From the IMG/VR virus record IMGVR_UViG_3300042973_000021, positions 1-64,000 of that record: a stretch of DNA of 64,000 nt; one strand, written 5' to 3'. This stretch comes from a virus (taxonomy: Duplodnaviria > Caudoviricetes). Numbering within the stretch: position 1 is the stretch's first letter; every line of letters starts with the position of its first letter. The position numbers and the translations under genes were made by a program. The notes under the pieces were generated by a model. It was given only the letters and a program-made list of their open reading frames with translations. It searched no databases and had not been told where the DNA came from. Shown here piece by piece: positions 1 through 64,000 of the stretch.

Positions 1-820
1 CTATATCATTTCTTCAATCTTCACACCTGACTTAAACTCCACCTCAATCCTGTCATCGCGGATCGTAACTTTTTCAATAAGCCGCCTTACCAACTGCTCA
101 TCATACTCCTCTAACTCGTGAGACTGTTCATTTAAGAAAGCAGTCATTTCAGCGATTCGTTGCCTTTTTCCTTCACGCTCGGCATTTTCTACAAGTGAAT
201 TTTGCTTCATCTCCCGAAGGCGGTATATCTCATCAGCAACATTATCGTAGTCATTTTTTGACTTTGCCTGTTTAAGAAGCTCTATCTGCAATTCTTCCAA
301 CTTGCTATCAAGCTCATCCGTATCATTATCACTTTCTTCATTAAATATAGTGTCGATATTTTTCTGTAATGTTGAAAGGAAAGGTTCTTTGTTAGCCAAA
401 AGTTCGTTAATAGCCCTGACCACTGCTGTCTGTAATGTTTCCTCGTTTATGGTAGGGGCAGTGCATTCAGACCCTTTTTCCTCCAATCGGCTAACGCATC
501 TCCAGACAATAGACTTATAGCCTCGGTTATTCCAATGTACCCGTCGGTAAATATCGCCGCAATGACCGCAATAAACAATACTCGATAAAGCATACTTGCT
601 GCTATAAACTCTCTTTTTACCGCCTTTCCCGCCACGAAGATTCGCTCTCCGAACCATCTCTTCTTGAACCTGCATAAAAAGCTCACGTGGAATGATAGGC
701 TCATGGCTGTTTTCCACATAATACTGGGGAACAATGCCGTTATTCTTGACTCGTTTTTTAGAAAGGAAATCAACCGTATATGTTTTTTGTAGAAGGGCAT
801 CACCGATGTACTTTTCATTC
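1..820 (-). pseudogene. 3' half of outer-prophage large serine recombinase, split by insertion of the inner prophage
   Basis: Translation begins NEKYIGDALLQKTYT and contains the Zn ribbon (CGHCG...WRC), coiled coil and C-terminal VEFKSG of LSRs. It lacks the catalytic N-terminus, which lies at 59341..60092 and joins in frame. Confidence 0.95.
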
Positions 821-845
821 ATAAGACTGTCAGTTTTGATACAAT
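795..845. other. Left attachment junction of inner prophage
   Basis: LSR coding sequence ends at ...cttttcaTTC (818-820), followed by arm taagactgtcagttttgatacaat (822-845), an imperfect inverted repeat of 59312-59335. Confidence 0.9.
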
Positions 846-939
846 GTAACGATGAAACTTTCGAGGTCAAAAAAAGTTTCATCGTGTGATTGTGGTTTCA
901 TCGTTTACGAGTGCTGTAATTTCGGTCTTTTTCGGGCAT

Positions 940-972
940 AAAATGAGCCGGGGTTTCATTTTTCCCCGGCTT
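940..972 (-). terminator. Intrinsic terminator after LSR1
   Basis: Stem AGCCGGGG (946-953)/CCCCGGCT (964-971), followed by a T-rich tract on the minus strand. Confidence 0.6.
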
Positions 973-991
973 AATTCATCCCGTTCAGTTT

Positions 992-2557
992 TCAGACAGT
1001 AATCTCCGTCCCGCCTTTGAAGGTAAAGATGACCTTCTTGTCTTTCATCACGGTGACGTGATCGACCAGGCTGCTCCAGAGGTTCTCGTCAAATTCGGAG
1101 ACCACGCCGTCAAGGTTCTGCAGCTCTTGGATAAATTCCTCCATCTGCTTGTCGTTTGCCTTGACGGCGGCTATTCGGTCTGACAGCTCGTCATGCAGTT
1201 TCTTCTGCTCATCGTAGCGGCTGACGAGGCCGTTGTACTTCTCGGCGTAGGCATTCTGGTCCTGCGCCTTGTGCGCGTTCTCGGAAACCGCCTCCTGCAC
1301 CATTTCGGCAAGCAGTGCCATCTCCGTTTCAGCTTCCGTCAGCTGCGTCTCAAGCTCCGAAGTATCGGACACCGCTTCCCGCAAAATCGTCAGGTTTTCG
1401 ATGACCTCGTCCTTGTCGGAAAGCAGTTCACCCAGCGCCTTGACGAACAGCTCTTTAATCTCGTCCTCGGTCAGATGCGGCGTTTCGCACTTCTTTCCTT
1501 TGTACTTGTGGTTGCAGCGCCAGATGACCCGGCGGTACTTGTCCGTGCTGTGCCACACCTTTGAGCCGTAGTACCCGCCGCATTCTCCGCAGATAATCTT
1601 CGAGGAGAAAATGCTCACGCCGCTGTAGTGCTTGCCCTTGCGGCGCTGCACCTCGGCCTGCACCAGCTCCCATGTCCGCTTGTCGATTATTCCATCGTGG
1701 TCATCTTCAACCAGATACTGCGGAATCTCGCCGTTATTTTTAATCTGCTTTTTCGTCAGGAACGACTCGGTGTATTTCTTTTGAAGAAGGGCATTCCCGC
1801 ACATTTTCTCATTTTGCAGGATGTACATGATGTTGTAGGTGTTCCACATGTCCTTGCCCATCGGGCTTTTGACGCCTTTGTCGTACAGGGTATTCGCAAT
1901 GGCCTGAGCGGAATAGCCCTCAAGGAAGAGCTTGTAGATGAGCCTTATGACCTCCGCCTGCTCCGGATTGATGACCGGCTTTCCGTCCTCGCCCTTGTCG
2001 TAGCCGTAGAAGCTTTTCCAAGGCAGGCTGTAGTTGCCGTCCGCAAACGCCTTGCGTCTGCCCCAGGTGGTGTTCTCGGAAATGCTCCGGGATTCTTCCT
2101 GCGCGAGGCTCGACATGATGGTGATAAGCAATTCGCCGCGGGCGTCAAAGGTCCAGATGTTCTCCTTTTCGAAGAAAACCTCCGTGCCGTTTTCCTTCAG
2201 TTTTCGGATTGCCGTAAGTGAATCGACCGTATTCCGGGCAAATCTTGAGATGCTCTTCGTGATGATGAGGTCAATCTTTCCGGCCAGCGCATCGTCAATC
2301 ATGGCGTTGAATCCGGCGCGGTGCTTGGTGGACGTTGCTGAGATGCCTTCGTCCGAGTACATCTTCACGAACTCCCAGTCGTCACGCGAGGCGATGTACT
2401 TGCTGTAGTAATCCATCTGCGCCTCGTAACTCGTCTGCTGTTCCTCGTTGTCCGTTGAAACTCGGGCATAGCCAGCGACCCGGCGCTTCTTCACAGAGCC
2501 AAGCGGCTCCGCCGTCACCCGGCTGATGGTAGCCGGGATTTTCTTTACTTTTGCCAT
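992..2557 (-). CDS. Large serine recombinase (integrase) LSR1
   Basis: YARVST catalytic motif, [10 protein letters not shown], recombinase domain, CGECG Zn ribbon, coiled coil. Adjacent to the att junction. Confidence 0.95.
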   Translation of the reverse strand: MAKVKKIPATISRVTAEPLGSVKKRRVAGYARVSTDNEEQQTSYEAQMDYYSKYIASRDDWEFVKMYSDEGISATSTKHRAGFNAMIDDALAGKIDLIITKSISRFARNTVDSLTAIRKLKENGTEVFFEKENIWTFDARGELLITIMSSLAQEESRSISENTTWGRRKAFADGNYSLPWKSFYGYDKGEDGKPVINPEQAEVIRLIYKLFLEGYSAQAIANTLYDKGVKSPMGKDMWNTYNIMYILQNEKMCGNALLQKKYTESFLTKKQIKNNGEIPQYLVEDDHDGIIDKRTWELVQAEVQRRKGKHYSGVSIFSSKIICGECGGYYGSKVWHSTDKYRRVIWRCNHKYKGKKCETPHLTEDEIKELFVKALGELLSDKDEVIENLTILREAVSDTSELETQLTEAETEMALLAEMVQEAVSENAHKAQDQNAYAEKYNGLVSRYDEQKKLHDELSDRIAAVKANDKQMEEFIQELQNLDGVVSEFDENLWSSLVDHVTVMKDKKVIFTFKGGTEITV

Positions 2558-3765
2558 TTAATCTTCCTCCCGTCCTTAAACTCGAATTCAAGATGATCCT
2601 TGTAAATCCGGAGTTCCTTTATTTCAGCCGTAAACTTGTCTTCGTAATTCTCCTGCCCGAGTACTTCTGCGCAGGCAGCGTCCAGTTTGCTCTTGGCGTA
2701 CCACGGATTGTCGCAGGCATCCTTGCCGTTGGCGTGACGGTTGTTGCAGACGAATGTATACCGCTTTCTTCGGTTGCCCCTGTTGTAAGCTGTGTGCGGT
2801 GCCATCCTGTATCCGCACTCGCCGCAGACGACCTTTCCCAAGAAGCAGGCGCATTCCTCGCTGCGCTGTGTGTTTTTTTTCTTCCGCTCCGCTCTGAGCT
2901 TCTGCACCAGCTCGAATGTCTCAGATGAGATAATCGGCTCGTGATGATTTTCAATCCGGTACATTGCCTTTTCGCCGTGATTGTATTTTTCCTTCTTCGG
3001 CGCGTAGGTATACTGCTTGTGGAAAAGCATGGAACCGGTGTATTCCTCATTTGTCAGCACCCGTATGATTCCGGGAGTAGAGACTGGCTTGCCGCGAAGT
3101 CCGATGAAACCTTCTGCTGCAAGCTCCCTCTGAATGCAGCCGACCGTCTTGCCGTCAATGTAGTCGCTGTAGATCCGGCGGACAACTTCTGCTTCATCCT
3201 CTTTGATGATGAGGTCGTCACCCCTCCAGCGGTAGCCGAGCATGTTCTGGTGCGTATGAACGATGCCGTTCTCGTATTTCTTCTTGATCACCCACTTGAT
3301 GTTCCGCGACAGGCTGCTGCTTTCAGCTTCGGCGAATGACGCGAGGATTGTAAGCATCAGCTCTCCGTCGCCCGACATGGTATTGATGTTCTCGCGTTCG
3401 AAGCGCACCTCAACGCCGATTTCTTTCAGATGCCGAACCGTATCCAGAAGGTCGACGGTATTCCGGGCAAACCGGCTGATGCTCTTGGTCAGCACAATGT
3501 CGATTTTCCCAGCGTCGCAGTCAGCGACCATTCTCTGGAATTCCTTTCTTGCGTCGACGCTCGTGCCCGTGATTCCGGCGTCCGCGTAAACGCCTGCGTA
3601 TTCCCATTCCGGATTGCTCTGAATGAGATTGCTGTAGTAGCTTATCTGAGCCGAAAGGGAATGCATGAGCTGATCTGTCGCTTTAGAGACGCGAGCGTAA
3701 GCTGCGACCTTTTTCCTCGGTCTGACGGCCTGCTCCGACGCCTCAATTTTCTTGATTTTTGGCAT
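2545..3765 (-). CDS. Second serine recombinase LSR2 (406 aa, coiled coil apparently absent)
   Basis: [15 protein letters not shown] and CGECG motifs. The region after the Zn ribbon is short. Confidence 0.9.
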   Translation of the reverse strand: MPKIKKIEASEQAVRPRKKVAAYARVSKATDQLMHSLSAQISYYSNLIQSNPEWEYAGVYADAGITGTSVDARKEFQRMVADCDAGKIDIVLTKSISRFARNTVDLLDTVRHLKEIGVEVRFERENINTMSGDGELMLTILASFAEAESSSLSRNIKWVIKKKYENGIVHTHQNMLGYRWRGDDLIIKEDEAEVVRRIYSDYIDGKTVGCIQRELAAEGFIGLRGKPVSTPGIIRVLTNEEYTGSMLFHKQYTYAPKKEKYNHGEKAMYRIENHHEPIISSETFELVQKLRAERKKKNTQRSEECACFLGKVVCGECGYRMAPHTAYNRGNRRKRYTFVCNNRHANGKDACDNPWYAKSKLDAACAEVLGQENYEDKFTAEIKELRIYKDHLEFEFKDGRKIKWQK

Positions 3766-3801
3766 GTTTCAGCCCTCCTTTCAGCTACCATACATCACTC
3801 T

Positions 3802-3987
3802 TTAGCCCCTGTAAGTCAAGCGAATGTCGGAGAATAATGTGCCGAAAACAGGCTGGTATTTCTCCTGCATTTTTGTATCAAATATGCCATACTGCTCCTC
3901 GGTGATAAGACCTTCCGAGAGCATCTTTCTGGCGTGGCTCATCGTGACTTCGTAGAGCTTTTCCCTTTTCATTTCTTCCTCCGTCAA
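3802..3987 (-). CDS. Small SHOCT-like protein upstream of the recombinases
   Basis: 61 aa, ..KMLSEGLITEEQY.. motif. Homologous to 62128..62358 (KMLEKGLITEVEF) in the outer prophage. Confidence 0.7.
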   Translation of the reverse strand: MTEEEMKREKLYEVTMSHARKMLSEGLITEEQYGIFDTKMQEKYQPVFGTLFSDIRLTYRG

Positions 3988-4391
3988 CGGTACTCACCTC
4001 CGAACCGATCCTCGATGTAGCACTCGTGGCAGCAGTATTTCCGACCGGCGCTCTCATATGCCTTGAATGGCTTATGGCAGTAGGCGCATTCATACGTCCG
4101 CATGGATTTGCGGTTCACCTCGGCGAGATGTTTGTTCCAGTATTTGCTCCGGCAGGTGTCCGAGCAGAACTTCTTCTCCTTGCGTCCGGGATTCTGTATG
4201 ACCTCTTTTCCGCAGAACAGGCAGTGACGGATATCCTGCTTCTCCGCATTGGTTCGCTTTCTCATCAGTCCATTACGGCGGCAGTACGACTTCACCGTTC
4301 CTTCCGATACTCCGATTTCATTCGCAATATCAACGTAGCTGTATCCGTCGTCACGCATGGCCGCTATTTTCATTTTCTGTTCATTCGTCAT
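3984..4391 (-). CDS. HTH plus double Zn-finger protein (candidate regulator or recombination directionality factor)
   Basis: HTH (SYVDIANEIGVSEGTVKSYCRR) and CxxC pairs (CLFC..CSDTC, CAYC..CCHEC). GGAGG RBS before ATG 4391. Confidence 0.75.
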   Translation of the reverse strand: MTNEQKMKIAAMRDDGYSYVDIANEIGVSEGTVKSYCRRNGLMRKRTNAEKQDIRHCLFCGKEVIQNPGRKEKKFCSDTCRSKYWNKHLAEVNRKSMRTYECAYCHKPFKAYESAGRKYCCHECYIEDRFGGEYR

Positions 4392-4431
4392 CGTTTGACC
4401 TCCTAACCGTCTGAGGGTTCTCCCCTTCACC

Positions 4432-4464
4432 GGCTATGTAGCCAAACCGCCTGTTTTTCCGGTC
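4432..4464 (-). promoter_or_regulatory. Phage-specific promoter-like motif, copy 1 (GACCGGAAAA-N7-GTTTGGCTACATAGCC)
   Basis: Same 10-bp and 16-bp boxes and same spacing at 33712-33744 and 33838-33870. Confidence 0.75.
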
Positions 4465-4471
4465 GCAGAGC

Positions 4472-4520
4472 AAAAAAATAGGCCCACCGACAATCCTGAT
4501 AAGGGAATGCCAGTGGGCTA
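4472..4520 (-). terminator. Intrinsic terminator after endolysin
   Basis: GCCCAC/GTGGGC stem followed by a T7 tract on the minus strand. Confidence 0.65.
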
Positions 4521-4535
4521 TAAGATGTGATGAGG

Positions 4536-5495
4536 TTATTTCACGCGAATCCGCCATCCAACCTGGATGAGATTCACGTTCTTGATAAGCGAGCTGTTCA
4601 GCTTCTGGATCGCGGACACAGACGTGCCGTATTTCTTCGCGATGCCGGAGAGCGTGTCACCTCGCTGAACCGTGTAGTAGGTTGCCGTCGTCTTCTTGGC
4701 AGCAGATCCGAGCTTCTCGTTGACCTTCGCCTGCACGGCGCTGTAGTCGTATCCGGCTGCGGTCAGGCGGTTCTTACGGTCGGAGCCGTTGCCCCATTTC
4801 CCGGCGATAACCTCTGAAGCAATCTCATCAACGGACTTCTTCGCGGTTGTGGTCGTCGTGCTGGTGGACGCGGTTCCTTTGCCGTAGCCGTTGAATCCGC
4901 CGCTCCTGATCGTCGCCGGAAAGTCGATGTAGGAGTAGTCCATATCGACGTTCCCGCCGATACCGCTGACCTTGCCTTTGGACGAATACTGCCAGATTCC
5001 GTAAGCGCCGGAGTAGCTGCACTTGCCAGACCACTGCGCCACCCAGACGGTGAAACGCTTCTTCACGGCGTCCGATACCACGGAGTTCAGGCTGGAAAGC
5101 GAGGTGTAGAAACCAGCGTAAAAACCGCGGCTCTCAAGCTCCATGCAGAATGCCGTGATGAGGCTTGAGCAGAAATCCCGTCCCTTGGAAAGCTGCGACT
5201 TCTCCTCGATGTCGAAATAGACCGGATAATCGAGCTGCTTGCCGGAGAGAACCTTGGCGCAAGCCCGCGCTTCCTGCTTCGCTCCGGCGGCGGACGTGGC
5301 GTAGCTGTACCAGTACGCTCCGACGTGAAGCCCTACGGCCTTCGCCTTGCTGTAGTTGCTGTCGAAATACTTGTCCTTGTTTCCGTTTCCGTATCCGGCG
5401 CGGATGATCACGAAATCAATGCCGGATGATTTGACCTTGGCAAAGTCGATATTGTTTCCCTGCCAGACGGATACGTCGATTCCTTTGTATGCCAT
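4536..5495 (-). CDS. Endolysin: GH25 muramidase + Cpl-7-like repeat + LysM
   Basis: [15 protein letters not shown] and VDMD motifs, Thr-rich linker, [13 protein letters not shown] repeat, [13 protein letters not shown] LysM. Confidence 0.92.
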
Positions 5496-5911
5496 TACTG
5501 TTCCTCCTTGTCGTTTCTGTCGTGAAGCTGTTCCAGCACATCTTTGAGCTTGCCGGGTATCGGCAGCCCGAGATGCGCCGCGTTCTCGGTCAGGGACAAG
5601 CCCTCATTACTGATATAGAAAAAGATGATTGCTGTTCTCAGCACGCCCTCGTGGCCGAGTACGTGGATGTCGAGAATATTGGCGATGCCGACCAGAATGA
5701 AGATCAGCACTTTGCGGCAGATGCCCTTGAATCCAACCGCGCTCGAGAGCTTCTTGTCCGCGATGGCGCAGAGCACGCCGGTGATGTAGTCGCAGACCAC
5801 GAAGATGATCAGCGCGATCAGCAGTCCGTCACATCCTCCTAAGAAGTAGCCCAGCCATCCGCCGACTGCGGCGAAGATGAGCTGTATGGTGTTCCAGAAT
5901 TCCTTCATCAA
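5495..5911 (-). CDS. Phage holin (toxin secretion/phage lysis holin family)
   Basis: Transmembrane segments, DYITG and [10 protein letters not shown] motifs. Adjacent to the endolysin. Confidence 0.9.
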
Positions 5912-5994
5912 TATGTCCCTCCTTTGATTTTGGGTAAAAATAAAGGCCGCCAGCTTTGTGCTGACAGCCTTGGAAAACTGTGTGATCTATGAAG

Positions 5995-8475
5995 TTATGA
6001 AGTGTCGGTCTGTTTCGGCAATGCCTCCCAGAGCCTTAAATCCTCCTGTCCGAGCGACCAGATCGCGATTCCGCGGAGTCCCCAGTGGTACGCTGCCTGA
6101 TTCGCCCAGTAGACGAGCGAGTCCACGTCCTGATAGTAGAGGATGGAAAATCCGTCCGCGTCGCCGAGGAAGAGCCGCGATATCCAGATGTCGATGTCCT
6201 TCGGCGTGACCGTAATCGTATAGTCGTTTCCGCATTCGAGGTCGAGCTGCGCGGAGTGGTAGAACTCGTAGTCCATTGAAATGGAGTCGGACCTTGTCGC
6301 GGATTCCTCAATATCCGCAGTCAGCGTGAACACCTGAAACTCCTCGTCCCAGGTGACGTTGCTTCGACTGATTCTGCCGTACTGTGTAACCGAACCGTCC
6401 GGGAAGGTGACATCGAACCGCTCATAAGGCTCATAGGTCCATGCGTCGCCCATACGGAGCAGTTCACAGACTGTTCTCTGGTCGGACTGGTATCCTGCGG
6501 TTCCTCCTGAGAATCCGCTGACCGTCGTCGTGAACCTGAGCGCGTTGGACGCGCCGGAATAGACGCGCACGGTACTGCCTCTGATCCGCATTTCGATGGT
6601 GTAGGTTGTCGGATCAGTTCTCAGATCGGATGATGGCGTCTGCTGAATCGGCTGCGAGTAGCTGCCGAGCTTGGTGCTCCCGTTCCACAGCTCCACGGCC
6701 TGACTGTTGTAGTTCAGGCAGCAGAAAAGACTGCCGCAGAAGATTCCCGCCTTGCCGGTGCTTCCTGCCGGAAACGCGAGACGCGCCCGAAGGTGGATGT
6801 CCTTGAATCCGTCGTAGTTCCACGCAAACTGTCCGCTGCCGTCAAGCTGTGAATAAACGCGGTTCTCGGAATATTCATCCGAACGCCAGACCTTCCACGA
6901 GCCGGATATGATGTTCCAGTACCCGGTGTCGAGCATGCCGTAGTCCTCGAAATCCTCGTACCAGATGAGCGCGGAGTCAGGCTTGCGGCGCAGGACCTCG
7001 GTTGTGAGCTTGAAGCCCTTGTCCGGCTGGCATTCGTTCCCGTCCACGTCGATAAAGTGGCGCGGAGAAAGCATGAATGAAGCAGCTCCGGCGGACGGTT
7101 CCTCACTGAAAGTAGAACAGACACGGAACCCGTAGAACTGCACGCCTTTCACATCAACTGAAACCGTGATTGTGTGTGTTCCGACTGACAGAGATATACC
7201 ATCGGCAAGACTTGCCCAGAAGGTACTGCGCCAGTACGGCCACCAGAGCCGCGACTCGGTGAAATGCTTCTGCGTTCCGTCAATCGACACATAGATGCCG
7301 TTCTTGTCCCAGAAGGGATAGCAGAGCCGGACGGCGATATCATAGGTTCCAGCACTTGAAACCGAAAAGCTGTAGGTTGCTTCGCCCTTGTCGCCCATGA
7401 CCGCGATGCCGTTCTCTGAGGAGACAATGCCAGTGTAGCTATCCGGCGTTCCGTCATGATCCACGTAAATCGTGCCAAACGACGTCTTCTGCGTTTTGCT
7501 GTAGGCGGTGAGGTACCTGCGCCGGTTGTATGTTCCGTCCATCAGCGGATAGTCGTAGCTCGAAGCGTCCTGCCCTTCCGCAAAGTCGTAGACCTGAGGA
7601 AAGGCGTAAGGCACATTGTTGTAGTCGTCCCAGTACGCGAGGATCGGAATGAACGGCTGCGGTGCGGCGTCGTCCGTGAAGTTGTATTTGCCCGTCATCC
7701 AGTTTTTTGCGGCGTAGTAGGTGTTGGACGTTCCGCGATAGCTCTTGCCGAGGTTCTCCGGCGTATCGTAAATCTGCCAGTTCCAGCCGTAAGCCGGAAG
7801 TCCCATGAACACCTTGTCCGGCTTCATCGCGGTGACCACGTAATCGTATATGCCGTCAAGCCAGTCCTTCGGAGAGACAGGCCCCGGAGCGCTTCCGGCC
7901 CACGCCATTCCATAACTCATTATGGCCGCGGTATTGCAGTATGGGTTCAGGTCGGCATATACGCACCAGTTCTCTCCGCCGACCGAGCCGTTGACAGAGT
8001 TCATTCCGGGAAGACAGATGTTGACCTTCTTCGAAGAATCGTAGTCTTTGACTGCGTTCCAGATGTTGCGGAACATGGCTGTGGATTTTGCGTGCGTGGA
8101 GTAATCGCCACCTCGCTCAAGGTCGATGTCGACTCCAGCGCACCACGGATACTTCTCCATGATCCGCACCAGCTCGGTGAGGAACTTATCCTGCGCTCCG
8201 TCGGTATTCTCCCGGAGAGCTGTGAAGACGCTTGATGTGCCGTCGTTGCGGACCGTTAGCAGCCATGTGATGTGCGGATACTTATTGATATACGTCAGCA
8301 TGTCGCTGATGGCCACGCCGGATTCGGTTATCGTTCCGGTCGCGTCGACCTTAAAAGAAAAGAGACCTACCTGCGAGAGGCGGTCTCCGTAATTCTTCAG
8401 CGCGGTGTACATGCGGGCATTTCCCATGAACGTCCAGACCATGCACTTGCGGCCTTTGAGAATATCCAGACTCAT
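5995..8475 (-). CDS. GH18 glycoside hydrolase with inserted beta-sandwich domains (probably tail-associated)
   Basis: GVDIDLE (DxDxE) catalytic motif, IMSY, MGLPAYG and C-terminal GIAIWSLGQED. Confidence 0.85.
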   Translation of the reverse strand: MSLDILKGRKCMVWTFMGNARMYTALKNYGDRLSQVGLFSFKVDATGTITESGVAISDMLTYINKYPHITWLLTVRNDGTSSVFTALRENTDGAQDKFLTELVRIMEKYPWCAGVDIDLERGGDYSTHAKSTAMFRNIWNAVKDYDSSKKVNICLPGMNSVNGSVGGENWCVYADLNPYCNTAAIMSYGMAWAGSAPGPVSPKDWLDGIYDYVVTAMKPDKVFMGLPAYGWNWQIYDTPENLGKSYRGTSNTYYAAKNWMTGKYNFTDDAAPQPFIPILAYWDDYNNVPYAFPQVYDFAEGQDASSYDYPLMDGTYNRRRYLTAYSKTQKTSFGTIYVDHDGTPDSYTGIVSSENGIAVMGDKGEATYSFSVSSAGTYDIAVRLCYPFWDKNGIYVSIDGTQKHFTESRLWWPYWRSTFWASLADGISLSVGTHTITVSVDVKGVQFYGFRVCSTFSEEPSAGAASFMLSPRHFIDVDGNECQPDKGFKLTTEVLRRKPDSALIWYEDFEDYGMLDTGYWNIISGSWKVWRSDEYSENRVYSQLDGSGQFAWNYDGFKDIHLRARLAFPAGSTGKAGIFCGSLFCCLNYNSQAVELWNGSTKLGSYSQPIQQTPSSDLRTDPTTYTIEMRIRGSTVRVYSGASNALRFTTTVSGFSGGTAGYQSDQRTVCELLRMGDAWTYEPYERFDVTFPDGSVTQYGRISRSNVTWDEEFQVFTLTADIEESATRSDSISMDYEFYHSAQLDLECGNDYTITVTPKDIDIWISRLFLGDADGFSILYYQDVDSLVYWANQAAYHWGLRGIAIWSLGQEDLRLWEALPKQTDTS

Positions 8476-9053
8476 ATCACATCACCATCCTCCATCTCCT
8501 GAAACTCCACATACAGCCGTGCCGACTTCTTCTCCTCGACAGTCACCGGGTGCTTGCTGTCGCCCGCGGCGGAGTACTGGAAGAAGCCGTCTTTGTTTGT
8601 GGCAGTTCCGTTTTTCAGGCACTTTCGGCTTGAAGCGAGAATGTCAAGTTCGTCGCCAGCTTTCGCGGAATCCGTGAATGTTGCCTTGTGCGCTCCGGCA
8701 CCGAGGGCAAGTGAAACGCTCCCGGCTTTCATGTTTTGATTCGGATAAATCTTCCAGTCAAGTCCGGTCGATGTCTTGCCGAGGTTGAAGATGATGCAGG
8801 TCGCGCTGCCGCGTACGATGCCGTTGAAGAACCGTTTTCCCGTGACTGCGTATTCGTCGCCGGTAGCGTACTTCTTTTGCGTTGTCTCGGTGTTAACGAC
8901 ATACCCGGACAGCATTGCGCCTTCCTGCAGCATGAGGTCGGTGAACCAGACGGTTCCAGTGCAGTTGGCGACCATCAGCTTGACAGTGACGCTGACAACT
9001 CGTTTCTTTTCCTTCTTATCAATCGTTTCTGTAAAGCGTGTGAATATCAGCAT
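8472..9053 (-). CDS. Hypothetical tail-region protein
   Basis: 193 aa from ATG 9053. N-terminus is paralogous to 9055..9249. Confidence 0.7.
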   Translation of the reverse strand: MLIFTRFTETIDKKEKKRVVSVTVKLMVANCTGTVWFTDLMLQEGAMLSGYVVNTETTQKKYATGDEYAVTGKRFFNGIVRGSATCIIFNLGKTSTGLDWKIYPNQNMKAGSVSLALGAGAHKATFTDSAKAGDELDILASSRKCLKNGTATNKDGFFQYSAAGDSKHPVTVEEKKSARLYVEFQEMEDGDVI

Positions 9054-9054
9054 A

Positions 9055-9249
9055 TCAGTCACCGTCCTGCGTCCACTGAATCTCTGAAACGTGTCCCACC
9101 CAGCCGGTCGCAATGGAGCCGCCCTGCAGGAACATGTCGGTTATGTATATCGTGCCTGTGCAGTCGGTCACGCAGACGCGAATGCGGATCTTCTTGACTC
9201 GCCCGTTCTGAGGGCTGACCGCTTGTGCAACATGAGTAAAACTCGCCAT
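9055..9249 (-). CDS. Small tail-region protein (half of a CBM-like beta sandwich)
   Basis: 64 aa, GGAGG RBS, CTGTIYITDMFLQGG motif. Confidence 0.7.
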   Translation of the reverse strand: MASFTHVAQAVSPQNGRVKKIRIRVCVTDCTGTIYITDMFLQGGSIATGWVGHVSEIQWTQDGD

Positions 9250-9259
9250 AGCAGCCTCC

Positions 9260-10633
9260 TTAAATCAGATCGATGAACCGCGTCTCGGTCGTGCCGTCCT
9301 CATACTCGAAGGTCACCTCTACGCCGACCTGTCCGTTGTCGCCCATCTTGAGATCATCGGACGCGATCTGGCAGGAGAAGGTGTAGCTGTCGCGGTTTGC
9401 CGGAGTGACGGTCTGCGTCAGGCTTTTCGTCGTATTGAGCGCTCCTTCGCACTTGAAGGATGCCGTGCCGGATACGCCGTTTTCAGTATCGACTTCAAAA
9501 CCGGAGTTCTCCCAGTAGTTGAGACCTGAATCCGCGCGGGAATTGCGCAGGTGGTTGAACGGCACGAGGTCTTTCATCTCCTGGCTGTCGACGAGGTCAG
9601 CGCCGGAGAGCATGTCCGCTGTGGCGTCCCACTGCGAGGAGGAGTCGCCGAGTTCCCTGAGTGTGGTGGACAGCTCCAGAACAGTATTCCACGGCTCGAG
9701 CAGGTTGTATTCCCGGCGGACGATGCGCGTCTTGACGCTGATGTTCAGTTCATCGTCTTTTACCGTCACGATGTCGCCGAGCTTCCAGCTTTCGTGTTCA
9801 TAGCCTGTCAGCACAGACAAATCCATCGCGTTCAGCACATAGGAAATCCTCGGCGCGGCGTAATCCGCAAGCCGCATCTCGGCGTACTCCAGCATCTGAT
9901 ACGGATTCGTGAAGTTCGAGCAATCCAGAGTAGAAACTCTTATCTCGTTCGTGTAGGTCGTGTCCTCCACATATTCCTTGCCGTCGTTGATGGACGCGAA
10001 CGTCATGCCGTCCTTGCCGTAGGCATAGAGCCGGGTGATAAGGCTCTGCGTGTCGATCACGCGCTTGATGGACTTCATGTTCTTCTTGTAGCAGAACAGC
10101 GCTCCGGAGTCCGTGCCGCTGAACGTCAGCAGGCTCACGGTCTTGTTGGCGTTGTCGAAAATCAGATCGCCGCCATGCAGGTCCTGCACTTTCCGCAGAA
10201 TCGCCAGAGCGTTCTTCTCCTGACAAGTCCATGTACGCTTGGTGCGCTTATTGACGGTTCCGACCGTCCAGCCGGTGTCCTGCAGTGCGTACGCCATCGG
10301 CACGTCAGCGGTATCCGCGTTGAAGGTGATCTCGGCTTTCTTGGTCGAGAATCCAAGGTCATAGAAGGCAGCCTCGGCATACACCGAGGTAATCGCCGTT
10401 CCCTGTTCGTTTTTCTCGTCCGTAATCGTCCGAATGCGGTAGGTGTCATCGCCGACCTTGACCTGCTTCTCGTTCTCCAGATACTTGCGCTTCTCGTCCC
10501 GGAAGGGCAGGTTGAACTCGAGCGTGTCGATGCCGTTGATCTCGCCCGTGATGATCACGTCATAGGCGTTCTCAAGTACGGCTTCCGCGTTGCCGTTCAG
10601 ATCGAGAACGGTCAGTAATTTCTTGTCCGCCAT
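9260..10633 (-). CDS. Tail protein (Tal/prophage tail endopeptidase-like minor structural protein)
   Basis: Position after Dit. ITRLYAYGKDG and LGDIVTVKD motifs, C-terminal partial carbohydrate-binding-like segment. Confidence 0.8.
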   Translation of the reverse strand: MADKKLLTVLDLNGNAEAVLENAYDVIITGEINGIDTLEFNLPFRDEKRKYLENEKQVKVGDDTYRIRTITDEKNEQGTAITSVYAEAAFYDLGFSTKKAEITFNADTADVPMAYALQDTGWTVGTVNKRTKRTWTCQEKNALAILRKVQDLHGGDLIFDNANKTVSLLTFSGTDSGALFCYKKNMKSIKRVIDTQSLITRLYAYGKDGMTFASINDGKEYVEDTTYTNEIRVSTLDCSNFTNPYQMLEYAEMRLADYAAPRISYVLNAMDLSVLTGYEHESWKLGDIVTVKDDELNISVKTRIVRREYNLLEPWNTVLELSTTLRELGDSSSQWDATADMLSGADLVDSQEMKDLVPFNHLRNSRADSGLNYWENSGFEVDTENGVSGTASFKCEGALNTTKSLTQTVTPANRDSYTFSCQIASDDLKMGDNGQVGVEVTFEYEDGTTETRFIDLI

Positions 10634-10637
10634 GCAA

Positions 10638-12542
10638 TCACCTCCATCTGCTGCGGGCCTGTATCGTCAGTTTCTTGAATGCGGATTCGCCGGGCGTCGA
10701 CAATGCGATGCTTTTTACCGTTGGCGTTGCCGATGAATCCGCTGTGGCAAGCGTCAGCCGGAACTTGATGTACTTTGCGGAATCCGACTGCACGGTGTTG
10801 TCTGCACCAAGCGCCGTCCAGTTATTCCATGTCGTGAAATCGTCCGATGTGGAAGTCTCGACCGTCACGCTTGTTCCTGTTGGTGTATCGGCTGTCAGAG
10901 TGACGTAGCATTTCCCGGTTATCCCGTATTCCACTGCGGCGGTCGTGAAATATCCGCTTGTCGCGTAGGCTCCGCTTGAGGCCTTGAGTGTGACCGCATT
11001 TTCTGTCGTCAGCCCGTCGACATCTGCCGTGGAATCCGCGGCGTTGCAAGTGAGGGATTCCTGAAACCAGAGCGCGATGTCATCTGCAGTCAGGCTGGAA
11101 TCGCAGCTGAGGAACCAGTCGTCGAAATTCCCGGCGTACCAGTAGGTGTCAGCGTGCATTCCCCAGATGAGGTCTGCTGTGCAGGAGCGGTTGAGTTCTC
11201 CCGTGAAGCTGACCGCGTCGGATACCCATACCTCGCCGGAACTTCTGCTGCCAAGCACATACTGCGCGGTCTTGTCGTCCGGTTTTATCACCGCCGCGAT
11301 AAAGTACCACAGTCCGTTGGTGAGCGTGAACGACGGCGTAAAGTCCTGATCGAGGATCAGTGTTCCTGACGAGTTGTACAGCATCAGGCGCGGCTTGCCG
11401 GAATGCAGCGACAGGTAGAATATCGGGTTGCCGCTTCCCTGACGGGTGTTGAGCAGCGGGCAGAACGTGTTTCCGACTGAGTAGGTCGTGGGCATGAACC
11501 ATCCGCCAACCGCTATTGTCTTTCCAATCGAGGAAAACATCGTTCCGTCGTTTGAAACCTTGAGATAGGTTTTCTCGCTGGTCGGGTTGTTGATATTCAT
11601 GCGGAAAGACCTGCCGAGATGTCCCGCCTGCAATGAAGCGGTGGTTCCGCTCCATCCGCTGATAGATGCCTTCCTATCTTTTCCTGATGAATCCGCAAGG
11701 CATGTGTCCGAGTCCGGCGCGGATTCGTTGAACCGCCACAGGCCGTCCGCTCCCCATGATGCGGGAACCTGCCCGGTGAACTTGTCCTGCGTATTCAGCG
11801 TCTGCACGGTAACTTCGGTTGTGCTGTCGGCTTCGATGGTTATCGTGTTCGCGCCGACCTTGAGCGCCGGGAAGTCGAGACTTTCCAGCAGCGGCAGGCC
11901 GTTGCGGAGCGTATTGCCGTCCGCATCAGTTACTTTTGCCGTCATGAGCGAGGAGTCGATAACCAGAACCTCATCTTCGTTGAGAACGCCGTCAATCTTG
12001 AGACTCTTGCCATTCGTTGTGATGACCGCGTTTTTGCCCTTGGCGAGATCCGCTACAAGGGAATAAACCGGCAGGGAGTCCGCGTTGCCGAGCGTCCGGT
12101 TCAGCGAAAATGTCCCGGCTTCTGTAATCTCGAACGTCTCGTCGTTTTCCGCGTAGGCGTATGGATCTGGACAGAGAAACGTCAGGTCAAATGTGGAGGA
12201 GTTCCGCACGACCTTGTCGAATGAGAACCCGCTCTCGAGCCTTGCCCGGTAGACGCGGTTCGGCTCCTTGTCGAGAATCAGGTCGCACAGTCCGATGTCC
12301 GGATTGAGCCACGCGATGATCTCGTCCTTGCGGGCAAGGAAGTCCTCGTCGGATTTGCCGGGAGGGATGAAGCAGGATATTTCGATCTTGCGCTCGCCGA
12401 TGGTTTCTCCGAAGTCGAACACTCCTTCGCGTCCGGGAACGGTGATCGTGTTGTTGGTGAAGTCCGGCATGCGGTTTTCTTTTGTCATTCTGGTGGCCAA
12501 GCCGAAGCTCTGGCTCGTTTTCCCGTTGAATTTGAATCCCAT
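10638..12542 (-). CDS. Distal tail protein (Dit) with inserted LamG/ConA-like domain
   Basis: Dit N-terminus (FKFNG, VPGREG, FLCPDPYAY), LWRFNE...WYFIAAV...GNFDD lectin-like insert, C-terminal RWR. Confidence 0.8.
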   Translation of the reverse strand: MGFKFNGKTSQSFGLATRMTKENRMPDFTNNTITVPGREGVFDFGETIGERKIEISCFIPPGKSDEDFLARKDEIIAWLNPDIGLCDLILDKEPNRVYRARLESGFSFDKVVRNSSTFDLTFLCPDPYAYAENDETFEITEAGTFSLNRTLGNADSLPVYSLVADLAKGKNAVITTNGKSLKIDGVLNEDEVLVIDSSLMTAKVTDADGNTLRNGLPLLESLDFPALKVGANTITIEADSTTEVTVQTLNTQDKFTGQVPASWGADGLWRFNESAPDSDTCLADSSGKDRKASISGWSGTTASLQAGHLGRSFRMNINNPTSEKTYLKVSNDGTMFSSIGKTIAVGGWFMPTTYSVGNTFCPLLNTRQGSGNPIFYLSLHSGKPRLMLYNSSGTLILDQDFTPSFTLTNGLWYFIAAVIKPDDKTAQYVLGSRSSGEVWVSDAVSFTGELNRSCTADLIWGMHADTYWYAGNFDDWFLSCDSSLTADDIALWFQESLTCNAADSTADVDGLTTENAVTLKASSGAYATSGYFTTAAVEYGITGKCYVTLTADTPTGTSVTVETSTSDDFTTWNNWTALGADNTVQSDSAKYIKFRLTLATADSSATPTVKSIALSTPGESAFKKLTIQARSRWR

Positions 12543-15397
12543 TAGATCACCGATCCTTTCGCGCGTCTGCTGCCGACAAGCAGGGTGTTGAGCTGCTGAG
12601 AAATCTTCCGGATATCGTCGTCGCTGCGGACGCTCATGGTTTCGATGTTGATGAGCGGGCCGGAGTATCCGGCGGTCTCGCTGACGGCGTCGCGGATCAT
12701 GTTTTTGAGGCTGTTCACGCCGACTACGGCTTCATCGCCTGCTTCGCCTCCGCCGAGGAGCGTGCCTCCGGACTGTCCGAAGATCGTCGCGTCCTTGAGG
12801 ATCATGCCGCCGTCCATCGCCTTCTTGTACCAGGAGACGGAGAAATGCGGAATGCTCGGCGGATTCAGGCTGAACGAGCCGGAAACCGAGAAATGCGGGA
12901 GCTTGATTTTCGGCAGGCTCCACTTAAAGTTGAACACACCTTTCAGCTTGTTCACGACGCCGGAGACAAAACTCCATATGTTATTGAACACGCTCGTAAA
13001 CGTCGACTTGATGCCGTTCAGGATTCCGCTGATCGTGCTTTTAATCGCGTTGAATGCGGATGTGATCCCGGACTTCATCGCGTTCACGACGCTCATCACA
13101 GCAGACTTTATGCCGTTCCATACACTCGTAGCGACTGACTTTATCCCGTTGAACACGGTCGAGGTCACCGTCTTTATCCCGTTCCACGCGGTCGTGACAG
13201 CGGTCTTGATGCCATTCACCACAGTCGTAATCGCGGTCTTAATTGCATTCCAGATTGTGGTGACGACAGTCTGTATGGCGGTGCAGACGGTAGAAATCAC
13301 CGTCTTTATCGCGTTCCATATTGTTGTCACTACGGTCTGAATAGCTGTGAGAACTGTGGTGATGACAGTCTTGTAGATGTTGAAATAAGTCGTTACTACA
13401 GTCTGAATCGCCGTAAATATCATCGTGAAGAATGTCTTTATGCCGTTCCACACGGTCTGAATCACCGTGCTGATGGCATTCATCACGGTTGTGACGACGG
13501 ACTGGATTCCGTTCCACGCGCCGGAGAGGAAGCTGCTGATGCCGTTCACCGCGGAGGTAAATACACCGCTGATGGCTGTCCATATGGTCGTGAAAAAGTC
13601 CTTGATCGCCGTCCAGACGGTTATCGCGACTTCCTTGATGTTGTCCCAGAGATTAATCCAGAAGTTTCTGAAGCTCTCGCAGTTGTTCCACAGATAGATG
13701 AACGCCGCGACGAGCAGTCCGATTGCTGTAATAATCAACCCGATAGGATTTGCCGCCATCACGCCGTTCAAAGCCGCCATGCCGCCCTTGACCACATTGA
13801 TTGCGGACACGATCTTCGGCGCGAGCGTCATCAGCGCTCCGACTCCGGTCGCCATCTTGCCGACGACAATCAGCACAGGACCGATGGCCGCGACGATTGC
13901 CGTGATGGTCAGGATCATTTTCTGCGTCGCAGGGTCCATGTCCATGATGGCGTTCATCACGTCGATGATCTTCTCCATCAGGCTCTGGAACGCGGGAGCG
14001 ACCGCCTGACCGATGGTGACGGTCAGCACATCGAAGGTGGATTTGAGCTGCTCGATCGTGCCGCCGGTACCCGACATCAGGGCGTTCGACATGTTCTCCG
14101 CCGAGCCGCCGCAGTCGTCAAGCGCGTTGCGCAAGGAACTTACTTCCGAGGGCGATGTCTGGATCAGGGTGAGCCACTTACTCATCTGGTTCTTGCCGAA
14201 GATATTAGCCGCTGCCTCGAGCTTCTCCTGATCGGTCAGCCCGGAGAAGGCGGAGTTCAGGTTCGCCAGCACGGTCGGCATGTCCTTGAGCGTGCCATTT
14301 TCGTTGAAGATGGCGTAAGTCTGTCCGGTAGAAAGGCCGAGCTGATCCATTGCGGTCGCGCCTTCCTTGGCGGGAGAAGCGAGACGCGCGAGTCCTGTTT
14401 TCAGAGCGTTCGCGCCCTCAGAACCGCTGATGCCCGCGTTGCCGAATACATCGGTAATCGTCGCGAGGTCCTTCACGTCCCATCCGACGGTTTTGCAGAT
14501 AGGGCCTGCGACGGACATGGCTTCAAAAAGCTCTGAGGTTGTGGTGTTCGCCTGCGCCTGCGCCTTGGCGAGAACGTCCGCATAGTTTGCAGCTTCCGAA
14601 GAATCTGCGCCGAACATCTTCATAGAATTTCCGAGACCGCTCGTCACTTCCGACAGGTCAGTTCCGGTACCGGCGGCGAGGTTCATGGCAGGCGTCAGCA
14701 TGTCAGTTGCTTCCTTTGCGGTGAAGCCCTGACGGGCGAAGTTCAGTGTCGCGTCGGCTGCGTCCTGCATGCCGTAAACCGAGTTCTTCGCAGAGGTGCC
14801 GATCTGGTCCCAGAGTCCCTCGAAATCCTCTGCGGAGTTTGCCGTGTCGCCCATTGTCTGCTTGACGAGGTTGAACTGCTTGTCCACATCGCCGTAAGCG
14901 GTGACGGCGGCAGTTGCTCCGGCTACGACGGGAGCGGTGAAGCCCATCGTCATTTTCGTCCCGGCGCTCGAGAGCGATTCGCCGACGGATTTGACCTTCT
15001 CGCCAGCCGCCGCGATTTTCTGCGCGGAGACGGAGCCGAAGTTCTCGTATTCTTTGGTCAGGCTCTTGAGATCCTGCTCGGTCTCGACGATTTCGCGCTG
15101 AAGCGCGTCGTATTGCGACTGGCTCATGTCGCCGTTGGCAAGCGCCTGATCAGCCTGCTTCGCCGCTTCCTTGAGCGCTTCGAGACGCTCCTTGGTAGCG
15201 ACGATTTCTGTCTGGAGCCCTTTCTGCTTCTGGGAGAGGAGTTCCGTGTTGCCGGGATCGAGCTTCAAGAGCTTGTTCACGTCCCGCAGGCTTTTCTGCG
15301 TATTCGATATCTGTTTGTCGACCGATTTGAGCGATTCGGTCAGCTTGGTGGTGTCGCCGCCGATTTCGACAGTGATGCCTTTTATTCTGTTCGCCAT
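12542..15397 (-). CDS. Tail tape measure protein (TP901-like core)
   Basis: MANRIKGITVEIGGDTT start, TP901 core, Trp-spaced amphipathic repeats. Confidence 0.93.
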   Translation of the reverse strand: MANRIKGITVEIGGDTTKLTESLKSVDKQISNTQKSLRDVNKLLKLDPGNTELLSQKQKGLQTEIVATKERLEALKEAAKQADQALANGDMSQSQYDALQREIVETEQDLKSLTKEYENFGSVSAQKIAAAGEKVKSVGESLSSAGTKMTMGFTAPVVAGATAAVTAYGDVDKQFNLVKQTMGDTANSAEDFEGLWDQIGTSAKNSVYGMQDAADATLNFARQGFTAKEATDMLTPAMNLAAGTGTDLSEVTSGLGNSMKMFGADSSEAANYADVLAKAQAQANTTTSELFEAMSVAGPICKTVGWDVKDLATITDVFGNAGISGSEGANALKTGLARLASPAKEGATAMDQLGLSTGQTYAIFNENGTLKDMPTVLANLNSAFSGLTDQEKLEAAANIFGKNQMSKWLTLIQTSPSEVSSLRNALDDCGGSAENMSNALMSGTGGTIEQLKSTFDVLTVTIGQAVAPAFQSLMEKIIDVMNAIMDMDPATQKMILTITAIVAAIGPVLIVVGKMATGVGALMTLAPKIVSAINVVKGGMAALNGVMAANPIGLIITAIGLLVAAFIYLWNNCESFRNFWINLWDNIKEVAITVWTAIKDFFTTIWTAISGVFTSAVNGISSFLSGAWNGIQSVVTTVMNAISTVIQTVWNGIKTFFTMIFTAIQTVVTTYFNIYKTVITTVLTAIQTVVTTIWNAIKTVISTVCTAIQTVVTTIWNAIKTAITTVVNGIKTAVTTAWNGIKTVTSTVFNGIKSVATSVWNGIKSAVMSVVNAMKSGITSAFNAIKSTISGILNGIKSTFTSVFNNIWSFVSGVVNKLKGVFNFKWSLPKIKLPHFSVSGSFSLNPPSIPHFSVSWYKKAMDGGMILKDATIFGQSGGTLLGGGEAGDEAVVGVNSLKNMIRDAVSETAGYSGPLINIETMSVRSDDDIRKISQQLNTLLVGSRRAKGSVI

Positions 15398-15415
15398 GCG
15401 GATTCCTCCTTCCCA

Positions 15416-15580
15416 TTAAAATCTGTCCATCATTTCCTGCGTCGCGATTTCCGGGTAGTCCCAGTCGTCGTTGCTCATCTCCGCGTACATGTCGTTGACA
15501 GTGCCGATGGTCAGCAGGTCAAGCTCCGAGATATGAAGTCCGATCTGCACGCAGCGCAAAAGAAAGAGCGGGGTTGTCAT
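15416..15580 (-). CDS. Tail assembly chaperone frameshift extension (gpT-like)
   Basis: Not in the ORF track. MTTPLFLLRCVQIGLHISELDLLTIGTVNDMYAEMSNDDWDYPEIATQEMMDRF, open in the -1 frame back to the A8 tract at 15602-15609. Confidence 0.75.
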   Translation of the reverse strand: MTTPLFLLRCVQIGLHISELDLLTIGTVNDMYAEMSNDDWDYPEIATQEMMDRF

Positions 15581-15954
15581 TTCCCGCTCTGTCGCGTGAG
15601 GTTTTTTTTAGCGGAAACCTGCTGCTCCGTGTTGATTCCCCACAGCTCGATAATCTGCGGGAGAACCTCGTAAATCGAGAATGTGTTGAAGCTGTCGAGC
15701 CATTCCTCCGGCGTATCCGGCACGTCCTTGTCGGCGTGCTTTGCCATCAGCCACGCGATGTTCTCGAAAAGCTCCAGCGAGAAGGTGTCCAGATTCGAGC
15801 TTTCCGAATCGTTCTCGCTGATGCCTTTCTGCAGCTCATTCAGATCCCGGTAGATGTCCCTGTGGAACTTGTTCCGGTACAGACGCGGTATCGCAGCCGA
15901 CGCTCTGAAAGTCACCGGCTGCCCGTCAATTTCTATTGTCTTTGTCACTGCCAT
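15577..15954 (-). CDS. Tail assembly chaperone (gpG-like)
   Basis: Between the major tail and tape measure genes. Ends with slippery T-AAA-AAA-AAC. Confidence 0.8.
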   Translation of the reverse strand: MAVTKTIEIDGQPVTFRASAAIPRLYRNKFHRDIYRDLNELQKGISENDSESSNLDTFSLELFENIAWLMAKHADKDVPDTPEEWLDSFNTFSIYEVLPQIIELWGINTEQQVSAKKNLTRQSGK

Positions 15955-15957
15955 CGC

Positions 15958-16593
15958 TTACTCCTCCTCAGTGCTGTAGCTCGTACTTGCCTTTGCGCCG
16001 GACGAAGTGCCAGAGCCTGCTGCGGTGTCGCTCGGCTCGTAGACCTTGTCGTACCAGGCGTTGTAAACAGACTCGGATGTGTTCGAGCCGGTCTTGACCT
16101 TCACAAGGCCTGACGGAAGCGGAGAAACCGTGATGGAAAGGGTGTCGGTCTGTACCTCGGTAGAGTCCTCCTTGGTCTGACCGGAAACGGACGGCCTTGT
16201 CGCGGAGCAGTAGTACATGCAGTGGCGGATCTTCCTCTGGTCGCCGGAAAACTCGAACAGCAGCGCGAAATGCTCCGGCTCCACATCCTTGTTCTCTGCA
16301 ATCACGCCGTTCGCGTCCTCGGTCTCGTGCATCACGTCCGTGAGGAAGCTCTCCGGAATGAGCGCCAGCTCGAAGTCGCCGGAGTACCCGTTGTTGTTCG
16401 ACACCATGTAGTAAACCGTGTCGTCGGCGTAGAACGGCTCGTTGTCGCCCTCGGCGTCAAGCGAAAGGCTGACCGCGCCGGGCATCGCCACAGGCGTGCC
16501 GAATGTCACGGTGCCGTCCTCGGCGAGCGTCGCGATGGCGTAGTGGCAGTTCTTCAGGCCGAACTTGACCTTGTTCTTCTTGGTAGTAGCCAT
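15958..16593 (-). CDS. Major tail protein (phi13 family)
   Basis: NKVKFGLKN, PGAVSLSL, FYADD and FALLFEF motifs. Confidence 0.9.
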   Translation of the reverse strand: MATTKKNKVKFGLKNCHYAIATLAEDGTVTFGTPVAMPGAVSLSLDAEGDNEPFYADDTVYYMVSNNNGYSGDFELALIPESFLTDVMHETEDANGVIAENKDVEPEHFALLFEFSGDQRKIRHCMYYCSATRPSVSGQTKEDSTEVQTDTLSITVSPLPSGLVKVKTGSNTSESVYNAWYDKVYEPSDTAAGSGTSSGAKASTSYSTEEE

Positions 16594-16598
16594 ATTCT

Positions 16599-16934
16599 TT
16601 AACCTCCAATAATCTGTGTCTGGTAAAGCACCTCGTACATCTTTTCGTCCTCGATCCAGACCTCCGACTTCTCATAGGGAAGCTCATGCGCGGTCAGGAT
16701 GGATTCGATTTTCGATTCGATGTCCGGGTCCTTTTTGTCTGTATAAAGCTCGATGTTCAGCTCGTCGACCTTCTGCCAGACCACGTTGTCCGCGAACATG
16801 TTGTCCGTTCCCGGAAACAGAAAGCAGATGAACGGCGGGTCTGGAGACTCGCCCTCGGCGAAGTGGTCGTAGGCGACGGGAAGTCCGGCTTCCTCGAGCA
16901 TGGTTACAACTTCGTCGTAGCTCATGGGCGTCAT
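16599..16934 (-). CDS. Tail completion/terminator-like protein
   Basis: Synteny. AYDHF..PPFI..ELYTDKKD motifs. Confidence 0.7.
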   Translation of the reverse strand: MTPMSYDEVVTMLEEAGLPVAYDHFAEGESPDPPFICFLFPGTDNMFADNVVWQKVDELNIELYTDKKDPDIESKIESILTAHELPYEKSEVWIEDEKMYEVLYQTQIIGG

Positions 16935-17311
16935 CCTTTCAGCTTCTGCTGGATTTCGCGCACCAGCTTCTCGTTGCCTGCCTGCTCGGCAGGTGCGATA
17001 TGCGGTCTTGCAGCGACTCTGCCTCCGCCGCGCTTGGCGTGGCCATGCTCCAGCAGATGCGCAATCTGGTAGCGGTTCCGGGAATGCACCACCATGTCGA
17101 GGGAGTCCGCGCTTTCGCTGACTGTCTTGACCGACCACGACTTCTTGTACTTGCCGGTACGCACAGGAACGTTTGCCTGTATGTCCTTGCGGACGGATTT
17201 TGCGGTGTCCCTGACCGCGTCCTTCATATCGTCCGCGGCAAGGTCGGCGTACTCCCGCAGGCCTTTCATCACAGCGTCGCGCAGGCCGTCGATTGATACC
17301 TTCTCGTTCAT
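16931..17311 (-). CDS. HK97 gp10-family neck protein
   Basis: PVRTGKY..SW, HLLEHGH and ARPHIAPA motifs. Confidence 0.85.
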   Translation of the reverse strand: MNEKVSIDGLRDAVMKGLREYADLAADDMKDAVRDTAKSVRKDIQANVPVRTGKYKKSWSVKTVSESADSLDMVVHSRNRYQIAHLLEHGHAKRGGGRVAARPHIAPAEQAGNEKLVREIQQKLKG

Positions 17312-17643
17312 GTCGTTTTCTCCAATGCGCAGTTGAATTTGATGGAATTCTTCTTATAGCCCATCGGGTTCACATAGGTGATGTTGTACGTTTTGCCTTC
17401 CGCGAGAATCCGGTACTTGGTGGAGACGACCTCGGCAAGCTCAGAACACCAGCGGCATGTGAAGTTCAGCGATTCCTCCGGGTTGACGACCTCGCCGGAG
17501 GTCTCCGAGCCGTAGGAGTCTGTGCCGACCGTCGCCCAGCACTTGAAGTAATCCGTCCAGGTCGCGGTGTGGTTGCCGTACTTGTCCGATGTGACCGTGT
17601 TCTTCTGGAATGTGACCGGCACGCGCATGCTGGCGATCTTCAT
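17308..17643 (-). CDS. Head closure/head-tail adaptor protein
   Basis: Synteny. DKYGN..W..CWA, FTCRW and YNI motifs. Confidence 0.8.
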   Translation of the reverse strand: MKIASMRVPVTFQKNTVTSDKYGNHTATWTDYFKCWATVGTDSYGSETSGEVVNPEESLNFTCRWCSELAEVVSTKYRILAEGKTYNITYVNPMGYKKNSIKFNCALEKTT

Positions 17644-17930
17644 CAGAATCCCTCCTTGCGTATGCCGAACAGAAGCGCCCGGAGCGTCAGGTTCAGCTGG
17701 TTGTGGTCGGCGCCCTCGCGGTGCTCGTACAGGTACGCCACGGTGTAGAGGATGGCGATGCGCATGCGGATGAGGATTTTCTCCTCGCTGGCTTCCCATT
17801 CCTCGTCGCTGTATCTTGCGATGTCCTGCACGGCTGCGGTGGCCGACGTTATGAGATTCTGGATCAGCTCGTCCTCATCGGAAAAACTGACTCGCAGATA
17901 GGTTTTTGCTTCCTCAAGCGTTACTTCCAT
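17643..17930 (-). CDS. Head-tail connector (gp6-like)
   Basis: TLEEAKTYLRV..EDELI..LYEHRE motif. Confidence 0.88.
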   Translation of the reverse strand: MEVTLEEAKTYLRVSFSDEDELIQNLITSATAAVQDIARYSDEEWEASEEKILIRMRIAILYTVAYLYEHREGADHNQLNLTLRALLFGIRKEGF

Positions 17931-17998
17931 GGGACACCTCCAATAAAAGTGAAGCGGACACCCGTAATGGATGCCCGCCTACAACAAAGCAAAATCAA

Positions 17999-19204
17999 TC
18001 AGCCCGCCGCCTTGACGGAAAGACCTCTGACGGCTTCCGGCAGGATCAGCTTGCCGTCCACGCGCTCGGACGCGAGGAATCCGATCTGCCCGTTCGCCGC
18101 GTAAAGCTCGGACAGGCGCTTGAAGCTGCGTCCCTGACGGTCGGCGATCCAGTAGTAGCTGAAGTCTCCGAACAGGATCGGAACATTGCCAGCCGCAAGC
18201 TCCGGCGCGTAAATCGAAGTGCGGTACGGACGGTTGAGAATCGTATCCGGCTGACCGGCTATAACAGACGGCTGCCAGATGTAGTTTCCGTTGCCGTCCT
18301 TGATCTTGCGCAGCGCCTTGACGGTGGAGTCGTTGAGAATCCAGACCGCGCGGTTGCGGTACACGCTTCTCAGGGAGTGGAACACGTCCATGATCTCGTC
18401 GAAGGTGATGTTCGTGTTGGCGATTTCCGTAGTCGCGCCTTCGGTCGCCTTGACCTTGGTGAAGACGCCTTCAGGCTTCTTCTGGCCGTCACCCACAAGG
18501 AACGCCTCCTCCTCGGCAGCGCCGATGCGTCTCGCGAACTCCGTGGAGATGTAGGACTGCAGGTCGAAGACCGAATCGTTCATCAGCTCCTCGGATACCT
18601 TGATCGCCGTTCCCAGCTTGTACGCGGAAAGCGTGATCTGGTCGAAGGTGTCGTCGGATTCCGGATAGAGCCCGTTTTCCTCCATCCATGAAGCGGTGCC
18701 GTGGGAAGCGACAATCGGGATGGTGTGCGTTCCGCTGTCGGTCTGGATGACGTGCGCCAGAGAGCGGAAGAAGTTCTCGTCGGTCAGCGCCTGCACGAGC
18801 GTCTTCTCGTATTCGTCCGGCACGAGATAACCGCCGTTCGCGTCGGTGCCGACCTCCAGAACGTTCTGCACGTCGTACCAGTTGCGCTTGCGGATAGAAT
18901 CCCAGAAGGCAGTCTTGTACGCCTTGCTGCCGATGCCCGGCTTGTCGTCCGGCTCGTCCTTGGCTCCCGGCTTGCCGGTGAGCGGTGCGGAAGTCGGCGC
19001 GGAGAGCATCTTGTCGATCTGCTCCTGACGCTGCAGGCGCTCGATGTCGTGCGTCAGGTCGGTGACTTCCTTTTCCATCTTGTCGTAGGTGGCCGCGTCC
19101 TCCGCGGATACGTTGCCGCCGTTATCGGAGTGGGTGTCGAGAAAGTTCTTAGCTGCGTCCCACGCCTTGGCGCGTCTGTCCATGAGTTCCATAATCTTGG
19201 TCAT
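17999..19204 (-). CDS. Major capsid protein (HK97 family)
   Basis: Coiled-coil delta domain, GGYLVP, KDGNGNYIWQP, FGDFS and RVDGK motifs. Confidence 0.95.
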   Translation of the reverse strand: MTKIMELMDRRAKAWDAAKNFLDTHSDNGGNVSAEDAATYDKMEKEVTDLTHDIERLQRQEQIDKMLSAPTSAPLTGKPGAKDEPDDKPGIGSKAYKTAFWDSIRKRNWYDVQNVLEVGTDANGGYLVPDEYEKTLVQALTDENFFRSLAHVIQTDSGTHTIPIVASHGTASWMEENGLYPESDDTFDQITLSAYKLGTAIKVSEELMNDSVFDLQSYISTEFARRIGAAEEEAFLVGDGQKKPEGVFTKVKATEGATTEIANTNITFDEIMDVFHSLRSVYRNRAVWILNDSTVKALRKIKDGNGNYIWQPSVIAGQPDTILNRPYRTSIYAPELAAGNVPILFGDFSYYWIADRQGRSFKRLSELYAANGQIGFLASERVDGKLILPEAVRGLSVKAAG

Positions 19205-19222
19205 AATAATTTCCTCCATTCA

Positions 19223-19969
19223 TTAGTGGCTGAGAAGCGACAGCCGCTTCTCAAGGTCTGCGGCCTTCACGGTCGCTGTTTTCTTTTCACCTTTGCGTTT
19301 CGGTATCAGCTTTGAGAGCAGGGAGTCGGTGACAGCTTTCCGGGAGAAAAGCATCTCAATTTCCGTATCGTCGTCAGGCTCCTTGATGTCGTCGCTATCC
19401 GGCTCTGCGCCGTCTGCGAACAGTATCTCGTCGGCGAATCCCAGCTTCTTGGCTTCCTTCGCGTTCATCCAGGTCTCAGCGTCCATGAGCTTGCTGATCT
19501 TGTTCCGGGACAGTCCGGACTTGATCTCATAGGCGTTCATGATCGACTCCTTAACCTCGGAGAGCATGTCGATGGCCTTCTGCATTTCTTCCGAATCGCC
19601 GATCGCGATGGTCGCGGGATTATGCACCATCAGCATCGCGACAGGGCTCATGCAGACCTTGGTTCCGGCCATTGCGATAACGCTTGCCGCCGATGCAGCG
19701 AGCGCGTCAATCTTGACGGTCACGTCATACGGGTAGTCCATCAGCATGTTGTAGATCTGCGCCGCCGCAAAGACGTCGCCGCCGGGACTGTTGATCCAGA
19801 GCGTGATGTTGCCTTCGCCGGAGTTCAGCTCGTCCTTGAATGCCTGCGGCGTAATTTCGTCGCCGTACCAGGTTTCATCGGATATTTCCCCGTCGAGGTA
19901 GAGCGTTCGGTCTGAACCGAAGCTGTCCGGCGTTTCGTTTCTGGTCCATCGCCAGAATTTTCTTGTCAT
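19223..19969 (-). CDS. ClpP-like head maturation protease
   Basis: INSPGGDV, AASAAS, MVHNP and ETWM motifs. Confidence 0.92.
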   Translation of the reverse strand: MTRKFWRWTRNETPDSFGSDRTLYLDGEISDETWYGDEITPQAFKDELNSGEGNITLWINSPGGDVFAAAQIYNMLMDYPYDVTVKIDALAASAASVIAMAGTKVCMSPVAMLMVHNPATIAIGDSEEMQKAIDMLSEVKESIMNAYEIKSGLSRNKISKLMDAETWMNAKEAKKLGFADEILFADGAEPDSDDIKEPDDDTEIEMLFSRKAVTDSLLSKLIPKRKGEKKTATVKAADLEKRLSLLSH

Positions 19970-21306
19970 AGGGACTTCCTCCTTTCCCGGAGCCGATTAT
20001 CAGACTCCGATTGTTCCTGTGATTCTGTCTGTTCTTCCTGCGTTTCATCAGGCTGTTCCTCCGTTTCTGTTGAAGCTGATGCTGCGAAGATTCCGGCATC
20101 CTCGAGCTTGGTCATGTTGCCGTTGATGAGATACAGGTCGCCGCCCTTGTTCTCCGGAATGCGGTCGAGATTTTCAAGCTCGCGTATGTCGTTTGCCGAC
20201 ATCCATCCGTTCTGCCTTGCAGTGGCGTAGCCGTTCATGCGGCTCTGATAGTCGCCTCTGAGCAGACCGTCCACGTTGAACTTGAAGAAGTAGTCCTTCT
20301 TCTCCTCGGGACGGAGCAGTGCTCTGCGCATCGACTGTTCCCAGCGGGATACCCACGGGTCGAGCGTGTACTTTACGAATTCCAGCGACTGCTGCTCGAT
20401 ATTCGAGTAGCTCGATTTATCGAGGTCACCGATCATGTGCGGCGGGATACGGAATATTCTCGCGATCTCGTCTATCTGGAACTTGCGCGTCTCAAGGAAC
20501 TGCGCCTGCTCCGGGCTGATGCTGATTGGCGTGTATTTCATGCCTTCTTCGAGCACTGCGACCTTGTTGGAATTGGCAGAGCCGCCGAAGGCTGAGTTCC
20601 AGCTTTCACGGACTCGCTCCGGATCTTTGACCACGCCGGGATGCTCCAGAATGCCGCCCGGCGTCGCGCCATTGGCAAAGAACTTACTGCCGTACTCCTC
20701 GGTGGCAATGGCAAGCCCTATGGCGTTCTTGGCCATCGCAATCGGCGAGTAGCCGACTAAGCCGTCGAAGCCGAGACCGGGAATATGCAGCACATCCATC
20801 GGAGACAGCCTTACCAGACTGCCGTTCATCGTGTGCGCCTCATCGGTCGAGGTCTGGTATTCGTAATAAAGCTGGCCGTTTTCGTCGCGGTCGACCGTCA
20901 TGCGGTTTGGCATCAGCGGGTAGAGAGCCACGACTTCGCCTTTGCCGTTGCGGATGATCTGCGCGTAGGCATTGCCCCAGAGGAGCAGGTGCGTCATGAG
21001 CGTCTCGCGGAACACGAAGCTCGTCATCTCCGGATTCGGCTCGTCGTGCAGCAGCTCATAAAGCGGATGGTCAATGGCTTTCTCCTTCGAGCCGTTATCG
21101 GTGTAGCGATACAAGTGCAGCGGCAGGCCCGCGATTGCTTCCGAGAGGATTCGCACGCACGAGTAGACCGCCGTCATCTGCATGGCGGAGCGTTCCGTCA
21201 CAGCTTTGCCGGAAGTGGTGCCTCCGAAGAAGAAGCGGTAACTACTCCCGGCGGTTGAATCTTTGGGAGCGTCTCGTCCTCTGAACCATCTGTTGAAAAT
21301 GCTCAT
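19966..21306 (-). CDS. Portal protein (HK97 family)
   Basis: LLLWGNAY, GYSPI, IARIFRIPPHMIG and NIEQQ motifs. Confidence 0.95.
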   Translation of the reverse strand: MSIFNRWFRGRDAPKDSTAGSSYRFFFGGTTSGKAVTERSAMQMTAVYSCVRILSEAIAGLPLHLYRYTDNGSKEKAIDHPLYELLHDEPNPEMTSFVFRETLMTHLLLWGNAYAQIIRNGKGEVVALYPLMPNRMTVDRDENGQLYYEYQTSTDEAHTMNGSLVRLSPMDVLHIPGLGFDGLVGYSPIAMAKNAIGLAIATEEYGSKFFANGATPGGILEHPGVVKDPERVRESWNSAFGGSANSNKVAVLEEGMKYTPISISPEQAQFLETRKFQIDEIARIFRIPPHMIGDLDKSSYSNIEQQSLEFVKYTLDPWVSRWEQSMRRALLRPEEKKDYFFKFNVDGLLRGDYQSRMNGYATARQNGWMSANDIRELENLDRIPENKGGDLYLINGNMTKLEDAGIFAASASTETEEQPDETQEEQTESQEQSESDNRLRERRKSL

Positions 21307-21385
21307 ATCAAGTCCTCCATTTGATTAAGGGCCTCCCGCAGAAGCAGGAAGCCCATGATTGCTATCAAAAACATGCATTTGTACC

Positions 21386-22993
21386 TCAGATAAAAAGAAT
21401 TCCGCGGCTGTCATAGACAGAAGCGGTGTTATCATTGCCCATTCGTATTGCCCGGTCGAGCGCCATGATCGTGGCGATTGCGCCGTCGATCTTCTCCGTG
21501 GATTTCTCCTTGTCGGCCTTAATGTTGCCCGCCGGATCGGTTCGGATGAAGATGTTGTCCATCATCCAGCGGAGCACCGGATGGCCTCCATGTGCTATTC
21601 GTTTCTCCAAGACCAGCTTCATCAGCTCCTTGGTCGGCGGAGACATGTCCTTGAAGCCCTGTCCGAAGGGAACGACGGTGAAGCCCATGCCCTCGAGATT
21701 CTGCACCATCTGGACGGCTCCCCAGCGGTCGAATGCGATCTCGCGGATGTTGAACCGTTCGCCGAGGTTCTCGATGAACTTTTCGATGTATCCGTAGTGG
21801 ATGACATTGCCCTCGGTCGTTTCGAGGACGCCTTGTTTCTGCCAGAGGTCGTAGGGAACGTGATCGCGCCGGACGCGCAAATCCAATGTGCCCTCCGGCA
21901 CCCAGAAGTATGGGAGAACCACATATTTGTCGTCCTCATCCTGCGGCGGGAAGACCAGCACGAACGCTGTAATATCCGTCGTGGATGACAGGTCGAGTCC
22001 GCCGTAGCAGACGCGGCCTTCCAAATCGTCCTCATCCACCGGGAATGCGCAGGCATCCCATTTGTCCATTGGCATCCACCTGACAGACTGTTTCACCCAC
22101 TGGTTCAGGCGAAGCTGCCGGAATGCGTTCTCTTCGCCGGGATTCTGCTTTGCCGACTCACACGCGGCCTTGACCTTGTCGATGCCGACCGTGATGCCGA
22201 GGCTCGGATTGGCTTTCTTCCAGACCTTCGGGTCCGTCCAGTCCTCGGATTCATCGGCACCGAAGATAACCGGGTAGAAAGTCGGATCATGCTTGCGCCC
22301 GTTCATGATGTCAAGCGCCTTCTGGTGCTGCTCATAGCAGATCGAGTTCGTGTCGTTTCCGGCGGTCGTGATCAGGAAGAACAGCGGCTGCATCCGAGCA
22401 TCGCCGCTTCCTTTTGTCATGACGTCAAACAGCTCCCGGTTCGGCTGCGTGTGCAGCTCGTCAAAGATCACGCCATGCGTATTGAATCCGTGCTTGTTTG
22501 CGACGTCGGCGGAGAGCACCTGGTAGAAGCTGTGCGTCGGAAGGTATTCGAGCCGCTTCTGCGATTCGAGAATCTTCACGCGCTTACTGAGTGCCGGGCA
22601 GAAGCGCACCATATCGACCGCCACGTCAAAGACGATCTTTGCCTGATTCCGGTCAGCAGCACAGCCGTAGACTTCAGCGCGTTCCTCACCATCGCCGCAG
22701 GTGAGCAGCAGCGCGATTGCCGCGGCAAGCTCACTCTTGCCTTGTTTCTTTGGGATCTCCACGTAGGCGGTGTTGAATTGCCGGTAGCCGTTCTCCTTGA
22801 TCACGCCGAACAGATCGCGCACGATCTGCTCCTGCCAGTCGATCAGCTCGAACGGCTTTCCCGCCCATGTGCCTTTGGTGTGGCAGAGCTGCTCGATAAA
22901 GAGGCAGGCGTAATCAGCAAGATTCTGATCATAATGGGAGGTTTTCTCCATAAAGCGCGTGACCTTGTATTTCTTCAGCTTTCGCATTGCCAT
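21386..22993 (-). CDS. terL: Terminase large subunit
   Basis: IPKKQGKS Walker A, FDELH Walker B, GLDLSSTTD and KIDG nuclease motifs. Confidence 0.95.
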   Translation of the reverse strand: MAMRKLKKYKVTRFMEKTSHYDQNLADYACLFIEQLCHTKGTWAGKPFELIDWQEQIVRDLFGVIKENGYRQFNTAYVEIPKKQGKSELAAAIALLLTCGDGEERAEVYGCAADRNQAKIVFDVAVDMVRFCPALSKRVKILESQKRLEYLPTHSFYQVLSADVANKHGFNTHGVIFDELHTQPNRELFDVMTKGSGDARMQPLFFLITTAGNDTNSICYEQHQKALDIMNGRKHDPTFYPVIFGADESEDWTDPKVWKKANPSLGITVGIDKVKAACESAKQNPGEENAFRQLRLNQWVKQSVRWMPMDKWDACAFPVDEDDLEGRVCYGGLDLSSTTDITAFVLVFPPQDEDDKYVVLPYFWVPEGTLDLRVRRDHVPYDLWQKQGVLETTEGNVIHYGYIEKFIENLGERFNIREIAFDRWGAVQMVQNLEGMGFTVVPFGQGFKDMSPPTKELMKLVLEKRIAHGGHPVLRWMMDNIFIRTDPAGNIKADKEKSTEKIDGAIATIMALDRAIRMGNDNTASVYDSRGILFI

Positions 22994-23109
22994 GGAGCAT
23001 TCCTCCTTCCTAATGGCATAAAAATAACCGCATCGCTGCGGTTTCTATCGGTACGAGAGCGAGAGCCCGTCAAGGCTCTGCTTTCGGAATATTCAAATTC
23101 AGGTGTTGC

Positions 23110-23337
23110 TTAGTTGTACTGCTTCATGAGCACCGCGTAGGCGAGCTGGCTGGCTTCGTCCTCGGGCTCGATGTCCCATCCGCGATCGTAGTTGAGTGTT
23201 ACCTTGCCGTCGACGCGAAGCTCCATCTTGGAAATGCGTCCGCCATCGATTCCGTAGTCCTCGGAAGGTTCCGGGTAATGCTTCACCCAATATTTAACGA
23301 CCGTTCCTTCGATGAGCAGTGATCCTTTTTCCCACAT
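23110..23337 (-). CDS. Small hypothetical protein
   Basis: 75 aa, YGIDGGRISK..YDRGWD. Has its own RBS and an upstream repeated promoter motif. Confidence 0.75.
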   Translation of the reverse strand: MWEKGSLLIEGTVVKYWVKHYPEPSEDYGIDGGRISKMELRVDGKVTLNYDRGWDIEPEDEASQLAYAVLMKQYN

Positions 23338-23380
23338 TGTCTTGTCCTCCGTTTGCTCTGGTTTTCCCTTTCGGTGTGTA

Positions 23381-23414
23381 CATATATCACTCTGATCAGC
23401 TTTGATAGCAAGTC
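23381..23414 (-). promoter_or_regulatory. Repeated promoter/operator motif (CTTGCTA-N-AGAGTGATATAT)
   Basis: Related copies at 23983-24034, 25261-25312 and 3789-3823. Confidence 0.65.
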
Positions 23415-23473
23415 ATTTCGAGGAATATATGTGACAATTTTTCGGGTTAATCCGGGAGGCCGGATTGTGTAGT

Positions 23474-23941
23474 TTACAACTGGAATTCGATGCCGTTTTT
23501 GCGTTCCGGCTCTTTCGAACCGAAGCGGTGGTCGTCGGCTCTCGTGACTGTCTTGAGCCCGGTCATCTTGCAGCCGAGGCTTGTCAGTCCGTAGATGCCG
23601 TCCATCAGGCCGGTGCTCTCATCGGTTACCACAATCGCGGTGATTCCGGCTTTGCGGAGCGTGTCAACGAAGTCGCTGAGCTCGTAATCCCAAGGGAGAT
23701 CGTCGACCTCGAATGCGTCCGCGCCGTTCCGAAGGCTCCGGTCGTATTCGCAGAGCGCCTTGTTCTGTCCGGCGGTGAAGGGGTAAGGGAACTCCTTCTT
23801 TTCGCGTTCGTCAAAGGCTTTCACGCCGTCCCAGTCGTCGGCTTCCTTCATGGCTTCGCGGTCCTTTTCGCGGATGGCCTGTGCCTCGTTGTAGGCGATT
23901 GCGGTGTCTCTCATCTGCTCGAAGTAGGTGTTCTTTTTCAT
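23474..23941 (-). CDS. Hypothetical protein
   Basis: 155 aa, GGAGG RBS, own promoter repeat. Confidence 0.75.
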   Translation of the reverse strand: MKKNTYFEQMRDTAIAYNEAQAIREKDREAMKEADDWDGVKAFDEREKKEFPYPFTAGQNKALCEYDRSLRNGADAFEVDDLPWDYELSDFVDTLRKAGITAIVVTDESTGLMDGIYGLTSLGCKMTGLKTVTRADDHRFGSKEPERKNGIEFQL

Positions 23942-23982
23942 CGTGTGTTCCTCCTGATTTTCGCTTGTTTGCTTGGTTTTCT

Positions 23983-24034
23983 GTGCCTTTCGGCATGTGT
24001 ATATATCACTCTGTTCGGCACATATAGCAAGTCA
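23983..24034 (-). promoter_or_regulatory. Repeated promoter/operator motif
   Basis: Minus strand ACTTGCTATATGTGCCGAACAGAGTGATATATACACATGCCGAAAGGCAC. Confidence 0.65.
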
Positions 24035-24072
24035 ATTTGGCCAGATAAATTGATAAATATCTGTGTCCAGAA

Positions 24073-24258
24073 TCAGGATTCTTTCGTTTCACCGGTCATG
24101 ATGAAATGCACATATTCTTTCCTGTGTTTTTCGATGAAAAGCACCAGCTCGTAGTAGTTCCGGTCAAAGGCCAGCCGCTGCACGTAGGGCAGGTCGAACA
24201 TATTGCAAAGGCCGGTGTCGCGGATCGAGAGGATCTGCTCCTTGATTTTCTCATCCAT
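24073..24258 (-). CDS. DUF5049-like small protein
   Basis: IKEQILSIRDTGLCNMFD..VQRLA..YVHFIMTG motif. Confidence 0.75.
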   Translation of the reverse strand: MDEKIKEQILSIRDTGLCNMFDLPYVQRLAFDRNYYELVLFIEKHRKEYVHFIMTGETKES

Positions 24259-24259
24259 G

Positions 24260-24484
24260 TCAGTCCACCACCTTCCGCACAATGTCTTCGCCGTAGATGA
24301 CGTTCAGTCCGCTGCCGTTGTCCCAGTGGACCAGCATGCTTCCGGTGTCGTCGATGCCGTAGACCGTGCCGCGGGTTCCGGCAGGAGGAGCCTGAATGTC
24401 GTCCATCTGGACCAGCTCCACGCGGGTACCGTTCGGATATTGTTTGTGCAGCTGTTCGAGCTGTTCCGGTCTGATCATCCTCAT
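24260..24484 (-). CDS. DUF4314-like small protein
   Basis: YPNGTRVEL..MDD..PPAGTRGTV..IDDTG..WDNGS motif. Confidence 0.8.
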   Translation of the reverse strand: MRMIRPEQLEQLHKQYPNGTRVELVQMDDIQAPPAGTRGTVYGIDDTGSMLVHWDNGSGLNVIYGEDIVRKVVD

Positions 24485-25218
24485 CCCTGCACCTCCTCGG
24501 TAGCTTCCTCAGTGGTTTCCTTCTTGGGTGCGCCGTTCTTCCAGCTGGAGTTGCCCTCGAGGTTCCGGAGCAGGATCTTGCGTTCCTGCTTGTATTCCGC
24601 GCCGATGAATCCGAGGCGGAGGAGGAAGCAGCGGAATGCGTATTTCTCGTTGGCGACCGGCGTCTCGGTGCTACTTGCTCTTTTCAGTTCCTTGGAGAGC
24701 TTGCAGAGCTGGGCGATGAACATCGTGTAGGCTCTGGTTTCGTCCGGTGTCGGCAGTTCCGGGAACCATGGGAATGCGATGCGGTCTTCCTTGATTTCGA
24801 ACCGCAGGTCGTCAATCCCGAGTGCCTTCTTGATCAGGCTGCCTTTGGCTTCGAGAATGTTGGTCAGCGTTCCGACCGCGACCTTGTCGAGCGGAATCTC
24901 GACCGTCAGGCCAGTTTCCTCGGCCTCTGGCGCGGTTTCGTCTGCCTCTGCGGGTTCTTCCTTGGCTTCCGATTCCGCTGTTTCCTGTGACTCCGGTTCG
25001 AATCCCGCGTCTGCGATGGCTTCGAGAACCGTCTCGACTTCCTCGCTGTCCGCCATGTCGTCGAACTCGAGTGCACCGTCCTTGGTGACGGTGAAGTAGT
25101 CGATCTGGTAATTGCAGGTCGGCATCTTCATGTACTCGGCCTTCGCGCCGGTAGTATCGGCGATAACCCTGACCAGTTCCTTCCTTTGTGCTCCTGTTAC
25201 GTTGTAGTTGATTCGCAT
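24481..25218 (-). CDS. Conserved prophage protein (often labelled 'virulence-related protein')
   Basis: NEKYAFRCFLLRLGFIGAEYK..RKILLRNLEGNSSW motif. Confidence 0.75.
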   Translation of the reverse strand: MRINYNVTGAQRKELVRVIADTTGAKAEYMKMPTCNYQIDYFTVTKDGALEFDDMADSEEVETVLEAIADAGFEPESQETAESEAKEEPAEADETAPEAEETGLTVEIPLDKVAVGTLTNILEAKGSLIKKALGIDDLRFEIKEDRIAFPWFPELPTPDETRAYTMFIAQLCKLSKELKRASSTETPVANEKYAFRCFLLRLGFIGAEYKQERKILLRNLEGNSSWKNGAPKKETTEEATEEVQG

Positions 25219-25260
25219 GTGTTTTACCTCCGTTTAATGTGGTTTTCTGCCGTAGGTCCT

Positions 25261-25312
25261 GTGCCTTTCGGCATGTCTATACATCACTCTGAACGGCTGT
25301 AATAGCAAGCGA
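25261..25312 (-). promoter_or_regulatory. Repeated promoter/operator motif
   Basis: Minus strand GCTTGCTATTACAGCCGTTCAGAGTGATGTATAGACATGCCGAAAGGCAC. Confidence 0.65.
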
Positions 25313-25384
25313 ATAAGCGATATTTCTCAGGTAGAAATTCTTCCGATTATGCGGGCTTAAAACTGTGCTTAGTACACAAAGGAA

Positions 25385-26644
25385 TCATTTGCCGTCGGGC
25401 AGCTCGACCTCCTTAACAAGGTCGGAATAGAGGAGCTTTTTGCCGTCGCGTATGACATACACATTTTCGGAATCGCCGGTATCCTCGACGTAGCGCCGGA
25501 GGATGACGGAGGCGTATTTCGGATCAAGCTCACACATGTAGCAGGTGCGGTTCAGCTGCTCACAGGCCATAAGTGTCGAGCCAGAGCCGCCGAAGGTGTC
25601 GATGATGATGGCGTTCTCCTGCGTTGAGTTCTGGATCGGATAGCCGAGCAGATCCAGTGGCTTGCTTGTCGGATGGTCATTGTTGCGCTTTGGCTTGTCG
25701 AAATTCCATATGGTAGTTTCGGCGCGTCCGGCGTACCATGGGTGCTTGCCGTTCTGGAGGAATCCGTAGAGCACGGGCTCGTGCTGCCACTGGTAGTCCG
25801 AGCGACCGAGCACGAGGCTGTTCTTTACCCAGATACACACACCGGCAAGGTGAAAGCCTGCGTCGACGAACGCCCGGCGGAATGTCAGGCCCTCGGTGTC
25901 GGCGTGGAAGCAGTAGGCCGCGCCGCCTTTTTCGAGGTGATCGGCCATGTTCTTGAATGCCGCGAGCAGGAAATTGTAGAATTCCTCGCCCTTGAGACTG
26001 TCGTTCTGGATGGTGAGTCCGTCGGATGCTTTGAAGGAGACGCCATAAGGCGGGTCCGTCAGTACGAGGTTGGCGCGTTTGCCGTCCATGAGTGTATCTA
26101 CATCTTTCGGATTTGTGGCATCGCCGCACAGCAGCCTGTGCCTGCCGACTGTCCAGAGATCTCCGGTCTCCACGAAGGAGGCCTTCTCCAGTGCAGCGGT
26201 CAGATCGAAGTCGTCATCCTCGACGTCCTTATCGGATTCTCCGTTCAGCAGCTTCTCCAGCTCCTTGTCGTCAAAGCCGAGCAGAGACAGATCAAATGCG
26301 TTCTCCTGAAGATCCGCCAGTTCGACGGACAGCATTTCTTCGTCCCATCCGGCGTTGAGCGCCAGCTGATTGTCAGCGAGGATGTAGGCGCGTTTCTGCG
26401 CGTCGGTCAGATCCTCGGCGAATACACAGGGAACGGTTTTGTAGCCTTCCTCGCGGGCGGCAGCGATTCTGCCGTGGCCGACGAGGATGTTGTAGTTGTT
26501 ATCAATCACAGCAGGAGAAACGAATCCGAACTCCCGGAGGGAGGAGCGTAGCTGTGCAATCTGTTCTTTACTATGTGTCCGGGCATTCCGGGCGTAAGGC
26601 ACCAGCTTGTCGATTGGCACCTGTTCAAGTCTTTGCGTGTTCAT
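25385..26644 (-). CDS. ParB-like domain + N4/N6 DNA methyltransferase
   Basis: PYARNARTH..GHGR ParB domain. TDPPY, HPTSKP and DTFGGSGST MTase motifs. Confidence 0.92.
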   Translation of the reverse strand: MNTQRLEQVPIDKLVPYARNARTHSKEQIAQLRSSLREFGFVSPAVIDNNYNILVGHGRIAAAREEGYKTVPCVFAEDLTDAQKRAYILADNQLALNAGWDEEMLSVELADLQENAFDLSLLGFDDKELEKLLNGESDKDVEDDDFDLTAALEKASFVETGDLWTVGRHRLLCGDATNPKDVDTLMDGKRANLVLTDPPYGVSFKASDGLTIQNDSLKGEEFYNFLLAAFKNMADHLEKGGAAYCFHADTEGLTFRRAFVDAGFHLAGVCIWVKNSLVLGRSDYQWQHEPVLYGFLQNGKHPWYAGRAETTIWNFDKPKRNNDHPTSKPLDLLGYPIQNSTQENAIIIDTFGGSGSTLMACEQLNRTCYMCELDPKYASVILRRYVEDTGDSENVYVIRDGKKLLYSDLVKEVELPDGK

Positions 26645-27196
26645 TTACATTCCCTTTCTCGCTCTCAGCAGGCGTTCCATCACGTCGTCCTGCGGATTCG
26701 TGCCGCCGTACTCTGCGGAGCAGTTTTCTTTCACGATCTGGAAGATCTCGTCCCACAGGCGGTTTGCCTGATTCATGTAGTTGATTCCGATGTTGATGAA
26801 CGGCGACGGGATAGGCTTCCCGGTTGTCGGATGCTTGGAGAGGTATCCGAGCTTGGTCGTCATTTCTTCGCACTGAATCCATCTCGCCGAGCACATCGCG
26901 TAGCGCTCCAGCAGCTGAGGCGACACGGCCTTGGCTACGCCGAGCTTGTCAAGCCATTCCCAGGTCTCGCGGTAGATGTCGGCGGCCTCCAGAGTGGAGC
27001 CGTCATGCTGCCGGGCCGATAAGAACTCGTGCGGCTCCGGCATGTCCTCGCCCTCGGTGTCCGGGATGTCGAGCACCTCGAGCTTTCGTCCGCCCGGATT
27101 CCCGTTCTCGTACTTCTCCTTGACGGCGGTTTTCTTCCGGCCAGCGCCGGGACGTCTGCCGCCGCGACCGCCAGTGTTATTCGATTTTGTGGGCAT
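26645..27196 (-). CDS. terS: Terminase small subunit (P27-like)
   Basis: RGGRRPGAGRK N-terminus, HPTTG..SPF and DDVMERLL motifs. Downstream of HNH. Confidence 0.8.
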   Translation of the reverse strand: MPTKSNNTGGRGGRRPGAGRKKTAVKEKYENGNPGGRKLEVLDIPDTEGEDMPEPHEFLSARQHDGSTLEAADIYRETWEWLDKLGVAKAVSPQLLERYAMCSARWIQCEEMTTKLGYLSKHPTTGKPIPSPFINIGINYMNQANRLWDEIFQIVKENCSAEYGGTNPQDDVMERLLRARKGM

Positions 27197-27239
27197 TTCG
27201 TCACCGCCTTTCTCTCATGTACGCGCGTAATAGATAAGG

Positions 27240-27340
27240 AGCCGGGTTATTACCCGTTTGATTTCGCTTTTTTCGCACAGAAGACCCCGCGCCGTTTTCC
27301 GGGAGGCCGTCTCGTAGAGATTTCGACCGTCCCTACCGGT
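27240..27340 (-). other. Putative cos/packaging region
   Basis: Non-coding GC-rich stretch between HNH and terS, the usual cos position in HK97-like phages. Exact cut site not determinable. Confidence 0.45.
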
Positions 27341-27686
27341 CGCCGCGTTCACGGTGGATCTTCTCGTGACACGACCTGCAGAGGCTCATGAGGTTCGACT
27401 CGTCGTTCGTGCCGCCCTCGGAGAGCGGAACGATGTGGTGGACTTCCTCGACCGCAACGTACCGTCCCTGCTTAAGGCACATCTCGCACAAGGGATGCTT
27501 GTGGATGTAGCGCGTGCGGATGCGGGTCCAGGCTCGTCCGTAGCGTTTGCCTGTGGAGTAGCCGCGGGTGAACGTCTCGTAGTGCTTCTCCATCAGAGCC
27601 TTGTGCTCCGGGCAGTACTGTTCGCCGTCCTCGCAGAGGTTCGGGCATCCGGGATAGCGGCAGGGCCGCTTGGGTTTCATTGGCAT
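27333..27686 (-). CDS. HNH endonuclease (terminase-associated)
   Basis: HPLCEMC..VHHIVPLSEGGT..NLMSLCRSCH motif. Confidence 0.92.
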   Translation of the reverse strand: MPMKPKRPCRYPGCPNLCEDGEQYCPEHKALMEKHYETFTRGYSTGKRYGRAWTRIRTRYIHKHPLCEMCLKQGRYVAVEEVHHIVPLSEGGTNDESNLMSLCRSCHEKIHRERGDR

Positions 27687-27784
27687 AAGCGCCGCCTCCT
27701 TTGTTGCATAGAAAAAGCCCTGCGGCGGGATACCCACAAGGCTTGTGTTCAGCCGTCATCCGGCTGTTCTTTATTCTGTTTCGC

Positions 27785-27850
27785 TGATTATATACTAACA
27801 TAAATGCCGGGTGGGCATGTTAGGACAAAGCAGGACATTTCGGGCGCATT
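27785..27850 (-). promoter_or_regulatory. Putative late promoter with activator-binding repeats
   Basis: Minus-strand TATAAT (plus strand attata near 27787) without a good -35, preceded by AGGACA repeats at the 3' end of the RinA-like gene. Confidence 0.45.
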
Positions 27851-28279
27851 TCATATAATGATAGGATTCTTCGGTACCGTTACATGCTGCAGGGCGTTGC
27901 CGTGCCATCTGCGGATTGTCCGTGCGTCGGCATTCAGCTCGCATCCAATCTGTTCCCATGTCATATTGTGGATGTATCGGTACTTTAGAACCATCCGCTC
28001 ATCCATGTCGTCGACAGCTCCTATCACATCCCGGATCTGTTCCTTCAGTGAAGACAACATTTCGAGCTCCTTCGATATCTTGTTTTCAAGCTCCCACAGC
28101 TTTTCAAGTGACTTCATGAACGGCGCGTCCGTGTTTCTTGTCCCCTGAACACGCTCACGGTCATATCTGATAGATGAAACACTTCCTGCCATCTCACGCA
28201 GGTACTTTGCTTCCTCAATATCGGAGGCGATTCTCTGGTCGAGCCTGTAGGACTGTCGTAGATATTCCTTTGCGTTCAT
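27851..28279 (-). CDS. RinA/ArpU-like late transcriptional activator (DUF1492-like)
   Basis: MNAKEYLRQ start and LKYRYI..TWEQIG..ARTIRRWHGNAL HTH. Confidence 0.8.
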   Translation of the reverse strand: MNAKEYLRQSYRLDQRIASDIEEAKYLREMAGSVSSIRYDRERVQGTRNTDAPFMKSLEKLWELENKISKELEMLSSLKEQIRDVIGAVDDMDERMVLKYRYIHNMTWEQIGCELNADARTIRRWHGNALQHVTVPKNPIII

Positions 28280-28503
28280 TTATTCTTCACCTCCTCACGT
28301 AGACGATCAATCAGGTAATTGCCGTCGACCGACGTCAAGCATCCGTACCACTGCGAATGGAAGAACCGCTCCAGTTCAAGCGCGTCCTGCATTGCCGCTT
28401 TATTCCGCGGATTTTTCTTAATCTTCCGAAGCACTGTCAGATAATCTCTCGCGGCGGATTTGATGATAGCTATGGCCAGATTCTCATACGGATCACCCAT
28501 CAC
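28276..28503 (-). CDS. Conserved hypothetical phage protein
   Basis: YENLAIAIIKSAARDY..ERFFHSQWY motif. Coupled to both neighbours. Confidence 0.75.
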   Translation of the reverse strand: MMGDPYENLAIAIIKSAARDYLTVLRKIKKNPRNKAAMQDALELERFFHSQWYGCLTSVDGNYLIDRLREEVKNK

Positions 28504-29858
28504 ATCACAGCTTTCACCGCATCGATCAGCGCCGACTGCGTATCGTTCTTGTCTGATAGAGCTCTCAGTATCTGCCCGTCAATTGTGCCTTTGGTAACGA
28601 TGTGCTGGATGACCACGGTATCCGACTGCTGCCCTTGCCGCCAGAGTCTTGCATTCGTCTGCTGATAAAGCTCCAAACTCCATGTCAGGCCGAACCAGAC
28701 AATCGTGCTGCCGCCGTCCTGCAGGTTCAGCCCATGTCCTGCGGAAGCCGGATGGATCAGTCCGACCGGGATTTCCTTCCGGTTCCATCTGCGAATGCTG
28801 TCGTCGGAATCAAGTTTCTCAAATGGTATCTTCCTATCAGCAAGCCGCTCTGTGATTCTCTCGAAATCATGCCGAAACCAGTACGCCACAAGCAGCGGTT
28901 TCCCGTTCGCGGCTTCGATAATATCCTCCAGCACATCCAGCTTCCGGTCGTGAATGCGGGTAATCTTCCCATCATCGGAATACACCGCGCCGTTTGCCAT
29001 CTGGCAGAGCTTACCGGAAAGCGATGCGGCGTTTGCAGCGGTAATCTCCTCTTCGTCCAGCTGCAGCACCAGCTCTTTCTTCATTTTTTCGTATCTCGCA
29101 GTTCCGGCGTCCGACATCACCGCTTCTGCCTGCGTGATAATTTTCTCCGGCATCTGCAGATGGTCGGTACACTTCATGGAAATCGTAATGTCGGATATTT
29201 TCCGGTAAATCTCGTCCTCAGCTCCGGGAAGCAGCGCATAGGAATAAACAATCGGTCCGTTCATCCTGTCAGGTGTAAAGTAGGCGTCACGGTACTGACC
29301 GATAAATCTGCCCAGCCGTTTTCCCATATCGAGAACCTTGAACTCCGCAAATAAATCCATAAGTCCATTGCTGCTTGGCGTTCCGGTAAGACCTACGATG
29401 CGTTTCACCTTCGGCCTTGCCTTCATCAGCGATCGGAACCGCTTAGCCTTGTGGTTTTTGAAGGATGACAGCTCATCAATCACAACCATGTCCCAGCTCC
29501 AAGGGACGCCGCTCTCCTCAATCAGCCAGGATATGTTCTCGCGGTTGATAATCGTGACATCCGCTCCGTCGTTCAGTGCCGCGATTCTCTCTGCCGGAGT
29601 TCCGACCGCGACGGAATAGGTCAGCCCTTTCAGGTGATCCCACTTTTCGATTTCTGCGGGCCAGGTGTTCTTTGCAACCCGGAGAGGTGCAATAACCAGA
29701 ACCCGCTGCACCTCGAAGAACTCATACATCAGCTCATAAACCGCCGTCAGTGTAATCACGCTCTTGCCCATGCCCATATCAAGCAGGATTGCAGCTATGG
29801 GATTTTCGACGATGAAGTCGGCGGCATATTTCTGATAATCATGTGGAGAGTATTTCAT
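28500..29858 (-). CDS. SNF2-like helicase
   Basis: DMGMGKS, VIDELS, LTGTP, GHGLNLQ and QTNARLWRQGQ motifs. Confidence 0.92.
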   Translation of the reverse strand: MKYSPHDYQKYAADFIVENPIAAILLDMGMGKSVITLTAVYELMYEFFEVQRVLVIAPLRVAKNTWPAEIEKWDHLKGLTYSVAVGTPAERIAALNDGADVTIINRENISWLIEESGVPWSWDMVVIDELSSFKNHKAKRFRSLMKARPKVKRIVGLTGTPSSNGLMDLFAEFKVLDMGKRLGRFIGQYRDAYFTPDRMNGPIVYSYALLPGAEDEIYRKISDITISMKCTDHLQMPEKIITQAEAVMSDAGTARYEKMKKELVLQLDEEEITAANAASLSGKLCQMANGAVYSDDGKITRIHDRKLDVLEDIIEAANGKPLLVAYWFRHDFERITERLADRKIPFEKLDSDDSIRRWNRKEIPVGLIHPASAGHGLNLQDGGSTIVWFGLTWSLELYQQTNARLWRQGQQSDTVVIQHIVTKGTIDGQILRALSDKNDTQSALIDAVKAVM

Positions 29859-30120
29859 CTATTACACCTCCAATCTGCTCCGTGCCATCAATAACGTAAA
29901 CTCGGTATCCAAGCCGTCTGAGAAGTTTATGCCTTGAAACCTGCAACGGTCTCGGCTTCTTTCCCGGCGCTTTAATCTCGGCAAATGCCATCCTCCCATC
30001 AGGAAGAAGAACCAGCCTGTCTGGCATCCCGTCAAATCCGGGCGAGACGAACTTCGGACAGATGCCACCGCGATTTTTCACCTCGGATACTAATTTTGCT
30101 TCTATATGTTTTTCCTTCAC
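29839..30120 (-). CDS. VRR-NUC domain nuclease
   Basis: GMPDRLVL..FAEIKAPG..PLQ motif. Confidence 0.9.
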   Translation of the reverse strand: MKEKHIEAKLVSEVKNRGGICPKFVSPGFDGMPDRLVLLPDGRMAFAEIKAPGKKPRPLQVSRHKLLRRLGYRVYVIDGTEQIGGVIDEILST

Positions 30121-30145
30121 TTCAAACCTCCATCAAAAATTGATG

Positions 30146-30245
30146 GGTGCAGGTCGGTGAGTCTCTATTCTTAAAACCCCTATATAGAATTATTTTTTTT
30201 AGCCCTTATAGGACTTTTATATAAAGAGGTTCATCGACCTGCACC
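30146..30245. other. Putative replication origin (inverted repeat flanking an AT-rich core)
   Basis: GGTGCAGGTCG (30146-30156)/CGACCTGCACC (30235-30245) enclose an AT-rich segment directly downstream of the primase gene. Confidence 0.5.
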
Positions 30246-30255
30246 TTTTTGAAAA

Positions 30256-32550
30256 TCAGTCCAGAAAGTCCTGCGCTTCCTTGAGCTTCAGACCGTAAAC
30301 AATAATGCCTTTCTTTGTCTTCCTTCTCTGGAATCCAGCTTTCTCCAGATTGCCGTAGAAATCAGAAGTGCTTCTGGTGAACTCACCTGTCTGCATGCAG
30401 ACGCTGCGGTACTGCTGATACAGGTCTCCGGACTTTTCTGTGAATGATGGATCAACATCGCAGTGTTCCTCAATGAACTGTCCCAGCCAGTCATTGTCCT
30501 CGCGGTATTTCTCGACCGCATCCCGGACGGCCTTCGGTTCCGGGATCTTAAAACCCTTCTTGATAGCGATGCCCGCGCCTTCAATAATCCATTTCATGAT
30601 GGCAGGCCCGGCGTTCTCAAACAGGTAGTCGGAATAGTTCTTGATGTCGCTTTTCCCGCTGATCTTGGCATTAAACGGAATGACAATCAGCCGTCTCCAC
30701 GTTCCGTCATCATTAGCAGAAACCTTTGGCAGGTAATTGGTATACAGGACAAGCGTGTGCGAAGGATCGAAATGAAACGGGTCCTTATATTTCTTTTCCG
30801 CCTCGATGGGGTCAATGCTACAGAGCTGCTTTACCATGCCGGTATTCAGGCGCTGCCCTTCTTCCAGCTCTGATGCGATAATCAGGCGCTTGCCTTTGAG
30901 CTCCGCCATTTCCGGCTTCACGTTTCGTTTGCAGTTCATGGTCAGCGCTTCGGCGGATATCTTCCCGGAGTAATTTCCGAGAACTCTCGCGATGGTGTTC
31001 CAGAAGGTGGACTTTCCGTTCGCGCCGCCGCCATAGGCGATGATCATCTGTTCGGCATATACTCTTCCGACCGCCGCCATCCCGACGATCTGCTGCACAT
31101 AATCAATGAGTTCCTGATCCTTGCAGAAGAACAAATCAAGATTCTCCAACCAGAGCTTCATGCCCTTGTCACCCGGAGAGCAGGCGGTTATTTTCGTAAT
31201 GAGATCATCCGGATCATGCGGATGGCTTCCGTTCAGGCCCTTGGTCAGGTCGTATGTGGCATCCGGCGTGTTCAGAAGCTCCGGATCATAATCAAGCTCC
31301 GATACATCCAGCGCCAGCATCGGCTTTGCCGCATTCTGCGCGTTGACAATGTACCGGTAGTTGCGGTATTTCATGACGAACTTCTTATATGTATCCGCAC
31401 CGATCAACGCGAACAGAAATCCCATTTTCTTCTCCGGCACCTGGTTCATGAGCTTTTTGCTTCTGGACTTGACGTCCGCCTCCGGAATTCCGATGGCGAC
31501 GAGATTTTCTTCCGCGATGCGGATTGCTTCTTCTGCGTCTGTTAGCTGGTCGTCCATGAAATCTTCTACAATGCCGAGGGACTTCTGCTTGTCCTCGTAC
31601 CAGCGGTCGCCGCCGAAAGCGATGAAGTCCGTCGCGCTTGTGAAACGAAGCTTGTCCTCGCAATGCGCCGCGATGACTTTTGCCTCGCCAATGTCTGAGT
31701 AATCGTCCGGCTTCAGGAAGCTGCTGCCGAACGAATCCTCATATTCATCCGGCGGGACATATCCTTCGCTGGTTTCAATCTTGCTTTTGAAAAACTTCAA
31801 AGCGCTGCGCCAGATCGTTCTGAGTTCCTTATCCGGCAGCGGCGGATCACATTTTGCGGCGCGTTCCAGATAGGCTTCATGCGCCTTCTCTGTATCGCCG
31901 AACCTCTTCAGAACCCGGCTTGCGAAATGGGACATCGTATTATTGCGGCTGCCCTCCGGGATGGAGCCTCCGGTATACATTGGCGGTTCAGCCTTAGCAC
32001 CAGCGTCACCATCAAAATCCGATGCCTCGAGAATCTCATCAATCTGGCAAATGCCTTCGTTCCAGATGACATCTTCCGGCTTGACGTCCGATCCGAAAAA
32101 GAACCGCGCTGCGTTGAGTGCCTTCCTGTCCAGAAACGGATATCTATTCTGAATAGCTGTCTTTACACTGTTATAAAGATCCGCGTCGGTATATTTCCTT
32201 ACCGGAAACAGGATATGAAGCCTCGGTCTTGGAGACTTTTCGCCTTTCCACTTCATGTTGTTGCGGCTCGGCAGAATTACATGATCTACATCCTTCAGTT
32301 CCTCATGCAGCTTCTCCGCCGTCATCCAATCATCCGGATTCTCCGAATGATCGTTGTCGCAATCCTGCGGTATGCAGAACGACTCCTCGAAGTTCTCGAT
32401 TTTCCGATAGCTGTTCTTGTATTTTGCAAACACCTGATCATGCTTTGCTGCCTCTGCAATTCCCGCGGCATCCGTGATGACCTGCTTATGCGGATAGGTG
32501 CAGTTCTCGGCATCCTCTCTGACATCCGCCGTGTATAAAATCACTTCCAT
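30256..32550 (-). CDS. Phage/plasmid primase-helicase, P4 family
   Basis: DCDNDH AEP-like motif, PriCT (EGSRNNTM), D5-type SF3 helicase (GGGANGKST, WRRL). Confidence 0.92.
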   Translation of the reverse strand: MEVILYTADVREDAENCTYPHKQVITDAAGIAEAAKHDQVFAKYKNSYRKIENFEESFCIPQDCDNDHSENPDDWMTAEKLHEELKDVDHVILPSRNNMKWKGEKSPRPRLHILFPVRKYTDADLYNSVKTAIQNRYPFLDRKALNAARFFFGSDVKPEDVIWNEGICQIDEILEASDFDGDAGAKAEPPMYTGGSIPEGSRNNTMSHFASRVLKRFGDTEKAHEAYLERAAKCDPPLPDKELRTIWRSALKFFKSKIETSEGYVPPDEYEDSFGSSFLKPDDYSDIGEAKVIAAHCEDKLRFTSATDFIAFGGDRWYEDKQKSLGIVEDFMDDQLTDAEEAIRIAEENLVAIGIPEADVKSRSKKLMNQVPEKKMGFLFALIGADTYKKFVMKYRNYRYIVNAQNAAKPMLALDVSELDYDPELLNTPDATYDLTKGLNGSHPHDPDDLITKITACSPGDKGMKLWLENLDLFFCKDQELIDYVQQIVGMAAVGRVYAEQMIIAYGGGANGKSTFWNTIARVLGNYSGKISAEALTMNCKRNVKPEMAELKGKRLIIASELEEGQRLNTGMVKQLCSIDPIEAEKKYKDPFHFDPSHTLVLYTNYLPKVSANDDGTWRRLIVIPFNAKISGKSDIKNYSDYLFENAGPAIMKWIIEGAGIAIKKGFKIPEPKAVRDAVEKYREDNDWLGQFIEEHCDVDPSFTEKSGDLYQQYRSVCMQTGEFTRSTSDFYGNLEKAGFQRRKTKKGIIVYGLKLKEAQDFLD

Positions 32551-32554
32551 ATAG

Positions 32555-33313
32555 TTAATCCTCCCTGAACAGGACGTATTCACGGCCCTGGTATTCTTCT
32601 TTCAGCTTTCCCTTGATATATGGCTTCACATATGAAACGCGGCCATCTCTGTAATGGCGGTAATGACCTCGAACGCCCCATGCCGGACAATGCCATTCGG
32701 TAAAATTTCTGTGGTTGACCTGAACCTTAGAAATATCTCCTTTGAAATGTGAGATACGGACCTTTCCCGGTTTCGTGAACGGCGCGGCAAGCGGCAGATT
32801 GCTTCTGATGCCTTTCCTGTATTCCTTACGTTCGTTCAGCTCTATCGGTCTAAAGTGAAGCAGATACTGAATTGCAAAGAATGAAAGATATACGCAGTCC
32901 TCATGGTCAGAAAGCTCATTATCTCCGTGTGCCGCAAGATACTCCGGCAATACAGCTCTTGCACCTTCCACCGTGCCGCTGGCTCCAATCCATTCATAGG
33001 TTTCCATGAAAAACATCGCCTTTCTGCCAAGCGTTGTGAAACAGATGCCCGCAAAGGCGCGGGAAGAATAAACTTTTCTTCCGTCCAGCGCTGGTGCAGG
33101 TACTTTCTCCGGATCGATGCCTTCCTCAAAAATCAACTCGCAATGTCCCTTATCATCTCTGCACTCCAGCATGAATTTCTCCAGTGCCGGATTATCGAGG
33201 AGTCTTTGCCGCTCAGAATCCTTGAGCTGTAATCCCAAGTCTGCTAAAGACTGAAGCTGTGATTCTGTAACAGCAATCCAGTTTGTGCGGATTTTCTCGT
33301 CGCTTTCTGTCAT
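32555..33313 (-). CDS. Hypothetical protein with C-terminal VRGHYR motif
   Basis: 252 aa, coupled to neighbours, WGVRGHYRHYRDGRVSYVKPYIKG. Confidence 0.7.
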   Translation of the reverse strand: MTESDEKIRTNWIAVTESQLQSLADLGLQLKDSERQRLLDNPALEKFMLECRDDKGHCELIFEEGIDPEKVPAPALDGRKVYSSRAFAGICFTTLGRKAMFFMETYEWIGASGTVEGARAVLPEYLAAHGDNELSDHEDCVYLSFFAIQYLLHFRPIELNERKEYRKGIRSNLPLAAPFTKPGKVRISHFKGDISKVQVNHRNFTEWHCPAWGVRGHYRHYRDGRVSYVKPYIKGKLKEEYQGREYVLFRED

Positions 33314-33660
33314 GCCCGCACCTCCTCACACGCTTCCGTGAAATAACGGATTGTCATCCTGCGCTGCCTTGCTCTGTCGATCTCCGTCTTCATGCCAGAG
33401 GATACCCGGCTGCCAAACACCCACAGCTCGTCGCATTTCCCGAGGAAGATCAGATCCATAAAGAGCGCAAGCTCTCGTTCACTGTCCTCCTTCATGTATT
33501 GCGGCAGCATCAGATGCGGCGTGAGCGGTATTGCTCCCTCATCTACTGCGAAGCGGCTGTACCTTCTCGCATCCTGAGTGTTCTTATCTGTATCGCCGGA
33601 ATATGGCGAGCAGACATAAACGAGCGGACGGTACTGCTTCTTCTGATTTGTGTTAGCCAT
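33310..33660 (-). CDS. DUF4406-like (nucleoside deoxyribosyltransferase-fold) protein
   Basis: VYVCSPYSGD..PH..CDELWVFG..SSGMKTEI motif. AAGGAG RBS before ATG 33660. Confidence 0.75.
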   Translation of the reverse strand: MANTNQKKQYRPLVYVCSPYSGDTDKNTQDARRYSRFAVDEGAIPLTPHLMLPQYMKEDSERELALFMDLIFLGKCDELWVFGSRVSSGMKTEIDRARQRRMTIRYFTEACEEVRA

Positions 33661-33711
33661 CGTCACTAACTCCTTTCGTTTATTTGTGAAAGGCTTTTCA
33701 TCCCTTCCGAT

Positions 33712-33744
33712 GGCTATGTAGCCAAACCGGTCATTTTTCCGGTC
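33712..33744 (-). promoter_or_regulatory. Phage-specific promoter-like motif, copy 2
   Basis: GACCGGAAAA-ATGACCG-GTTTGGCTACATAGCC on the minus strand. Confidence 0.75.
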
Positions 33745-33837
33745 CCGGCAAAGAAATATTTCAAAACGCGCAAAAAGACCTGCATCGCTGCCTTTGAATA
33801 AGGAAGAAATGCAGGTCTTAAAAATTTTTTTGGATTT

Positions 33838-33870
33838 GACCGGAAAATCCGGGTGTTTGGCTACATAGCC
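33838..33870 (+). promoter_or_regulatory. Phage-specific promoter-like motif, copy 3
   Basis: GACCGGAAAA-TCCGGGT-GTTTGGCTACATAGCC, followed by an AAAGGAGG RBS. Confidence 0.75.
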
Positions 33871-33892
33871 GGTGAAAGGAGGACAGACAGCC

Positions 33893-34111
33893 ATGCAGGA
33901 AACAAGAGAAATGAAATCACCGGCCGAAAAGCGTGAGCTGATCGATACGCTGATCGCCATCAGCGTTGTGTCAAGACGGCTGGCGAGAAAACTCGAAATG
34001 CAGATGTTAAAGGAGGACAAACATGGGCAAGATGAGCGAACTGTCGATGACGCTCGACGCGCTGATCGACACAGGGCAGAAGTTAACAGAATGCGGAGAA
34101 GAGCTGATTAA
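33893..34111 (+). CDS. Small hypothetical protein
   Basis: Strong RBS, LIAISVVSRRLARKL helix. The 3' part overlaps the next gene. Confidence 0.55.
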   Translation: MQETREMKSPAEKRELIDTLIAISVVSRRLARKLEMQMLKEDKHGQDERTVDDARRADRHRAEVNRMRRRAD

Positions 34112-34391
34112 GACGGCAAGGGAAATCCGGGCTGCGTTCTCGGAGCCGGAACCCGCAGCAGAGCCGAAGGCCACTGCTCCGACGCAGGAAGAAGCTACCG
34201 CCACACCGGAGAAGGAGCCTGAGAAAACCTATACCAAAGAGGAAGTGCGAAAACTCCTCGCAGAGAAGTCGGTGGCAGGCTTCCGGGAACAGGCAAAGGC
34301 TCTGGTGAAGAAATACGGCGGAGGGAGTCTGACGGACGTCGATCCGGCGAAGTATCCCGACCTCGTCAAGGAAGCGGAGGCACTGCAATGA
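34023..34391 (+). CDS. Conserved phage replication-region protein
   Basis: Pro/Glu linker, then EEVRKLLAEKS..LVKKYG..LTDVDPAKY. Usual neighbour of DUF2800. Confidence 0.75.
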   Translation: MGKMSELSMTLDALIDTGQKLTECGEELIKTAREIRAAFSEPEPAAEPKATAPTQEEATATPEKEPEKTYTKEEVRKLLAEKSVAGFREQAKALVKKYGGGSLTDVDPAKYPDLVKEAEALQ

Positions 34392-35509
34392 GCAAGCACG
34401 CACTGCTCTCCGCGTCATCGTGCCACCGATGGCTTCAGTGTCCGCCGAGCGCAAAGAGATGCGCCAGTGTTCCAGACCAGTCAAGCGAATACGCCAGACA
34501 GGGAACCGCCGCACATGAGCTCTGCCAGTACAAGGTAGAACACGCACTCGGCAGAAACGCGCGAGACCCGACTGAGGATCTGGATTATTTCGACGAGGAG
34601 ATGGACCGGTGTTCCGATCAGTACTGCTCTTATGTAACGGAGCAGGTCGAGGAAGCAAAGAAACACTGCGCTGATCCGGCAGTATTCGTAGAACAGCGAC
34701 TGGATTTCTCTCGCTGGGTGCCGGAAGGCTTCGGAACCGGCGACTGCGTGATCGCCGCGGATGAGCTTCTCCAGATCATCGATTACAAGCATGGTCTTGG
34801 AATACTCGTGAACGCCGAAATGAATCCGCAGATGATGTGTTACGCACTGGGAGCTTTGGAAATGTTCGATGGAATCTACGACATCGAGAATATTCGGATG
34901 ACCATCTTCCAGCCAAGGCGCGACAACATCAGCACCTTCGAGATTTCCAAGGCGGATCTTCTCAAATGGGCAGACGAGGTACTCGCTCCCGCCGCAAGGC
35001 TCGCCTACAAAGGTGAGGGAGAATACAAGGCCGGAGACCACTGCCAGTTCTGCGCCGTGAAAGCGACCTGCCGGAAACGCGCCGAGTACAATCTGGAGCT
35101 CGCGAAGTACGACTTCCAGATGCCGCCGGACTTATCCGACGATGAGATCGACATGGTTCTTATGAAGGCGGATGAGCTCGTATCCTGGGCGAACGACATT
35201 AAGGAATACGCCCTGCAGCAGGCTCTCTCCGGGACGGAATATCCTGATTTCAAAGTAGTAGCGGGACGCTCCGTCACGAAATATACCGATGAAGATGCTG
35301 TTGCAGAAACCGTAAAGAAGCTGGGCTATGAGCCCTACGAGCGAAAGCTCCTCGGCATCACGGCAATGAAATCTCTTCTCGGCAAGAAGCAGTTTGAAGA
35401 GGCTCTCGGTAGCCTGACTTACAAGCCACCGGGAAAACCGACACTCGTACCAAAGTCGGACAAGCGTCCGGCGATGAATACAGCAAAAACAGATTTTGAA
35501 AATGTTTAA
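34388..35509 (+). CDS. DUF2800 family (Cas4-like PD-(D/E)xK exonuclease)
   Basis: HALLSAS..RW..CPPS, GTAAHE, FGTGD..IIDYKHG, Q..YALG and HCQFC..C motifs. Confidence 0.85.
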   Translation: MSKHALLSASSCHRWLQCPPSAKRCASVPDQSSEYARQGTAAHELCQYKVEHALGRNARDPTEDLDYFDEEMDRCSDQYCSYVTEQVEEAKKHCADPAVFVEQRLDFSRWVPEGFGTGDCVIAADELLQIIDYKHGLGILVNAEMNPQMMCYALGALEMFDGIYDIENIRMTIFQPRRDNISTFEISKADLLKWADEVLAPAARLAYKGEGEYKAGDHCQFCAVKATCRKRAEYNLELAKYDFQMPPDLSDDEIDMVLMKADELVSWANDIKEYALQQALSGTEYPDFKVVAGRSVTKYTDEDAVAETVKKLGYEPYERKLLGITAMKSLLGKKQFEEALGSLTYKPPGKPTLVPKSDKRPAMNTAKTDFENV

Positions 35510-35522
35510 GGAGGACAAGATT

Positions 35523-36092
35523 ATGTCAAAGAAGTTTATCAATCCCACGAAGGTTATCACCGGCCCGCAGACCAGATGGAGCTATGCAAACGTCTGGGAC
35601 GCGAAATCCATCAACGGCGGCACGCCGAAATTCAGCGTCAGCCTCATCATCCCGAAGTCTGACACGGTGACCGTGAACAAGATCAAGGCAGCGATTCAGG
35701 CAGCTTACGAGGAAGGCGAGTCGAAGCTCAAGGGCAATTCCAGAAGCGTTCCTCCGCTTTCCGCAATCAAGACGCCTCTCCGTGATGGTGACGCTGAGCG
35801 TCCGGATGATCCGGCCTACGCAAACAGCTACTTCATCAACGCCAACAGCACCACGGCTCCCGGCATCGTGGATGCCGACCGCAATCCGATTCTGGAACGC
35901 AGCGAAGTCTACTCCGGCGTTTACGGCAGAACGTCCATCAATCTGTACGCTTTCAACACGAACGGCAACAAGGGTATCGCCTGCGGCCTGAACAATCTGC
36001 AGAAGATCCGCGATGGCGAACCGCTCGGAAGCAGAAGCCGCGCCGAGGACGACTTCGACATTGACGATGATGACGACGATTTTCTGAACTGA
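35523..36092 (+). CDS. DUF2815 family ssDNA-binding protein (T7 gp2.5-like)
   Basis: PLRDGD, YSGVYGR and GLNNLQKIRDGEPL motifs, acidic tail ending FLN. Confidence 0.88.
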   Translation: MSKKFINPTKVITGPQTRWSYANVWDAKSINGGTPKFSVSLIIPKSDTVTVNKIKAAIQAAYEEGESKLKGNSRSVPPLSAIKTPLRDGDAERPDDPAYANSYFINANSTTAPGIVDADRNPILERSEVYSGVYGRTSINLYAFNTNGNKGIACGLNNLQKIRDGEPLGSRSRAEDDFDIDDDDDDFLN

Positions 36093-36171
36093 TTGCAAAT
36101 AACTGAAAACCATAGTGGGCGGCGGCTGTCCCGCCGCTGTCCACGGCAATTTAAGAAAAGAGGTATACATC

Positions 36172-36369
36172 ATGGAACTTGCAAACAATGTAGTAGCTTT
36201 GATCGCCAACAGCTTATGCTGCGTCCTTATCCTGGCATTTATCGTCGGAGTGGTTCAGGGCATCCGCTTCATGCTTCAGGCAAAGAATCAGGACAAGGAA
36301 GAATATGAGCTCAAGAAGGAAAAGGAACAGCTCGATCTGGAAGAACAGAAAGCGCGTTTGAAAAACTGA
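36172..36369 (+). CDS. Small single-TM membrane protein
   Basis: 65 aa, hydrophobic N-terminus and charged coiled tail, AGAGG RBS. Confidence 0.6.
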   Translation: MELANNVVALIANSLCCVLILAFIVGVVQGIRFMLQAKNQDKEEYELKKEKEQLDLEEQKARLKN

Positions 36370-36437
36370 ATAAAACAATCGAAACGGCGGGCGGCAGGGT
36401 TCTCTCTGCCGCCTTTGCCAATTCAGGAGGAATTTGA

Positions 36438-38426
36438 ATGCATGAGTTAGATATAGATTTGGAGACGTACAGCAGCAACGACCTGTCAAAATGCGGCGTT
36501 TATAAATATTCCGAAGCCGATGACTTTGAGATTCTGCTGTTCGGATATTCTGCTGACGGCGGCGAAGTCCAAGTAATTGATCTGGCCTCGGGAGAATCCA
36601 TCCCGGATGAAATAATAGATGCCCTGACCGATGACGATGTAATCAAATGGGCGCATAACAGCCAGTTCGAGAGAATCTGCCTTTCCCGGTACCTGCGCGA
36701 CCGCGGCATCAGTCTTGATCCGTTCCACGACAATCACCCGCTGTCGACTGAGTGTGCAAAATATCTGAACCCGGAAAGCTGGCGCTGTTCCATGATTTGG
36801 GGAGCATATCTCGGGCTGCCATTATCGCTTGATAAAGTCGGCAGTGTCCTGAAACTGGAGCAGAGAAAAATGTCAGAAGGCAAAGCTCTGATACGGTACT
36901 TCTGTGTCCCATGCGCTCCCACGAAATCAAACGGCGGACGCACAAGGAATCTCCCGGCAGATGATCCGGGAAAATGGTCGGTTTTCAAAGCGTACAACAA
37001 GCGTGATGTTGAGGTGGAAATAAAGATAAAAGCCCGGCTGCAAGGATTCCCTGTACCGGACTTTGTATGGGATGAATATCACATTGATCAGGAGATCAAC
37101 GACAGAGGCATTCTGATTGATATGGAGCTTGTGGACAGCGCAATTGCAATGGACGACCGCTCCAAGCAGGAGCTGTCGGATAAAATGAAGGAGCTGACGC
37201 ATCTGGATAATCCGGGCAGCGTGCAGCAGATGAAGCAGTGGCTCGCTGACAACGGTATGGAGATGGAGAGTCTCGGCAAAAAGGAAGTCGCCGCTGCCAT
37301 CAAGACTGCTCCGCCAGAACTCGCTAATATTCTCACGCTACGCCAACAGCTCGCAAAATCCTCGGTCAAGAAATACCAGGCGATGAAAACGGCGGTCTGC
37401 AAGGATGGCCGGGCGCACGGGATGTTTCAATTTTACGGAGCGAACCGCAGCGGGCGCTGGGCTGGACGTATTATTCAATTGCAGAATTTGCCGCAGAATC
37501 ACATCCCGGATCTGGAACAAGCGAGAAAACTTGTGAAGACAGGCGACTACGAAATGGTGTCGATGCTGTATGGCGATGTGCCGGATACGCTATCCCAGCT
37601 CATCCGCACCGCCTTCATTCCTAAGCCGGGATACAAGTTCGTCGTCAGTGATTTCTCCGCCATCGAGGCGAGGGTGCTGTCCTATCTCGCAAATGAGAAG
37701 TGGCGTATCGACGTCTTTAACAACAACGGCGATATTTACTGCGCATCAGCCAGTGCAATGTTCGGTGTTCCGGTTGAAAAGCATGGGCAGAACGCACACC
37801 TGCGGCAGAAAGGCAAAATTGCGGAATTGGCTCTCGGTTACGGCGGCTCAGTCGGAGCGTTGAAGGCGATGGGCGCACTCGACATGGGACTTACTGAAGA
37901 CGAGCTTTATCCGCTTGTATCCTCATGGCGCGCTGCCAATCCGAACATCGTGCAGTTCTGGTGGGACGTCGACCGCTGCGTTACCGATACCGTTCAGAAG
38001 CATCTTCGCACAGAGACGCATGGTATTGTCTTCAGCTATAAGTCCGGCATGATATTTATCACACTTCCATCCGGCAGACGACTTTCCTACGTAAAACCGA
38101 GGATGGGGCTGAACCGATTCGGTTCGGAATCTGTCACTTACATGGGAATCAGCTCCACGAAGAAATGGGAACGAATCGAGAGCTACGGTCCGAAATTCGT
38201 GGAAAATATCGTGCAGGCGATCAGCCGAGACATTCTCGCCTACGCCATGAAGACACTCCGCTGCTGCGCCATCGTCGGACACGTCCACGATGAGCTGATT
38301 ATCGAGTGCGATCCGTGCGTATCACTTGATGCTGTCTGTGAGCAGATGGGCCGGACGCCGCCGTGGGTACCGGGACTCAAGCTGAATGCGGACGGGTATG
38401 AGTGCCAGTTTTATATGAAAAGCTGA
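36438..38426 (+). CDS. Family A DNA polymerase with 3'-5' exonuclease (phage type)
   Basis: DLETYS exo I, DFSAIEARV motif A, RQKGKIAELALGYGG motif B, HVHDE motif C. Confidence 0.93.
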   Translation: MHELDIDLETYSSNDLSKCGVYKYSEADDFEILLFGYSADGGEVQVIDLASGESIPDEIIDALTDDDVIKWAHNSQFERICLSRYLRDRGISLDPFHDNHPLSTECAKYLNPESWRCSMIWGAYLGLPLSLDKVGSVLKLEQRKMSEGKALIRYFCVPCAPTKSNGGRTRNLPADDPGKWSVFKAYNKRDVEVEIKIKARLQGFPVPDFVWDEYHIDQEINDRGILIDMELVDSAIAMDDRSKQELSDKMKELTHLDNPGSVQQMKQWLADNGMEMESLGKKEVAAAIKTAPPELANILTLRQQLAKSSVKKYQAMKTAVCKDGRAHGMFQFYGANRSGRWAGRIIQLQNLPQNHIPDLEQARKLVKTGDYEMVSMLYGDVPDTLSQLIRTAFIPKPGYKFVVSDFSAIEARVLSYLANEKWRIDVFNNNGDIYCASASAMFGVPVEKHGQNAHLRQKGKIAELALGYGGSVGALKAMGALDMGLTEDELYPLVSSWRAANPNIVQFWWDVDRCVTDTVQKHLRTETHGIVFSYKSGMIFITLPSGRRLSYVKPRMGLNRFGSESVTYMGISSTKKWERIESYGPKFVENIVQAISRDILAYAMKTLRCCAIVGHVHDELIIECDPCVSLDAVCEQMGRTPPWVPGLKLNADGYECQFYMKS

Positions 38427-38430
38427 AAAG

Positions 38431-38462
38431 AGTGGCTCCTGAATCATTCTGCAGGAGCCACT
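38431..38462. terminator. Probable bidirectional terminator between pol and the defence operon
   Basis: Perfect 11-bp stem AGTGGCTCCTG/CAGGAGCCACT between convergent genes. Confidence 0.7.
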
Positions 38463-39680
38463 TCTTATATTATCTTTTTTGCGCAGCCCATTGGCTATAG
38501 TGTTGAGCAGCATAAGCATCAATCAGACGATCTAAGTCTTCTTGCGATTTTTCCAAATCCTTACTGGAATTATTGCTGTCTATAAGATCCGCTGAAGAAT
38601 GACATAATGGATTCTGATTTCTAAACTGATGTGCATTTTTAATGGTGGAATCACAATTATAAATGCCATCATATAGCTTCTTAAACGCAGGCTCTTTGTA
38701 ATAGGCCTTGTAATTTGGCTTTTTACACGTCGGATCTACTCCAGATCGAAACGCCATATCCGCAGAAATCCTGTCGAAGAAATTCTTATAATACGCATAT
38801 GCCCCAAGGTAATTTGAACGGTTCTCTTCGCATATATGCATAAAGTAAAGAAACAACGCCTTTCTATCTTTTCCGATCGCATATAGATAACGATTCCACT
38901 TTAATGGTCGTAGCTGACTAAGAAAGCTTCTTTTACATGAGTATTCATAATATGAATATAAATCAGGGCTTTTCTCCCTAAGAATTTTTAGCAAATCTAT
39001 ATGCTGAAACTTACTCTGAATCAAATATGCAATGGCTATAGTTGTATCATATGAATTCCATATGCCCGCTCTATATCTTATAAACAGCTGATTTAGCATA
39101 GCTTTGATCGCACTATCACTTCCAGACTGCATCACCATTACAGACAACCTCTTGGGATCAATTGATAAAAAAGAAATATCCTGTTCAATGATTCTGAGTA
39201 ATTCTGTAGTAGTATCAGGCTTTTTCAGTTCCGTTTGGTTTTCATAAACGAAGTAATTATAAACTGACATCGCAGTAAGCTCGATATCATCTGAATGAAA
39301 ATGCTCTTCAATAAGATTGAGATATTGTTCATATGTGATTCCATGATTTTGAACGCATTTATATACATCTTTCAGAAATTCACATATTCTGTCATTAAAG
39401 AGTTCTCCAAGAGAATGTTCTATTCCATTAATGTATTCATCATACAAAGACCTTTTCAAGCTTTCATTTATTTCGCCACATCTTTTAAGAGCACATTTTC
39501 CCACATTCAGAGACAGCCCATGATCTTTTAATATTGATGAATATGCATTTTTTATCGTGTTATATGTGCGTTTAAGATCTTCAAAATCTGTATCTGTTGA
39601 AAAAAGAATATACAGATCATCAACATAACGTATCATGTGGAAATCTTTAAAATTTCCCACATTTGTCTTTATAAAAGAAT

Positions 39681-40897
39681 GGTAGATTGTAAAATGAACT
39701 TGAACAGCTGAATAGAGTAAAATCCATAGTGGATTTCTGGTAGAATAAAGTCGCGAAACAAAAATTCACCGAAAGGAGTCCACTATGGATCAACTTAATT
39801 CTACCATGATTACACCCGATCGCGAAAGGGGTCAGCACCTGAGATTTGAAGAAAGATGCAGTATCAGGATCTTCAAAAAGCTTGGTTACTCTCTCCGCAA
39901 GATTGCTCAGCAGATCGACTGCTCTCCATCCACTGTGATGTACGAACTTCGGCGTGGTACAGGCGAACGCAGGGGCAGCAGAGGAAGATTTCCACAATAC
40001 TCCGCCAGACGTGGCCAGCAGAACTATGAGATCAATCGATCCCGTTGTCACAAGGCACACAAGATTGCGGGTGCCCAGCCCTTCCTGGAATGGATGTATG
40101 GAAAGATCAAACATCACAAGTGGTCTCTTGATGCCTGTGTGGGTTATGCCAAACGGGAGCAGCTGTTTCCAGCAGAACAGATTCCATGCACAAAAACTTT
40201 GTACAATGAGCTCTGGGCAGGAAATCTCGAGATTCACCCTGCAGATGTTCCGGAAGCACTGTCCAGAAAGTCCCACAAAAATCACAGAGTCCGCCAGAAC
40301 AAGCATATCCTGGGCAAAAGCATCGAAGAACGCCCTGAGGAAGTGATGGAACGGATTCACTGTGGTCACTGGGAGATTGATACGGTAGTAGGCCATAAAA
40401 GCGGCAAAGAATCGGTTGTCCTTACTCTGCTTGAGAAGAAGACTGATTACTATATGGCCATCAAAATCCCGGGAAAGGACGCTGACTCTGTCATGACGGC
40501 TCTGGAAGTGTTGCGTGAAGAATACCAGGAGCACTTCACGGAGATCTTCCAATCCATTACAGCCGACAATGGCAATGAGTTTGCCAGACTTTGTGAGATG
40601 GAAAAATATGGTATATATGTATATTTTGCCCATCCATATTCGTCCTGGGAAAGGCCACAGAATGAACGGCACAATCGCATTCTTCGCAGATTTATTCCCA
40701 AGGGTGCCTCGATAGAGCGATACAGTGCGGAACAAATCTGCAGCTTTGCAGATGAGATCAACGCATTGCCCCGAAAGGCGCTAGGCTACTGCACTCCAGA
40801 GGAGCTATTCGAGAAGTTTCTCGATCAGGTATATTCAGTTGACAAGGTTCAATCAGCTTCGTAACTGCTACTGTTCAATTTGAACTTGCAATTTACG
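39681..40897 (+). mobile_element. IS30-family insertion sequence
   Basis: Imperfect terminal IRs (gtagattgtaaaatgaacttgaacag / ctgttcaatttgaacttgcaatttac). 13-bp direct repeat TTTATAAAAGAAT at 39668-39680 and 40898-40910. Confidence 0.93.
39785..40864 (+). CDS. IS30-family transposase
   Basis: N-terminal HTH, GHWEIDTV, ITADNGNEF and YSSWERPQNE DDE motifs. Confidence 0.95.
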   Translation: MDQLNSTMITPDRERGQHLRFEERCSIRIFKKLGYSLRKIAQQIDCSPSTVMYELRRGTGERRGSRGRFPQYSARRGQQNYEINRSRCHKAHKIAGAQPFLEWMYGKIKHHKWSLDACVGYAKREQLFPAEQIPCTKTLYNELWAGNLEIHPADVPEALSRKSHKNHRVRQNKHILGKSIEERPEEVMERIHCGHWEIDTVVGHKSGKESVVLTLLEKKTDYYMAIKIPGKDADSVMTALEVLREEYQEHFTEIFQSITADNGNEFARLCEMEKYGIYVYFAHPYSSWERPQNERHNRILRRFIPKGASIERYSAEQICSFADEINALPRKALGYCTPEELFEKFLDQVYSVDKVQSAS

Positions 40898-41595
40898 TTT
40901 ATAAAAGAATGGAGCTCTGTATCGATTTTATCAAGGTAAATAACTGTAGCAAGATATGAAGATGCCATACTATTTTCTATAAGTGGGTAATCTCCATTTC
41001 CACAAAAAAGCAAAAGCTCTTTCATAAGAAGAATTTCACTCTGAGAAATTTCTTGTGTTGAACTATTACATACTTCATCAATTCTGGCCATCAGTTCATT
41101 TACATTGATGTTCCCGTAAAAATTTGTAATATCTGTCTTTATAAAATACTGACATTCCTGAGCATATGCATTGATTGCTTTATAAAAATTATCATAATCA
41201 TGCCCATATTTTGCGCGTGATTGGTTATAGTTCCCTGCGTAAAAAACTTCTATGTCATTTGGGCGTTCTGGAATATATTTACATGAAATTTCTTTTCCTA
41301 TTGATTGAAGCACCAAAAATAATAACGGAGAAATCAAAGCAGAATTCCGGAAGCTGCCGTCACCCTTTTGGATAAAATTTTCAGAATGGCGCATAACTTC
41401 AGGGAATAAAACAAAACCTCCAGAATCTATATACTTATCAAAGAATTCTCTGCTTTTTATCAGTTCCTTATCGTCGTCTGATATTTTTGTGTAAGGAAAC
41501 CACTGCAGATATGCTTTTAAAGAACCCTGCGAAATTGAAAAATACATTTCGCATATCTCTTTCCATACGTCATATGAAATACCAAACATCTAATC

Positions 41596-43725
41596 TTATT
41601 CCACTCCCAGCGCCTTGAACACTGCGTCTTCCGCGCTCTGATAAAAGATAATCTGAAAGTTTCCCATCAGTTCCGGTGGCACGGCTCCCATGTCTGCTGC
41701 CGAAGTTATCGGAAGCAGAATCTTCTTTGCTCCGCTGTCAAGGCATACCTGCAGCGCGTTTGCCAGCTCATCCACCTTGATCATAGAACCGGCGATACTG
41801 ATCTCTCCCAGCACGGCAAGAGAACTCTGTGTCGGACGATTCAGCGCAATCGAGCAAATAGAAATAACCGTCGGCAGAGCCAGCTTGTCTGTAATTCCAA
41901 TGCCCTGCAGATCCTGATAATTGATGTTGTAATCCTTCGACGTCATGCTGATGGAGCCGCTGATCCGCTTTGCATTTGCCTTCAGGAAATTGAACGCCGT
42001 ATTCGTCGCTTCCTTCGCGCCGCGATCACTTCCAAGGCCCGTGCATACGAGCTTCCCAGTTCCCGGCAGCATCTGCGATTCCAAGCGGAATACACCGAGC
42101 ATCCCACTCTTACCACGAGAAACCGTGTAAACCTGTCCCGGATTGCAGATACCCTCCGGGATCAGCTTTCCGCCGCCCTGCTCCGGCACGGAGACATATT
42201 TCTCTTCAAAGGTCTCATTGTCGATATAGCTGAAATTCACATCGTAGAATTCCATGCCGCCGAGCTTCTTGAGCTGCTCTTTGACACGGCGGCGCATTTC
42301 GAGAGAAATCTTCAGGACTTCCTCTACGTCGTCCTTCGTGAATTCGCCGTTCGGATACATAAGCTTCAGGTATCCGTCCACCATCCTGCGGACCGCAATG
42401 ACGTCACGCTGGTTCAGATTCTTTCCAAGATGGAAATAATGATCCAGCGCATCTCCGAGCTGCTCTTTCCGCATCTCGCGAATCCATCCGGCCAGATAAT
42501 CGGTAATAAAACCATAGTCATCTGTAAAATGCTCCGGTCGGAACTTCGGTACCTCCCATCCTGGCAGATAGCAGTGAATACGGTCAAGGAACGCTGTATC
42601 GGTTCCCATTTCCGGCGGGAACGGATCAAAGAGGCTGGATGTCTTCAGGAGCACATCGACACTCTGATTGATATTGCCAACGAAAACCATCGACGCAGAA
42701 GCAGCCTTTTCTTCCTTTCCACGGGCAAAAGAACCAGATGCCATGTAATCCTTCATGATCTGAATTCCGTCGTTATCTTTGAATTTGATCCCGGCGACCT
42801 CATCAAACGCCACACAGTCCCACAGCCCGACAAGCCCGATAGTCTTTCTTCCCATATTGTAGAAAAGATTCGCGACCGTCGTCTGGCCTCCGGAAACAAG
42901 AATACTGTTCGGCGATACCTCTTTATAGAGATACGACTTTCCGGTCGAACGTGGTCCGAGCTCACAGAGATTGAAGTTATTCTCGATCAGCGGAATCATC
43001 CGGGTGAGAAGCAGCCATTTCTCTCTGTATGTCAATTCATCCGGTTCCATTCCGATCGAGCGCATCAGAATATCGAGCCATTCATCCTTCGTGAAGTCTT
43101 TTCGTCCTTCTTTCAGGCCATCCATATCCACGCTTGGCAACTGGATCGGCGTAAGCTTGCGGATGCTGATCGGCGTCAGGTCCTTCTGCTTTTTCCGCTT
43201 CGACTGAATGCGATCGCCGGAAGGCGAGATAATATCCGGCACCGCGTCTTCGCCGGAATCATATTCCAGCTGAACAATACACCAGATTCCGCCGCAGAGC
43301 AGGCGATCATACTTCTCCGGGTACTCTTCACTGATTGGAATCCCGGCAAGGCCGAGATTGGAGAAGCTTGCCTCATACTCGTCATAACGAAGATTGAGAT
43401 TCACCGTCACCATATCGATAATGGTGTGGCTTCCTCTCTGACGGAGCTTCGACAGAACCTTCTGCGCTTCATCTGGACGGACAAAGTTATCCGCCAGAAT
43501 CCGCTTCACATTTTCAATACCCTGTTCGATGACTTCCTCGTCATCAGAGCTGCAGTACTGGCCGAGAAGAAATTCCAGGACATAAACCGGCACATTTGCG
43601 CCTTCCTTGATCTTCTTGGTCAGGTCCTTCCGCACGATCTTTCCGTCAAAGTTCTGACGGAGCTTTTCTTTTATGATTTCACGGGTGCTCTTTTCCCCGG
43701 TAGAAATATCATCCATTCGTATCAC
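41596..43725 (-). CDS. brxL: BREX Lon-like protein BrxL
   Basis: VPVYVLEFLLGQYC, ELGPRSTGKS, FDEVAG and AFLDRIH motifs, Lon-like C-terminus. Confidence 0.93.
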   Translation of the reverse strand: MIRMDDISTGEKSTREIIKEKLRQNFDGKIVRKDLTKKIKEGANVPVYVLEFLLGQYCSSDDEEVIEQGIENVKRILADNFVRPDEAQKVLSKLRQRGSHTIIDMVTVNLNLRYDEYEASFSNLGLAGIPISEEYPEKYDRLLCGGIWCIVQLEYDSGEDAVPDIISPSGDRIQSKRKKQKDLTPISIRKLTPIQLPSVDMDGLKEGRKDFTKDEWLDILMRSIGMEPDELTYREKWLLLTRMIPLIENNFNLCELGPRSTGKSYLYKEVSPNSILVSGGQTTVANLFYNMGRKTIGLVGLWDCVAFDEVAGIKFKDNDGIQIMKDYMASGSFARGKEEKAASASMVFVGNINQSVDVLLKTSSLFDPFPPEMGTDTAFLDRIHCYLPGWEVPKFRPEHFTDDYGFITDYLAGWIREMRKEQLGDALDHYFHLGKNLNQRDVIAVRRMVDGYLKLMYPNGEFTKDDVEEVLKISLEMRRRVKEQLKKLGGMEFYDVNFSYIDNETFEEKYVSVPEQGGGKLIPEGICNPGQVYTVSRGKSGMLGVFRLESQMLPGTGKLVCTGLGSDRGAKEATNTAFNFLKANAKRISGSISMTSKDYNINYQDLQGIGITDKLALPTVISICSIALNRPTQSSLAVLGEISIAGSMIKVDELANALQVCLDSGAKKILLPITSAADMGAVPPELMGNFQIIFYQSAEDAVFKALGVE

Positions 43726-43730
43726 ATCCT

Positions 43731-46340
43731 TTAGCTGAAGAAATCGAAGTCATCCACAGCAAAAGCAATGTCTATGGAGAATTCTTCGCGCTGTGGCAGC
43801 TGCAGACCGCTTTCGTCCGCAATCACCAGATAATAGCTTTCTTTATTGCTGTATTTCATTGATTTCAGGTTGAAGCTCACGCGGAACGTTCTGTCCTGAT
43901 TGTTGCTGCTCGTTTTATCCGCAATTACTCGCTGCGTATCGCTAACCTGTTTTCCTTCTGAATCTACAAAGTACAGAAGATAATTAGTAGCCTCACGGTT
44001 ATCGCCGACTGCTTCCTTCTGATAGAAATTCAGAGAGAAGATCATATTGCTGATCTTGCGGCTTGCCGAGAGAAGGCTCAGCGTCACGGGTTTTGTATCA
44101 TACTTTTTCTTATTCTTCTGATATCCGGCGCTGTCCGTACGCATGTAATGGTAATCGATCACCGGCACGACCATCTCCTGCAGGCTGATACCTCCATGCA
44201 CGAAGTTCAGGCCACCGCCTTTCTTTTTGATCCGGGTGTTTCCTATCGGTGCAAAAGCGTCATACTGCGTGCCATCCAGAAATTTTACCGGAAGCAGATA
44301 CTCCGGCTTCGCACCTTTTTTCGTAATAAGATAACGGCGATCCACTTCCACATCATCAGCTGAAGATGTCGTCTTATCCACCTTTGCATCCTCCGTCAAC
44401 GGCTTATAGGTGTAGATAAAGCCGTGGTCAGAAGTGATGTATATCCTCGTTCCGCTGAACTCATTGACAATGATACGCACCATGTTCTTGAGCTCGGAAA
44501 TCGCATCACTGCAAGAGTCAAAAACAAGTGCTTCATCGGTATGGCTGGTCTCATCAATCTTGTCATGGTAGATATATACGACATCCATGCCCTTTACCAG
44601 AGCGCTGCGCTCAGCACGCTTCATCTTGATGATATCCTTGTACTTCAGCGCCACGCTTGCCGGATTCGCTTTCTTCAGGATTCCGTCCCGGTACTGCGCA
44701 TCTGTCGGCTGGCCGTCCGCCAGAACGCCCACGACGCCATTCGATTTCAACTCCGCCGTCAGTTCCTTATGCGGCAGAAGCGCCGTCATGCCGAACTTCG
44801 TCACAGTTGGGAAAATGCCCTCGCAGGATGACAGCTTAACCTCTGCCTGCGTTTCCCGGCGCAGCTCTTCAGATAGTGTTGCCGCTACTTCATAGCGCAT
44901 GGCATCGGAAATAATCACAAACACGCGAGTATCGGCATTCTGCACGTGGGTGCGATAGAAATCCCGCTGCTGCGGCACCTCCATAATCCTGCCGTATTCC
45001 TTCAGGTTGTCCGATGCGGCAGTTGCCCAGTTGGTGCCAAGATTATCCAGATACCAGTTTGCGTACAGTCCTTCCACATTGTCCGCCACATGCTTAAACA
45101 GGTCGTCGAGCAGCGGATTGGATGAATTCAGAGATTTCCCGAACGCCACATGGAAAAGCCTGTAGCAGGTATCCATCTTATAGTAATCAGTAGTGTATTC
45201 CTTCCAGACCTTATGCGGCTCCACGGTATGAAATCCGGCGGCATGGTCCAGATAGAACTTCTGCATGTGCGCGACCTCCAGAACTCCCTCATAAAAGTTC
45301 TGCACTCGCTCATACCAAAGCATCGTCCGGCGCTGCTCCGCGGTCTGTTCGATGACATCCACATTAATCGTATGATCGATGATGTCCGTCATCAGTTTTT
45401 TCAGAATGCACTCATCGATGCACGGAAAGATTTCTGTCTGGGTAAGCTCTTCAATCGGCAGCTGACTGAATCTTGCCGGAAGGCGTAGTTCATCTTCGGT
45501 CTGTCTTGCAATGCTATAAAGCTCCCGCGTCTCATCCGAATGCATCCACTCCGACATGAAATCGTAGCAATAGCTCTGATGCGGGATAGAAATAAACCCA
45601 TCCAGACCGATCAGATTATCCATGCGCATAGTACGTGTTGCCGCCGTCATCAGGATATGGCAGGAGAGCCTGCCGAGATCAGGCGTTTCCTCACGATAAC
45701 CGGTGACCTGAGCCACCATCTGCCAGAAAACAGAGTATGCTCCATATTTTACGAGAGACTGGTATATGCTGTTCTGCTCCTGATCAGTTCCGGCACGGAG
45801 CACCGTCCGGATCAGAAGATTCGGCTCGGTATCCTTCACACCACAGAGAATCGCGATCACAGCCTTATGCAGATGCACAGGTGCAGTGATCTTCTGATTG
45901 AGATTTGCCACCTTCGTGCGGTGAGCCTTCGTCTTGAAGAACGGACGATAATCCTTCACAGTCTTCCGCAGGTTCGCCGTATTCTCAATCCCCATCTCTT
46001 CGAGCCAGATGGAAACAAGATCCGCGCGGAATTCCTCACTGTAAAGCTGCACGGGCAGGAGCCAGTTTTTTTCATCCGGATAGGTGACCGGGCAATAGAC
46101 ACAGAAGTTACTCGTCCTGTCATCATGCGTCAGAAGCTTCTTTACTTCAAAATTATTCGTCTCATCCAGAGCGATGAGCTTTGCATCCGCCAGTTTGATT
46201 TCTCCGTTCTGAACCTTCTCCTCGAAATCCCTGTCCTCGTCGTACCAGAAGATGATCCGGCGCTGATAGAACTCCGGAAGCGAAGCAGCAAACCGGCGGT
46301 TTAATTCCTGTATTACTTTATCTGAATCAGGCAGAGCCAT
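43731..46340 (-). CDS. pglZ: BREX-1 phosphatase-domain protein PglZ
   Basis: RIIFWYD, IISDAMRYE, TSDHGF and FVHGGISLQEM motifs. Confidence 0.95.
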   Translation of the reverse strand: MALPDSDKVIQELNRRFAASLPEFYQRRIIFWYDEDRDFEEKVQNGEIKLADAKLIALDETNNFEVKKLLTHDDRTSNFCVYCPVTYPDEKNWLLPVQLYSEEFRADLVSIWLEEMGIENTANLRKTVKDYRPFFKTKAHRTKVANLNQKITAPVHLHKAVIAILCGVKDTEPNLLIRTVLRAGTDQEQNSIYQSLVKYGAYSVFWQMVAQVTGYREETPDLGRLSCHILMTAATRTMRMDNLIGLDGFISIPHQSYCYDFMSEWMHSDETRELYSIARQTEDELRLPARFSQLPIEELTQTEIFPCIDECILKKLMTDIIDHTINVDVIEQTAEQRRTMLWYERVQNFYEGVLEVAHMQKFYLDHAAGFHTVEPHKVWKEYTTDYYKMDTCYRLFHVAFGKSLNSSNPLLDDLFKHVADNVEGLYANWYLDNLGTNWATAASDNLKEYGRIMEVPQQRDFYRTHVQNADTRVFVIISDAMRYEVAATLSEELRRETQAEVKLSSCEGIFPTVTKFGMTALLPHKELTAELKSNGVVGVLADGQPTDAQYRDGILKKANPASVALKYKDIIKMKRAERSALVKGMDVVYIYHDKIDETSHTDEALVFDSCSDAISELKNMVRIIVNEFSGTRIYITSDHGFIYTYKPLTEDAKVDKTTSSADDVEVDRRYLITKKGAKPEYLLPVKFLDGTQYDAFAPIGNTRIKKKGGGLNFVHGGISLQEMVVPVIDYHYMRTDSAGYQKNKKKYDTKPVTLSLLSASRKISNMIFSLNFYQKEAVGDNREATNYLLYFVDSEGKQVSDTQRVIADKTSSNNQDRTFRVSFNLKSMKYSNKESYYLVIADESGLQLPQREEFSIDIAFAVDDFDFFS

Positions 46341-46354
46341 AAGCTTCGCCTCCT

Positions 46355-49300
46355 TTACTTTATCTTCGCCAGAACATCCTGGAATATTGCGTAGTTGTGC
46401 TTCACGCCGTCATCCAAATCAATCGATATCATTTGATCCGCAAGATGGTGGATCTTTTCCTCATACAAACGTGTCTCTTCCGCCTGATCACGGAGCTTTG
46501 TGAGCTGCTTGTTCAGACGAACACGCTCCGATGTCGACGCACCATTGATCTGGCATTCAAGACCAGAAATTGCTGTGCGATACCTTGCCTGCTGCTCATG
46601 CACATAGTCCGTCCGAATGCGGGCAATCGTGTCCGGCTGGTAGCGGTGCATATAGATAAGGCACTTAAAGCCGTTCTTTTTGCCGGAGTCGAAAAGCCAG
46701 TAAATCGGGCGCTTCTGGTAGATCTTGCAATGATCCTTGTAAAAATCCTTTATGAAATAATTTCGGATGACTTCACGTGATGTAGCGCCTTTTTCACCCA
46801 GCGCATCTGCGATAAACTTCAGATTCTCCTCCAGTGTACCCTCGCCGTATACTGTGCGGACAAATTCCACAAATCTGCCTACAATGTCGTCTGTAAAATA
46901 CTCATCATCCGTAATGGGAATAATAGCGTCTTTGTCCGGAATGAAAGTTTTGTACTTCGAGCCGTCCCAATTTCCGCCAGCATAGGCGAGACCGTCTACA
47001 TCAAGAGAATACCTACCAAACATACAGCCAACTGCATAGGAAACAAACGAGCGTATATCCCGACCAAGGTCAGCCTTGCGGACGGTCACGTCCTTGTCAT
47101 CTTCCTCCGGCGTCAGCTCATCCTGCAAGCCGTAGATGTCGATAAAGATACGGTTCAGCTCTTCCTCATTAGCTTTCAGCTGATTGAAGCGGTCGTCGCA
47201 TTCCTGCTGCCACTGGGTGAAGGCTTCTTTGATGGTATGCGTGTTGCGAATCAGCGGATGCTTTTGAAAATCCCATGAGGTTTCAAAGGAGTCCCAGTCA
47301 TTTTTTGACAGCAAAACACATTCTTGTGCTCGAGATATAATTCCTGCCTGTTGATTTTCCTGAACTATAAGTACCGGAAAATTTTTAAAATCTCCTACCT
47401 GCAAATTGATCGTTGGATTCAACATCTTAAAAACGTAATTTGCCACAGGTGTTGATAAAATAGCCAACAGATACATCAAATTACATTTTCCTGTATAAAA
47501 CGCCGACATACCAGAAACATCATGTATACCACCTGTAGTCCTATACCGTATGCTGAAGCCACCGGATGTTATCAAACCCCAAGTAATTGCGTCTTTAAAA
47601 TACGAATCTGTATTTTGTGGCCGAGATCTAAGTTTTCCATGATTATCTACGAAATGTTTTATTTCAAATCCATCATTCTCCCAATTAACAAGATAGTCAT
47701 AATTTCCATACCAGTTTCGTCTTTCTCCTCCTTTGTTATAAGGAACCCACTTTTTCCCACTCTTAAGGAGTTCATCAGCATTTGCTGAATCATATTTACA
47801 TTTTTGCGGATCAACTTCATACCAAAATCTTAAAAACCTATTATTATCCCCAGTAGCCAGCCCCTGCTTAACAGATACCAACTTCTCTGTTGATAGCCCT
47901 TTCTCAAAGTCCGCCAGCATATTTGAACTCACCCAATACGCCACCGGGCTGCCGGGGATTTTGGAGAAGTTGGACTGGGAGGATTCGTAGAAGAAGCCAC
48001 AATCCGGATTTGATAATGCTTCCTTTACCTTCCTGCGCTGGACTTCCATGCCACCTGTGAAATCGGACAGGCGGAAATATTCGCCCTTACTTTCTGCTTT
48101 GCCATTTTTCAAAACAAATGAGCAAATCGGCACAGTAGCTTCTTCAAATGCGGAGTACTCGAACTGAATCAATGTAGTGATGGCTTTGTTATTAAGAATG
48201 TAATTCCGCAGCGGTTCGTATGTCTTGATAAACATCCAGACCATAGGCGTCATGAATCCGGAATATCCATTCTCCTCGCAGAATCCAAAATTTCTGTAAA
48301 CGAACACACTGAACAGGTCGCCTTTGTAATCGGCATAGTTGTCAGCGATATACTTCTTCAGCTTTGCGTCAAACTTATTGAGGTACGGCGGATTTGTTGC
48401 CACGACTGCATATTTGTCGGACAGAATCTTTGCCTCACGCACAAGCGGAAGAAGTGTACCCAATGCTGTATCTCTGTAGAGATCAACATCATTCTCGATT
48501 TCCGCAAACCGTGCAAAAAGTGCGTCAAAGTCCACAGGCTTTATCTGAATGATAGAGCCATATTCCTTGGCATCCCGTGTGTCATCTATGATTGACTGTA
48601 TATCTTTCTTGAGCTTGTCGCTGCCATTGGCAAAGTAATCAATGGTAAAGGAATCTACATGATTGCTTTCCTTTATCTCATAGAAATGTGGCTGGATGCC
48701 GCGTTTCAGGAAACGTCTGTCATACTGCATTGCCTTCATCATGATAGCAAAACTGGCGAGCTGCGCCGCACGTTCGTCAATGTCAAGTCCAAACAGATTA
48801 TTCTGTACAATAGAAGCCGCTGCTTCCCGTTCTGTATAACCGTATTCGGTATAGATTTTCTCAAGCACATCAAAGGTATAAACCCCAAAGTGAGCACTGC
48901 CCATACAAGGATCGAATACGGTGAGCTGTTCTGGAGTTATCTTTTCATTCACAATCGAAATATTGCCATCCTTCGGCGCGACAAAATACTCCAATACATT
49001 TTTCAGATTGCTGTTTGAATTCCGTTCAATCCAGTATCTTCCGACAGAATTATCAATGATATAGCGAACTACCCAATCAGGTGTAAATAGCTCCGTCGCA
49101 GCTGGAATATCTTCTTTCTCTACAGTTTTCTTTCCAATAGCATTTACTACCTTTTCATGTTTTTCCGACATGTAATACTGGTAAAGCCATCCAATAATTT
49201 CAATTTGCCCGCCCTCTTCTACATTCCAGTCTTTCTCCGGAATATCAGTAATCATTCGTTCCACAACGCTTCCTTCCCGGAGCAGATTGTCCGGGAAGAG

Positions 49301-49807
49301 CAACTCGGTGTAGTCTGCGATCTTCTGGAACATTCCCGGCAGCACACTGGAGAGTGCATTGCACTGCGTGATGATAAGGTACTTGAACAGTGCGTCGTCA
49401 TCATTAGCATCCTTCAGGGCATAGACTTTCTCCATGTCGAGACCGTCCAGATCCAGATGAATTGCCTCGGCCAGGATCTCCGGCTTGAACTTCCCGTTTT
49501 CATCCGTAAACACACGAATTCGGGACGGAAGGTAATTATTGACCTCCATAAACCGCAGAGCCGCAAAACGGTTGAACCAGGTATAGGCGACTTCCTCCAT
49601 CACCTGATCCTGTCCCTTTTCCTTTACCTGCCCGATCAGCGCCGCACGCTGCTTCTTCTCATCCGCTGTCAGAAGAACGCCATGCGCAGAGTCCGCATTT
49701 GGATCTGCATCCGCGCTGATTTCATATTGATCTGCCTTCTGCGACACGCGCTCAATGAGTTCGTTTCTTGCCCAGACGGCGTATTTCTTTATTGCATTCT
49801 TATCCAT
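46355..49807 (-). CDS. pglX: BREX-1 adenine methyltransferase PglX
   Basis: EEVAYTWFNRF, IGWLYQYY, NPPY, FSKIPGSP, KRPIYWLF and DLDDGVKHNY motifs. Confidence 0.95.
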   Translation of the reverse strand: MDKNAIKKYAVWARNELIERVSQKADQYEISADADPNADSAHGVLLTADEKKQRAALIGQVKEKGQDQVMEEVAYTWFNRFAALRFMEVNNYLPSRIRVFTDENGKFKPEILAEAIHLDLDGLDMEKVYALKDANDDDALFKYLIITQCNALSSVLPGMFQKIADYTELLFPDNLLREGSVVERMITDIPEKDWNVEEGGQIEIIGWLYQYYMSEKHEKVVNAIGKKTVEKEDIPAATELFTPDWVVRYIIDNSVGRYWIERNSNSNLKNVLEYFVAPKDGNISIVNEKITPEQLTVFDPCMGSAHFGVYTFDVLEKIYTEYGYTEREAAASIVQNNLFGLDIDERAAQLASFAIMMKAMQYDRRFLKRGIQPHFYEIKESNHVDSFTIDYFANGSDKLKKDIQSIIDDTRDAKEYGSIIQIKPVDFDALFARFAEIENDVDLYRDTALGTLLPLVREAKILSDKYAVVATNPPYLNKFDAKLKKYIADNYADYKGDLFSVFVYRNFGFCEENGYSGFMTPMVWMFIKTYEPLRNYILNNKAITTLIQFEYSAFEEATVPICSFVLKNGKAESKGEYFRLSDFTGGMEVQRRKVKEALSNPDCGFFYESSQSNFSKIPGSPVAYWVSSNMLADFEKGLSTEKLVSVKQGLATGDNNRFLRFWYEVDPQKCKYDSANADELLKSGKKWVPYNKGGERRNWYGNYDYLVNWENDGFEIKHFVDNHGKLRSRPQNTDSYFKDAITWGLITSGGFSIRYRTTGGIHDVSGMSAFYTGKCNLMYLLAILSTPVANYVFKMLNPTINLQVGDFKNFPVLIVQENQQAGIISRAQECVLLSKNDWDSFETSWDFQKHPLIRNTHTIKEAFTQWQQECDDRFNQLKANEEELNRIFIDIYGLQDELTPEEDDKDVTVRKADLGRDIRSFVSYAVGCMFGRYSLDVDGLAYAGGNWDGSKYKTFIPDKDAIIPITDDEYFTDDIVGRFVEFVRTVYGEGTLEENLKFIADALGEKGATSREVIRNYFIKDFYKDHCKIYQKRPIYWLFDSGKKNGFKCLIYMHRYQPDTIARIRTDYVHEQQARYRTAISGLECQINGASTSERVRLNKQLTKLRDQAEETRLYEEKIHHLADQMISIDLDDGVKHNYAIFQDVLAKIK

Positions 49808-49871
49808 GAAAGAGTCCTCTCTTAGTTCTACTCTGTATAACTTCTGCCAGCCAAATCAAAGATTTGGGGCA

Positions 49872-52800
49872 TCAGTTAAGTTTAATTCCGTCGCAGTCCT
49901 TCAGAAGCGCATTCAGGTAGGAGCGCATCCGCTCCACATAGTCATTTACATCGTCTTCACTTTCCAGCGTTGCCTGCTTGAAAATCGCCTGACGATAGCA
50001 GTTCTTGATATGCTTCTTCGGCTGATCCGGCTGCACAGGCTTTACCGGTTTCTTCGGCTTCTTTGCGGATTCAATCGCCGCAACGGTGTCGTCCTTGTAG
50101 TTCCACATCTGTGTGGTCATGCCGTCGAGCAGGACAATAGTTCTGGTGGTGGCGATCTGACTCTTCATCTGCGTGAAGTAGTTGTCCGCCTTCTCTATGA
50201 CATTTCTGAATTCGCCGCCTTCGCCTGCCGCCTGATGAATCTCAGCGAGGCACTGGCGCACAATCTCCAGAAGATCTGCACGCTTTTCCTCGAGCAGCTT
50301 ATTATGCCCGGCACGGACTTTATCCATCAGTCCATTGAGCTCCGGAATCTGTCTGTAGACAGCCGGATTGCTGCCGTTTACCAGTGTGATCTTCCGGATC
50401 TGGTTCAGCGCTTCATTGGTTTCCTCATCCTTCTGAATATACGGCAGGTCGTTCCGGAGATCGGCTTCCATCTTCACTGCAGAATCAAACACCGTAACCT
50501 GGTTCTTAAAGAACGCTTCGACCGGCTGCATGTCGTCCTTGCTGTCAAACAGCTTCGTTTCGTCTGCTACCAGACGGTCAATCAGCGCGATGTCGTCCTT
50601 CTCCTGCGAGAGCACGTCGTCCATCAGCTTGATGGCTGCTGTTACCTTGTCGTGATCCGGGTATTTGTGGCCCGCATACCGGCTGTTCAGTTCCTCGTAA
50701 TGCTGCTTCTGATCTTTGAACTTGTCCAGAATCAGCTTAACGAGAGCATCCTGATCATCTGGCACGTCCATGATGTCGAAGTACTCCCGCATGATCTCTT
50801 TTGCGGCTTTCATTTTCTGCGCGGAGGCAGACTGCTTCATGGAAATCATGGCCTTGCCGCGCTCTGTCTTTTTGCGGAGCATATCCGGAAGCTTCGGATT
50901 GTCCGGGCGAATCTGTGCGCCGCCGTATTTAATCGTAACCTTCTGCTGATAAATCAGAAGTGCCACAACCGCGGCGATGTCGATTTCCTTCCAGCCGTAC
51001 GGAATCTTCTGATAGCGCGTCTGGATGTCGTCCATCGAGGTCGGAAGCTTCTTCATGGACTGCATTTCGAGGTACTCCTCGACCTTGGCAGCAGCATCAC
51101 GGTTGTTCTCCATACCGGCCATTTCCGGATTGGTTCCGCGCAGAATCTCGATGATATCTGCATCCGTTTCCGCATTCTTTGTAATCAGGTCGAGCTCGCT
51201 GTAGACGTGCGCCACAAGATATTCGAGAGCTTGATCAATCTTGGAAACCGGCGTTCCGCTCTTGATTTCGATATGCTCGCCGTCTACATAGAACTCCGCA
51301 CCGGCGATGGCTTTCTCAAGTTCTTCCTTGGCGGAGGTTTCATACTTTCCGGCCTCGTCCTGCTGGTCGCGAATGATGTCCTGCACGGATTTCGCCAGCT
51401 GATTCACATTGCGCTGCTTCACATACTTGCGAATCTTCATGGCGTTTTCCAGAGACTCGTAGTATGGCGTATCTGCGAGCACGACAATGGCGGCTCCCTT
51501 GGATTCCGTCATCAGACGCAGTTCCTGCTTGTCCGTCACGTCCGTAGCTACTGTTAGGAAGCGGAGCGTCATGCCACCAGTCACCGCACCGATGGAAGTG
51601 GAATCCACCATCTCATCAAACGGGAAGTCGTATTTCCCATACCGGTATTTCTTCTGTGTATAGATATCGCCGAAGATCATCTGCCCGATACGCTCAACGA
51701 TCTTGGCGGTATCTACAGATGTATTCGCGATGTCTCGCGCAATATCCTGCTCCTCATCGGTGAGGAAGATATAGGCATCGCCGCGGCGGTCAATATAGTT
51801 CTGGCTCTTCAGGCGGTCGAGCGACTTCTGCACCGTCTGCCGGAGCTCGATCTTATCCGTCCGGATATCATCCGACATCAGAATGACGATGTTATCAAGG
51901 TTTGCCTTTACATCATCGATGTAGCGAATGAGGTAGAGGAGCTTTAATACCTTGACGTCATAGTCTTCAATGCCGTCATGATTATCCGCGGCCTTCTGGC
52001 AGCGCTCGATCACGCGGCGGATAGAGCCGTCGAGGAAGGAGTGCACGCTGTCATAGAAAGGATAGAGCGGAGCAATCGCATGCTCGTCCTTATCCTCGAT
52101 GGATTTTGCTACGATCTGGAAGCCGTCCAGCATCGACCGCTCTGCACCGGAGTAGTGCTTTCCGGCAGCGCCATGCTTGCGGATTTCCGAGAAAATCTTC
52201 TGAATCAGGATGAACTGATACGGCACAAACGGATAGTTCACAACGAACTCCTCCGGGCCGCTGTATCCCTTAATATCGAGCACAGAATCGGTGAAGCTGA
52301 ACAGGTTCTTCAGCACGTAGTCGTTGCGCTCATACAGGTCAGTAAGAACGGTCTTGGCTTCCGACTTCTTGGTGAGGAGTCTCTTCTGGATGACCTCATC
52401 CACGGCAGAGGAGGACAGGGAAAGTCTCGTCTTAAACCGCGCCTGAATGCGGGAGAACTCATCCATGCGAACCTTGATGATCTCGTCGATGGCTTCCTGT
52501 CCGGTGCAGACGATCCACACCTTGCCGCCGCATTCGCTTCCAACCTTCTCAACAAGGGACTGAAGGTTCAGGAGCAGGTTTGTATCCGTGCCAACATACT
52601 GGCCAACCTCGTCCACCATAAAGAGAAGCCTGAAGTTCTTCGGCTTGCTGTTCACATAGTCCTTAATCTCAGATACGAGCTGTGCAATGCTGATCTCCGC
52701 GGTCTCCGTTCCATTGAACCAGTTACGGGCAGCGGTCTCGCTCATGCCGAGCACTTCCTCGAGTGTCTCGACCACATCATCCTCGAAGAAGCCGAAGGAT

Positions 52801-53387
52801 TCTCTTGTCTCCACCCACGGAGCGCCGTTCTTTTCTTCAAACACACGGCGGAATTCTTCTGTCTTTCCCTGTTTTGCGACGAACTGCTCCAGCTTTGCCA
52901 CCTTCAGGTCCTCCCCGAGAAAGCCGAGATGGTTATAGAACATCTTCGCAAAAACCTTCAGCACAGCGGTATTGTCCTTATTGCTGAAGCCTTCAATATC
53001 GATATTGAAAAGGATTGTCTCCGTCGGTGCCTTCGTCGCCTTGTCGATCAGCATGAAGGTGGCCGGATCATCCGCAAATTTCTTGCGGAACCGCTCGACC
53101 GTAGACATGCCGTTGATGGTCCTGTTTTCCAGAATATAGGAGAGCATCTTCAAGAAGTGAGATTTACCACTTCCAAAGAAGCCGGAAATCCAGACGCCGA
53201 TATCCGCTGTCGGCGTATCAAAAGCGTCGTCGTAATAATTGAAGAAGGTAATGAAATGCCGCTTCAATTCGCGCGTAATGACATACTCGTTTAATTCCTG
53301 CTCGGTTGTCGTGTCTTCCTGGTCTACTTTGATGACACCATTTATTTTTCGGTTGATGTCATCGACAAACATGTCCTGAATTCTCAT
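49872..53387 (-). CDS. brxC: BREX ATPase BrxC
   Basis: INGVIKV, WISGFFGSGKSH, VDEVGQY and YPFVPYQ motifs. Confidence 0.95.
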   Translation of the reverse strand: MRIQDMFVDDINRKINGVIKVDQEDTTTEQELNEYVITRELKRHFITFFNYYDDAFDTPTADIGVWISGFFGSGKSHFLKMLSYILENRTINGMSTVERFRKKFADDPATFMLIDKATKAPTETILFNIDIEGFSNKDNTAVLKVFAKMFYNHLGFLGEDLKVAKLEQFVAKQGKTEEFRRVFEEKNGAPWVETRESFGFFEDDVVETLEEVLGMSETAARNWFNGTETAEISIAQLVSEIKDYVNSKPKNFRLLFMVDEVGQYVGTDTNLLLNLQSLVEKVGSECGGKVWIVCTGQEAIDEIIKVRMDEFSRIQARFKTRLSLSSSAVDEVIQKRLLTKKSEAKTVLTDLYERNDYVLKNLFSFTDSVLDIKGYSGPEEFVVNYPFVPYQFILIQKIFSEIRKHGAAGKHYSGAERSMLDGFQIVAKSIEDKDEHAIAPLYPFYDSVHSFLDGSIRRVIERCQKAADNHDGIEDYDVKVLKLLYLIRYIDDVKANLDNIVILMSDDIRTDKIELRQTVQKSLDRLKSQNYIDRRGDAYIFLTDEEQDIARDIANTSVDTAKIVERIGQMIFGDIYTQKKYRYGKYDFPFDEMVDSTSIGAVTGGMTLRFLTVATDVTDKQELRLMTESKGAAIVVLADTPYYESLENAMKIRKYVKQRNVNQLAKSVQDIIRDQQDEAGKYETSAKEELEKAIAGAEFYVDGEHIEIKSGTPVSKIDQALEYLVAHVYSELDLITKNAETDADIIEILRGTNPEMAGMENNRDAAAKVEEYLEMQSMKKLPTSMDDIQTRYQKIPYGWKEIDIAAVVALLIYQQKVTIKYGGAQIRPDNPKLPDMLRKKTERGKAMISMKQSASAQKMKAAKEIMREYFDIMDVPDDQDALVKLILDKFKDQKQHYEELNSRYAGHKYPDHDKVTAAIKLMDDVLSQEKDDIALIDRLVADETKLFDSKDDMQPVEAFFKNQVTVFDSAVKMEADLRNDLPYIQKDEETNEALNQIRKITLVNGSNPAVYRQIPELNGLMDKVRAGHNKLLEEKRADLLEIVRQCLAEIHQAAGEGGEFRNVIEKADNYFTQMKSQIATTRTIVLLDGMTTQMWNYKDDTVAAIESAKKPKKPVKPVQPDQPKKHIKNCYRQAIFKQATLESEDDVNDYVERMRSYLNALLKDCDGIKLN

Positions 53388-53400
53388 TTGGCGGCTCCTC

Positions 53401-53961
53401 CTATATCACATTGAACGCCCTGTAATAAGGGTTCGGTTTTAATCGGTCAAACAGCTTCACATGCCTTCCGTCGAATGTTCCCGGATACATTACGAGAATC
53501 GGAACACCGCCGACTCTCGGCTGCAGGGCTTCCAGAAGCATATGGATACGCATGAATGGGAACACATCACCCACACCTGTCAGAAGCAGAACATCTCCCT
53601 TTTCCGGCGGCGTGCTGCAGATCTTATCTACATAGGCCTGCACATTGATGGATTTTTCGATCATCTTCTGCAGCTGATCCTTCCCGCGCTTTTTCTCCTG
53701 ATCTGCCATGCGGGAAAGAATCCTCTTGTCCTCACAGCACTGCAGGAAGATCTCATATAAATTATTTTCTTTCAGACGGCACGGCAGTGTCTGGTCTGTT
53801 AGAATCTGCCGCACGAAGTGACGGACACGCATTTCATCCCTCGCTTCATAGCAGAACATCCTGATATTTACTTCGTTGGACAAGCCGTTTCCTTCCAGAA
53901 AATCCGGGTCCTTCAGGAGATCACGCACCCTGTCCAGACGTTCATCTATATTTCCTTCCAT
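53401..53961 (-). CDS. brxB: BREX protein BrxB (DUF1788)
   Basis: GLSNEV, LTGVGDVFPFMR, MYPG and YYRAF motifs. Confidence 0.92.
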   Translation of the reverse strand: MEGNIDERLDRVRDLLKDPDFLEGNGLSNEVNIRMFCYEARDEMRVRHFVRQILTDQTLPCRLKENNLYEIFLQCCEDKRILSRMADQEKKRGKDQLQKMIEKSINVQAYVDKICSTPPEKGDVLLLTGVGDVFPFMRIHMLLEALQPRVGGVPILVMYPGTFDGRHVKLFDRLKPNPYYRAFNVI

Positions 53962-53969
53962 GTTTCCTC

Positions 53970-54599
53970 CTACGACAGGCAGTTGAAGGCTGGCAGAGCC
54001 TCCGTCGTCCCGTCGTTCCTGATCGCGTTTTCAAGTACCGGGCTAATCAGCACCGGATTCAGATGATCCGCCTTCGTGCTGTCCAGATATTCATTCTCTA
54101 CGAGTGTTTTCGTCAGCACCTGCCGAACCTTCGTAATAGTGGAATCACTCCACGTGGCCACCCAGTCGTCCTGCTCCTGCAGCCGCATGAAGAATGTGTT
54201 CAGATCCACCCTGCCGAACGAGCTGTCGAGTTTCTGATATTTCTCTCCGATGACCGTCAGCATAAAGTCCCATACCAGACGGTACTGCCGCATCATGGCA
54301 TACAGACAGATCTGCTTTGCCACATCACTCGGCTGCGTCGCAATGGCCGTAACAAGCGAATCGTCCTCCATTGCTTCAAGCCTCCGGATGCAGGCAAGCG
54401 CCATCTTACGGACGGACTTTTCCGTCGGATACTGAAACAGATTCTCCGACACGATGTGTTCAACCACAGCATCCTTATCAAGCCCGTCGTTTACGAGCTT
54501 TGCCGTAGTACGCATTTCATAAAACAAAAACTGTTCCCGCGTAATCGCGGCATTATAAGGACTGGCTTCTTTGAGTGCCTTGTTTGTACTTTGCGGCAT
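53970..54599 (-). CDS. brxA: BREX protein BrxA (DUF1819)
   Basis: EQFLFYE, ENLFQY and WSDSTITK motifs. First gene of the BREX order. Confidence 0.9.
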   Translation of the reverse strand: MPQSTNKALKEASPYNAAITREQFLFYEMRTTAKLVNDGLDKDAVVEHIVSENLFQYPTEKSVRKMALACIRRLEAMEDDSLVTAIATQPSDVAKQICLYAMMRQYRLVWDFMLTVIGEKYQKLDSSFGRVDLNTFFMRLQEQDDWVATWSDSTITKVRQVLTKTLVENEYLDSTKADHLNPVLISPVLENAIRNDGTTEALPAFNCLS

Positions 54600-54843
54600 T
54601 CTTCTTTTCCTCCGGTTTATTGGCGGCTCCCTTTTCATCATCATCCGGAACCGTTTCTACAATTTCATTAATATTGCAGTTCAATGCTTCGCAGATCTTC
54701 AAAAGCACATCGGTCGTCAGGTTTTCGCCTTTGCCGAGCTTCGCAAGGGAAGCTGTGCTGATCCCACTTAATTCCCGCAAATCCTTCTTTGACATTTCCC
54801 GTTTTGCAAGTATTACCCATAAGGGTCTGTAACTGATACGCAT
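54553..54843 (-). CDS. XRE/Cro-like HTH regulator
   Basis: ISYRPLW..MSKKDL..GISTASLAKLGKGENLTTDVLLKICEAL. GGAGG RBS. Confidence 0.85.
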   Translation of the reverse strand: MRISYRPLWVILAKREMSKKDLRELSGISTASLAKLGKGENLTTDVLLKICEALNCNINEIVETVPDDDEKGAANKPEEKKNAAKYKQGTQRSQSL

Positions 54844-54859
54844 ACGCACCTCCATCAGT

Positions 54860-56575
54860 TTATTTCTCGTCATCCTCTGACGGCACTTCGCCCGACTCGT
54901 TTTCTGTCTTCTTAGCCCATGACCATCCGAACAGCTCTCCGCCATCGCTATGAAGTTCGATCACGCGGGTATCGTAGACTGTCTTTGCTGTATATTCCGT
55001 AAACGCCTTATGCTTATCGAACGATATGAAGACCTGCTTCCCGCTGTTCACGTAGAGCTGCATGATCTTATCAATCGGCAGGTCAGCTATGTTCTTGAAG
55101 ATCAGGGAGTCATGAACGATAAACGGAAGCTCCGTAGTCTTGAATACACTCAGGTCAAAAATGATGAGATTCTTATAATTTTCTCCTGTGCCAGAATTCC
55201 AGTCACAGCCGAATGTATATTTCGGATTTCCATTCTTTGCATCTGAGAATTTAATCTCAGGAGCATACTGTTTTCCATCGTATATAAAGTCGTTCATCCG
55301 GACCATTTCCTGATTGATTATGGTCTGAATGGTATCCAGCTGGCTCTTTCTGGCATCCTCCATGCGGGTCTTGGCGTCTTTAGTCTCATTGGCAAGTTTC
55401 TGGGATTCATCATATCCTTCATTCTGCGTTTTCAGGAAATTGATCCTGCTGCGCAGCCGGACCGTTTCATCCAGAAACTTCTTCGAGACATGTGTCGGAA
55501 CACCAAGCTTACGCTGTTCTTCCTCCAGCCGCTGCATTTCCTTCGTAGATTCAGCGATGAGAGCTTCCAGCCTCTGTACTTCTTCCGACATCTCATCCGT
55601 CAGGATGGTCTGCATCTTCTTATGGAAATGTTCGATGGTTTCGAGCTTTTCAATATCGGCGTCAGGGAAGAACTCCCGAAGGTCCTGAATATCGTCGGAT
55701 GTTGGCGTCAGGCCTTCCTCAAGGTTTGCCTTGACGGCATTCAGCTGCGATACGAGCCTTGTTCTGCGCCGCTTAAGGACAGTGATCTGTCCCTTGATTT
55801 CCGCTGCCTTATCAAGCTGAGCGGTATCCGCCTCCGCGAGAGAACTGTCTTCTTTATCAAGAAGCTCCTCCAGCTGCTTTTCGAGTTCTTCGATTTCCTT
55901 GGTATTGGCCTTGACCTGTTTCTTCGTCCTCGCAACGGTTACAATTTCTCCCAGATTGGTGGCGGTTATTCTGACGGTTTTGCGTTTGTTCTTTGCTTTG
56001 TAGAAATCCTCATACTCCTTCACAAGGTCATAAACGCCGTAGATCTGCTCCAGCGCCTTAATCGCATCCGCATCCGGCTCTTTGCCATATTGCAGCGGAA
56101 ACTCCTCGCTGTAATTATGCCTGCCGTAGATTCTCGCGAAGCGTCCTACCAGGCTGCGCCAGCTGCACTGCGCTGTCTGAATTTGATAGGAGGCAAAGAG
56201 ATGATCCTGAAAATCAGTCAGCGGCATCGGATCGCCGATCTCGTTATAATTCTCATCGCATATACTGACATGAGTAGGGTCCAGCGTGCTTCTGGAATAA
56301 TACTCGATACGCTCTCCAAACTTGAAAGCGAACTTGATGACGTGGTTTCCGACAAATTTGACTACGTTATTTTTTGTTTTCTCACTGTCCAGATAATCGC
56401 CGCCGCCAAAGCAGAAATCCACTGCCAGAAGAAAAGTGGATTTTCCGATGGAGTTTTCACCCTGCTTATCGCCAAGGACAGTGTTCAGACCCGGTCGGAA
56501 CCTAATCCGTCCTCTCGGGACACGCTGCCCGTTTATGGTTTCAGCGAACTGGTCGCATTCTATTTCATACAACAT
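54860..56575 (-). CDS. SMC-like ABC ATPase (DUF2326; ABC-three-component/Lamassu LmuB-like)
   Basis: NSIGKST Walker A, long coiled coil, SGTGE signature, FIVHDS Walker B. Confidence 0.85.
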   Translation of the reverse strand: MLYEIECDQFAETINGQRVPRGRIRFRPGLNTVLGDKQGENSIGKSTFLLAVDFCFGGGDYLDSEKTKNNVVKFVGNHVIKFAFKFGERIEYYSRSTLDPTHVSICDENYNEIGDPMPLTDFQDHLFASYQIQTAQCSWRSLVGRFARIYGRHNYSEEFPLQYGKEPDADAIKALEQIYGVYDLVKEYEDFYKAKNKRKTVRITATNLGEIVTVARTKKQVKANTKEIEELEKQLEELLDKEDSSLAEADTAQLDKAAEIKGQITVLKRRRTRLVSQLNAVKANLEEGLTPTSDDIQDLREFFPDADIEKLETIEHFHKKMQTILTDEMSEEVQRLEALIAESTKEMQRLEEEQRKLGVPTHVSKKFLDETVRLRSRINFLKTQNEGYDESQKLANETKDAKTRMEDARKSQLDTIQTIINQEMVRMNDFIYDGKQYAPEIKFSDAKNGNPKYTFGCDWNSGTGENYKNLIIFDLSVFKTTELPFIVHDSLIFKNIADLPIDKIMQLYVNSGKQVFISFDKHKAFTEYTAKTVYDTRVIELHSDGGELFGWSWAKKTENESGEVPSEDDEK

Positions 56576-56792
56576 AGCGCAGTACTTCCTCATTTTCGTC
56601 GTATTCAATCTTTCTAAGTGCATATAAGCAGTCGAGCACATCTATGAATTCATTTACGCCGTCCATCTTCTTTATCACGCGCCGGTACAGCTCATGCACG
56701 CTTAAAGGCTCTTTCCGCAGTTCCTTCAGCACGACAGGGAACTTGGAAAGTGTGCTCTCGTTATATGAGTAAAGCTTATTCGGCAATAACAT
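56565..56792 (-). CDS. ABC-three-component middle component (LmuC-like)
   Basis: 75 aa LPNKLYSYNES..LDCLYAL..I, coupled between effector and ATPase. Confidence 0.75.
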   Translation of the reverse strand: MLLPNKLYSYNESTLSKFPVVLKELRKEPLSVHELYRRVIKKMDGVNEFIDVLDCLYALRKIEYDENEEVLRYVV

Positions 56793-57912
56793 CGAATGCC
56801 TCACATTTCTGCGTGAAATATGCGATGACGATCTCGCAGTCACGCCATTTTTCATTTGTTGCGTCATACAGCCACTTCGTCATCTCATAAAAGATCTGGT
56901 CCTGACTGTATCCCTTATCTCGGAAACTCACATACATATACCGAACCTGCTGGCAGAACGGATTAAACCGCAGCTTGCCCTCACGCCCCATCTCCTGAAA
57001 GACCTCATGGACGTCATTGAAATAAACATTCACATCTGTCTTGATACGAAGATACAGTGCAAAATCGCTTATTTTCTGTTTCACAGGAACCGGATCGTAA
57101 TTCAGGTCAATATCTGTGGGAGGCGTGATGAAAGGGATCTTTTCTATTACGCGCCGGACGCCTTCCTGCACATGTTGATCGGCTCGAATTTCCTGATCTT
57201 CATGAGCATTGATTAGAGACTCCTTTATTTCCATCATCCGGGAAATATCATCAGGAGTCTTAAGAGCAGCGTACTTTGCCGCGCATTCCGGGCAAAGCGC
57301 GATTAGATTGGATGGCTCATTGGAAGAATTGCTCGGATCAATAACTGCGACGTCATAGATCAGCTCGGTATGTCCGTCACGGTATGTAAAAAGTGATTTC
57401 TGGCATCCGTCATTTGGGCATACACTTCCGGTTTCTGCAACGAGGCCTATACCGTATTTTTCTTTCAATGTTGCCATCTGAATGGCAGGGACACCGCCGC
57501 TTGTTGCTGCAAGGGTGGTGTCTTTTGTTTTTGGTGCAGCCGCATGGTCGATGATGTCCTTGAACCGAGCTGCTATGCATGAGCAGTAATTACTGCTGTC
57601 AATGTCAGGAAACCACGGCTTAAACGAATCAAAGAGATACTCAATCGTGTCATCGGAATCCGTCTGAATGTATTTAGCAAAATTCCCGGTATCGAGAGAG
57701 CCGGAAATCTTGGAGGCGAGTTCCGATATGTCATTCTGTCCGTAGTAGTAGGCCTTATAAGTCCGTGGCAGGGTTTCATCAACGGGATCGTCTTCAGATT
57801 CTGGCAAATAGATCTTTTCAAATAATTCTTTGGCAAAAACCTCAACTTTTCTGTTCCGCCGATACTTCGTCGAAAGCAGCTTCGCGAAGATTTCGAATTC
57901 AGTATCTGCCAA
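56776..57912 (-). CDS. ABC-three-component effector (N-terminal domain + degenerate HNH/Zn module + C-terminal domain; LmuA-like)
   Basis: TTG start after GGAGG. CPNDGC..NLIALCPEC module and C-terminal CEIVIAYFTQKCEAF. Confidence 0.75.
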   Translation of the reverse strand: MADTEFEIFAKLLSTKYRRNRKVEVFAKELFEKIYLPESEDDPVDETLPRTYKAYYYGQNDISELASKISGSLDTGNFAKYIQTDSDDTIEYLFDSFKPWFPDIDSSNYCSCIAARFKDIIDHAAAPKTKDTTLAATSGGVPAIQMATLKEKYGIGLVAETGSVCPNDGCQKSLFTYRDGHTELIYDVAVIDPSNSSNEPSNLIALCPECAAKYAALKTPDDISRMMEIKESLINAHEDQEIRADQHVQEGVRRVIEKIPFITPPTDIDLNYDPVPVKQKISDFALYLRIKTDVNVYFNDVHEVFQEMGREGKLRFNPFCQQVRYMYVSFRDKGYSQDQIFYEMTKWLYDATNEKWRDCEIVIAYFTQKCEAFDVIAE

Positions 57913-57937
57913 TAGAGATCCCTCCTTCCATGCGTAC

Positions 57938-57967
57938 ATGTACGGTCATGTACAGTCGTGTACTCTC
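57938..57967. repeat. Three tandem 10-bp imperfect repeats (putative operator)
   Basis: ATGTACGGTC / ATGTACAGTC / GTGTACTCTC. Confidence 0.65.
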
Positions 57968-58050
57968 GGGAGCGGTGAAAAATGCCGTTTCCCGTATACT
58001 CAAGATACAGGAAGGAGATGAACCGTCCGACATGAAACCGATGCTATTTA

Positions 58051-58079
58051 ATTTTACCACAGTTTCGCACGATGGTCAA
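58051..58079 (-). promoter_or_regulatory. SigA-type promoter of the defence operon
   Basis: TTGACC-17 bp-TAAAAT with extended -10 TG on the minus strand. Confidence 0.75.
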
Positions 58080-58139
58080 TCTTAAATTCGTCATCGCAAA
58101 TTATTTTACAGCGATGCAACAATTTATTCATTTCCTGTA

Positions 58140-58370
58140 ACGCGTCCCGAGCACGACGTTAAAAGGCTCTCCTGAACCTGACTCACCTTCTTCGTGGCCA
58201 CGAGGTGTGTTCGTAGTCAGGCGATGGAAAGACAAATGAATAGAGTGCCAGCTTACGAACGGCTGGTCACCGAAATGAGGCGGAGCAATCCGCATGAGGT
58301 GACCGACGATGTCTAACACAACTGGCAGCCATATGGGTGGTCTCCGCCTCGGTTTGAAAACCGAAAGGAG
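58140..58370 (+). ncRNA. Candidate structured RNA leader
   Basis: Multiple exact helices, two potential pseudoknots and a GCAA tetraloop upstream of the sigma-like gene. Family not identified. Confidence 0.5.
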
Positions 58371-58379
58371 ATCGCTTAT

Positions 58380-59033
58380 ATGGCAATCAAAGACAACAAC
58401 TGGAAATCTTACAATGACGCGCCGCTGAAGGATGGCGAGGTTCTCGTACCTCAGCTGGTAAGCAAGGAGTACGCAATGGGCCTCAAGGCCAATATGTCGA
58501 ACCTGAGAACGTGGGAAAAAAGCGGCATCAGTTATCTGGTGATGTTCATCCCGGTGCCAAAAGATCAGGAGAAGCAGGCATGGTCTATCTTCAATGTTGA
58601 GGTGAACGAACTTCTCGATGAGAAGCTCGGGCCGAACAGATTCAGCCGTTGCATGGTCCCGCAGCCGGATGGCAGCAAGAATCCCTGCCCGAAGAAAAAT
58701 GGCAATAATCATGAATGCTGTGCCAACTGCCCGTTCCGTAATATTTACGAGAAGGAAGATCGCAGCATGGTGTACTGGAGTCAGCTTGAGGAAACCGAAT
58801 ATGCTGGAGGCGTTGAATCTCACGCCGATGATGATTATAAGGTCGAGGCCCTTCTGGAAGACCTGATCAACGAACTTGAACAAAAGAATCCGAAGCTCGC
58901 ACGTATCGTCACTCTCGGTTACGCCGGGTACAGCAAGGCAGAAATCTTCGAAATGATCGGCGTTCAGAAGACGCAGGGATATGACCTGTTCAAAGAAGCC
59001 GAACGTCTGACGAAGGAGTTCCTGTTCGACTAA
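58380..59033 (+). CDS. Sigma-70 region 4-like phage transcription factor with Cys-rich insert
   Basis: RC..CP..CCANCP Zn motif and C-terminal HTH (GYSKAEIFEMIGVQKTQGYD). AAGGAG RBS. Confidence 0.7.
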   Translation: MAIKDNNWKSYNDAPLKDGEVLVPQLVSKEYAMGLKANMSNLRTWEKSGISYLVMFIPVPKDQEKQAWSIFNVEVNELLDEKLGPNRFSRCMVPQPDGSKNPCPKKNGNNHECCANCPFRNIYEKEDRSMVYWSQLEETEYAGGVESHADDDYKVEALLEDLINELEQKNPKLARIVTLGYAGYSKAEIFEMIGVQKTQGYDLFKEAERLTKEFLFD

Positions 59034-59063
59034 TCGCTGAATTGAGATAATCTGTGCTGATTG

Positions 59064-59112
59064 GGCCGGATGCCTGACGCTGCGAAAGCGGCTGACGGTG
59101 TCCGGCCTTTTC
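59064..59112 (+). terminator. Terminator after the sigma-like gene
   Basis: GGCCGGA/TCCGGCC stem followed by TTTT. Confidence 0.6.
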
Positions 59113-59311
59113 TGTACCCGTACCCATAAACGATAGGCATACAATCACACGGTAAAAGGCTATCGTGTGATTATGGTTTCATTTCGCTTTCCTGACGCTC
59201 CGGACGTAAAAAGAGCAGCGGCTCAGACACATTCAATCTGAATACCGCTGCCGCTAAAAACCGCAGAAACGCTTGATTTGTCGGTGTTTTTCACATATAT
59301 GCTATCGCTTG

Positions 59312-59365
59312 ATTGTATCAAAATCGCGAGTCTTAGGTTCTGCAATATCTTTTTCAGTGTTTCTG
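59312..59365. other. Right attachment junction of inner prophage
   Basis: Arm attgtatcaaaatcgcgagtctta (59312-59335), core TTC (59338-59340), then LSR coding sequence resumes. Confidence 0.9.
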
Positions 59366-60092
59366 GTCTCCATTTGGCTTTGCCTGCCGCTGTAAGAATA
59401 CCGTCTGTTTCCAGCCCTCTTGCTATCTGTAAAAGGCTTGCTCCCTCAAGGTACTCTCTGTAAATCCGTTTAACAACCTCAGCACCCTTTGGTTCAATCA
59501 CTAGCTGCTTATTTTCATCCTTGGTGTATCCAAGGAAACGCTTGTGGTTGACCTGTACTTCACCTTGTTGATAGCGATACTGAATACCTAGCTTAACGTT
59601 CTGGCTTAAGGATTGGCTTTCTTGTTGGGCAAGGGATGCCATAATGGTCAGCAAGATTTCCCCCTTGGAATCCATGGTGTTGATATTCTCTTTCTCGAAG
59701 AACACAGCAACGTTTTTATCCTTTAATTGACGGATGTATTTAAGGCAGTCCAACGTGTTTCTAGCGAATCGGCTGATGGATTTTGTGATAATCATATCAA
59801 TATTGCCCGCCATACACTCTTCAATCATGCGGTTGAATTCATCACGCTTTTTGGTATTTGTACCTGTGATACCGTCATCCGCAAAAATTCCTGCCAATTC
59901 CCATTCCTTGTTCTTCTTAATATAATTTGTATAATGTTCAATCTGAATGTCATAGCTTGAAGCTTGCTCCTCACTATCCGTTGAAACACGACAGTAAGCA
60001 GCCACTCGTATTTTTGATTTGCTTTCACTATTTTTATTATTTCCAACCCGTTTAATTGCCGGAATCACTGTTACATTCCTACTTACCGCCAC
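59341..60092 (-). pseudogene. 5' half of outer-prophage large serine recombinase
   Basis: YCRVST catalytic domain through [12 protein letters not shown]. Homology stops at the att core. Confidence 0.95.
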
Positions 60093-60095
60093 TTG

Positions 60096-60509
60096 TTAGA
60101 CCTCACTTTCTATCAAACTGTAGGCATATTCTGCCTGCTTATATGGATCTTCATATTTTTGCACCAGAGGTTTTGCTTTGAACTTTACAGGGTAATCCCT
60201 TTCCGGTTCATCTTTAGGCTCCCATATCCTTCCGAGCTTTTCTGCTCGTTTTCGTTTTTCTACTCTGGCTTTTTCAAAGGTCTCTTCATCAATAATTGGA
60301 GGGTAGAATTCATCGCCCAAGTAATGCTTGTTCTGCAACATCTTACTTGCTGTGGCATGGTAGCAGTCTAGCCCAGCTTTTTTAGCAGCGCCCTTCAAAG
60401 AAAGTCCTGCTAAGTACCCTGAAAATAATTCTCTTACTTTTTCTGCTGCTATATCATCCACAACAGCCTTTCCATCTTCAATTCTATATCCATAGGGTGT
60501 GTGACCCAT
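60096..60509 (-). CDS. Small recombinase-domain-only protein
   Basis: PYGY..LQNKHYLGD..PPIIDEETF (LSR DNA-binding domain), no catalytic domain. Confidence 0.8.
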   Translation of the reverse strand: MGHTPYGYRIEDGKAVVDDIAAEKVRELFSGYLAGLSLKGAAKKAGLDCYHATASKMLQNKHYLGDEFYPPIIDEETFEKARVEKRKRAEKLGRIWEPKDEPERDYPVKFKAKPLVQKYEDPYKQAEYAYSLIESEV

Positions 60510-62075
60510 CTAATTCACCAACCTCTCCTTCAATGTGATTCCACATTTTAATTCAAATCCGACTTCCTCTCGTGAAAAAACAATAATCTTTTCTACGTAA
60601 TTTTCAAACAGCTCATCCTCATAGGCTGTGAGCATTTTGGACTTAGTGGCAAACTTAAGTAAACGGTCAACTTCGTCTACTTTTGCAAAATTGCCATTGA
60701 CGGAACGAGTAAGTTGATCCTTTTCAGCAAGAAGCCTTTCTCTTTCTGCTTCCAGTGAATTCTTTTCTTTATTAAACAGGGCAGGTTCCAGATACCCTTT
60801 GGCCATTAAATCCGTCAGCATCTGGCTCTGCTCCATGTTGTTTTCAATCTTAGTTTCCAATTCTTCAATTCTGCGAAAACTTGCCGCATTGTTCTGGTTA
60901 CGTAACCCATTCAAAAGTGGTCTTAATATGAATTTCTGACCGAAAATGAGTTTATTCATCATCGTGACAAATGCAGTCTTTGTATCATCATCTCGTATGA
61001 ACTGCATAGAACATTCCGTTATATTGCTTATATGCTTACTGCAGCACCAAGCAATGTATTTTCTTGGACCGGATGAATGAATCCGTCTTTTAAAGGTACT
61101 GCCACATTCCGAGCAGATAATTTTGCTAGAGAAAGCATATCGGTTTAGATATTTGCTGTTGCGCTTTTCGATGCCTTTTTCTTTTGCTCTCTGATTAAGA
61201 ATGGCATCTACAGCTTCAAAATCCTCATAGCTGATAATTGCCTCATGGTGGTTTTCTACTAGATACATATTTTTCTCACCATAATTGGTATGCCTGTTAA
61301 AATGGCTGTCAGTATAAGTCTTTTGCAAAATAACGTCGCCAGTATATTTTTCATTGGTCAGAATCCCTCGAATGGTAGTAGCCGTCCAACGGCCACCTCT
61401 TTTTGATGGGATACCCTTTTGATTAAGATTATTTGCAACTTTCTGTGTACCTTTGCCCGATAATACTTCTGCAAAAATATACTTTACAATTTCAGCCTGC
61501 TTAGGGATTACTTTCATTTGACCATCAATGTTTTGATACCCATATGGTGGGTAGGAAATTATAAAGGTTCCGTTTTGAAATCGTCTTTGAATGGCCCACT
61601 TCGTATTCTCTGAAATGGAAATTGACTCACTTTCTGCAAGCCCACTTAAAATGGAGAGCATCAATTCACTTTCCATTGAACCTGTATTGATGTTTTCCTT
61701 CTCAAAATAGATATGAACCCCAAGGTCTATCAGTTTTCGAACCATCTCCAAGCAGTCTGTAGTATTTCTCGCAAATCGGCTGATGGACTTTGTAATGATT
61801 AAGTCAATTCTCCCAGTTTCACAGTCTGATAACATTCTAAGTAGGTCAGAGCGGTTTTCCTTTTTCGTGCCGCTGATACCCTCGTCATAATATAAGCCTG
61901 CGTATTCCCATTCTGGATTTGCCTTTATGTAGCTCTCATAATGGGCCTTTTGTGCTTGCAGGCTGACAAGTTGTTCATCACTGCCTGTTGAAACTCGGCA
62001 ATAGGCAACTACTCGTGTTTTTGGCTTAATAAAAGAGTTGGCCGTATTTCCTTCTATTTTCGTTATCTTTTTCAT
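60510..62075 (-). CDS. Large serine recombinase (outer prophage)
   Basis: [23 protein letters not shown] and CSECG motifs. Confidence 0.93.
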   Translation of the reverse strand: MKKITKIEGNTANSFIKPKTRVVAYCRVSTGSDEQLVSLQAQKAHYESYIKANPEWEYAGLYYDEGISGTKKENRSDLLRMLSDCETGRIDLIITKSISRFARNTTDCLEMVRKLIDLGVHIYFEKENINTGSMESELMLSILSGLAESESISISENTKWAIQRRFQNGTFIISYPPYGYQNIDGQMKVIPKQAEIVKYIFAEVLSGKGTQKVANNLNQKGIPSKRGGRWTATTIRGILTNEKYTGDVILQKTYTDSHFNRHTNYGEKNMYLVENHHEAIISYEDFEAVDAILNQRAKEKGIEKRNSKYLNRYAFSSKIICSECGSTFKRRIHSSGPRKYIAWCCSKHISNITECSMQFIRDDDTKTAFVTMMNKLIFGQKFILRPLLNGLRNQNNAASFRRIEELETKIENNMEQSQMLTDLMAKGYLEPALFNKEKNSLEAERERLLAEKDQLTRSVNGNFAKVDEVDRLLKFATKSKMLTAYEDELFENYVEKIIVFSREEVGFELKCGITLKERLVN

Positions 62076-62127
62076 CCTCTCACCTCCTTCTTGGTAGGTC
62101 ACATATTACCTCTGAAACCCTTATATA

Positions 62128-62358
62128 TCAACGATTCGAGGGCATTATCTCCTTCAAAAATGGAGAGAAAGTTTGGCGATTTAGTGCGCCTATTTTGTTG
62201 AATTCCACTTCCGTTATTAAGCCTTTTTCGAGCATCTTACTCAGCAACTTTTCTGCCCTATAATAATCAAATTCTCTTTGAAGCGCCTCAGCACTTAAAA
62301 GTGTCTTTTTAGAAATGCTTATTTGATCTTGTTTATCTGTAATTTTAGTTATCTGCAT
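62128..62358 (-). CDS. SHOCT-like small protein
   Basis: KMLEKGLITEVEF. Homolog of 3802..3987. Confidence 0.7.
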   Translation of the reverse strand: MQITKITDKQDQISISKKTLLSAEALQREFDYYRAEKLLSKMLEKGLITEVEFNKIGALNRQTFSPFLKEIMPSNR

Positions 62359-62489
62359 ATAGGCAACCTCCATTTCTACAGTGAAAACCCTGCACCTATA
62401 TGCAAAAATCCCTAATGATTCGAACCCCTAAAGGTCAAAAAAAAATGACCCGAAGAGCTATTACACTCCTCAGGTCATAGGTAAAAGTG

Positions 62490-63191
62490 TTAATCATACT
62501 TTATAAACGAATCCGTAAAGCCAGCCTTTTTCGCTTTGGCAAGCTGTGCCTCTGCATTGGCTTTTACAGAATAGGCACCGATTTGCACACGATAATATTT
62601 CTTTTTCTCCTGTTCTGCAGGCTTCTCTCCTTCACTTAATAGCTTTTTCACATCCGCTCTGAAGATATCCATGCTTTTTCCATGCTTTGGAAACCAGTTT
62701 TTCGGATCGCCATGATTACTTGCGATGCCTTTTTGATATCCTTCATAGTGGCCAATAACATCTTTTTCGGTTAAGTTATAGAGCTTGCAGAGATACACAC
62801 ACAGTTCTACCGCTTCCTTATAAACCGCATTAAAATACGAGGCATCGGTCAAACCGTCCTCGCAGATTTCAAAACCAATATGAGTATCATTTGCCTTTCC
62901 ACCTGCATGCCAGCCACGATGGTTCCATGGCAGGGTTTGATAAGTGGCAATTGAACCATCCTTAAGCTTTCCAATGAATGCATGAACACATACTTGCCTC
63001 CCACCTGGTTTATCCTGATTCCAGTGATTGTTGTACTCGTTTACACCCAACAGGCCATCGTCCGGTCCAACGTATCTACGAAGATACGGATTATTTGCAC
63101 CAGTGCTATGAACCATGATGCCCTTCGGTATAATCTTTCTGCCTGCCTTATAACACGCATTTTCAGTTAGAATAAGTTTCCTCAGATTCAT
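62490..63191 (-). CDS. N-acetylmuramoyl-L-alanine amidase endolysin (Amidase_2 + SPOR-like)
   Basis: MVHSTGA, GWHAGG, IGFEICE, GHYE..HGDP and YRVQIGAY motifs. Confidence 0.9.
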   Translation of the reverse strand: MNLRKLILTENACYKAGRKIIPKGIMVHSTGANNPYLRRYVGPDDGLLGVNEYNNHWNQDKPGGRQVCVHAFIGKLKDGSIATYQTLPWNHRGWHAGGKANDTHIGFEICEDGLTDASYFNAVYKEAVELCVYLCKLYNLTEKDVIGHYEGYQKGIASNHGDPKNWFPKHGKSMDIFRADVKKLLSEGEKPAEQEKKKYYRVQIGAYSVKANAEAQLAKAKKAGFTDSFIKYD

Positions 63192-63598
63192 TACTCATTT
63201 CCTCCTTTGTTATGCAACTGTACAAGAATGTCTTTTAACTTTTCTGGTATTGGCAATCCTAGTCGACCAGCATTTTCTAACATAGATATTCCTTCATTGG
63301 AGCAATAAAAAAAGATAATGGCTGTCCGGAGCACGCTCCCCTCTCCGATAAGGTTCGTATCAATCATATGTCCGATTCCGACTAAAACAAAAATAAGCAC
63401 CTTCTTAAAGATGCCCCTAAATCCGATCTCACTAGATAGCTTCTTATCAACAATGGCACACATGACACCAGTGATATAATCAGCTATCGTCAATGCCACT
63501 AATGCATATAAAAAACCATCAAAACCACCTAAAAACCAGCCCAAGAATCCACCAAGTGCTGTAAGGGCAACTTGTACCCCATTCCATATTTCCTTCAT
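63191..63598 (-). CDS. Phage holin
   Basis: Clear homolog of 5495..5911. Confidence 0.9.
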   Translation of the reverse strand: MKEIWNGVQVALTALGGFLGWFLGGFDGFLYALVALTIADYITGVMCAIVDKKLSSEIGFRGIFKKVLIFVLVGIGHMIDTNLIGEGSVLRTAIIFFYCSNEGISMLENAGRLGLPIPEKLKDILVQLHNKGGNE

Positions 63599-63676
63599 GA
63601 TTTTTACCTCCTTCGTGATTGGTGAATATATAAAAAGAGTGCTTGCAATTTTTCGCAAACACTCCTGAATCGTTAA

Positions 63677-64000
63677 TTATATTTGTTTAGGCAGTGCCTC
63701 CCATAGCCTCATATCCTCTTGGCCTAAAGACCATATGGCAATTCCTCTAAGCTTCCATCGATACGCTGCCTCGTTTGCCCAATAAACAAGGCTGTCTACA
63801 TCCTGATAATAAAGAATAGAAAAACCGTCAGCATCTCCAAGAAACAAACGTGAAATCCAGACATTGATGTCCTTGGGAACGATTTTTACTGAATAATCAT
63901 TTCCACAGACTAATGGCAAAAGACCTGAATGGAAGAAATCATAATCCATAGAGATGTCCTGGTTTCGTGTAGAAGCTTCCTCCACATCATTGTTAACTGT
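63677..64000 (-). CDS. C-terminus of GH18 tail-associated hydrolase (truncated by the window edge)
   Basis: Nearly identical protein tail to 5995..8475 (GDADGFSILYYQDVDSLVYWAN). Confidence 0.88.
   Translation of the reverse strand, partial: TVNNDVEEASTRNQDISMDYDFFHSGLLPLVCGNDYSVKIVPKDINVWISRLFLGDADGFSILYYQDVDSLVYWANEAAYRWKLRGIAIWSLGQEDMRLWEALPKQI

Follow-up and report, generated by a model that had tools for sequence, protein, structure and literature searches.

A temperate siphovirus that regularly integrates into the large serine recombinase genes carried by other mobile elements

The integrase genes of other mobile elements are the regular attB of the prophage described here, which enters them at the codons for N-E-K-Y; junctions found in independent assemblies support this conclusion. 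The prophage, phage A, occupies 58,520 bp from attL to attR (821..59340, minus strand) of a 64-kb stretch of viral DNA (the window), and it interrupts the large serine recombinase (LSR) gene of a second prophage, B. We put at about 0.88 the probability that 821..59340 is a temperate siphovirus whose LSR system joins a symmetric attP to an attB inside other elements' LSR genes.

A complete prophage within a split integrase gene

The C-terminal part of the interrupted gene (1..820, minus strand) runs from Asn252 to the stop, 272 codons, and the N-terminal part (59341..60092, minus strand) comprises residues 1-251. The break divides the Recombinase domain cleanly into two halves, with Pfam profile positions 1-49 left on the N-terminal piece beside the catalytic domain and positions 51-101 on the C-terminal piece, which also encodes the zinc ribbon and the C-terminal region. 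Deletion of 821..59340 fuses 59341..60092 with 1..820 on the minus strand into an ORF of 1572 nt, 523 codons with a single terminal stop, that reads KILQNEKY across the junction. An earlier note on this DNA had described this rejoining at a shared TTC, and it proved correct; joins offset by 1 or 2 nt, the control for the in-frame join, gave 10-38 stops. The annotated ORF of the N-part runs on into phage DNA (289 aa, 59223-60092), and an exact protein look-up returned no entry for the 293-aa ORF of the C-fragment. That the window begins exactly at the stop codon of the split gene reflects the point at which the IMG/VR provirus record was trimmed.

The attB rebuilt in this way exists in nature. 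A 24-mer over the join is present in 19 IMG/VR contigs, always within an uninterrupted LSR ORF; these genes are 89-99.8% identical to the join, and four of the 19 contigs match it perfectly across the 99 nt compared. Removal of the element in silico thus yields the natural uninterrupted sequence found in these contigs, as conservative recombination entails.

The inner ends of the element can likewise be assembled into the symmetric attP that the note had proposed. Its 24-nt arms, the P arm ATTGTATCAAAACTGACAGTCTTA (822..845, minus strand) and the P' arm ATTGTATCAAAATCGCGAGTCTTA (59312..59335, plus strand), are the sole matches in the 64 kb, with 0.01 expected by chance, and are unlike only within a 5-nt block, at four of its five bases. 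They flank GG-TT-CA, which places TT at the centre of symmetry. The two ends share TTC, at 818..820 in attL (crossover TT at 818-819) and at 59338..59340 in attR (crossover TT at 59338-59339); read on the coding strand, this TT is the AA with which the Asn codon starts. The shared overlap is TTT in L007 and L254, two loci from a second sample, and TT is all that the two overlaps have in common. This is the geometry of a serine integrase attP: inverted arms surround a 2-bp crossover, and the core alone is common to attL and attR.

The P arm is identical in 12 other attL or attP junctions, and the P' arm in 11 other attR junctions; at L007 the P arm differs at one base, as do two core-adjacent bases. 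The complete genome CP173227.1 contains such an attP junction in natural form, with the P arm, AA and the P' arm in succession. In IMG/VR the attP junction pattern was absent, and no free circular phage contig with attP was found there, which speaks against our main reading. A search of the same collection with the exact 25-nt attL arm gave zero matches, and its 19-nt version led to L007 alone. Downstream of LSR1, 171 nt separate its stop (at 992) from attP (crossover at 818-819), and LSR1 is intact in the integrated element. Just inside attL stand three copies of GTTTCATCGT / AACGATGAAAC (848..905), which could be binding sites for accessory proteins or a regulator; similar GTTCATCGTTA repeats adjoin the arm of a related element, L170.

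Phage A is complete as a siphovirus prophage: its virion, lysis, replication and integration modules are full, the last with two LSRs, and defence genes add ~20 kb. LSR1 (521 aa; 992..2557, minus strand), a full-length LSR beside attL, carries NEKMCGN as its own motif and has no DUF4368 match in Pfam. It overlaps by 13 nt with LSR2 (406 aa; 2545..3765, minus strand), a shorter serine recombinase; an LSR2-like gene is found upstream of nearly all LSR1 relatives. Together with a SHOCT_2 protein (3802-3987) and an HTH protein (3984-4430) encoded at 3802..4430 on the minus strand, the two LSRs make up a four-gene integration module, in which the upstream HTH and SHOCT_2 genes are candidates for the RDF. 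A GH25/CW_7/LysM endolysin (4536-5495), a holin (5495-5911) and an 826-aa GH18-domain protein (5995-8475) follow at 4536..8475, minus strand. The virion module (8472..22993, minus strand) encodes tail proteins, Dit/Tal and a protease, together with the tape measure (12542-15397), major tail protein (15958-16593), major capsid protein (17999-19219), portal (19966-21306) and large terminase (21386-22993).

Replication and modification genes (25385..38426) include a ParB-methylase, an SNF2 helicase, a D5-type primase, a DUF2800 nuclease and a family A DNA polymerase. The defence cargo (38470..57939, minus strand), where GC falls to 0.40-0.45, comprises an AbiA-type HEPN protein (38470-39660), a type 1 BREX system from BrxL to BrxA (41596-54644) and an ABC-3C pair, DUF2326 with CTD11 (54860-57939), all on the minus strand; the related phage of L254 has different cargo. 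No relaxase or conjugation domain was detected among the ~38 inner ORFs scanned. At 58.5 kb, prophage A is ~15 kb longer than its relative B, which leaves some doubt whether it is packaged in full, a further point against the main reading.

The rest of the outer integration module is a 137-aa protein (60096-60509) and an intact 530-aa LSR (60510-62102), encoded at 60096..62102 on the minus strand. The order is LSR530, the 137-aa protein and the split LSR523, the middle protein consisting of a Recombinase domain alone, without a catalytic domain. The record, with seven LSR-type genes in all, includes a third prophage in which this set of three genes is undisturbed, and the arrangement occurs also in L254 and L291. 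The joined outer LSR, the 530-aa LSR, LSR1 and LSR2 all have PF00239, PF07508 and PF13408. Prophage B continues in the window (62128..64000, minus strand) with SHOCT_2 (62128-62373), amidase (62490-63191) and holin (63191-63658) genes and the start of a GH18 protein, and extends to ~100 kb of the record; an hsdM fragment was sought at its right end and none was found. The GH18-holin-lysin-SHOCT-LSR layout that the note had ascribed to both phages is present in both.

One codon in many integrase genes

In the public collection ~173 blocks list a protein identical to LSR1, and phage A is carried by at least three complete bacterial genomes; in CP020705.1 and CP173227.1 it occupies an LSR gene. 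Our junction counts, 13 on the attL side and 12 on the attR side, include the window. On the attL side, 11 junctions open into the C-terminal fragment of an LSR whose first residue is the Asn of N-E-K-Y; these fragments form seven clusters at 90% identity. The remaining two are one attP and one look-alike site outside LSR genes, from CP174369.1 and encoding N-V-T-Y-K-G, in which the conserved half-site bases are kept. All 12 attR-side junctions are LSR N-fragments terminating just before that Asn. They derive from seven LSR types, 40-63% identical among themselves, and their 5' half-site is highly variable. Contig Ga0455770_00053 has both junctions, ~59 kb apart.

At least nine distinct LSR genes (28-64% identical) have thus been hit at the same codon, which makes the integrase genes of other elements the normal landing site of the phage. 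The NEKY codons of LSR genes had been named as its target in the earlier note, and the opposite outcome foreseen there, LSR1 homologs lying in unrelated genes, is represented by a single non-LSR site. The note's narrower idea, that the targets are LSRs of related prophages, holds for the window, where the two phages are relatives (terminase 76%, portal 79% and capsid 59% identical at the amino acid level), but not throughout, as some target elements have MazF/ABC-3C genes, a rumA-type gene or hsdM for neighbours. In three-gene modules the LSR at either end, first or last, can be the one that is split.

The attB rebuilt from L254 and L007 has no intact copy in IMG/VR, so that this pair is linked only by its common sample and matching halves. 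No relative of LSR1 above ~60% identity came out of the metagenome scan, and L087, whose MAG bin did not contain the right end of the phage, was the only one from the genome scan; look-ups of the exact protein yielded far more. Loci in which the match was longer than the gene were considered as LSR-gene insertions and rejected, as the cases examined were adjacent LSR genes merged into one match. L264 and L271, considered as a further split site, contain a nonsense codon and no insertion.

According to our main reading, the recombinase would be LSR1, probably acting with LSR2, and attB lies at the conserved N-E-K-Y-x-G-D motif, in the part of the LSR genes of other mobile elements that encodes the Recombinase domain. 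The 2-bp crossover is AA, the first two bases of the Asn codon, and hence invariant wherever Asn is retained. Recognition would occur mainly through the 3' half-site, roughly AA YGARAARTACAWSGGYGAYGCCCT, fixed by the protein motif, the 5' half-site being weakly conserved. With its 3' half-site set in this way, the LSR genes of resident prophages and islands would offer a portable, host-independent landing site. Integration leaves a catalytic N-fragment and a DNA-binding C-fragment of the resident gene, and excision would restore that gene exactly, because serine recombination is conservative. The variability of the 5' half-site leaves the specificity not fully explained, and this, together with the junction in a non-LSR gene, counts against the main reading.

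The motif of LSR1 itself is altered. NEKMCG in place of NE[KRT]Y.G occurs in three of 196 distinct LSR1 relatives, exactly the three NEKY-targeting LSRs, although '3 of 196' is not an independent statistic, since the LSR1 motif change is a single evolutionary event. It presumably shields the phage's own gene from use as a site. A second clade has its insertion sites at a G-K-I-D-L motif, in at least six different LSR genes; of the seven relatives with Leu at that position (GRLDL), six belong to this clade. The evidence for the second clade is all from the attL side, since its N-fragment was not recovered in the L038 record, where a Resolvase-domain search returned only a truncated C-side piece. 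Overall, related clades occupy LSR genes at three or four different positions, and another neighbouring LSR clade adjoins a truncated hsdM. In a PDB sequence search the alignment was confined to the catalytic domain; weaker matches to SprA (YokA) span the NEKY motif.

Possible consequences for the resident element

The chances are about even that LSR genes serve phage A simply as common, conserved, host-dispensable sites, and that the effect on the resident element is incidental, without a regulatory or competitive role. Among the common targets of serine-integrase elements are genes that are both widespread and dispensable, such as rumA, hsdM, mutT or another ICE's traG (PMC4701971). Target switching appears to be ordinary, given that neighbouring LSR clades adjoin other genes, such as the truncated hsdM, and only one of 20 close homologs of the window's target LSR in IMG/VR is occupied. 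Such a use of LSR genes does not explain why the unique change in the phage's own LSR falls exactly at the targeted motif, although self-protection would be needed here too, and the three or four LSR positions used by related clades suggest repeated selection for such targets.

The idea of conflict between the two phages, put forward in the note, merits somewhat lower odds. It holds that the split integrase blocks or delays the competitor's excision and, since the outer phage would regain its recombinase only once phage A has left, sets the order of excision, as active lysogeny acting on another phage. The split leaves the catalytic half with neither zinc ribbon nor C-terminal region, and the split LSR presumably loses its function, which may affect excision of the outer phage; precise excision of phage A would give the LSR gene back. 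The inner and outer phages of the window, being relatives, would compete for the same host, and an outer phage excising first would have to carry ~100 kb, probably too much to package. A targeting phage that protects its own motif also fits an arms-race logic. 'Grounding' of the outer phage and an order of excision are plausible. Against them, an intact 530-aa LSR and its 137-aa partner remain in the outer module, and only target-gene data were found for LSR triplets (Ambroset 2016, PMC4701971). In another contig, moreover, it is the first LSR of the triplet that is split and not the last, and several targets lie outside obvious prophages.

A broader version seems rather doubtful to us: whole lineages of LSR phages would specialise in the integrase genes of others (different clades at different conserved LSR motifs, about residues 68, 93-98 and 252), a rare substitution in their own motif would confer self-immunity, and control over the residents' exit would amount to excision warfare with a built-in release order.

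It is hardly credible that the insertion reached a secondary site by chance, that the assembly is chimeric or that paralogous LSR genes underwent homologous recombination: the seven LSR-type genes of the record could promote rearrangement and one pseudo-site insertion exists, but the same junction geometry recurs in over 20 independent assemblies, three of them complete genomes and one a long-read MAG, the junction is a 2-3-bp overlap flanked by attP-type arms rather than extended homology, and LSR1 is just 41% identical to its target. The misassembly that the note had listed as a danger is accordingly very unlikely.

Comparison with known systems

Serine-integrase phages that land in conserved host genes are known, and so is the nesting of mobile elements. 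As far as we could find, an integrase gene family as the regular attachment site of another integrase is apparently undescribed; no report of an LSR gene as attB was found in the literature or in the Durrant et al. 2022 supplementary files, as far as these were available to us. Such a landing pad travels with other mobile elements and not with any host lineage, which may explain why an identical recombinase occurs in so many assemblies beside varied neighbour genes. It makes questions about prophage-prophage relations directly testable, such as whether the outer element is locked in and which element leaves first. For genome engineering, phage A would offer a natural LSR that reads a half-site encoded by a protein motif and tolerates an almost free second half-site. 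In annotation, 'truncated recombinase' calls beside prophages can be halves of a live attB.

The Listeria phages phi10403S/A118 in comK, SPbeta in spsM (SprA), skin in sigK and gin in gerE resemble phage A in LSR-mediated insertion inside a coding gene with a short core, in exact restoration of the ORF on excision and in symmetric attP arms around a 2-bp crossover. These elements split a host gene whose restoration serves host physiology, whereas phage A splits the integrase gene of another element and, unlike them, uses many divergent members of one gene family. It shares with active lysogeny an interrupted gene whose ORF is rebuilt on excision, but active lysogeny concerns a host gene and an excision that the host's need triggers without lysis, whereas the target of phage A is another element's LSR gene.

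Nested ('Matryoshka') ICEs and IMEs of Firmicutes, including triplet-integrase ICEs inside another ICE's traG, have been reported (Ambroset et al. 2016, PMC4701971; ICEscreen, PMC9585547). Like phage A, they insert by a serine integrase, site-specifically, into a conserved gene of another mobile element. Their sets of two or three co-oriented serine recombinase genes have a counterpart in the paired LSR genes of phage A and perhaps in the three-gene module of prophage B; the genes hsdM and rumA serve as targets both for ICE/IME-type elements and for the neighbouring elements described here. The targets reported for the nested ICEs and IMEs are conjugation or host genes, whereas that of phage A is integrase genes, and the insert is in our case not an ICE or IME but a complete phage with terminase, portal, capsid, tail and lysis genes. 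An integrase gene that is complete in one state only is also known from SSV-type archaeal viruses, Mx8 and rumA-targeting streptococcal ICEs (PMC4701971). Those elements split their own integrase gene; phage A splits the gene of a different element, and its own crossover lies outside the LSR1 ORF.

Closest in the behaviour of the recombinase are the multi-targeting LSRs, defined by more than three target clusters at 50% identity, where a conserved core dinucleotide likewise unites the several target gene clusters in which a single LSR cluster is found (Durrant et al. 2022, PMC10083194). In the prolyl isomerase and Mg-chelatase examples of the same study, many distant LSRs likewise converge on one conserved coding motif (PMC10083194). 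By the Durrant 2022 rule the LSR of phage A would score as multi-targeting, and LSRs of this kind would be misfiled in that class, while it is actually specific for one protein motif in a divergent gene family.

A recombinase gene split by prophage A

The IMG/VR provirus record measures 162,082 bp, and the window covers its first 64 kb. Two pieces of one large serine recombinase (LSR) gene, both on the minus strand, flank the inner prophage, A. The N-terminal piece (59341..60092) encodes the first 251 residues, with the Resolvase domain and positions 1-49 of the Recombinase-domain profile, and the C-terminal remainder (1..820) carries Recombinase positions 51-101, the zinc ribbon and the C-terminal region. 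The earlier note had claimed that these flanks rejoin into an uninterrupted LSR ORF of 1572 nt, and they do: with the shared TTC counted once, the joined pieces give 523 codons and a single terminal stop, and joins displaced by 1 or 2 bases give 10-38 stops. The product reads K-I-L-Q-N-E-K-Y at the junction and aligns without gaps to an intact 524-aa paralogue elsewhere in the record.

Prophage A occupies 58,520 bp between the two pieces and ends in two 24-nt arms (822-845 and 59312-59335), the sole such matches within the window (0.01 expected). Its assembled ends read arm-GG-TT-CA-arm', the symmetric attP with central TT that had been proposed. The uniqueness of the arms bears out this proposal, as does the complete genome CP173227.1, in which P arm, AA and P' arm adjoin in a natural attP junction. 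Short repeats of the types GTTTCATCGT / AACGATGAAAC are present in three copies just inside attL, the left junction (848-905), and ATCGTGTGATT-type repeats lie inside attR, the right junction (59139-59172); a related element has GTTCATCGTTA repeats at the corresponding place (L170:5640-5740). The repeats inside attL and attR may bind a protein of the integration module with an accessory or regulatory role.

Empty and occupied target sites

The 24-mer across the in-silico join is matched exactly by 19 other IMG/VR contigs, 15 of which have it within a full-length LSR ORF free of interruptions; in the remaining four, the ORF reaches the contig end (two) or has an internal stop codon (two). The proteins carrying it are 89-99.8% identical to the joined product, and four contigs equal the join over all 99 nt compared around the junction. 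The empty attB is therefore found as natural sequence. Two close homologues of the target LSR (L264:10266 and L271; IMG/VR 3300006439) were set aside as pseudogenes rather than insertion-split genes; an in-frame TAA replaces the Tyr codon of their relatives.

The A-type phage is common, since an exact-protein index places LSR1, one of the two recombinases of A, in about 173 blocks of the collection; the 217-aa protein encoded beside attR occurs in 53. Similarity scans returned few close LSR1 relatives (L007 and L087 on the attL side). Downstream of the L007 homologue (93%) lies a C-terminal fragment of a different LSR that begins at the identical Asn, and another contig of the same sample (L254) has the matching attR side, an LSR N-fragment up to that Asn. 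The 99.8% homologue in L087, from an Anaerovoracaceae long-read MAG, is followed by a third LSR and then a truncated hsdM; nucleotide identity to the window ends 35 nt beyond the junction.

Among the matches listed, eight of the ten attL-side places hold LSR C-fragments from the Asn of the NEKY motif, the other two being the attP junction in CP173227.1 and a non-LSR gene in CP174369.1; all ten attR-side places hold LSR N-fragments stopping just ahead of the Asn codon. Together with the window, L007/L254 and L087, this amounts to 11 of 13 attL-side and 12 of 12 attR-side junctions in LSR genes, and close LSR1 homologues thus do not sit mainly in unrelated genes, a possibility raised by the earlier note. 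The C-fragments form seven clusters at 90% identity (28-64% identical between clusters) and the N-fragments seven types (mutually 40-63% identical), so that, once matchable pairs are allowed for, the targets comprise at least nine different LSR genes. Both junctions are present on a single contig, Ga0455770_00053, about 59 kb apart. The targets had been described as LSR genes in related prophages; the one in the window, in the outer prophage, B, is indeed of this kind, but several belong to elements without obvious phage character.

The secondary site in CP174369.1 (L278/L288) is a 689-aa GH43_C/Big_2/Laminin_G_3 gene, in which the encoded N-V-T-Y-K-G mimics the LSR motif and the conserved half-site bases are kept. 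The outer element of L087 appears to be inserted in hsdM, because its split LSR, the last gene, adjoins a truncated hsdM (first 206 residues) and hsdR (L087:2600-6026). In CP173227.1 (L275/L276, about 1810434-1882942) the block from lysin to LSR1 and at least 7 kb upstream, including trpD/G/E and mnmA, are present in two copies 50,943 bp apart, with the attP junction after one and attL after the other. The duplication resembles a tandem dimer, formed by a rearranged element whose virion genes have been lost.

The crossover AA makes up positions 1 and 2 of the Asn codon and is consequently present in any LSR keeping that Asn. Recognition appears to operate mainly through one half-site, since over seven target types the 3' half, AA YGARAARTACAWSGGYGAYGCCCT, which is the coding sequence of N-E-K-Y-x-G-D-A-L, is strongly conserved, whereas the 5' half has little in common beyond an AT and a T. 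The orientation of the insert relative to the target gene is constant in all cases, as expected for a non-palindromic core. In LSR524 of the third prophage of the record, C, the 3' half-site has 2 mismatches (first 21 nt) to the occupied attB, yet the site is empty.

Gene content and a possible order of excision

Prophage A is a phage, with a virion module (large terminase, portal, protease, major capsid, major tail, tape measure, Dit/Tal), a lysis region (GH18-domain protein, holin, GH25 endolysin), a replication module (D5-type primase, SNF2 helicase, family A polymerase, DUF2800 nuclease, ParB-methylase) and a four-gene integration module (HTH protein, SHOCT_2 protein, LSR2 of 406 aa, LSR1 of 521 aa). 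Beside attR, ~20 kb of lower GC content (38470-57939) carry defence cargo: an AbiA-type HEPN protein, a complete type 1 BREX of six genes (BrxA, B, C, PglX, PglZ, BrxL) and an ABC-3C pair (DUF2326 + CTD11). The related phage in L254 has cargo unlike that of A up to ~1 kb from attR.

Element B is likewise a phage (terminase, portal, capsid, tape measure, tail endopeptidase, GH18 protein, holin, amidase, SHOCT_2) and extends to about 100 kb of the record, its right boundary being approximate (G000:C1:100432-118518). The GH18-holin-lysin-SHOCT-LSR layout described earlier is right for both A and B. The integration module of B consists of LSR530, a 137-aa protein with the Recombinase domain only and LSR523, the split gene; an uninterrupted counterpart of this three-gene module (LSR524, a 140-aa protein, LSR512) is present in prophage C (G000:C1:121379-162082, from 121.4 kb). 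The three prophages are related, with amino acid identities of 70-76% for terminase, 79-81% for portal and 57-87% for capsid. Directly ahead of the LSR module of C, a 1.2-kb unit is duplicated in tandem (97.9% identical; G000:C1:118734-121159), each unit encoding only a 314-aa Resolvase+Recombinase protein without zinc ribbon.

It is a reasonable inference from this arrangement that A would leave first and that B would be held until then, because the split divides catalytic and DNA-binding domains from each other, excision of A would restore the gene exactly and B leaving with A inside would amount to about 100 kb. Such a hierarchy has to be weighed against the intact 530-aa LSR that B keeps, one contig in which the first LSR of the module is split rather than the last, and the targets outside obvious phages.

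Other recombinase-targeting clades and known systems

Insertion of LSR elements into LSR genes is not limited to the A-type phage, as other clades also adjoin fragments of different LSR genes. In at least six different LSR genes the G-K-I-D-L motif (about residue 93) is occupied by a second clade, 54% identical to LSR1; the phage side of these junctions does not vary from case to case, and divergence of the target side sets in right at the junction. Two more elements are located near residues 98 and 68 of LSR genes. On the attL side, LSR fragments from about residue 93 (G-K-I-D-L), 98 or 68 lie downstream of recombinases from clades that share 54-59% identity with LSR1 (L037-L043, L102, L223-L229; L170/L171; L176). 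The residue-252, -93 and -98 clades all fall within one 21-tip clade of the tree, which also holds relatives with a non-LSR downstream flank, e.g. truncated hsdM.

The fourth position of the NEKY motif is Tyr in all 196 aligned distinct LSR1 relatives (NEKY, NERY, NETY and one QEKY) except three NEKY-targeting proteins, to which NEKMCG is confined in this alignment, a hint of self-protection. Similarly, GRLDL, with Leu, replaces GKIDL in seven relatives, six of them from the second clade. This match between own-motif changes and targeted motifs is suggestive and not a statistic, as every such change arose only once in evolution.

LSR prophages that split genes are established, as in comK, spsM, sigK and gerE. 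Firmicutes also harbour nested elements with serine integrases directed at genes that other elements carry (PMC4701971, PMC9585547); hsdM is a known target of triplet serine-integrase elements, and the targets listed for three-LSR-type modules are hsdM, mutT and traG (PMC4701971). Targets reported by Durrant et al. in their large LSR survey include Mg-chelatase, prolyl isomerase and competence genes, and its text and supplementary text files make no mention of recombinase genes as targets (PMC10083194). Gene splitting and nesting are thus already known; what would be new here, since a full-text literature search found no description of it, is an integrase gene family serving as attB for another integrase.

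What the first reader, a model, noticed from the sequence alone, without database searches (positions are those of the whole stretch)
54553..59033. No CI repressor: a face-to-face promoter switch links the Lamassu-like module to the phage sigma-like factor
Seen: no CI/LexA-type (HTH + S24 peptidase) or ImmA gene is recognisable in the 58.5 kb. Where an immunity region is expected there is a strong leftward promoter (58051-58079). Facing it is a rightward TATACT (57995-58000) that lacks a -35 but is preceded by three phased 10-bp repeats (57938-57967), an activator or operator-like layout. The first leftward gene is the ABC-3C effector, whose HNH-like module lacks obvious catalytic His residues and which has an extra ~130-aa N-terminal domain. 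Hypothesis: the SMC-like sensor has been co-opted, or doubles, as the lysis-lysogeny sensor, with the effector binding the repeats and controlling the sigma-like gene in response to DNA ends or foreign DNA.
Basis: inference. Interest (0 to 1): 0.72.

Follow-up and report, generated by a model that had tools for sequence, protein, structure and literature searches.

The report
Conserved phage switch beside dead-nuclease Lamassu
A gut prophage puts an SMC-type (Lamassu-like) DNA sensor with an inactive nuclease, plus a small repressor-like protein, where phages normally keep their lysogeny repressor, behind a conserved pair of facing promoters with three co-evolving 10-bp repeats; whether the sensor takes part in the lysis-lysogeny decision is untested.

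Summary
The leftward promoter (58079-58051), the three 10-bp-phased GTACA repeats (57939-57968) and the opposite-strand TATACT (57995-58000) recur in about 55 related loci. The -10-like hexamer sits 29-34 nt from the first repeat core in 22 of 34 non-redundant loci (P about 1e-15). The repeat core changes from clade to clade (at least 13 forms).

The module is a type II Lamassu/ABC-3C system:
- an LmuA-like effector whose HNH fold has lost its catalytic His residues;
- a DUF2326 ATPase;
- a YozG-like XRE protein.

Together with a divergent HTH (sigma region-4-like) gene it forms a cassette at the head of the lytic genes in Heliusvirales-type phages. No S24 or ImmA gene lies in the 58.5-kb prophage, and the XRE is its only HTH_3 protein.

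The XRE's HTH is nearly invariant, and TTGCGA-type boxes bracket the leftward promoter. The XRE therefore probably autoregulates the operon and does not read the repeats.

The repeat binder is unidentified. The effector N-domain matches no known fold, and covariation does not separate the candidates. The "Lamassu as induction sensor" idea stays open (about 0.2). The scan has not reported this on other DNA.

The parts
54553..54843 (-). XRE-family regulator (HTH_26, YozG/VanU-like, about 96 aa), last gene of the Lamassu-like module; its 3' end overlaps the brxA ORF
   Evidence: Pfam HTH_26 1.6e-19. NCBIfam VanU 1.5e-21, below cut-off. It is the only HTH_3 hit in the prophage. It follows the ATPase in nearly all related loci, and its HTH is almost invariant.
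54860..56575 (-). LmuB-like ABC/SMC ATPase (DUF2326 C-terminus). Walker A is GENSIGKST; Walker B is deviant (FIVHDS). The ORF is open up to 56641, but the likely start overlaps the middle-component stop.
   Evidence: Pfam DUF2326 3.5e-26. PADLOC LmuB and PDC-M68B. Translation. Overlap with the middle-component stop, ATGTTGTATGA.
56565..56813 (-).
   Evidence: tblastn finds this frame between effector and ATPase in about 58 loci at 38-77% identity. phiStag1 annotates a small ORF at the same place. Javan630 has MC2 there.
56776..57912 (-). LmuA-like effector, 378 aa. Residues 1-126 form a helical domain of unknown fold. Residues 143-246 form an HNH fold without catalytic His, with the Cys4 zinc site kept. 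Residues 254-378 form CTD11, the LmuA C-terminal domain.
   Evidence: Pfam CTD11 2.8e-28. PADLOC LmuA 3.3e-11 on the N-domain. AF2 model pLDDT 80. Cap5 Z 8.4 and LmuA 9nxx_A Z 6.2. No conserved His in the alignments.
57939..57968 (.). Three direct repeats, period 10, core GTAC(A). They lie 27-56 nt upstream of the effector start codon. They are centred about -46, -56 and -66 from the inferred rightward start.
   Evidence: Sequence. Unique in the window, 0.03 expected. Period 10 in 31 of 34 non-redundant relatives, with clade-specific cores.
57995..58000 (+). -10 box (TATACT) of the inferred rightward, activator-dependent promoter P_R; no -35, no TG
   Evidence: A hexamer matching TATAAT at 5 of 6 or better lies on this strand 29-34 nt from the first repeat core in 22 of 34 loci. 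That is 22 of 30 such hits inside a 6-nt window, binomial P 1.6e-15. The other strand shows no clustering.
58051..58079 (-). Leftward sigma-A-type promoter P_L (TTGACC-17-TG-TAAAAT) for the Lamassu-like/XRE operon, probably continuing into BREX and AbiA
   Evidence: Promoter scan 10 of 12 with TG. An equivalent strong promoter lies 92-141 nt (mostly 110-140 nt) upstream of the effector start in 27 of 34 relatives.
58062..58119 (.). Three TTGCGA/GCGATG-type boxes (58062-58074, 58090-58100, 58110-58119), about 20-28 bp apart. One lies in the P_L spacer and two lie upstream of its -35. They are the likely XRE operators.
   Evidence: The 6-mers TTTGCG, TTGCGA and GCGATG occur near the -35 in 11-16 of 27 loci, against 1 in the control segment. 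The only exact copy of the 11-mer in the window is here. Assigning the boxes to the XRE is inference.
58120..58379 (+). Long leader of the HTH gene. No terminator or other promoter-like site was detected on this strand. It holds a weak match to the DUF2800 RNA motif (58171-58332).
   Evidence: Promoter and terminator scan. Rfam RF02960 27.1 bits, E 0.024, gathering score 60.2. Conserved-looking leaders in relatives.
58380..59033 (+). 217-aa protein with a Cys-rich middle part and a C-terminal sigma region-4-like HTH. It is monocistronic here and is followed by a terminator at 59090-59107.
   Evidence: No Pfam hit at threshold. Sigma70_ECF E 0.2 on residues 151-197. 13 of 30 ORFs at the same position in relatives match Sigma70_r4_2. 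Terminator.
59223..60092 (-). 5' half (aa 1-251) of a serine-integrase gene of the neighbouring prophage B, interrupted near 59336 by this prophage. The 3' half is window 1-882.
   Evidence: BLASTP against a full-length 524-aa integrase: residues 1-251 here at 77% identity, residues 249-519 in window 1-882 at 61% identity.

Best explanation
This stretch is the control region and lysogen-expressed operon of a Heliusvirales-type prophage (about 826-59336).

The strong sigma-A promoter P_L drives a type II Lamassu/ABC-3C module: an LmuA-like effector with a catalytically dead HNH fold, an 82-aa middle component, and a DUF2326 ATPase. A small XRE protein follows, then BREX and AbiA. This resembles lambda's cI-rexAB operon with the gene order reversed.

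The XRE, whose HTH is almost invariant across the family, most likely binds the three TTGCGA-type boxes that bracket P_L. That would hold its own operon in check. Because the boxes lie at +55 to +115 of the rightward transcript, the XRE could also obstruct read-through toward the HTH gene.

Facing P_L, about 36 bp inside its leader, is a weak promoter P_R. It has a good -10, no -35, and three 10-bp-phased repeats at about -46, -56 and -66. P_R reads toward the sigma region-4-like HTH gene. In relatives with the canonical gene order it reads into the whole lytic gene set.

A cassette-encoded, fast-evolving protein that recognises the repeats would switch P_R on. From the same site, just before the effector's ribosome-binding site, it would block P_L transcripts. 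With convergent transcription this gives a two-state switch of the P2/186/Tn916 kind.

Shown: the elements, their conservation, their spacing and their covariation. Inferred: the transcription starts, which protein binds which site, and the direction of regulation.
For: - The cassette is conserved. Effector, middle component, ATPase and XRE occur in about 60 loci, with a divergent HTH ORF about 300-700 nt (mostly 400-500 nt) upstream.
- All share the same cis layout.
- Repeat period is 10 in 31 of 34 loci, with clade-specific cores.
- The -10-like hexamer is locked 29-34 nt from the repeats, P 1.6e-15, with no such signal on the other strand.
- It keeps its place whether or not a local hairpin exists.
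- The XRE HTH is invariant while the repeats vary, and TTGCGA boxes are enriched at P_L.
- No other promoter or terminator was detected between P_R and the HTH gene.
- Javan630 has a different ABC-3C family (CTD6/MC2) with the same layout. It faces an ORF with Sigma70_r4_2, an antirepressor, a primase and the whole lytic set.
- phiStag1 has the same cassette, and no other repressor is annotated in its record.
- This prophage has no S24 or ImmA gene and only one HTH_3 protein.
Against: - No transcription start, binding event or phenotype has been observed. Both promoters are consensus-plus-conservation calls.
- The XRE boxes overlap P_L, not the core of P_R as a classical lysogeny repressor's operators would.
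- Two prophages of this lineage sit in one genome with near-identical XRE recognition helices and similar boxes. This argues against the XRE as a phage-specific immunity repressor.
- In this prophage the HTH gene stands alone next to the attachment site, and the replication genes are elsewhere. The switch output here would have to act in trans.
- Only 4 of 50,697 deposited phage records carry this effector family, so the cassette is not universal in the lineage.
Confidence: 0.55

Rival explanations
1. The Lamassu-like SMC sensor is the prophage's induction sensor. In the lysogen the dead-nuclease effector is held by the ATPase and middle-component complex. DNA ends or damage release it. It oligomerises through its C-terminal domain, as LmuA does, and binds the three phased repeats. 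It then fires P_R (or lifts a block on it), so the HTH regulator and the lytic programme come on without RecA or S24 cleavage.
For: - The effector has lost its catalytic His residues across the whole family but keeps the zinc-binding HNH scaffold, a common DNA-binding surface.
- Its C-terminal domain resembles that of LmuA (Z 6.2). Published work shows that LmuA is released on sensing DNA ends and tetramerises through that domain (10.1101/2025.06.23.660979).
- ABC-3C modules of at least two families occupy the cI-like slot in this phage lineage with the same repeat and promoter layout.
- Repeat cores differ between two co-resident prophages whose XREs look interchangeable. The specificity of the switch therefore lies in the repeats and in a variable protein.
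- Repeat similarity tracks the effector N-domain and HNH domain (r 0.51-0.52) more than the HTH protein (r 0.27).
- A remnant locus without the HTH gene keeps the repeats.
- In the deletion variants the middle repeat is damaged too.
Against: - There is no direct evidence of binding.
- The N-terminal domain matches no DNA-binding fold.
- The ATPase correlates with the repeats as well as the effector does, and partial correlations are small (0.17-0.18).
- A C2-symmetric tetramer is not an obvious reader of direct repeats.
- Variants with the effector-ATPase deletion persist in three samples.
- The unknown N-domain could simply be a toxic effector, which would make this an ordinary abortive-infection system.
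Confidence: 0.2
2. Ordinary defence cargo with its own autoregulation. The repeats are an operator, or a translation-control site, for the Lamassu-like operon only. The facing -10 is incidental or makes a short antisense RNA that tunes the operon. Lysogeny is kept by some unrecognised repressor elsewhere, and the HTH gene is an unrelated early gene.
For: - Prophage defence genes commonly sit in the lysogen-expressed region. BREX and AbiA follow in the same operon.
- The repeats always lie about 20-26 nt before the effector start codon.
- A 93% homologue of the HTH protein faces a different three-gene ATPase operon that also has phased repeats before its ribosome-binding site but no obvious facing -10.
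- The cassette is absent from most deposited relatives.
Against: - The -10-like hexamer varies exactly as -10 boxes do (T1, A2 and T6 kept) and is locked to the repeats across clades.
- The HTH ORF stays divergent from the operon through several genome rearrangements.
- No other repressor candidate was found in this prophage or annotated in phiStag1.
Confidence: 0.2
3. The repeats act in the mRNA leader, for example as tandem binding sites for an RNA-binding protein or as part of an attenuator with the upstream hairpin and U-run, and not on DNA.
For: - They lie in the 5' UTR next to the Shine-Dalgarno sequence in every locus.
- Part of the TGTACA clade has a hairpin followed by ATTTTT upstream of them, with compensatory changes.
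Against: - A period of exactly 10 in 31 of 34 loci fits helical phasing on DNA.
- The hairpin is not conserved outside one sub-clade, and the TATACT motif shifts between loop and stem.
- The terminator scan finds nothing there in the window.
- The fixed distance to a -10 on the other strand has no RNA-level rationale.
Confidence: 0.05

Closest known systems
Type II Lamassu / ABC-3C systems (LmuA-LmuC-LmuB; DdmABC)
   Same: - Three genes in the order effector, small middle component, SMC-like ABC ATPase.
- The effector C-terminal domain is CTD11, with a fold like the LmuA CTD.
- The ATPase has an intact Walker A and a deviant Walker B, as reported for LmuB.
   Different: - The effector's enzymatic domain is an HNH fold without catalytic His residues, plus a 126-residue domain of unknown fold.
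- A conserved XRE gene is appended.
- The operon has a conserved leader with phased repeats and a facing promoter.
- The family was seen almost only in one phage lineage, at the head of the lytic genes.
Face-to-face promoter switches of coliphages P2 and 186 (Pe/Pc, pR/pL), with Cox/Apl tandem sites
   Same: - A lysogenic and a lytic promoter converge with overlapping transcripts.
- Tandem direct repeats phased by about one helical turn lie in the switch region.
The P2/186 details come from my own knowledge of the literature, not from a tool.
   Different: - The likely repressor boxes here overlap the lysogenic promoter, not the lytic one.
- The repeats lie upstream of the weak promoter, like activator sites.
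- No Cox/Apl or C/CI homologue is present.
Lambda immunity operon cI-rexA-rexB
   Same: A repressor gene is co-transcribed in the lysogen with an abortive-infection or defence module from the promoter next to the lytic early promoter (my own knowledge).
   Different: - The defence genes come first and the XRE last.
- The XRE has no cleavable or oligomerisation domain.
- The promoters converge rather than diverge.
Tn916 regulatory region (Orf9 XRE repressor versus Orf7 sigma-like and Orf8)
   Same: A small XRE protein and a sigma region-4-like protein are encoded on opposite strands, with convergent transcription proposed as part of the switch (my own knowledge).
   Different: There is no homology beyond the HTH classes, no SMC-type module in Tn916, and a different element type.

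Membership tests
Lamassu type II / ABC-3C | SMC-like ABC ATPase (LmuB) with Walker A and a C-terminal ATPase half | tested here: met
   DUF2326 3.5e-26. PADLOC LmuB 2.2e-9 and PDC-M68B 3.4e-14. Walker A GENSIGKST and Walker B-like FIVHDS.
Lamassu type II / ABC-3C | Small middle component between effector and ATPase | tested here: met
   82-aa ORF 56565-56813, conserved in about 58 loci. It matched no Pfam or NCBIfam model for middle components.
Lamassu type II / ABC-3C | Effector carrying an ABC-3C C-terminal domain (LmuA CTD) | tested here: met
   Pfam CTD11 2.8e-28. Model residues 254-378 align to LmuA 9nxx_A (Z 6.2, 119 residues, rmsd 3.8) and 9hqx_A (Z 5.1).
Lamassu type II / ABC-3C | Catalytically competent effector domain | tested here: not met
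   The fold is HNH (Cap5 Z 8.4, rmsd 3.6, 91 residues). The general-base His position is Val189, the CPxC-His position is Ala, and no His is conserved in 62 homologues. The N-domain could still be an unknown effector.
Lamassu type II / ABC-3C | Protects against phages or plasmids | not testable with these tools
   Needs a plaque or plasmid-loss assay.
CI/LexA-type repressor (HTH + S24) or ImmR/ImmA | S24 or M78 peptidase domain encoded in the prophage | tested here: not met
   The only S24 hit lies at 161333-161677, outside the prophage. There is no M78 hit.
P2/186-type face-to-face switch | Two convergent promoters with overlapping transcripts | tested here: inconclusive
   P_L scores 10 of 12 with TG. 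The P_R -10 is conserved and position-locked. No transcript data exist.
P2/186-type face-to-face switch | Repressor operators over the lytic promoter | tested here: not met
   The conserved TTGCGA boxes lie at P_L and 55-115 bp downstream of the P_R start, not over the P_R -10.
Sigma-70 family factor (for 58380-59033) | Region 2 (-10 recognition) and region 4 (-35 recognition) | tested here: inconclusive
   No Pfam hit at threshold. Region-4-like C-terminus only: Sigma70_ECF E 0.2 and TIGR02999 E 0.0097. 13 of 30 ORFs at the same position match Sigma70_r4_2. No region 2 was detected.
DUF2800 RNA motif (RF02960) | Score at or above the Rfam gathering threshold | tested here: inconclusive
   27.1 bits against a gathering score of 60.2, E 0.024, over the full model length at 58171-58332. 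No hit at gathering in 12 relatives.

The most novel reading that the evidence does not exclude
A phage lineage has turned a Lamassu-type SMC sensor into part of its lysis-lysogeny switch. The nuclease-dead LmuA-like protein, released and oligomerised when the ATPase complex meets DNA ends, reads the clade-specific phased repeats. It then flips a facing-promoter switch toward the lytic regulator. This would give RecA-independent, phage-specific induction.
Probability: 0.2. Interest if true: 0.9.

Novelty: new variant of a known kind. Interest (0 to 1): 0.62.

Why it matters
Heliusvirales-type prophages are among the most widespread temperate phages of the human gut and of streptococci, yet how they hold and leave lysogeny is undescribed. 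The defining paper mentions no repressor.

This work defines a conserved, testable control region:
- a strong operon promoter with likely XRE boxes;
- a facing activator-type promoter;
- three co-evolving repeats.

It also shows that an SMC-type immune sensor with a dead nuclease always sits in the repressor's place.

If the sensor feeds the switch, this would be a defence system recruited as a signal transducer, and a new induction route. If it does not, it is still a clear case of a defence operon wired into a phage switch. One genome carries two such cassettes with different repeat cores (GTACA and GGATAC), a natural pair for specificity-swap experiments.

Tried and rejected
Contexts came from the search for related loci instead.
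- A single-protein locus search found no relatives. The alignment-based searches worked.
- Rfam at gathering threshold found no DUF2800 RNA in 12 relatives. One call failed on size.
- A leader hairpin plus U-run as attenuator was rejected as a general feature. It exists in only one sub-clade, and the TATACT motif is not tied to it.
- The XRE as repeat binder was rejected, because its recognition helix is invariant while the cores vary.
- The HTH protein as repeat binder was weakened but not excluded. At least seven unlike recognition helices accompany the same TGTACA core, and its Mantel r is the lowest.
- Mantel and partial Mantel tests could not separate the effector from the ATPase.
- Fold searches with the N-domain (Foldseek and VIA-align wide) gave nothing above noise. 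The weak AlkA/MBD4/EndoIII rows at Z 2.8-3.4 are not evidence.
- The ESM Atlas gave no usable hit.
- A PDB profile search with the HTH-protein family gave nothing.
- No second cluster of XRE boxes or of GTACA repeats was found elsewhere in the window.
- Literature searches found no description of this architecture.

Full report
**Where the window lies.** The window is the first 64 kb of a 162-kb IMG/VR provirus record. Its genes match Ca. Heliusvirales phages and the streptococcal Javan and phiStag1 group.

One prophage, phage A, spans about 826-59336. Its two ends interrupt a serine-integrase gene of a second prophage of the same lineage, phage B. Window 59223-60092 encodes residues 1-251 of that integrase and window 1-882 encodes residues 249-519, judged against a full-length relative.

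Reading right to left, phage A holds:
- a lone 217-aa gene on the + strand (58380-59033);
- the leftward operon studied here, followed by type 1 BREX and an IS-disrupted AbiA gene;
- a rightward replication block (34023-38426);
- the primase, helicase, packaging, structural, lysis and recombinase genes.

**The observation.**
- P_L is TTGACC-17-TAAAAT with an upstream TG, at 58079-58051.
- TATACT lies at 57995-58000 on the other strand, with no -35 and no TG.
- Three 10-bp units with a GTAC core fill 57939-57968. The triple pattern is unique in the window, against 0.03 expected.
- Six-frame profile searches find no S24 or M78 peptidase in phage A. The only HTH_3 protein in it is the XRE at 54553-54843.
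- Scans of the remaining ORFs gave only an ArpU-like late regulator, an HNH protein, a small terminase, a methylase and a small HTH protein next to the recombinases.

**Corrections to the gene map.**
- The effector starts at TTG 57912, behind AAGGAGG. Profile hits begin there.
- A conserved 82-aa middle component lies at 56565-56813, overlapping both neighbours. The module is therefore a three-component (type II) Lamassu/ABC-3C system plus an XRE.
- The ATPase has an intact Walker A and a deviant Walker B, as published for LmuB (10.1101/2025.06.23.660979).

**The effector.** An AlphaFold model built on 62 homologues (pLDDT 80) has three parts.
- Residues 143-246 adopt the HNH fold: Cap5 Z 8.4, IscB Z 7.4, McrA Z 6.8. 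The general-base His is Val, the His after CPxC is Ala, and no His is conserved in the family. The four Cys and the structural Asn are kept.
- Residues 254-378 resemble the LmuA C-terminal domain: 9nxx_A Z 6.2, 9hqx_A Z 5.1.
- Residues 1-126, folded alone, give pLDDT 91 and pTM 0.84 but match nothing above noise.

The structure therefore neither supports nor excludes DNA binding by the N-terminus.

**Comparative evidence.** Alignment-driven searches returned 16 genome loci and 45 viral loci. All are tied to the same phage lineage.

Effector, middle component, ATPase and XRE are kept in that order. An ORF of about 130-300 aa (mostly 170-250 aa) lies divergently 300-700 nt (mostly 400-500 nt) upstream. 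It ends in a sigma region-4-type HTH, and 13 of 30 such ORFs match Sigma70_r4_2. The window's own copy reaches only E 0.2, so "sigma-like" should read "region-4-like HTH protein".

The cassette keeps this shape while its neighbours change. It faces the exonuclease, SSB and PolA block in many loci, the deoxyribosyltransferase and primase block in others, and a host rumA gene at a prophage end in L009 and L010.

In Javan630 a different ABC-3C family (CTD6 effector, MC2, AAA_23 ATPase) occupies the same slot. It faces a small ORF, a Sigma70_r4_2 ORF, an antirepressor, the primase and then every lytic gene on one strand. phiStag1 carries the CTD11 cassette, and its record annotates no other repressor. 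The slot is therefore the one where temperate phages keep their switch.

**The cis-elements.** Upstream of the effector every locus shows the same plan.

1. A strong promoter with an extended -10 lies 92-141 nt (mostly 110-140 nt) before the start codon.
2. Around its -35 the 6-mers TTTGCG, TTGCGA and GCGATG occur in 11-16 of 27 loci, against 1 in a control segment. In the window they form three boxes at 58062-58074, 58090-58100 and 58110-58119.
3. Three (sometimes four) direct repeats stand just before the Shine-Dalgarno sequence. The period is 10 in 31 of 34 non-redundant loci. The core differs by clade: GTACA, GGATAC, CGATACA, GGGACA, GGTTCAA, GGTTAAA, TTCCTCAA, ACGGTCT, GAGTTGG, GGGGCG, GACGCGCC, and TTCGGA in Javan630.
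4. On the opposite strand a hexamer such as TATACT, TATAAT, TACAAT, TAAAAT or TATATT lies 29-34 nt from the first core in 22 of 34 loci at 5 of 6 matches or better, and in 26 of 34 at 4 of 6. Of all such hexamers within 55 nt, 22 of 30 fall in that 6-nt window (binomial P 1.6e-15). The effector strand shows no clustering.

The loci are related, so that P value overstates independence. Even so, the pattern holds across about ten clades with unlike repeats. The hexamer keeps its place whether it sits in a hairpin loop, in a stem or in no hairpin. Its variation (T1, A2 and T6 kept) is that of a -10 box.

I therefore accept a rightward promoter P_R whose repeats centre near -46, -56 and -66, the geometry of an activator-dependent promoter. 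No other promoter-like site or terminator lies between it and the HTH gene.

**Who binds what.**

The XRE's helix-turn-helix is nearly identical in clades with unlike repeats. It therefore cannot read the repeats. The equally conserved TTGCGA boxes are its natural target (inference).

The repeat binder must be a variable protein.
- The HTH proteins that accompany one and the same TGTACA core carry at least seven unlike recognition helices.
- Their similarity correlates least with repeat similarity (Mantel r 0.27). The values for the effector N-domain, the HNH domain and the ATPase are 0.51-0.52.
- After removing the ATPase signal, only small residuals remain (0.17-0.18 for the effector domains, 0.11 for the HTH).
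- A remnant locus lacking the HTH gene keeps the repeats.
- The 93-99% relatives with an effector-ATPase deletion have a damaged middle repeat.

These hints lean toward a Lamassu-encoded binder but do not settle it.

**Two cassettes in one genome.** Phage B carries its own cassette at about 102.2-106.5 kb. It has GGATAC-type repeats, a TACAAT box, a clear region-4 ORF and an XRE whose recognition helix almost equals phage A's. Its boxes share TTGCGA. If the XRE were the immunity repressor, the two phages would be homoimmune. The phage-specific part of the switch is the repeats and their reader.

**Most likely working.** P_L is the lysogenic promoter. It makes the Lamassu-like proteins, the XRE and probably BREX and AbiA. 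The XRE limits P_L and sits in the path of P_R transcripts. A protein on the repeats would activate P_R and block P_L transcripts just before the effector gene, and convergent transcription would reinforce the choice. I put 0.55 on this architecture-level reading.

It has no direct support, and I give it 0.2. A plain defence operon with private autoregulation gets 0.2, and an RNA-level role for the repeats gets 0.05.

**Limits.** There are no expression or binding data. Promoter calls rest on consensus and conservation. Relatives were found through the effector, so sampling is biased toward this family.

Noticed in passing
window 4432-4446 (-), 33712-33726 (-), 33856-33870 (+): There are three exact copies of TTTGGCTACATAGCC inside a 45-nt element. 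Each lies 20-35 nt before the ribosome-binding site of an operon head: p148 and the recombinases; deoxyribosyltransferase and primase; small ORF, p122, exonuclease, SSB and PolA. They occur nowhere else in the 162-kb record. The pair at 33.7 kb is inverted around a strong terminator hairpin (33775-33819). The same inverted pair, 145 nt apart, occurs in two IMG/VR contigs (L139, L145). It is a possible trans target of the 217-aa HTH protein or a recombinase site.
   Followed up: partly
window 1-882 and 59223-60092: The prophage sits inside the third serine-integrase gene of a neighbouring prophage of the same lineage, split at the codons for the NEKYIGD motif. The two halves show 61% and 77% identity to one full-length relative.
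   Followed up: yes
own record 102248-106499 (outside the window): The neighbouring prophage carries its own effector, middle component, ATPase and XRE cassette with GGATAC-type repeats, a TACAAT box and a clear sigma region-4 ORF. It is a natural partner for specificity swaps.
   Followed up: partly
window 58171-58332 (+): There is a weak full-length match to the Rfam DUF2800 RNA motif (27 bits, E 0.024, gathering 60) in the leader of the HTH gene. Relatives show other conserved-looking leaders at the same place.
   Followed up: partly
window 23362-23417, 23981-24036, 25259-25314: There are three copies of a 56-nt element (75-82% alike) in intergenic gaps of the region before the terminase genes. 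Its function is unknown.
   Followed up: no
L022-L024 (IMG/VR contigs), about 5001-6550: Relatives 93-99% identical have effector residues 1-298 fused to the last 216 or so residues of the ATPase, so the middle component is lost. Their middle repeat is damaged, and a primase gene sits where the HTH gene is in the window.
   Followed up: partly
L005 3546-8654: A 93% homologue of the 217-aa protein faces a different three-gene operon (306 aa, 219 aa, AAA_13 ATPase), followed by hsdM. Four phased TTGTCG repeats stand before its ribosome-binding site. Phased repeats may be general to SMC/ABC three-gene operons in these phages.
   Followed up: partly
window 33663-34022: The ORF called 33310-34020 is too long. 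The DUF7768 gene most likely starts near 33662. A small conserved ORF starting at 33893 precedes p122, leaving a 230-nt divergent control region.
   Followed up: partly

Follow-up and report, generated by a model that had tools for sequence, protein, structure and literature searches.

The leader encoded on the + strand at 58143-58384 probably acts in cis as a translational switch; it belongs to the DUF2800-RNA superfamily and stands 5′ of a prophage regulator gene. We put the probability of this reading at roughly 0.8. The leader is a divergent branch of the catalogued orphan DUF2800 RNA (Rfam RF02960) and not a wholly new kind of element; the family tie follows from an alignment over the full length of the model, from reciprocal detection by a model built on relatives, from shared pseudoknots and a shared expression platform, and from the homology of the downstream genes. 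All positions are those of the window, by which we mean the whole stretch of DNA that was analyzed; it makes up the opening 64 kb of an IMG/VR provirus record that is 162 kb long.

The Locus and the Architecture of the Leader

The leader lies in a gap of 440 nt between a leftward defense gene and the rightward gene that it precedes:

56776-57939, leftward: ABC-3C-type defense gene (Pfam CTD11)
58380-59033, +: regulator gene, 217 aa, with an N-terminal beta-rich domain, a Cys cluster, and a C-terminal sigma-region-4-like HTH
59040-59115: terminator-like hairpin (59090-59107 plus a T run), which separates the regulator gene from a serine recombinase gene that runs convergently

Because this hairpin precedes the convergent recombinase gene, the regulator forms a one-gene unit in the window. 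Elsewhere the window holds a replication module (DUF2800 at 34388-35509, Enc34-type SSB, PolA, D5-type primase, and SNF2 helicase), lysis genes, and a 19-kb defense island (AbiA, BREX type 1, ABC-3C), and the site directly 5′ of the leader is a slot for varied defense cargo. The leader is thus 20 kb from the replication genes and the DUF2800 gene, yet directly 5′ of the regulator gene, the only gene that it precedes. Its features are as follows:

58143-46/58155-58, +: P0 hairpin, CGTC/GACG, with an 8-nt loop
58159-65, +: A-rich linker, TTAAAAG
58149-52/58166-69, +: PK1, loop GAGC pairing with GCTC; P0 and PK1 make a compact H-type pseudoknot
58167-58231, +: P1, a long irregular hairpin with outer pairs 58167-72 to 58226-31 (minimum free energy [MFE] structure)
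58177-83/58215-21 and 58184-88/58203-07, +: inner helices of P1, CCTGACT/AGTCAGG and CACCT/AGGTG
58193-58202, +: palindromic tip of P1, CGTGGCCACG
58209-14, +: 3′ internal loop of P1, GTTCGT
58209-14/58255-60, +: PK2, the internal loop GTTCGT of P1 pairing with ACGAAC in the loop of the next hairpin
58232-58247, +: conserved single-stranded junction, ..ACAAATGAATAGAGT.., which matches ACAAgUaAAUA of the RF02960 consensus (cmscan)
58248-52/58262-66, +: P2a, local hairpin CCAGC/GCTGG, competing with the long-range P2
58246-51/58322-27, +: long-range P2, TGCCAG/CTGGCA, competing with P2a
58265-71/58298-304, +: P3, GGTCACC/GGTGACC, enclosing P4 (P3/P4 of RF02960)
58280-84/58289-93, +: P4, GCGGA/TCCGC, with a GCAA loop
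58277-85, +: Shine-Dalgarno (SD) mimic, or anti-anti-SD, GAGGCGGAG, the 5′ strand of P4 with its flank
58342-50, +: anti-SD, CTCCGCCTC, forming the 9-bp ON helix with 58277-85 or using its CTCC to pair with the SD inside the sequestor
58328-45/58367-84, +: sequestor hairpin of 18 bp (MFE structure), which buries SD and AUG
58349-54/58359-64, +: inner hairpin of the sequestor, TCGGTT/AACCGA
58367-70 and 58380-82, +: SD (GGAG) and AUG, both inside the sequestor

A check of the sequence bore out every pairing that the sequence-only reading had listed, including that of 58277-85 with 58342-50. Each of these helices is present, but they cannot all form at full length, because A58215 is common to two of them and GG 58265-66 is common to the CCAGC/GCTGG hairpin and the GGTCACC stem. 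Two features went beyond that reading: the hairpin next to the ribosome-binding site is an 18-bp helix that buries the AUG as well, and the P1 tip at 58193-58202 is palindromic.

The + strand of 58140-58385 folds with an MFE of -94.6 kcal/mol. Shuffled versions (n=200) average -74.95 ± 4.74, which gives a z of -4.15, and none of them folds as well; the minus strand of the same stretch is weaker (-86.9, z -3.0). The MFE structure, which we call OFF, includes the 5′ hairpin, P1, TGCCAG/CTGGCA, GGTCACC/GGTGACC, GCGGA/TCCGC, and the 18-bp sequestor, and in the full-length fold SD and AUG have a pairing probability of 1.0. Forcing the ON helix raises the energy from -94.6 to -81.2 kcal/mol, a cost of about 13 kcal/mol in a nested model; this figure overstates the cost, since a pseudoknotted fold could hold the ON helix together with P3 and P2, and for that reason the energy of the helix is not properly computable. 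A transcript that ends at 58352, where the anti-SD has been made and the SD has not, folds into the ON helix. Folding and the covariation described below support the OFF state, which is the predicted thermodynamic ground state.

A promoter scan found no convincing sigma-70-like promoter on the + strand upstream of the leader; the sole candidate nearby reads leftward (58079-58051). In two metatranscriptome assemblies of one fermentation sample, contigs match the 217-aa gene with 0 mismatches, and contigs of the same sample also span the defense gene; the recombinase genes that adjoin the regulator are without contig cover. One run yielded a contig of 293 nt that spans 58090-58382 in a variant allele, which carries a compensatory change in PK1 (58151 G>A with 58167 C>T). 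Parts of 58015-58400 lack same-allele cover in X15 and X16, and runs X17 and X18 contain small pieces only, neither of which is evidence of absence. These contigs are a weak hint of leader transcription, and they give neither proof nor strand.

The Leader Belongs to a Wider DUF2800-RNA Family

The loci of relatives were taken from genomes, viral contigs, metagenomes, and assemblies. In Clostridia of rumen, gut, and digester, and in the phages of these bacteria, the leader is kept 5′ of homologous genes, even where the downstream genes share only 40-50% identity. Three related subfamilies can be distinguished: W1, the window's type (n=24), W2 (n=13), and the canonical RF02960 type (n=29). All three share one plan, in which a 5′ H-type pseudoknot, present in most copies, is followed by P1 with PK2, a junction, P3/P4, and the anti-SD. 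The 5′ module is found also in W2 and in about two-thirds of the canonical RNAs, where it reads TGAGCA:TGCTCA. The 5′ strand of P4 reads (A/G)CGGAG across the subfamilies, and the anti-SD is complementary both to it and to the real SD.

At the gathering threshold Rfam gives no match in the whole window nor in the 162-kb record, and the sequence-only reading could not assign the RNA to a known family. That verdict did not survive a permissive search of 57800-58600 (801 nt), in which RF02960, as the sole meaningful match, aligned end to end with the core of the leader at 58171-58332, at a sub-threshold 27.1 bits (E 0.012; the gathering score is 60.2). The alignment spans the whole model (1-158): P1, the ACAA-U-AAUA junction, P2, and the ACGGAG hairpin (P4) match, and P3 is shifted relative to the model, yet present as GGTCACC/GGTGACC. 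Rfam annotation misses the W1 and W2 copies, because all those tested score 26-37 bits against RF02960. Conversely, a model built from W2 leaders only (R1) detects the window with 34.2 bits (E 7e-7) and also finds canonical copies (e.g., L039 and L108) at the right place and on the right strand, with 22-32 bits and E 3e-6 to 9e-4. A match in Rfam removes most of the novelty of the element, although the gathering cut-off still misses the window's variant.

No Rfam riboswitch model matched in 57800-58600, even at E up to 10. The 5′ module resembles a preQ1-I riboswitch in topology only (stem, A-rich linker, loop pairing), and no preQ1 family matched to E 10. The suggestion that the leader might be ribozyme-like was not borne out: no ribozyme family matches it at E up to 10, and no feature of it supports self-cleavage. 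Upstream of the window's own DUF2800 gene (33000-34600), RF02960 gave noise only. Among 150 Clostridia genomes there was one canonical copy (L028, 149 bits against RF02960) and no W-type copy at E 0.001 or better, and the leader had no blastn match among 50,697 phage records.

RF02960 itself is a candidate cis-regulatory motif of Firmicutes, attributed to the 224-motif survey of Weinberg et al. 2017. The main text of that survey does not mention DUF2800 RNA (PMC5737381), and our literature search on DUF2800 RNA found no paper, function, or ligand.

Covariation Supports Both Pseudoknots and Both Alternative States

An IMG/VR search with a sequence pattern returned 24 further distinct stretches that fit W1. 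The W1 alignment (A9, n=24) consists of 20 pattern matches, the window, and three close relatives; the W2 alignment (A6) holds 13 distinct copies; and the canonical alignment (A4) derives from L028 and about 30 copies from a pattern search. Since the W1 and canonical sets were collected by sequence patterns, some columns are fixed and the paired percentages of P3 and P4 are inflated. From a mixed MAFFT alignment, in which the P1 regions of W1 and W2 did not line up correctly, RNAalifold retrieved no more than P0, the ON helix, and a helix of 3 bp; each subfamily was therefore scored separately. The leaders of a subgroup with a 179-aa protein (L123, L024) carry a P4-like SD mimic and the platform; no RF02960 match was listed for L123 and no R1 match for either leader, and the subgroup was excluded from the counts.

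In W1, 94.3% of the cells are paired, against 31-45% when the partners are slid, and 21 pairs are doubly changed against 12.3 in shuffled alignments. The corresponding values are 91.8% and 16 against 6.5 in W2, and 89.0% and 37 against 21.4 in the canonical set.

Within the 5′ module, P0 is 95.8% paired in A9 (2/4 pairs covary) and PK1 90.6%, with two pairs reading GC:11/AU:10/GU:3 and AU:14/GC:10. One inner helix of P1 (P1b) is 96.4% paired, with 4/7 pairs covarying, and two others (P1c and P1d) are 100% paired. PK2 is 100% paired in A9, one pair reading UA:13/UG:6/CG:5, and 99.4% paired in the canonical RNAs, where 4/6 pairs covary and GCTCAA:TTGAGC switches to TCCAGT:ACTGGA. In W2 it reads TGTTCA:TGAACA, and in other lineages CTGTCGAT:ATCGACAG, CACTTGT:ACAAGTG, GCTCG:CGAGC, or GTCGG:CCGAC; the words differ completely between lineages and their complementarity is kept. 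The AATA-AG of the junction is invariant in A9 and conserved in A4 and A6.

Further downstream, P3 and P4 are 100% paired in A9, a value to be read with the knowledge that the search pattern fixed their 5′ strands and left the 3′ strand of P3 free. The local P2a and the long-range P2 are indistinguishable by covariation in W1, because both are invariant there; the long-range P2 covaries in the canonical RNAs. A short closing helix covaries in W2 (GU:8 AU:3 GC:2). The sequestor is 85.5% paired in A9, and 6 of its pairs covary, including the stretch over the AUG, where CAU:AUG is conserved. The ON helix is 100% paired both in A9 (9 bp in the window) and in W2 (13 bp). Its pair 58279/58348 reads AU:18, GC:4, GU:2 in A9, a change that only the ON helix can explain, because both positions are unpaired in the OFF fold. 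Across lineages, mimic and anti-SD change together, from CGAAACGGAG/CTCCGTTTCG in the canonical RNAs to GAAGCGGAGAGCC/GGCTCTCCGCTTC and to the window's own pair.

Covariation, a signal read from sequences, thus supports both pseudoknots and both alternative states. The sequence-only reading, which took the region for an ornate, doubly pseudoknotted RNA with some pairings that exclude one another, is upheld by this signal, which extends to the SD/AUG sequestor and the competing long-range helix, and by the folding z-score. The element is also placed to gate translation of the downstream regulator, as had been proposed, with SD and AUG inside a covarying sequestor. In every case the leader precedes the gene directly and lies on its sense strand, and many of its G-U pairs become A-C mismatches on the opposite strand.

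The Putatively Regulated Gene

The 217-aa protein has no Pfam match; its 61 homologue clusters all come from Clostridia-type metagenomes. The AF2 model (pLDDT 79) predicts a beta-rich N-terminal domain, a poorly modeled Cys-rich linker, and a C-terminal four-helix domain. Foldseek of this model against the PDB gave no match at E 0.001 or better; the C-terminal domain comes closest in fold to sigma region 4 domains, in matches that are weak (E 0.19; TM by target 0.56-0.61). Residues 150-196 give a weak NCBIfam ECF match, and no sigma region 2 was found in the protein. The description of the product as a sigma-like master activator is accordingly to be narrowed: the sigma-like character holds for the C-terminus only, of which about 70 aa are predicted to resemble region 4.

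Canonical copies are followed first by a Cys4/sigma-4-like gene and not by DUF2800; its proteins have 166-175 aa and a Cys4 cluster, and W1 RNAs in viral contigs precede a protein of 167-176 aa of the same type. BLASTP found no match between the 217-aa protein and a canonical downstream protein; their homology is visible only by profile comparison (hhalign of the 217-aa family, A1, against the canonical downstream proteins, A5: 98%, E 3.1e-13, 139 columns). Because W1 and canonical RNAs precede the same type of regulator, this gene, and not DUF2800, is the RNA's constant partner. In one viral contig with a W1 RNA (L145), the early operon is colinear and runs RNA, sigma-like gene, 139 aa, DUF2800, SSB, PolA, primase, SNF2. 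The controlled gene would therefore be a Cys4/sigma-4-like regulator that heads the early replication genes of abundant Clostridia phages, and the locus offers a concrete and mutable design for experiments on how these prophages silence their early regulator.

A Proposed Model of the Switch

As judged from the sequences, the leader combines what is expected of a riboswitch, namely a conserved and covarying aptamer-like structure and a platform of mutually exclusive helices. The sensor domain would consist of P0/PK1, P1 with PK2, and P3/P4, and the SD mimic would be hidden in P4. In the OFF state, which folding and covariation support, P4 is closed and the anti-SD with its flanks forms the 18-bp hairpin with SD and AUG, so that ribosomes could not load. 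In the ON state the mimic would leave P4 and pair with the anti-SD, which would remove the CTCC:GGAG part of the lock. The ON helix is shown by covariation; its effect on translation would follow from the loss of this part of the lock. Formation of the ON helix may be insufficient to free the start codon, because the outer sequestor (58330-38/58374-82) does not overlap the anti-SD in W1.

The choice between the two states would be made during transcription, since the SD is transcribed about 20 nt later than the anti-SD. A factor that held P3/P4/PK2 shut as the anti-SD emerged would commit the leader to OFF; without such a factor, the SD mimic would capture the anti-SD and open a window for translation. 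The trigger might be a small molecule, a protein, or a second copy of the RNA. This kinetic reading is favored because OFF is the ground state of the full-length leader while a transcript cut at 58352 folds ON, and we infer that the element is a kinetically decided, default-OFF translational switch.

Alternative Explanations

One alternative is a translational operator worked by a protein, in which a phage protein, and not a metabolite, would bind the folded leader and set it ON or OFF; we regard this as tentative and rather unlikely. The binding protein might be the Cys4/sigma-4-like product, which would then regulate its own synthesis, the Enc34-type SSB encoded in the same module, or some other early protein. 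Across three RNA and two protein subfamilies, the RNA and the regulator gene stay together as a cassette, the Cys4 cluster of the product is typical of nucleic-acid-binding zinc ribbons, the element resides in phages, for which a signal from host metabolites is less evident, and a 5′ pseudoknot followed by the RBS region recalls, by analogy, the operator of T4 gene 32. However, some close homologues of the gene (L002, 93% identical; L127, L130, L131) have a different leader, so that the protein is not strictly dependent on the leader RNA, and the high conservation of junction nucleotides between distant lineages would fit a small-molecule aptamer just as well.

The palindromic tip of P1 raises another possibility. 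The tip is self-complementary in every subfamily, with differing sequences: W1 has CGTGGCCACG, GTGGCCAC, or CCCGGCCGGG (24/24), W2 has CCGG or TCCGGA (13/13), and the canonical RNAs have TGATCA, TGGCCA, or GATC, with a palindrome of at least 6 nt in 25/29 copies against 1.9 expected. These frequencies lie far beyond what shuffling yields. Most of the nine control loops in these RNAs show no such enrichment, although 3/9 exceeded the shuffled expectation for 4 nt. These sequences suggest that the tip may serve either loop-loop dimerization of the RNA or, at the DNA level, a dimeric protein. If the former, leaders would kiss, or extend a duplex, through the P1 tip, and expression would track leader concentration, and with it copy number, superinfection, or induction. 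We consider such RNA-RNA sensing unlikely. Palindromy conserved across subfamilies despite sequence change speaks for it, as does the canonical loop of 9 nt with a central palindrome of 6 nt, a layout shared with the HIV-1 dimerization loop. Against it, the W1 palindrome can fold on itself to leave a 4-nt GGCC loop, poor for kissing, and the palindrome could also be read in DNA, by a dimeric protein or a methylase.

A wider form of the idea takes the canonical, W1, and W2 RNAs and further variants together as one superfamily of RNA sensors carried by phages; their palindromic tips would pair leaders, and the lock on the first early regulator of the phage would gauge leader concentration and not a metabolite. 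We offer this as a speculation whose odds are lower still. If it were true, the leader would be a gauge of copy number or superinfection, and an RNA-only device for the decision between lysogeny and replication in very common gut and rumen phages.

It is very improbable that the conserved element acts as DNA, either as an ssDNA structure or as an origin or operator of the adjacent replication module, and not as an mRNA leader. In favor of a role as DNA, there is a link between the family and DUF2800-SSB-PolA replication genes, the tip of P1 is perfectly palindromic as DNA, and the method of Weinberg et al. is described as finding ssDNA motifs too (PMC5737381). Nonetheless, the orientation of the element and its distance to the start codon are fixed, SD and AUG belong to covarying helices, its G-U pairs are strand-specific, the minus strand folds worse, and the window's copy keeps its place before the regulator at 20 kb from the replication genes. 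That the hairpins arose by chance in an intergenic region of balanced GC content and have no function is favored only by how common short complementary words are; the shuffle z-score, the conservation 5′ of genes that are 40-50% identical, and compensatory changes in all helices refute this idea and leave its probability close to nil.

Comparison with Known Systems

The operators of T4 gene 32 and regA, and the action of Mu Com on mom mRNA, are examples of translational regulation in phages. By analogy with gene 32 and Com/mom, the leader would be a phage mRNA with a 5′ H-type pseudoknot and a hidden RBS, and its neighboring genes encode an SSB and a small zinc-binding regulator; the likeness is one of general features, and the leader has no sequence or model match to either system. 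The kissing loop of the HIV-1 DIS offers an analogy to the P1 tip, likewise a conserved self-complementary apical loop whose palindromy is kept as its sequence changes. ROOL and GOLLD are described as multimeric ornate bacterial RNAs (bioRxiv 10.1101/2024.12.08.627333); our leader is much smaller and clearly an mRNA leader, and its dimerization is putative.

Functional parallels to a cis-acting translational switch are the SD-sequestering OFF riboswitches of the SAM-II/preQ1 and thiM types, which likewise join a pseudoknotted sensor to covarying, mutually exclusive helices that hide or free the SD. Unlike these, the leader has its OFF state as the ground state by >10 kcal/mol, and its control must therefore be kinetic or depend on an active opener.

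The nearest relative is the canonical DUF2800 RNA. The two share the 3′ internal loop of P1, the junction, P2, P4 with ACGGAG, PK2, an optional 5′ pseudoknot, and the platform of SD mimic, anti-SD, and SD, with a homologous gene immediately downstream; W1 relatives also share its phage replication-module context. The window's RNA differs in that P3 and the P2 region are built differently (with the extended local hairpin CCAGC/GCTGG), its sequestor reaches the AUG, and it stands before a single-gene unit, with the DUF2800 gene 20 kb away. The Rfam RF02960 model, which is without pseudoknots, 5′ module, or expression platform, describes one branch of a wider family that has at least two further branches below its cut-off (24 and 13 distinct copies). 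What the extended family adds to that model is a pair of pseudoknots and an explicit SD-mimic/anti-SD/SD platform whose two states both show covariation; it also gives better seed alignments for re-annotating phage genomes.

Apparent leader exchange before homologous regulator genes

Leaders seem to have been exchanged between otherwise similar genes, and close homologues of the 217-aa regulator gene (identity up to 93%) are preceded at some relative loci by a leader unrelated to that of the window. Two further leaders belong to a branch of the family whose proteins are shorter, at 179 aa.

L002:2670-3005, L127:3700-4003, L130:1-106, L131:1210-1503: unrelated leader of homologues of the 217-aa gene
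L123:3860-4003, L024:620-767: leaders of the 179-aa branch

The unrelated leader, for which no Rfam match was found, contains a terminator-like hairpin (GGCTCTTGTGG..CACAGGAGCC) followed by a T run, and sequesters the SD in a hairpin of its own (TCCTCCTGT..ACAGGAGGA). The leaders of the 179-aa branch retain an SD mimic, AGAACGGAGG, and the lock CTCCGTTCGG..AAACGGAGG; the part comprising the long hairpin P1 and its pseudoknot PK2 seems to be absent from them. Among the matches listed, there was none to RF02960 for the L123 leader, and none for either leader to R1, the covariance model built from W2 leaders. The L123 copy of the gene and PolA-SSB-DUF2800 have convergent orientations.

In the metatranscriptome run X16, a contig matches window 58549-59330 and then continues, on the upstream side of 58549, into 37 unrelated letters; a strain in that sample therefore has either a different 5′ part of the regulator gene or a recombination joint within it.

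Modules surrounding the regulator cassette

Window 38470-57939, L145:225-2585, L125:1-3451, L127:1-3721, loci of P0008 and P0060: defence-gene cargo slot
Window 34020-34023 and 27851-38426: split replication module
Window 59223-60509: two abutting ORFs (289 aa and 137 aa)
Window 60510-62102: intact 530-aa large serine recombinase

The slot immediately 5′ of the leader holds variable defence-gene cargo: BREX, ABC-3C and AbiA in the window versus NACHT/SNaCT14, LlaJI with AAA_5, AAA_13, or type I restriction HsdR in relatives. On the far side of this defence island, 20 kb from the regulator cassette, the window's replication module differs from that of colinear relatives such as L145 in being split and turned, with 122 aa-DUF2800-SSB-PolA running rightward from 34023, primase-SNF2-DUF1492 running leftward from 33313, and just 2 nt separating the divergent starts. 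This layout looks like an inversion or rearrangement.

The 289-aa ORF (Resolvase and the beginning of a Recombinase domain) and the 137-aa ORF (a Recombinase-domain fragment) look like a single serine recombinase gene broken in two, adjoining the intact one.

Palindromes within and beside the leader

Window 58193-58202, columns 136-144 of A4 (29 canonical RF02960 leaders), 60-67 of A6 (13 W2 leaders) and 56-70 of A9 (24 W1 leaders, the window's type): palindrome of the P1 apical loop

This loop is self-palindromic in every subfamily, with differing wording (TGATCA, TGGCCA, CCGG, TCCGGA, CGTGGCCACG, CCCGGCCGGG). Its palindromy is well over the shuffled expectation; most remaining loops of these RNAs show no enrichment. 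The tip may serve in RNA dimerisation or, at the DNA level, be bound by a dimeric protein.

Immediately 5′ of the leader, at window 58092-58116, lies an inverted repeat, CATCGC-N13-GCGATG, a candidate operator or promoter of unusual type; the region 5′ of the leader yielded no sigma-70-type promoter on the leader's strand (+). Similar (A)TCGCAA words recur 5′ of canonical DUF2800 RNAs that have no 5′ pseudoknot (L028, L042, L058, L109).
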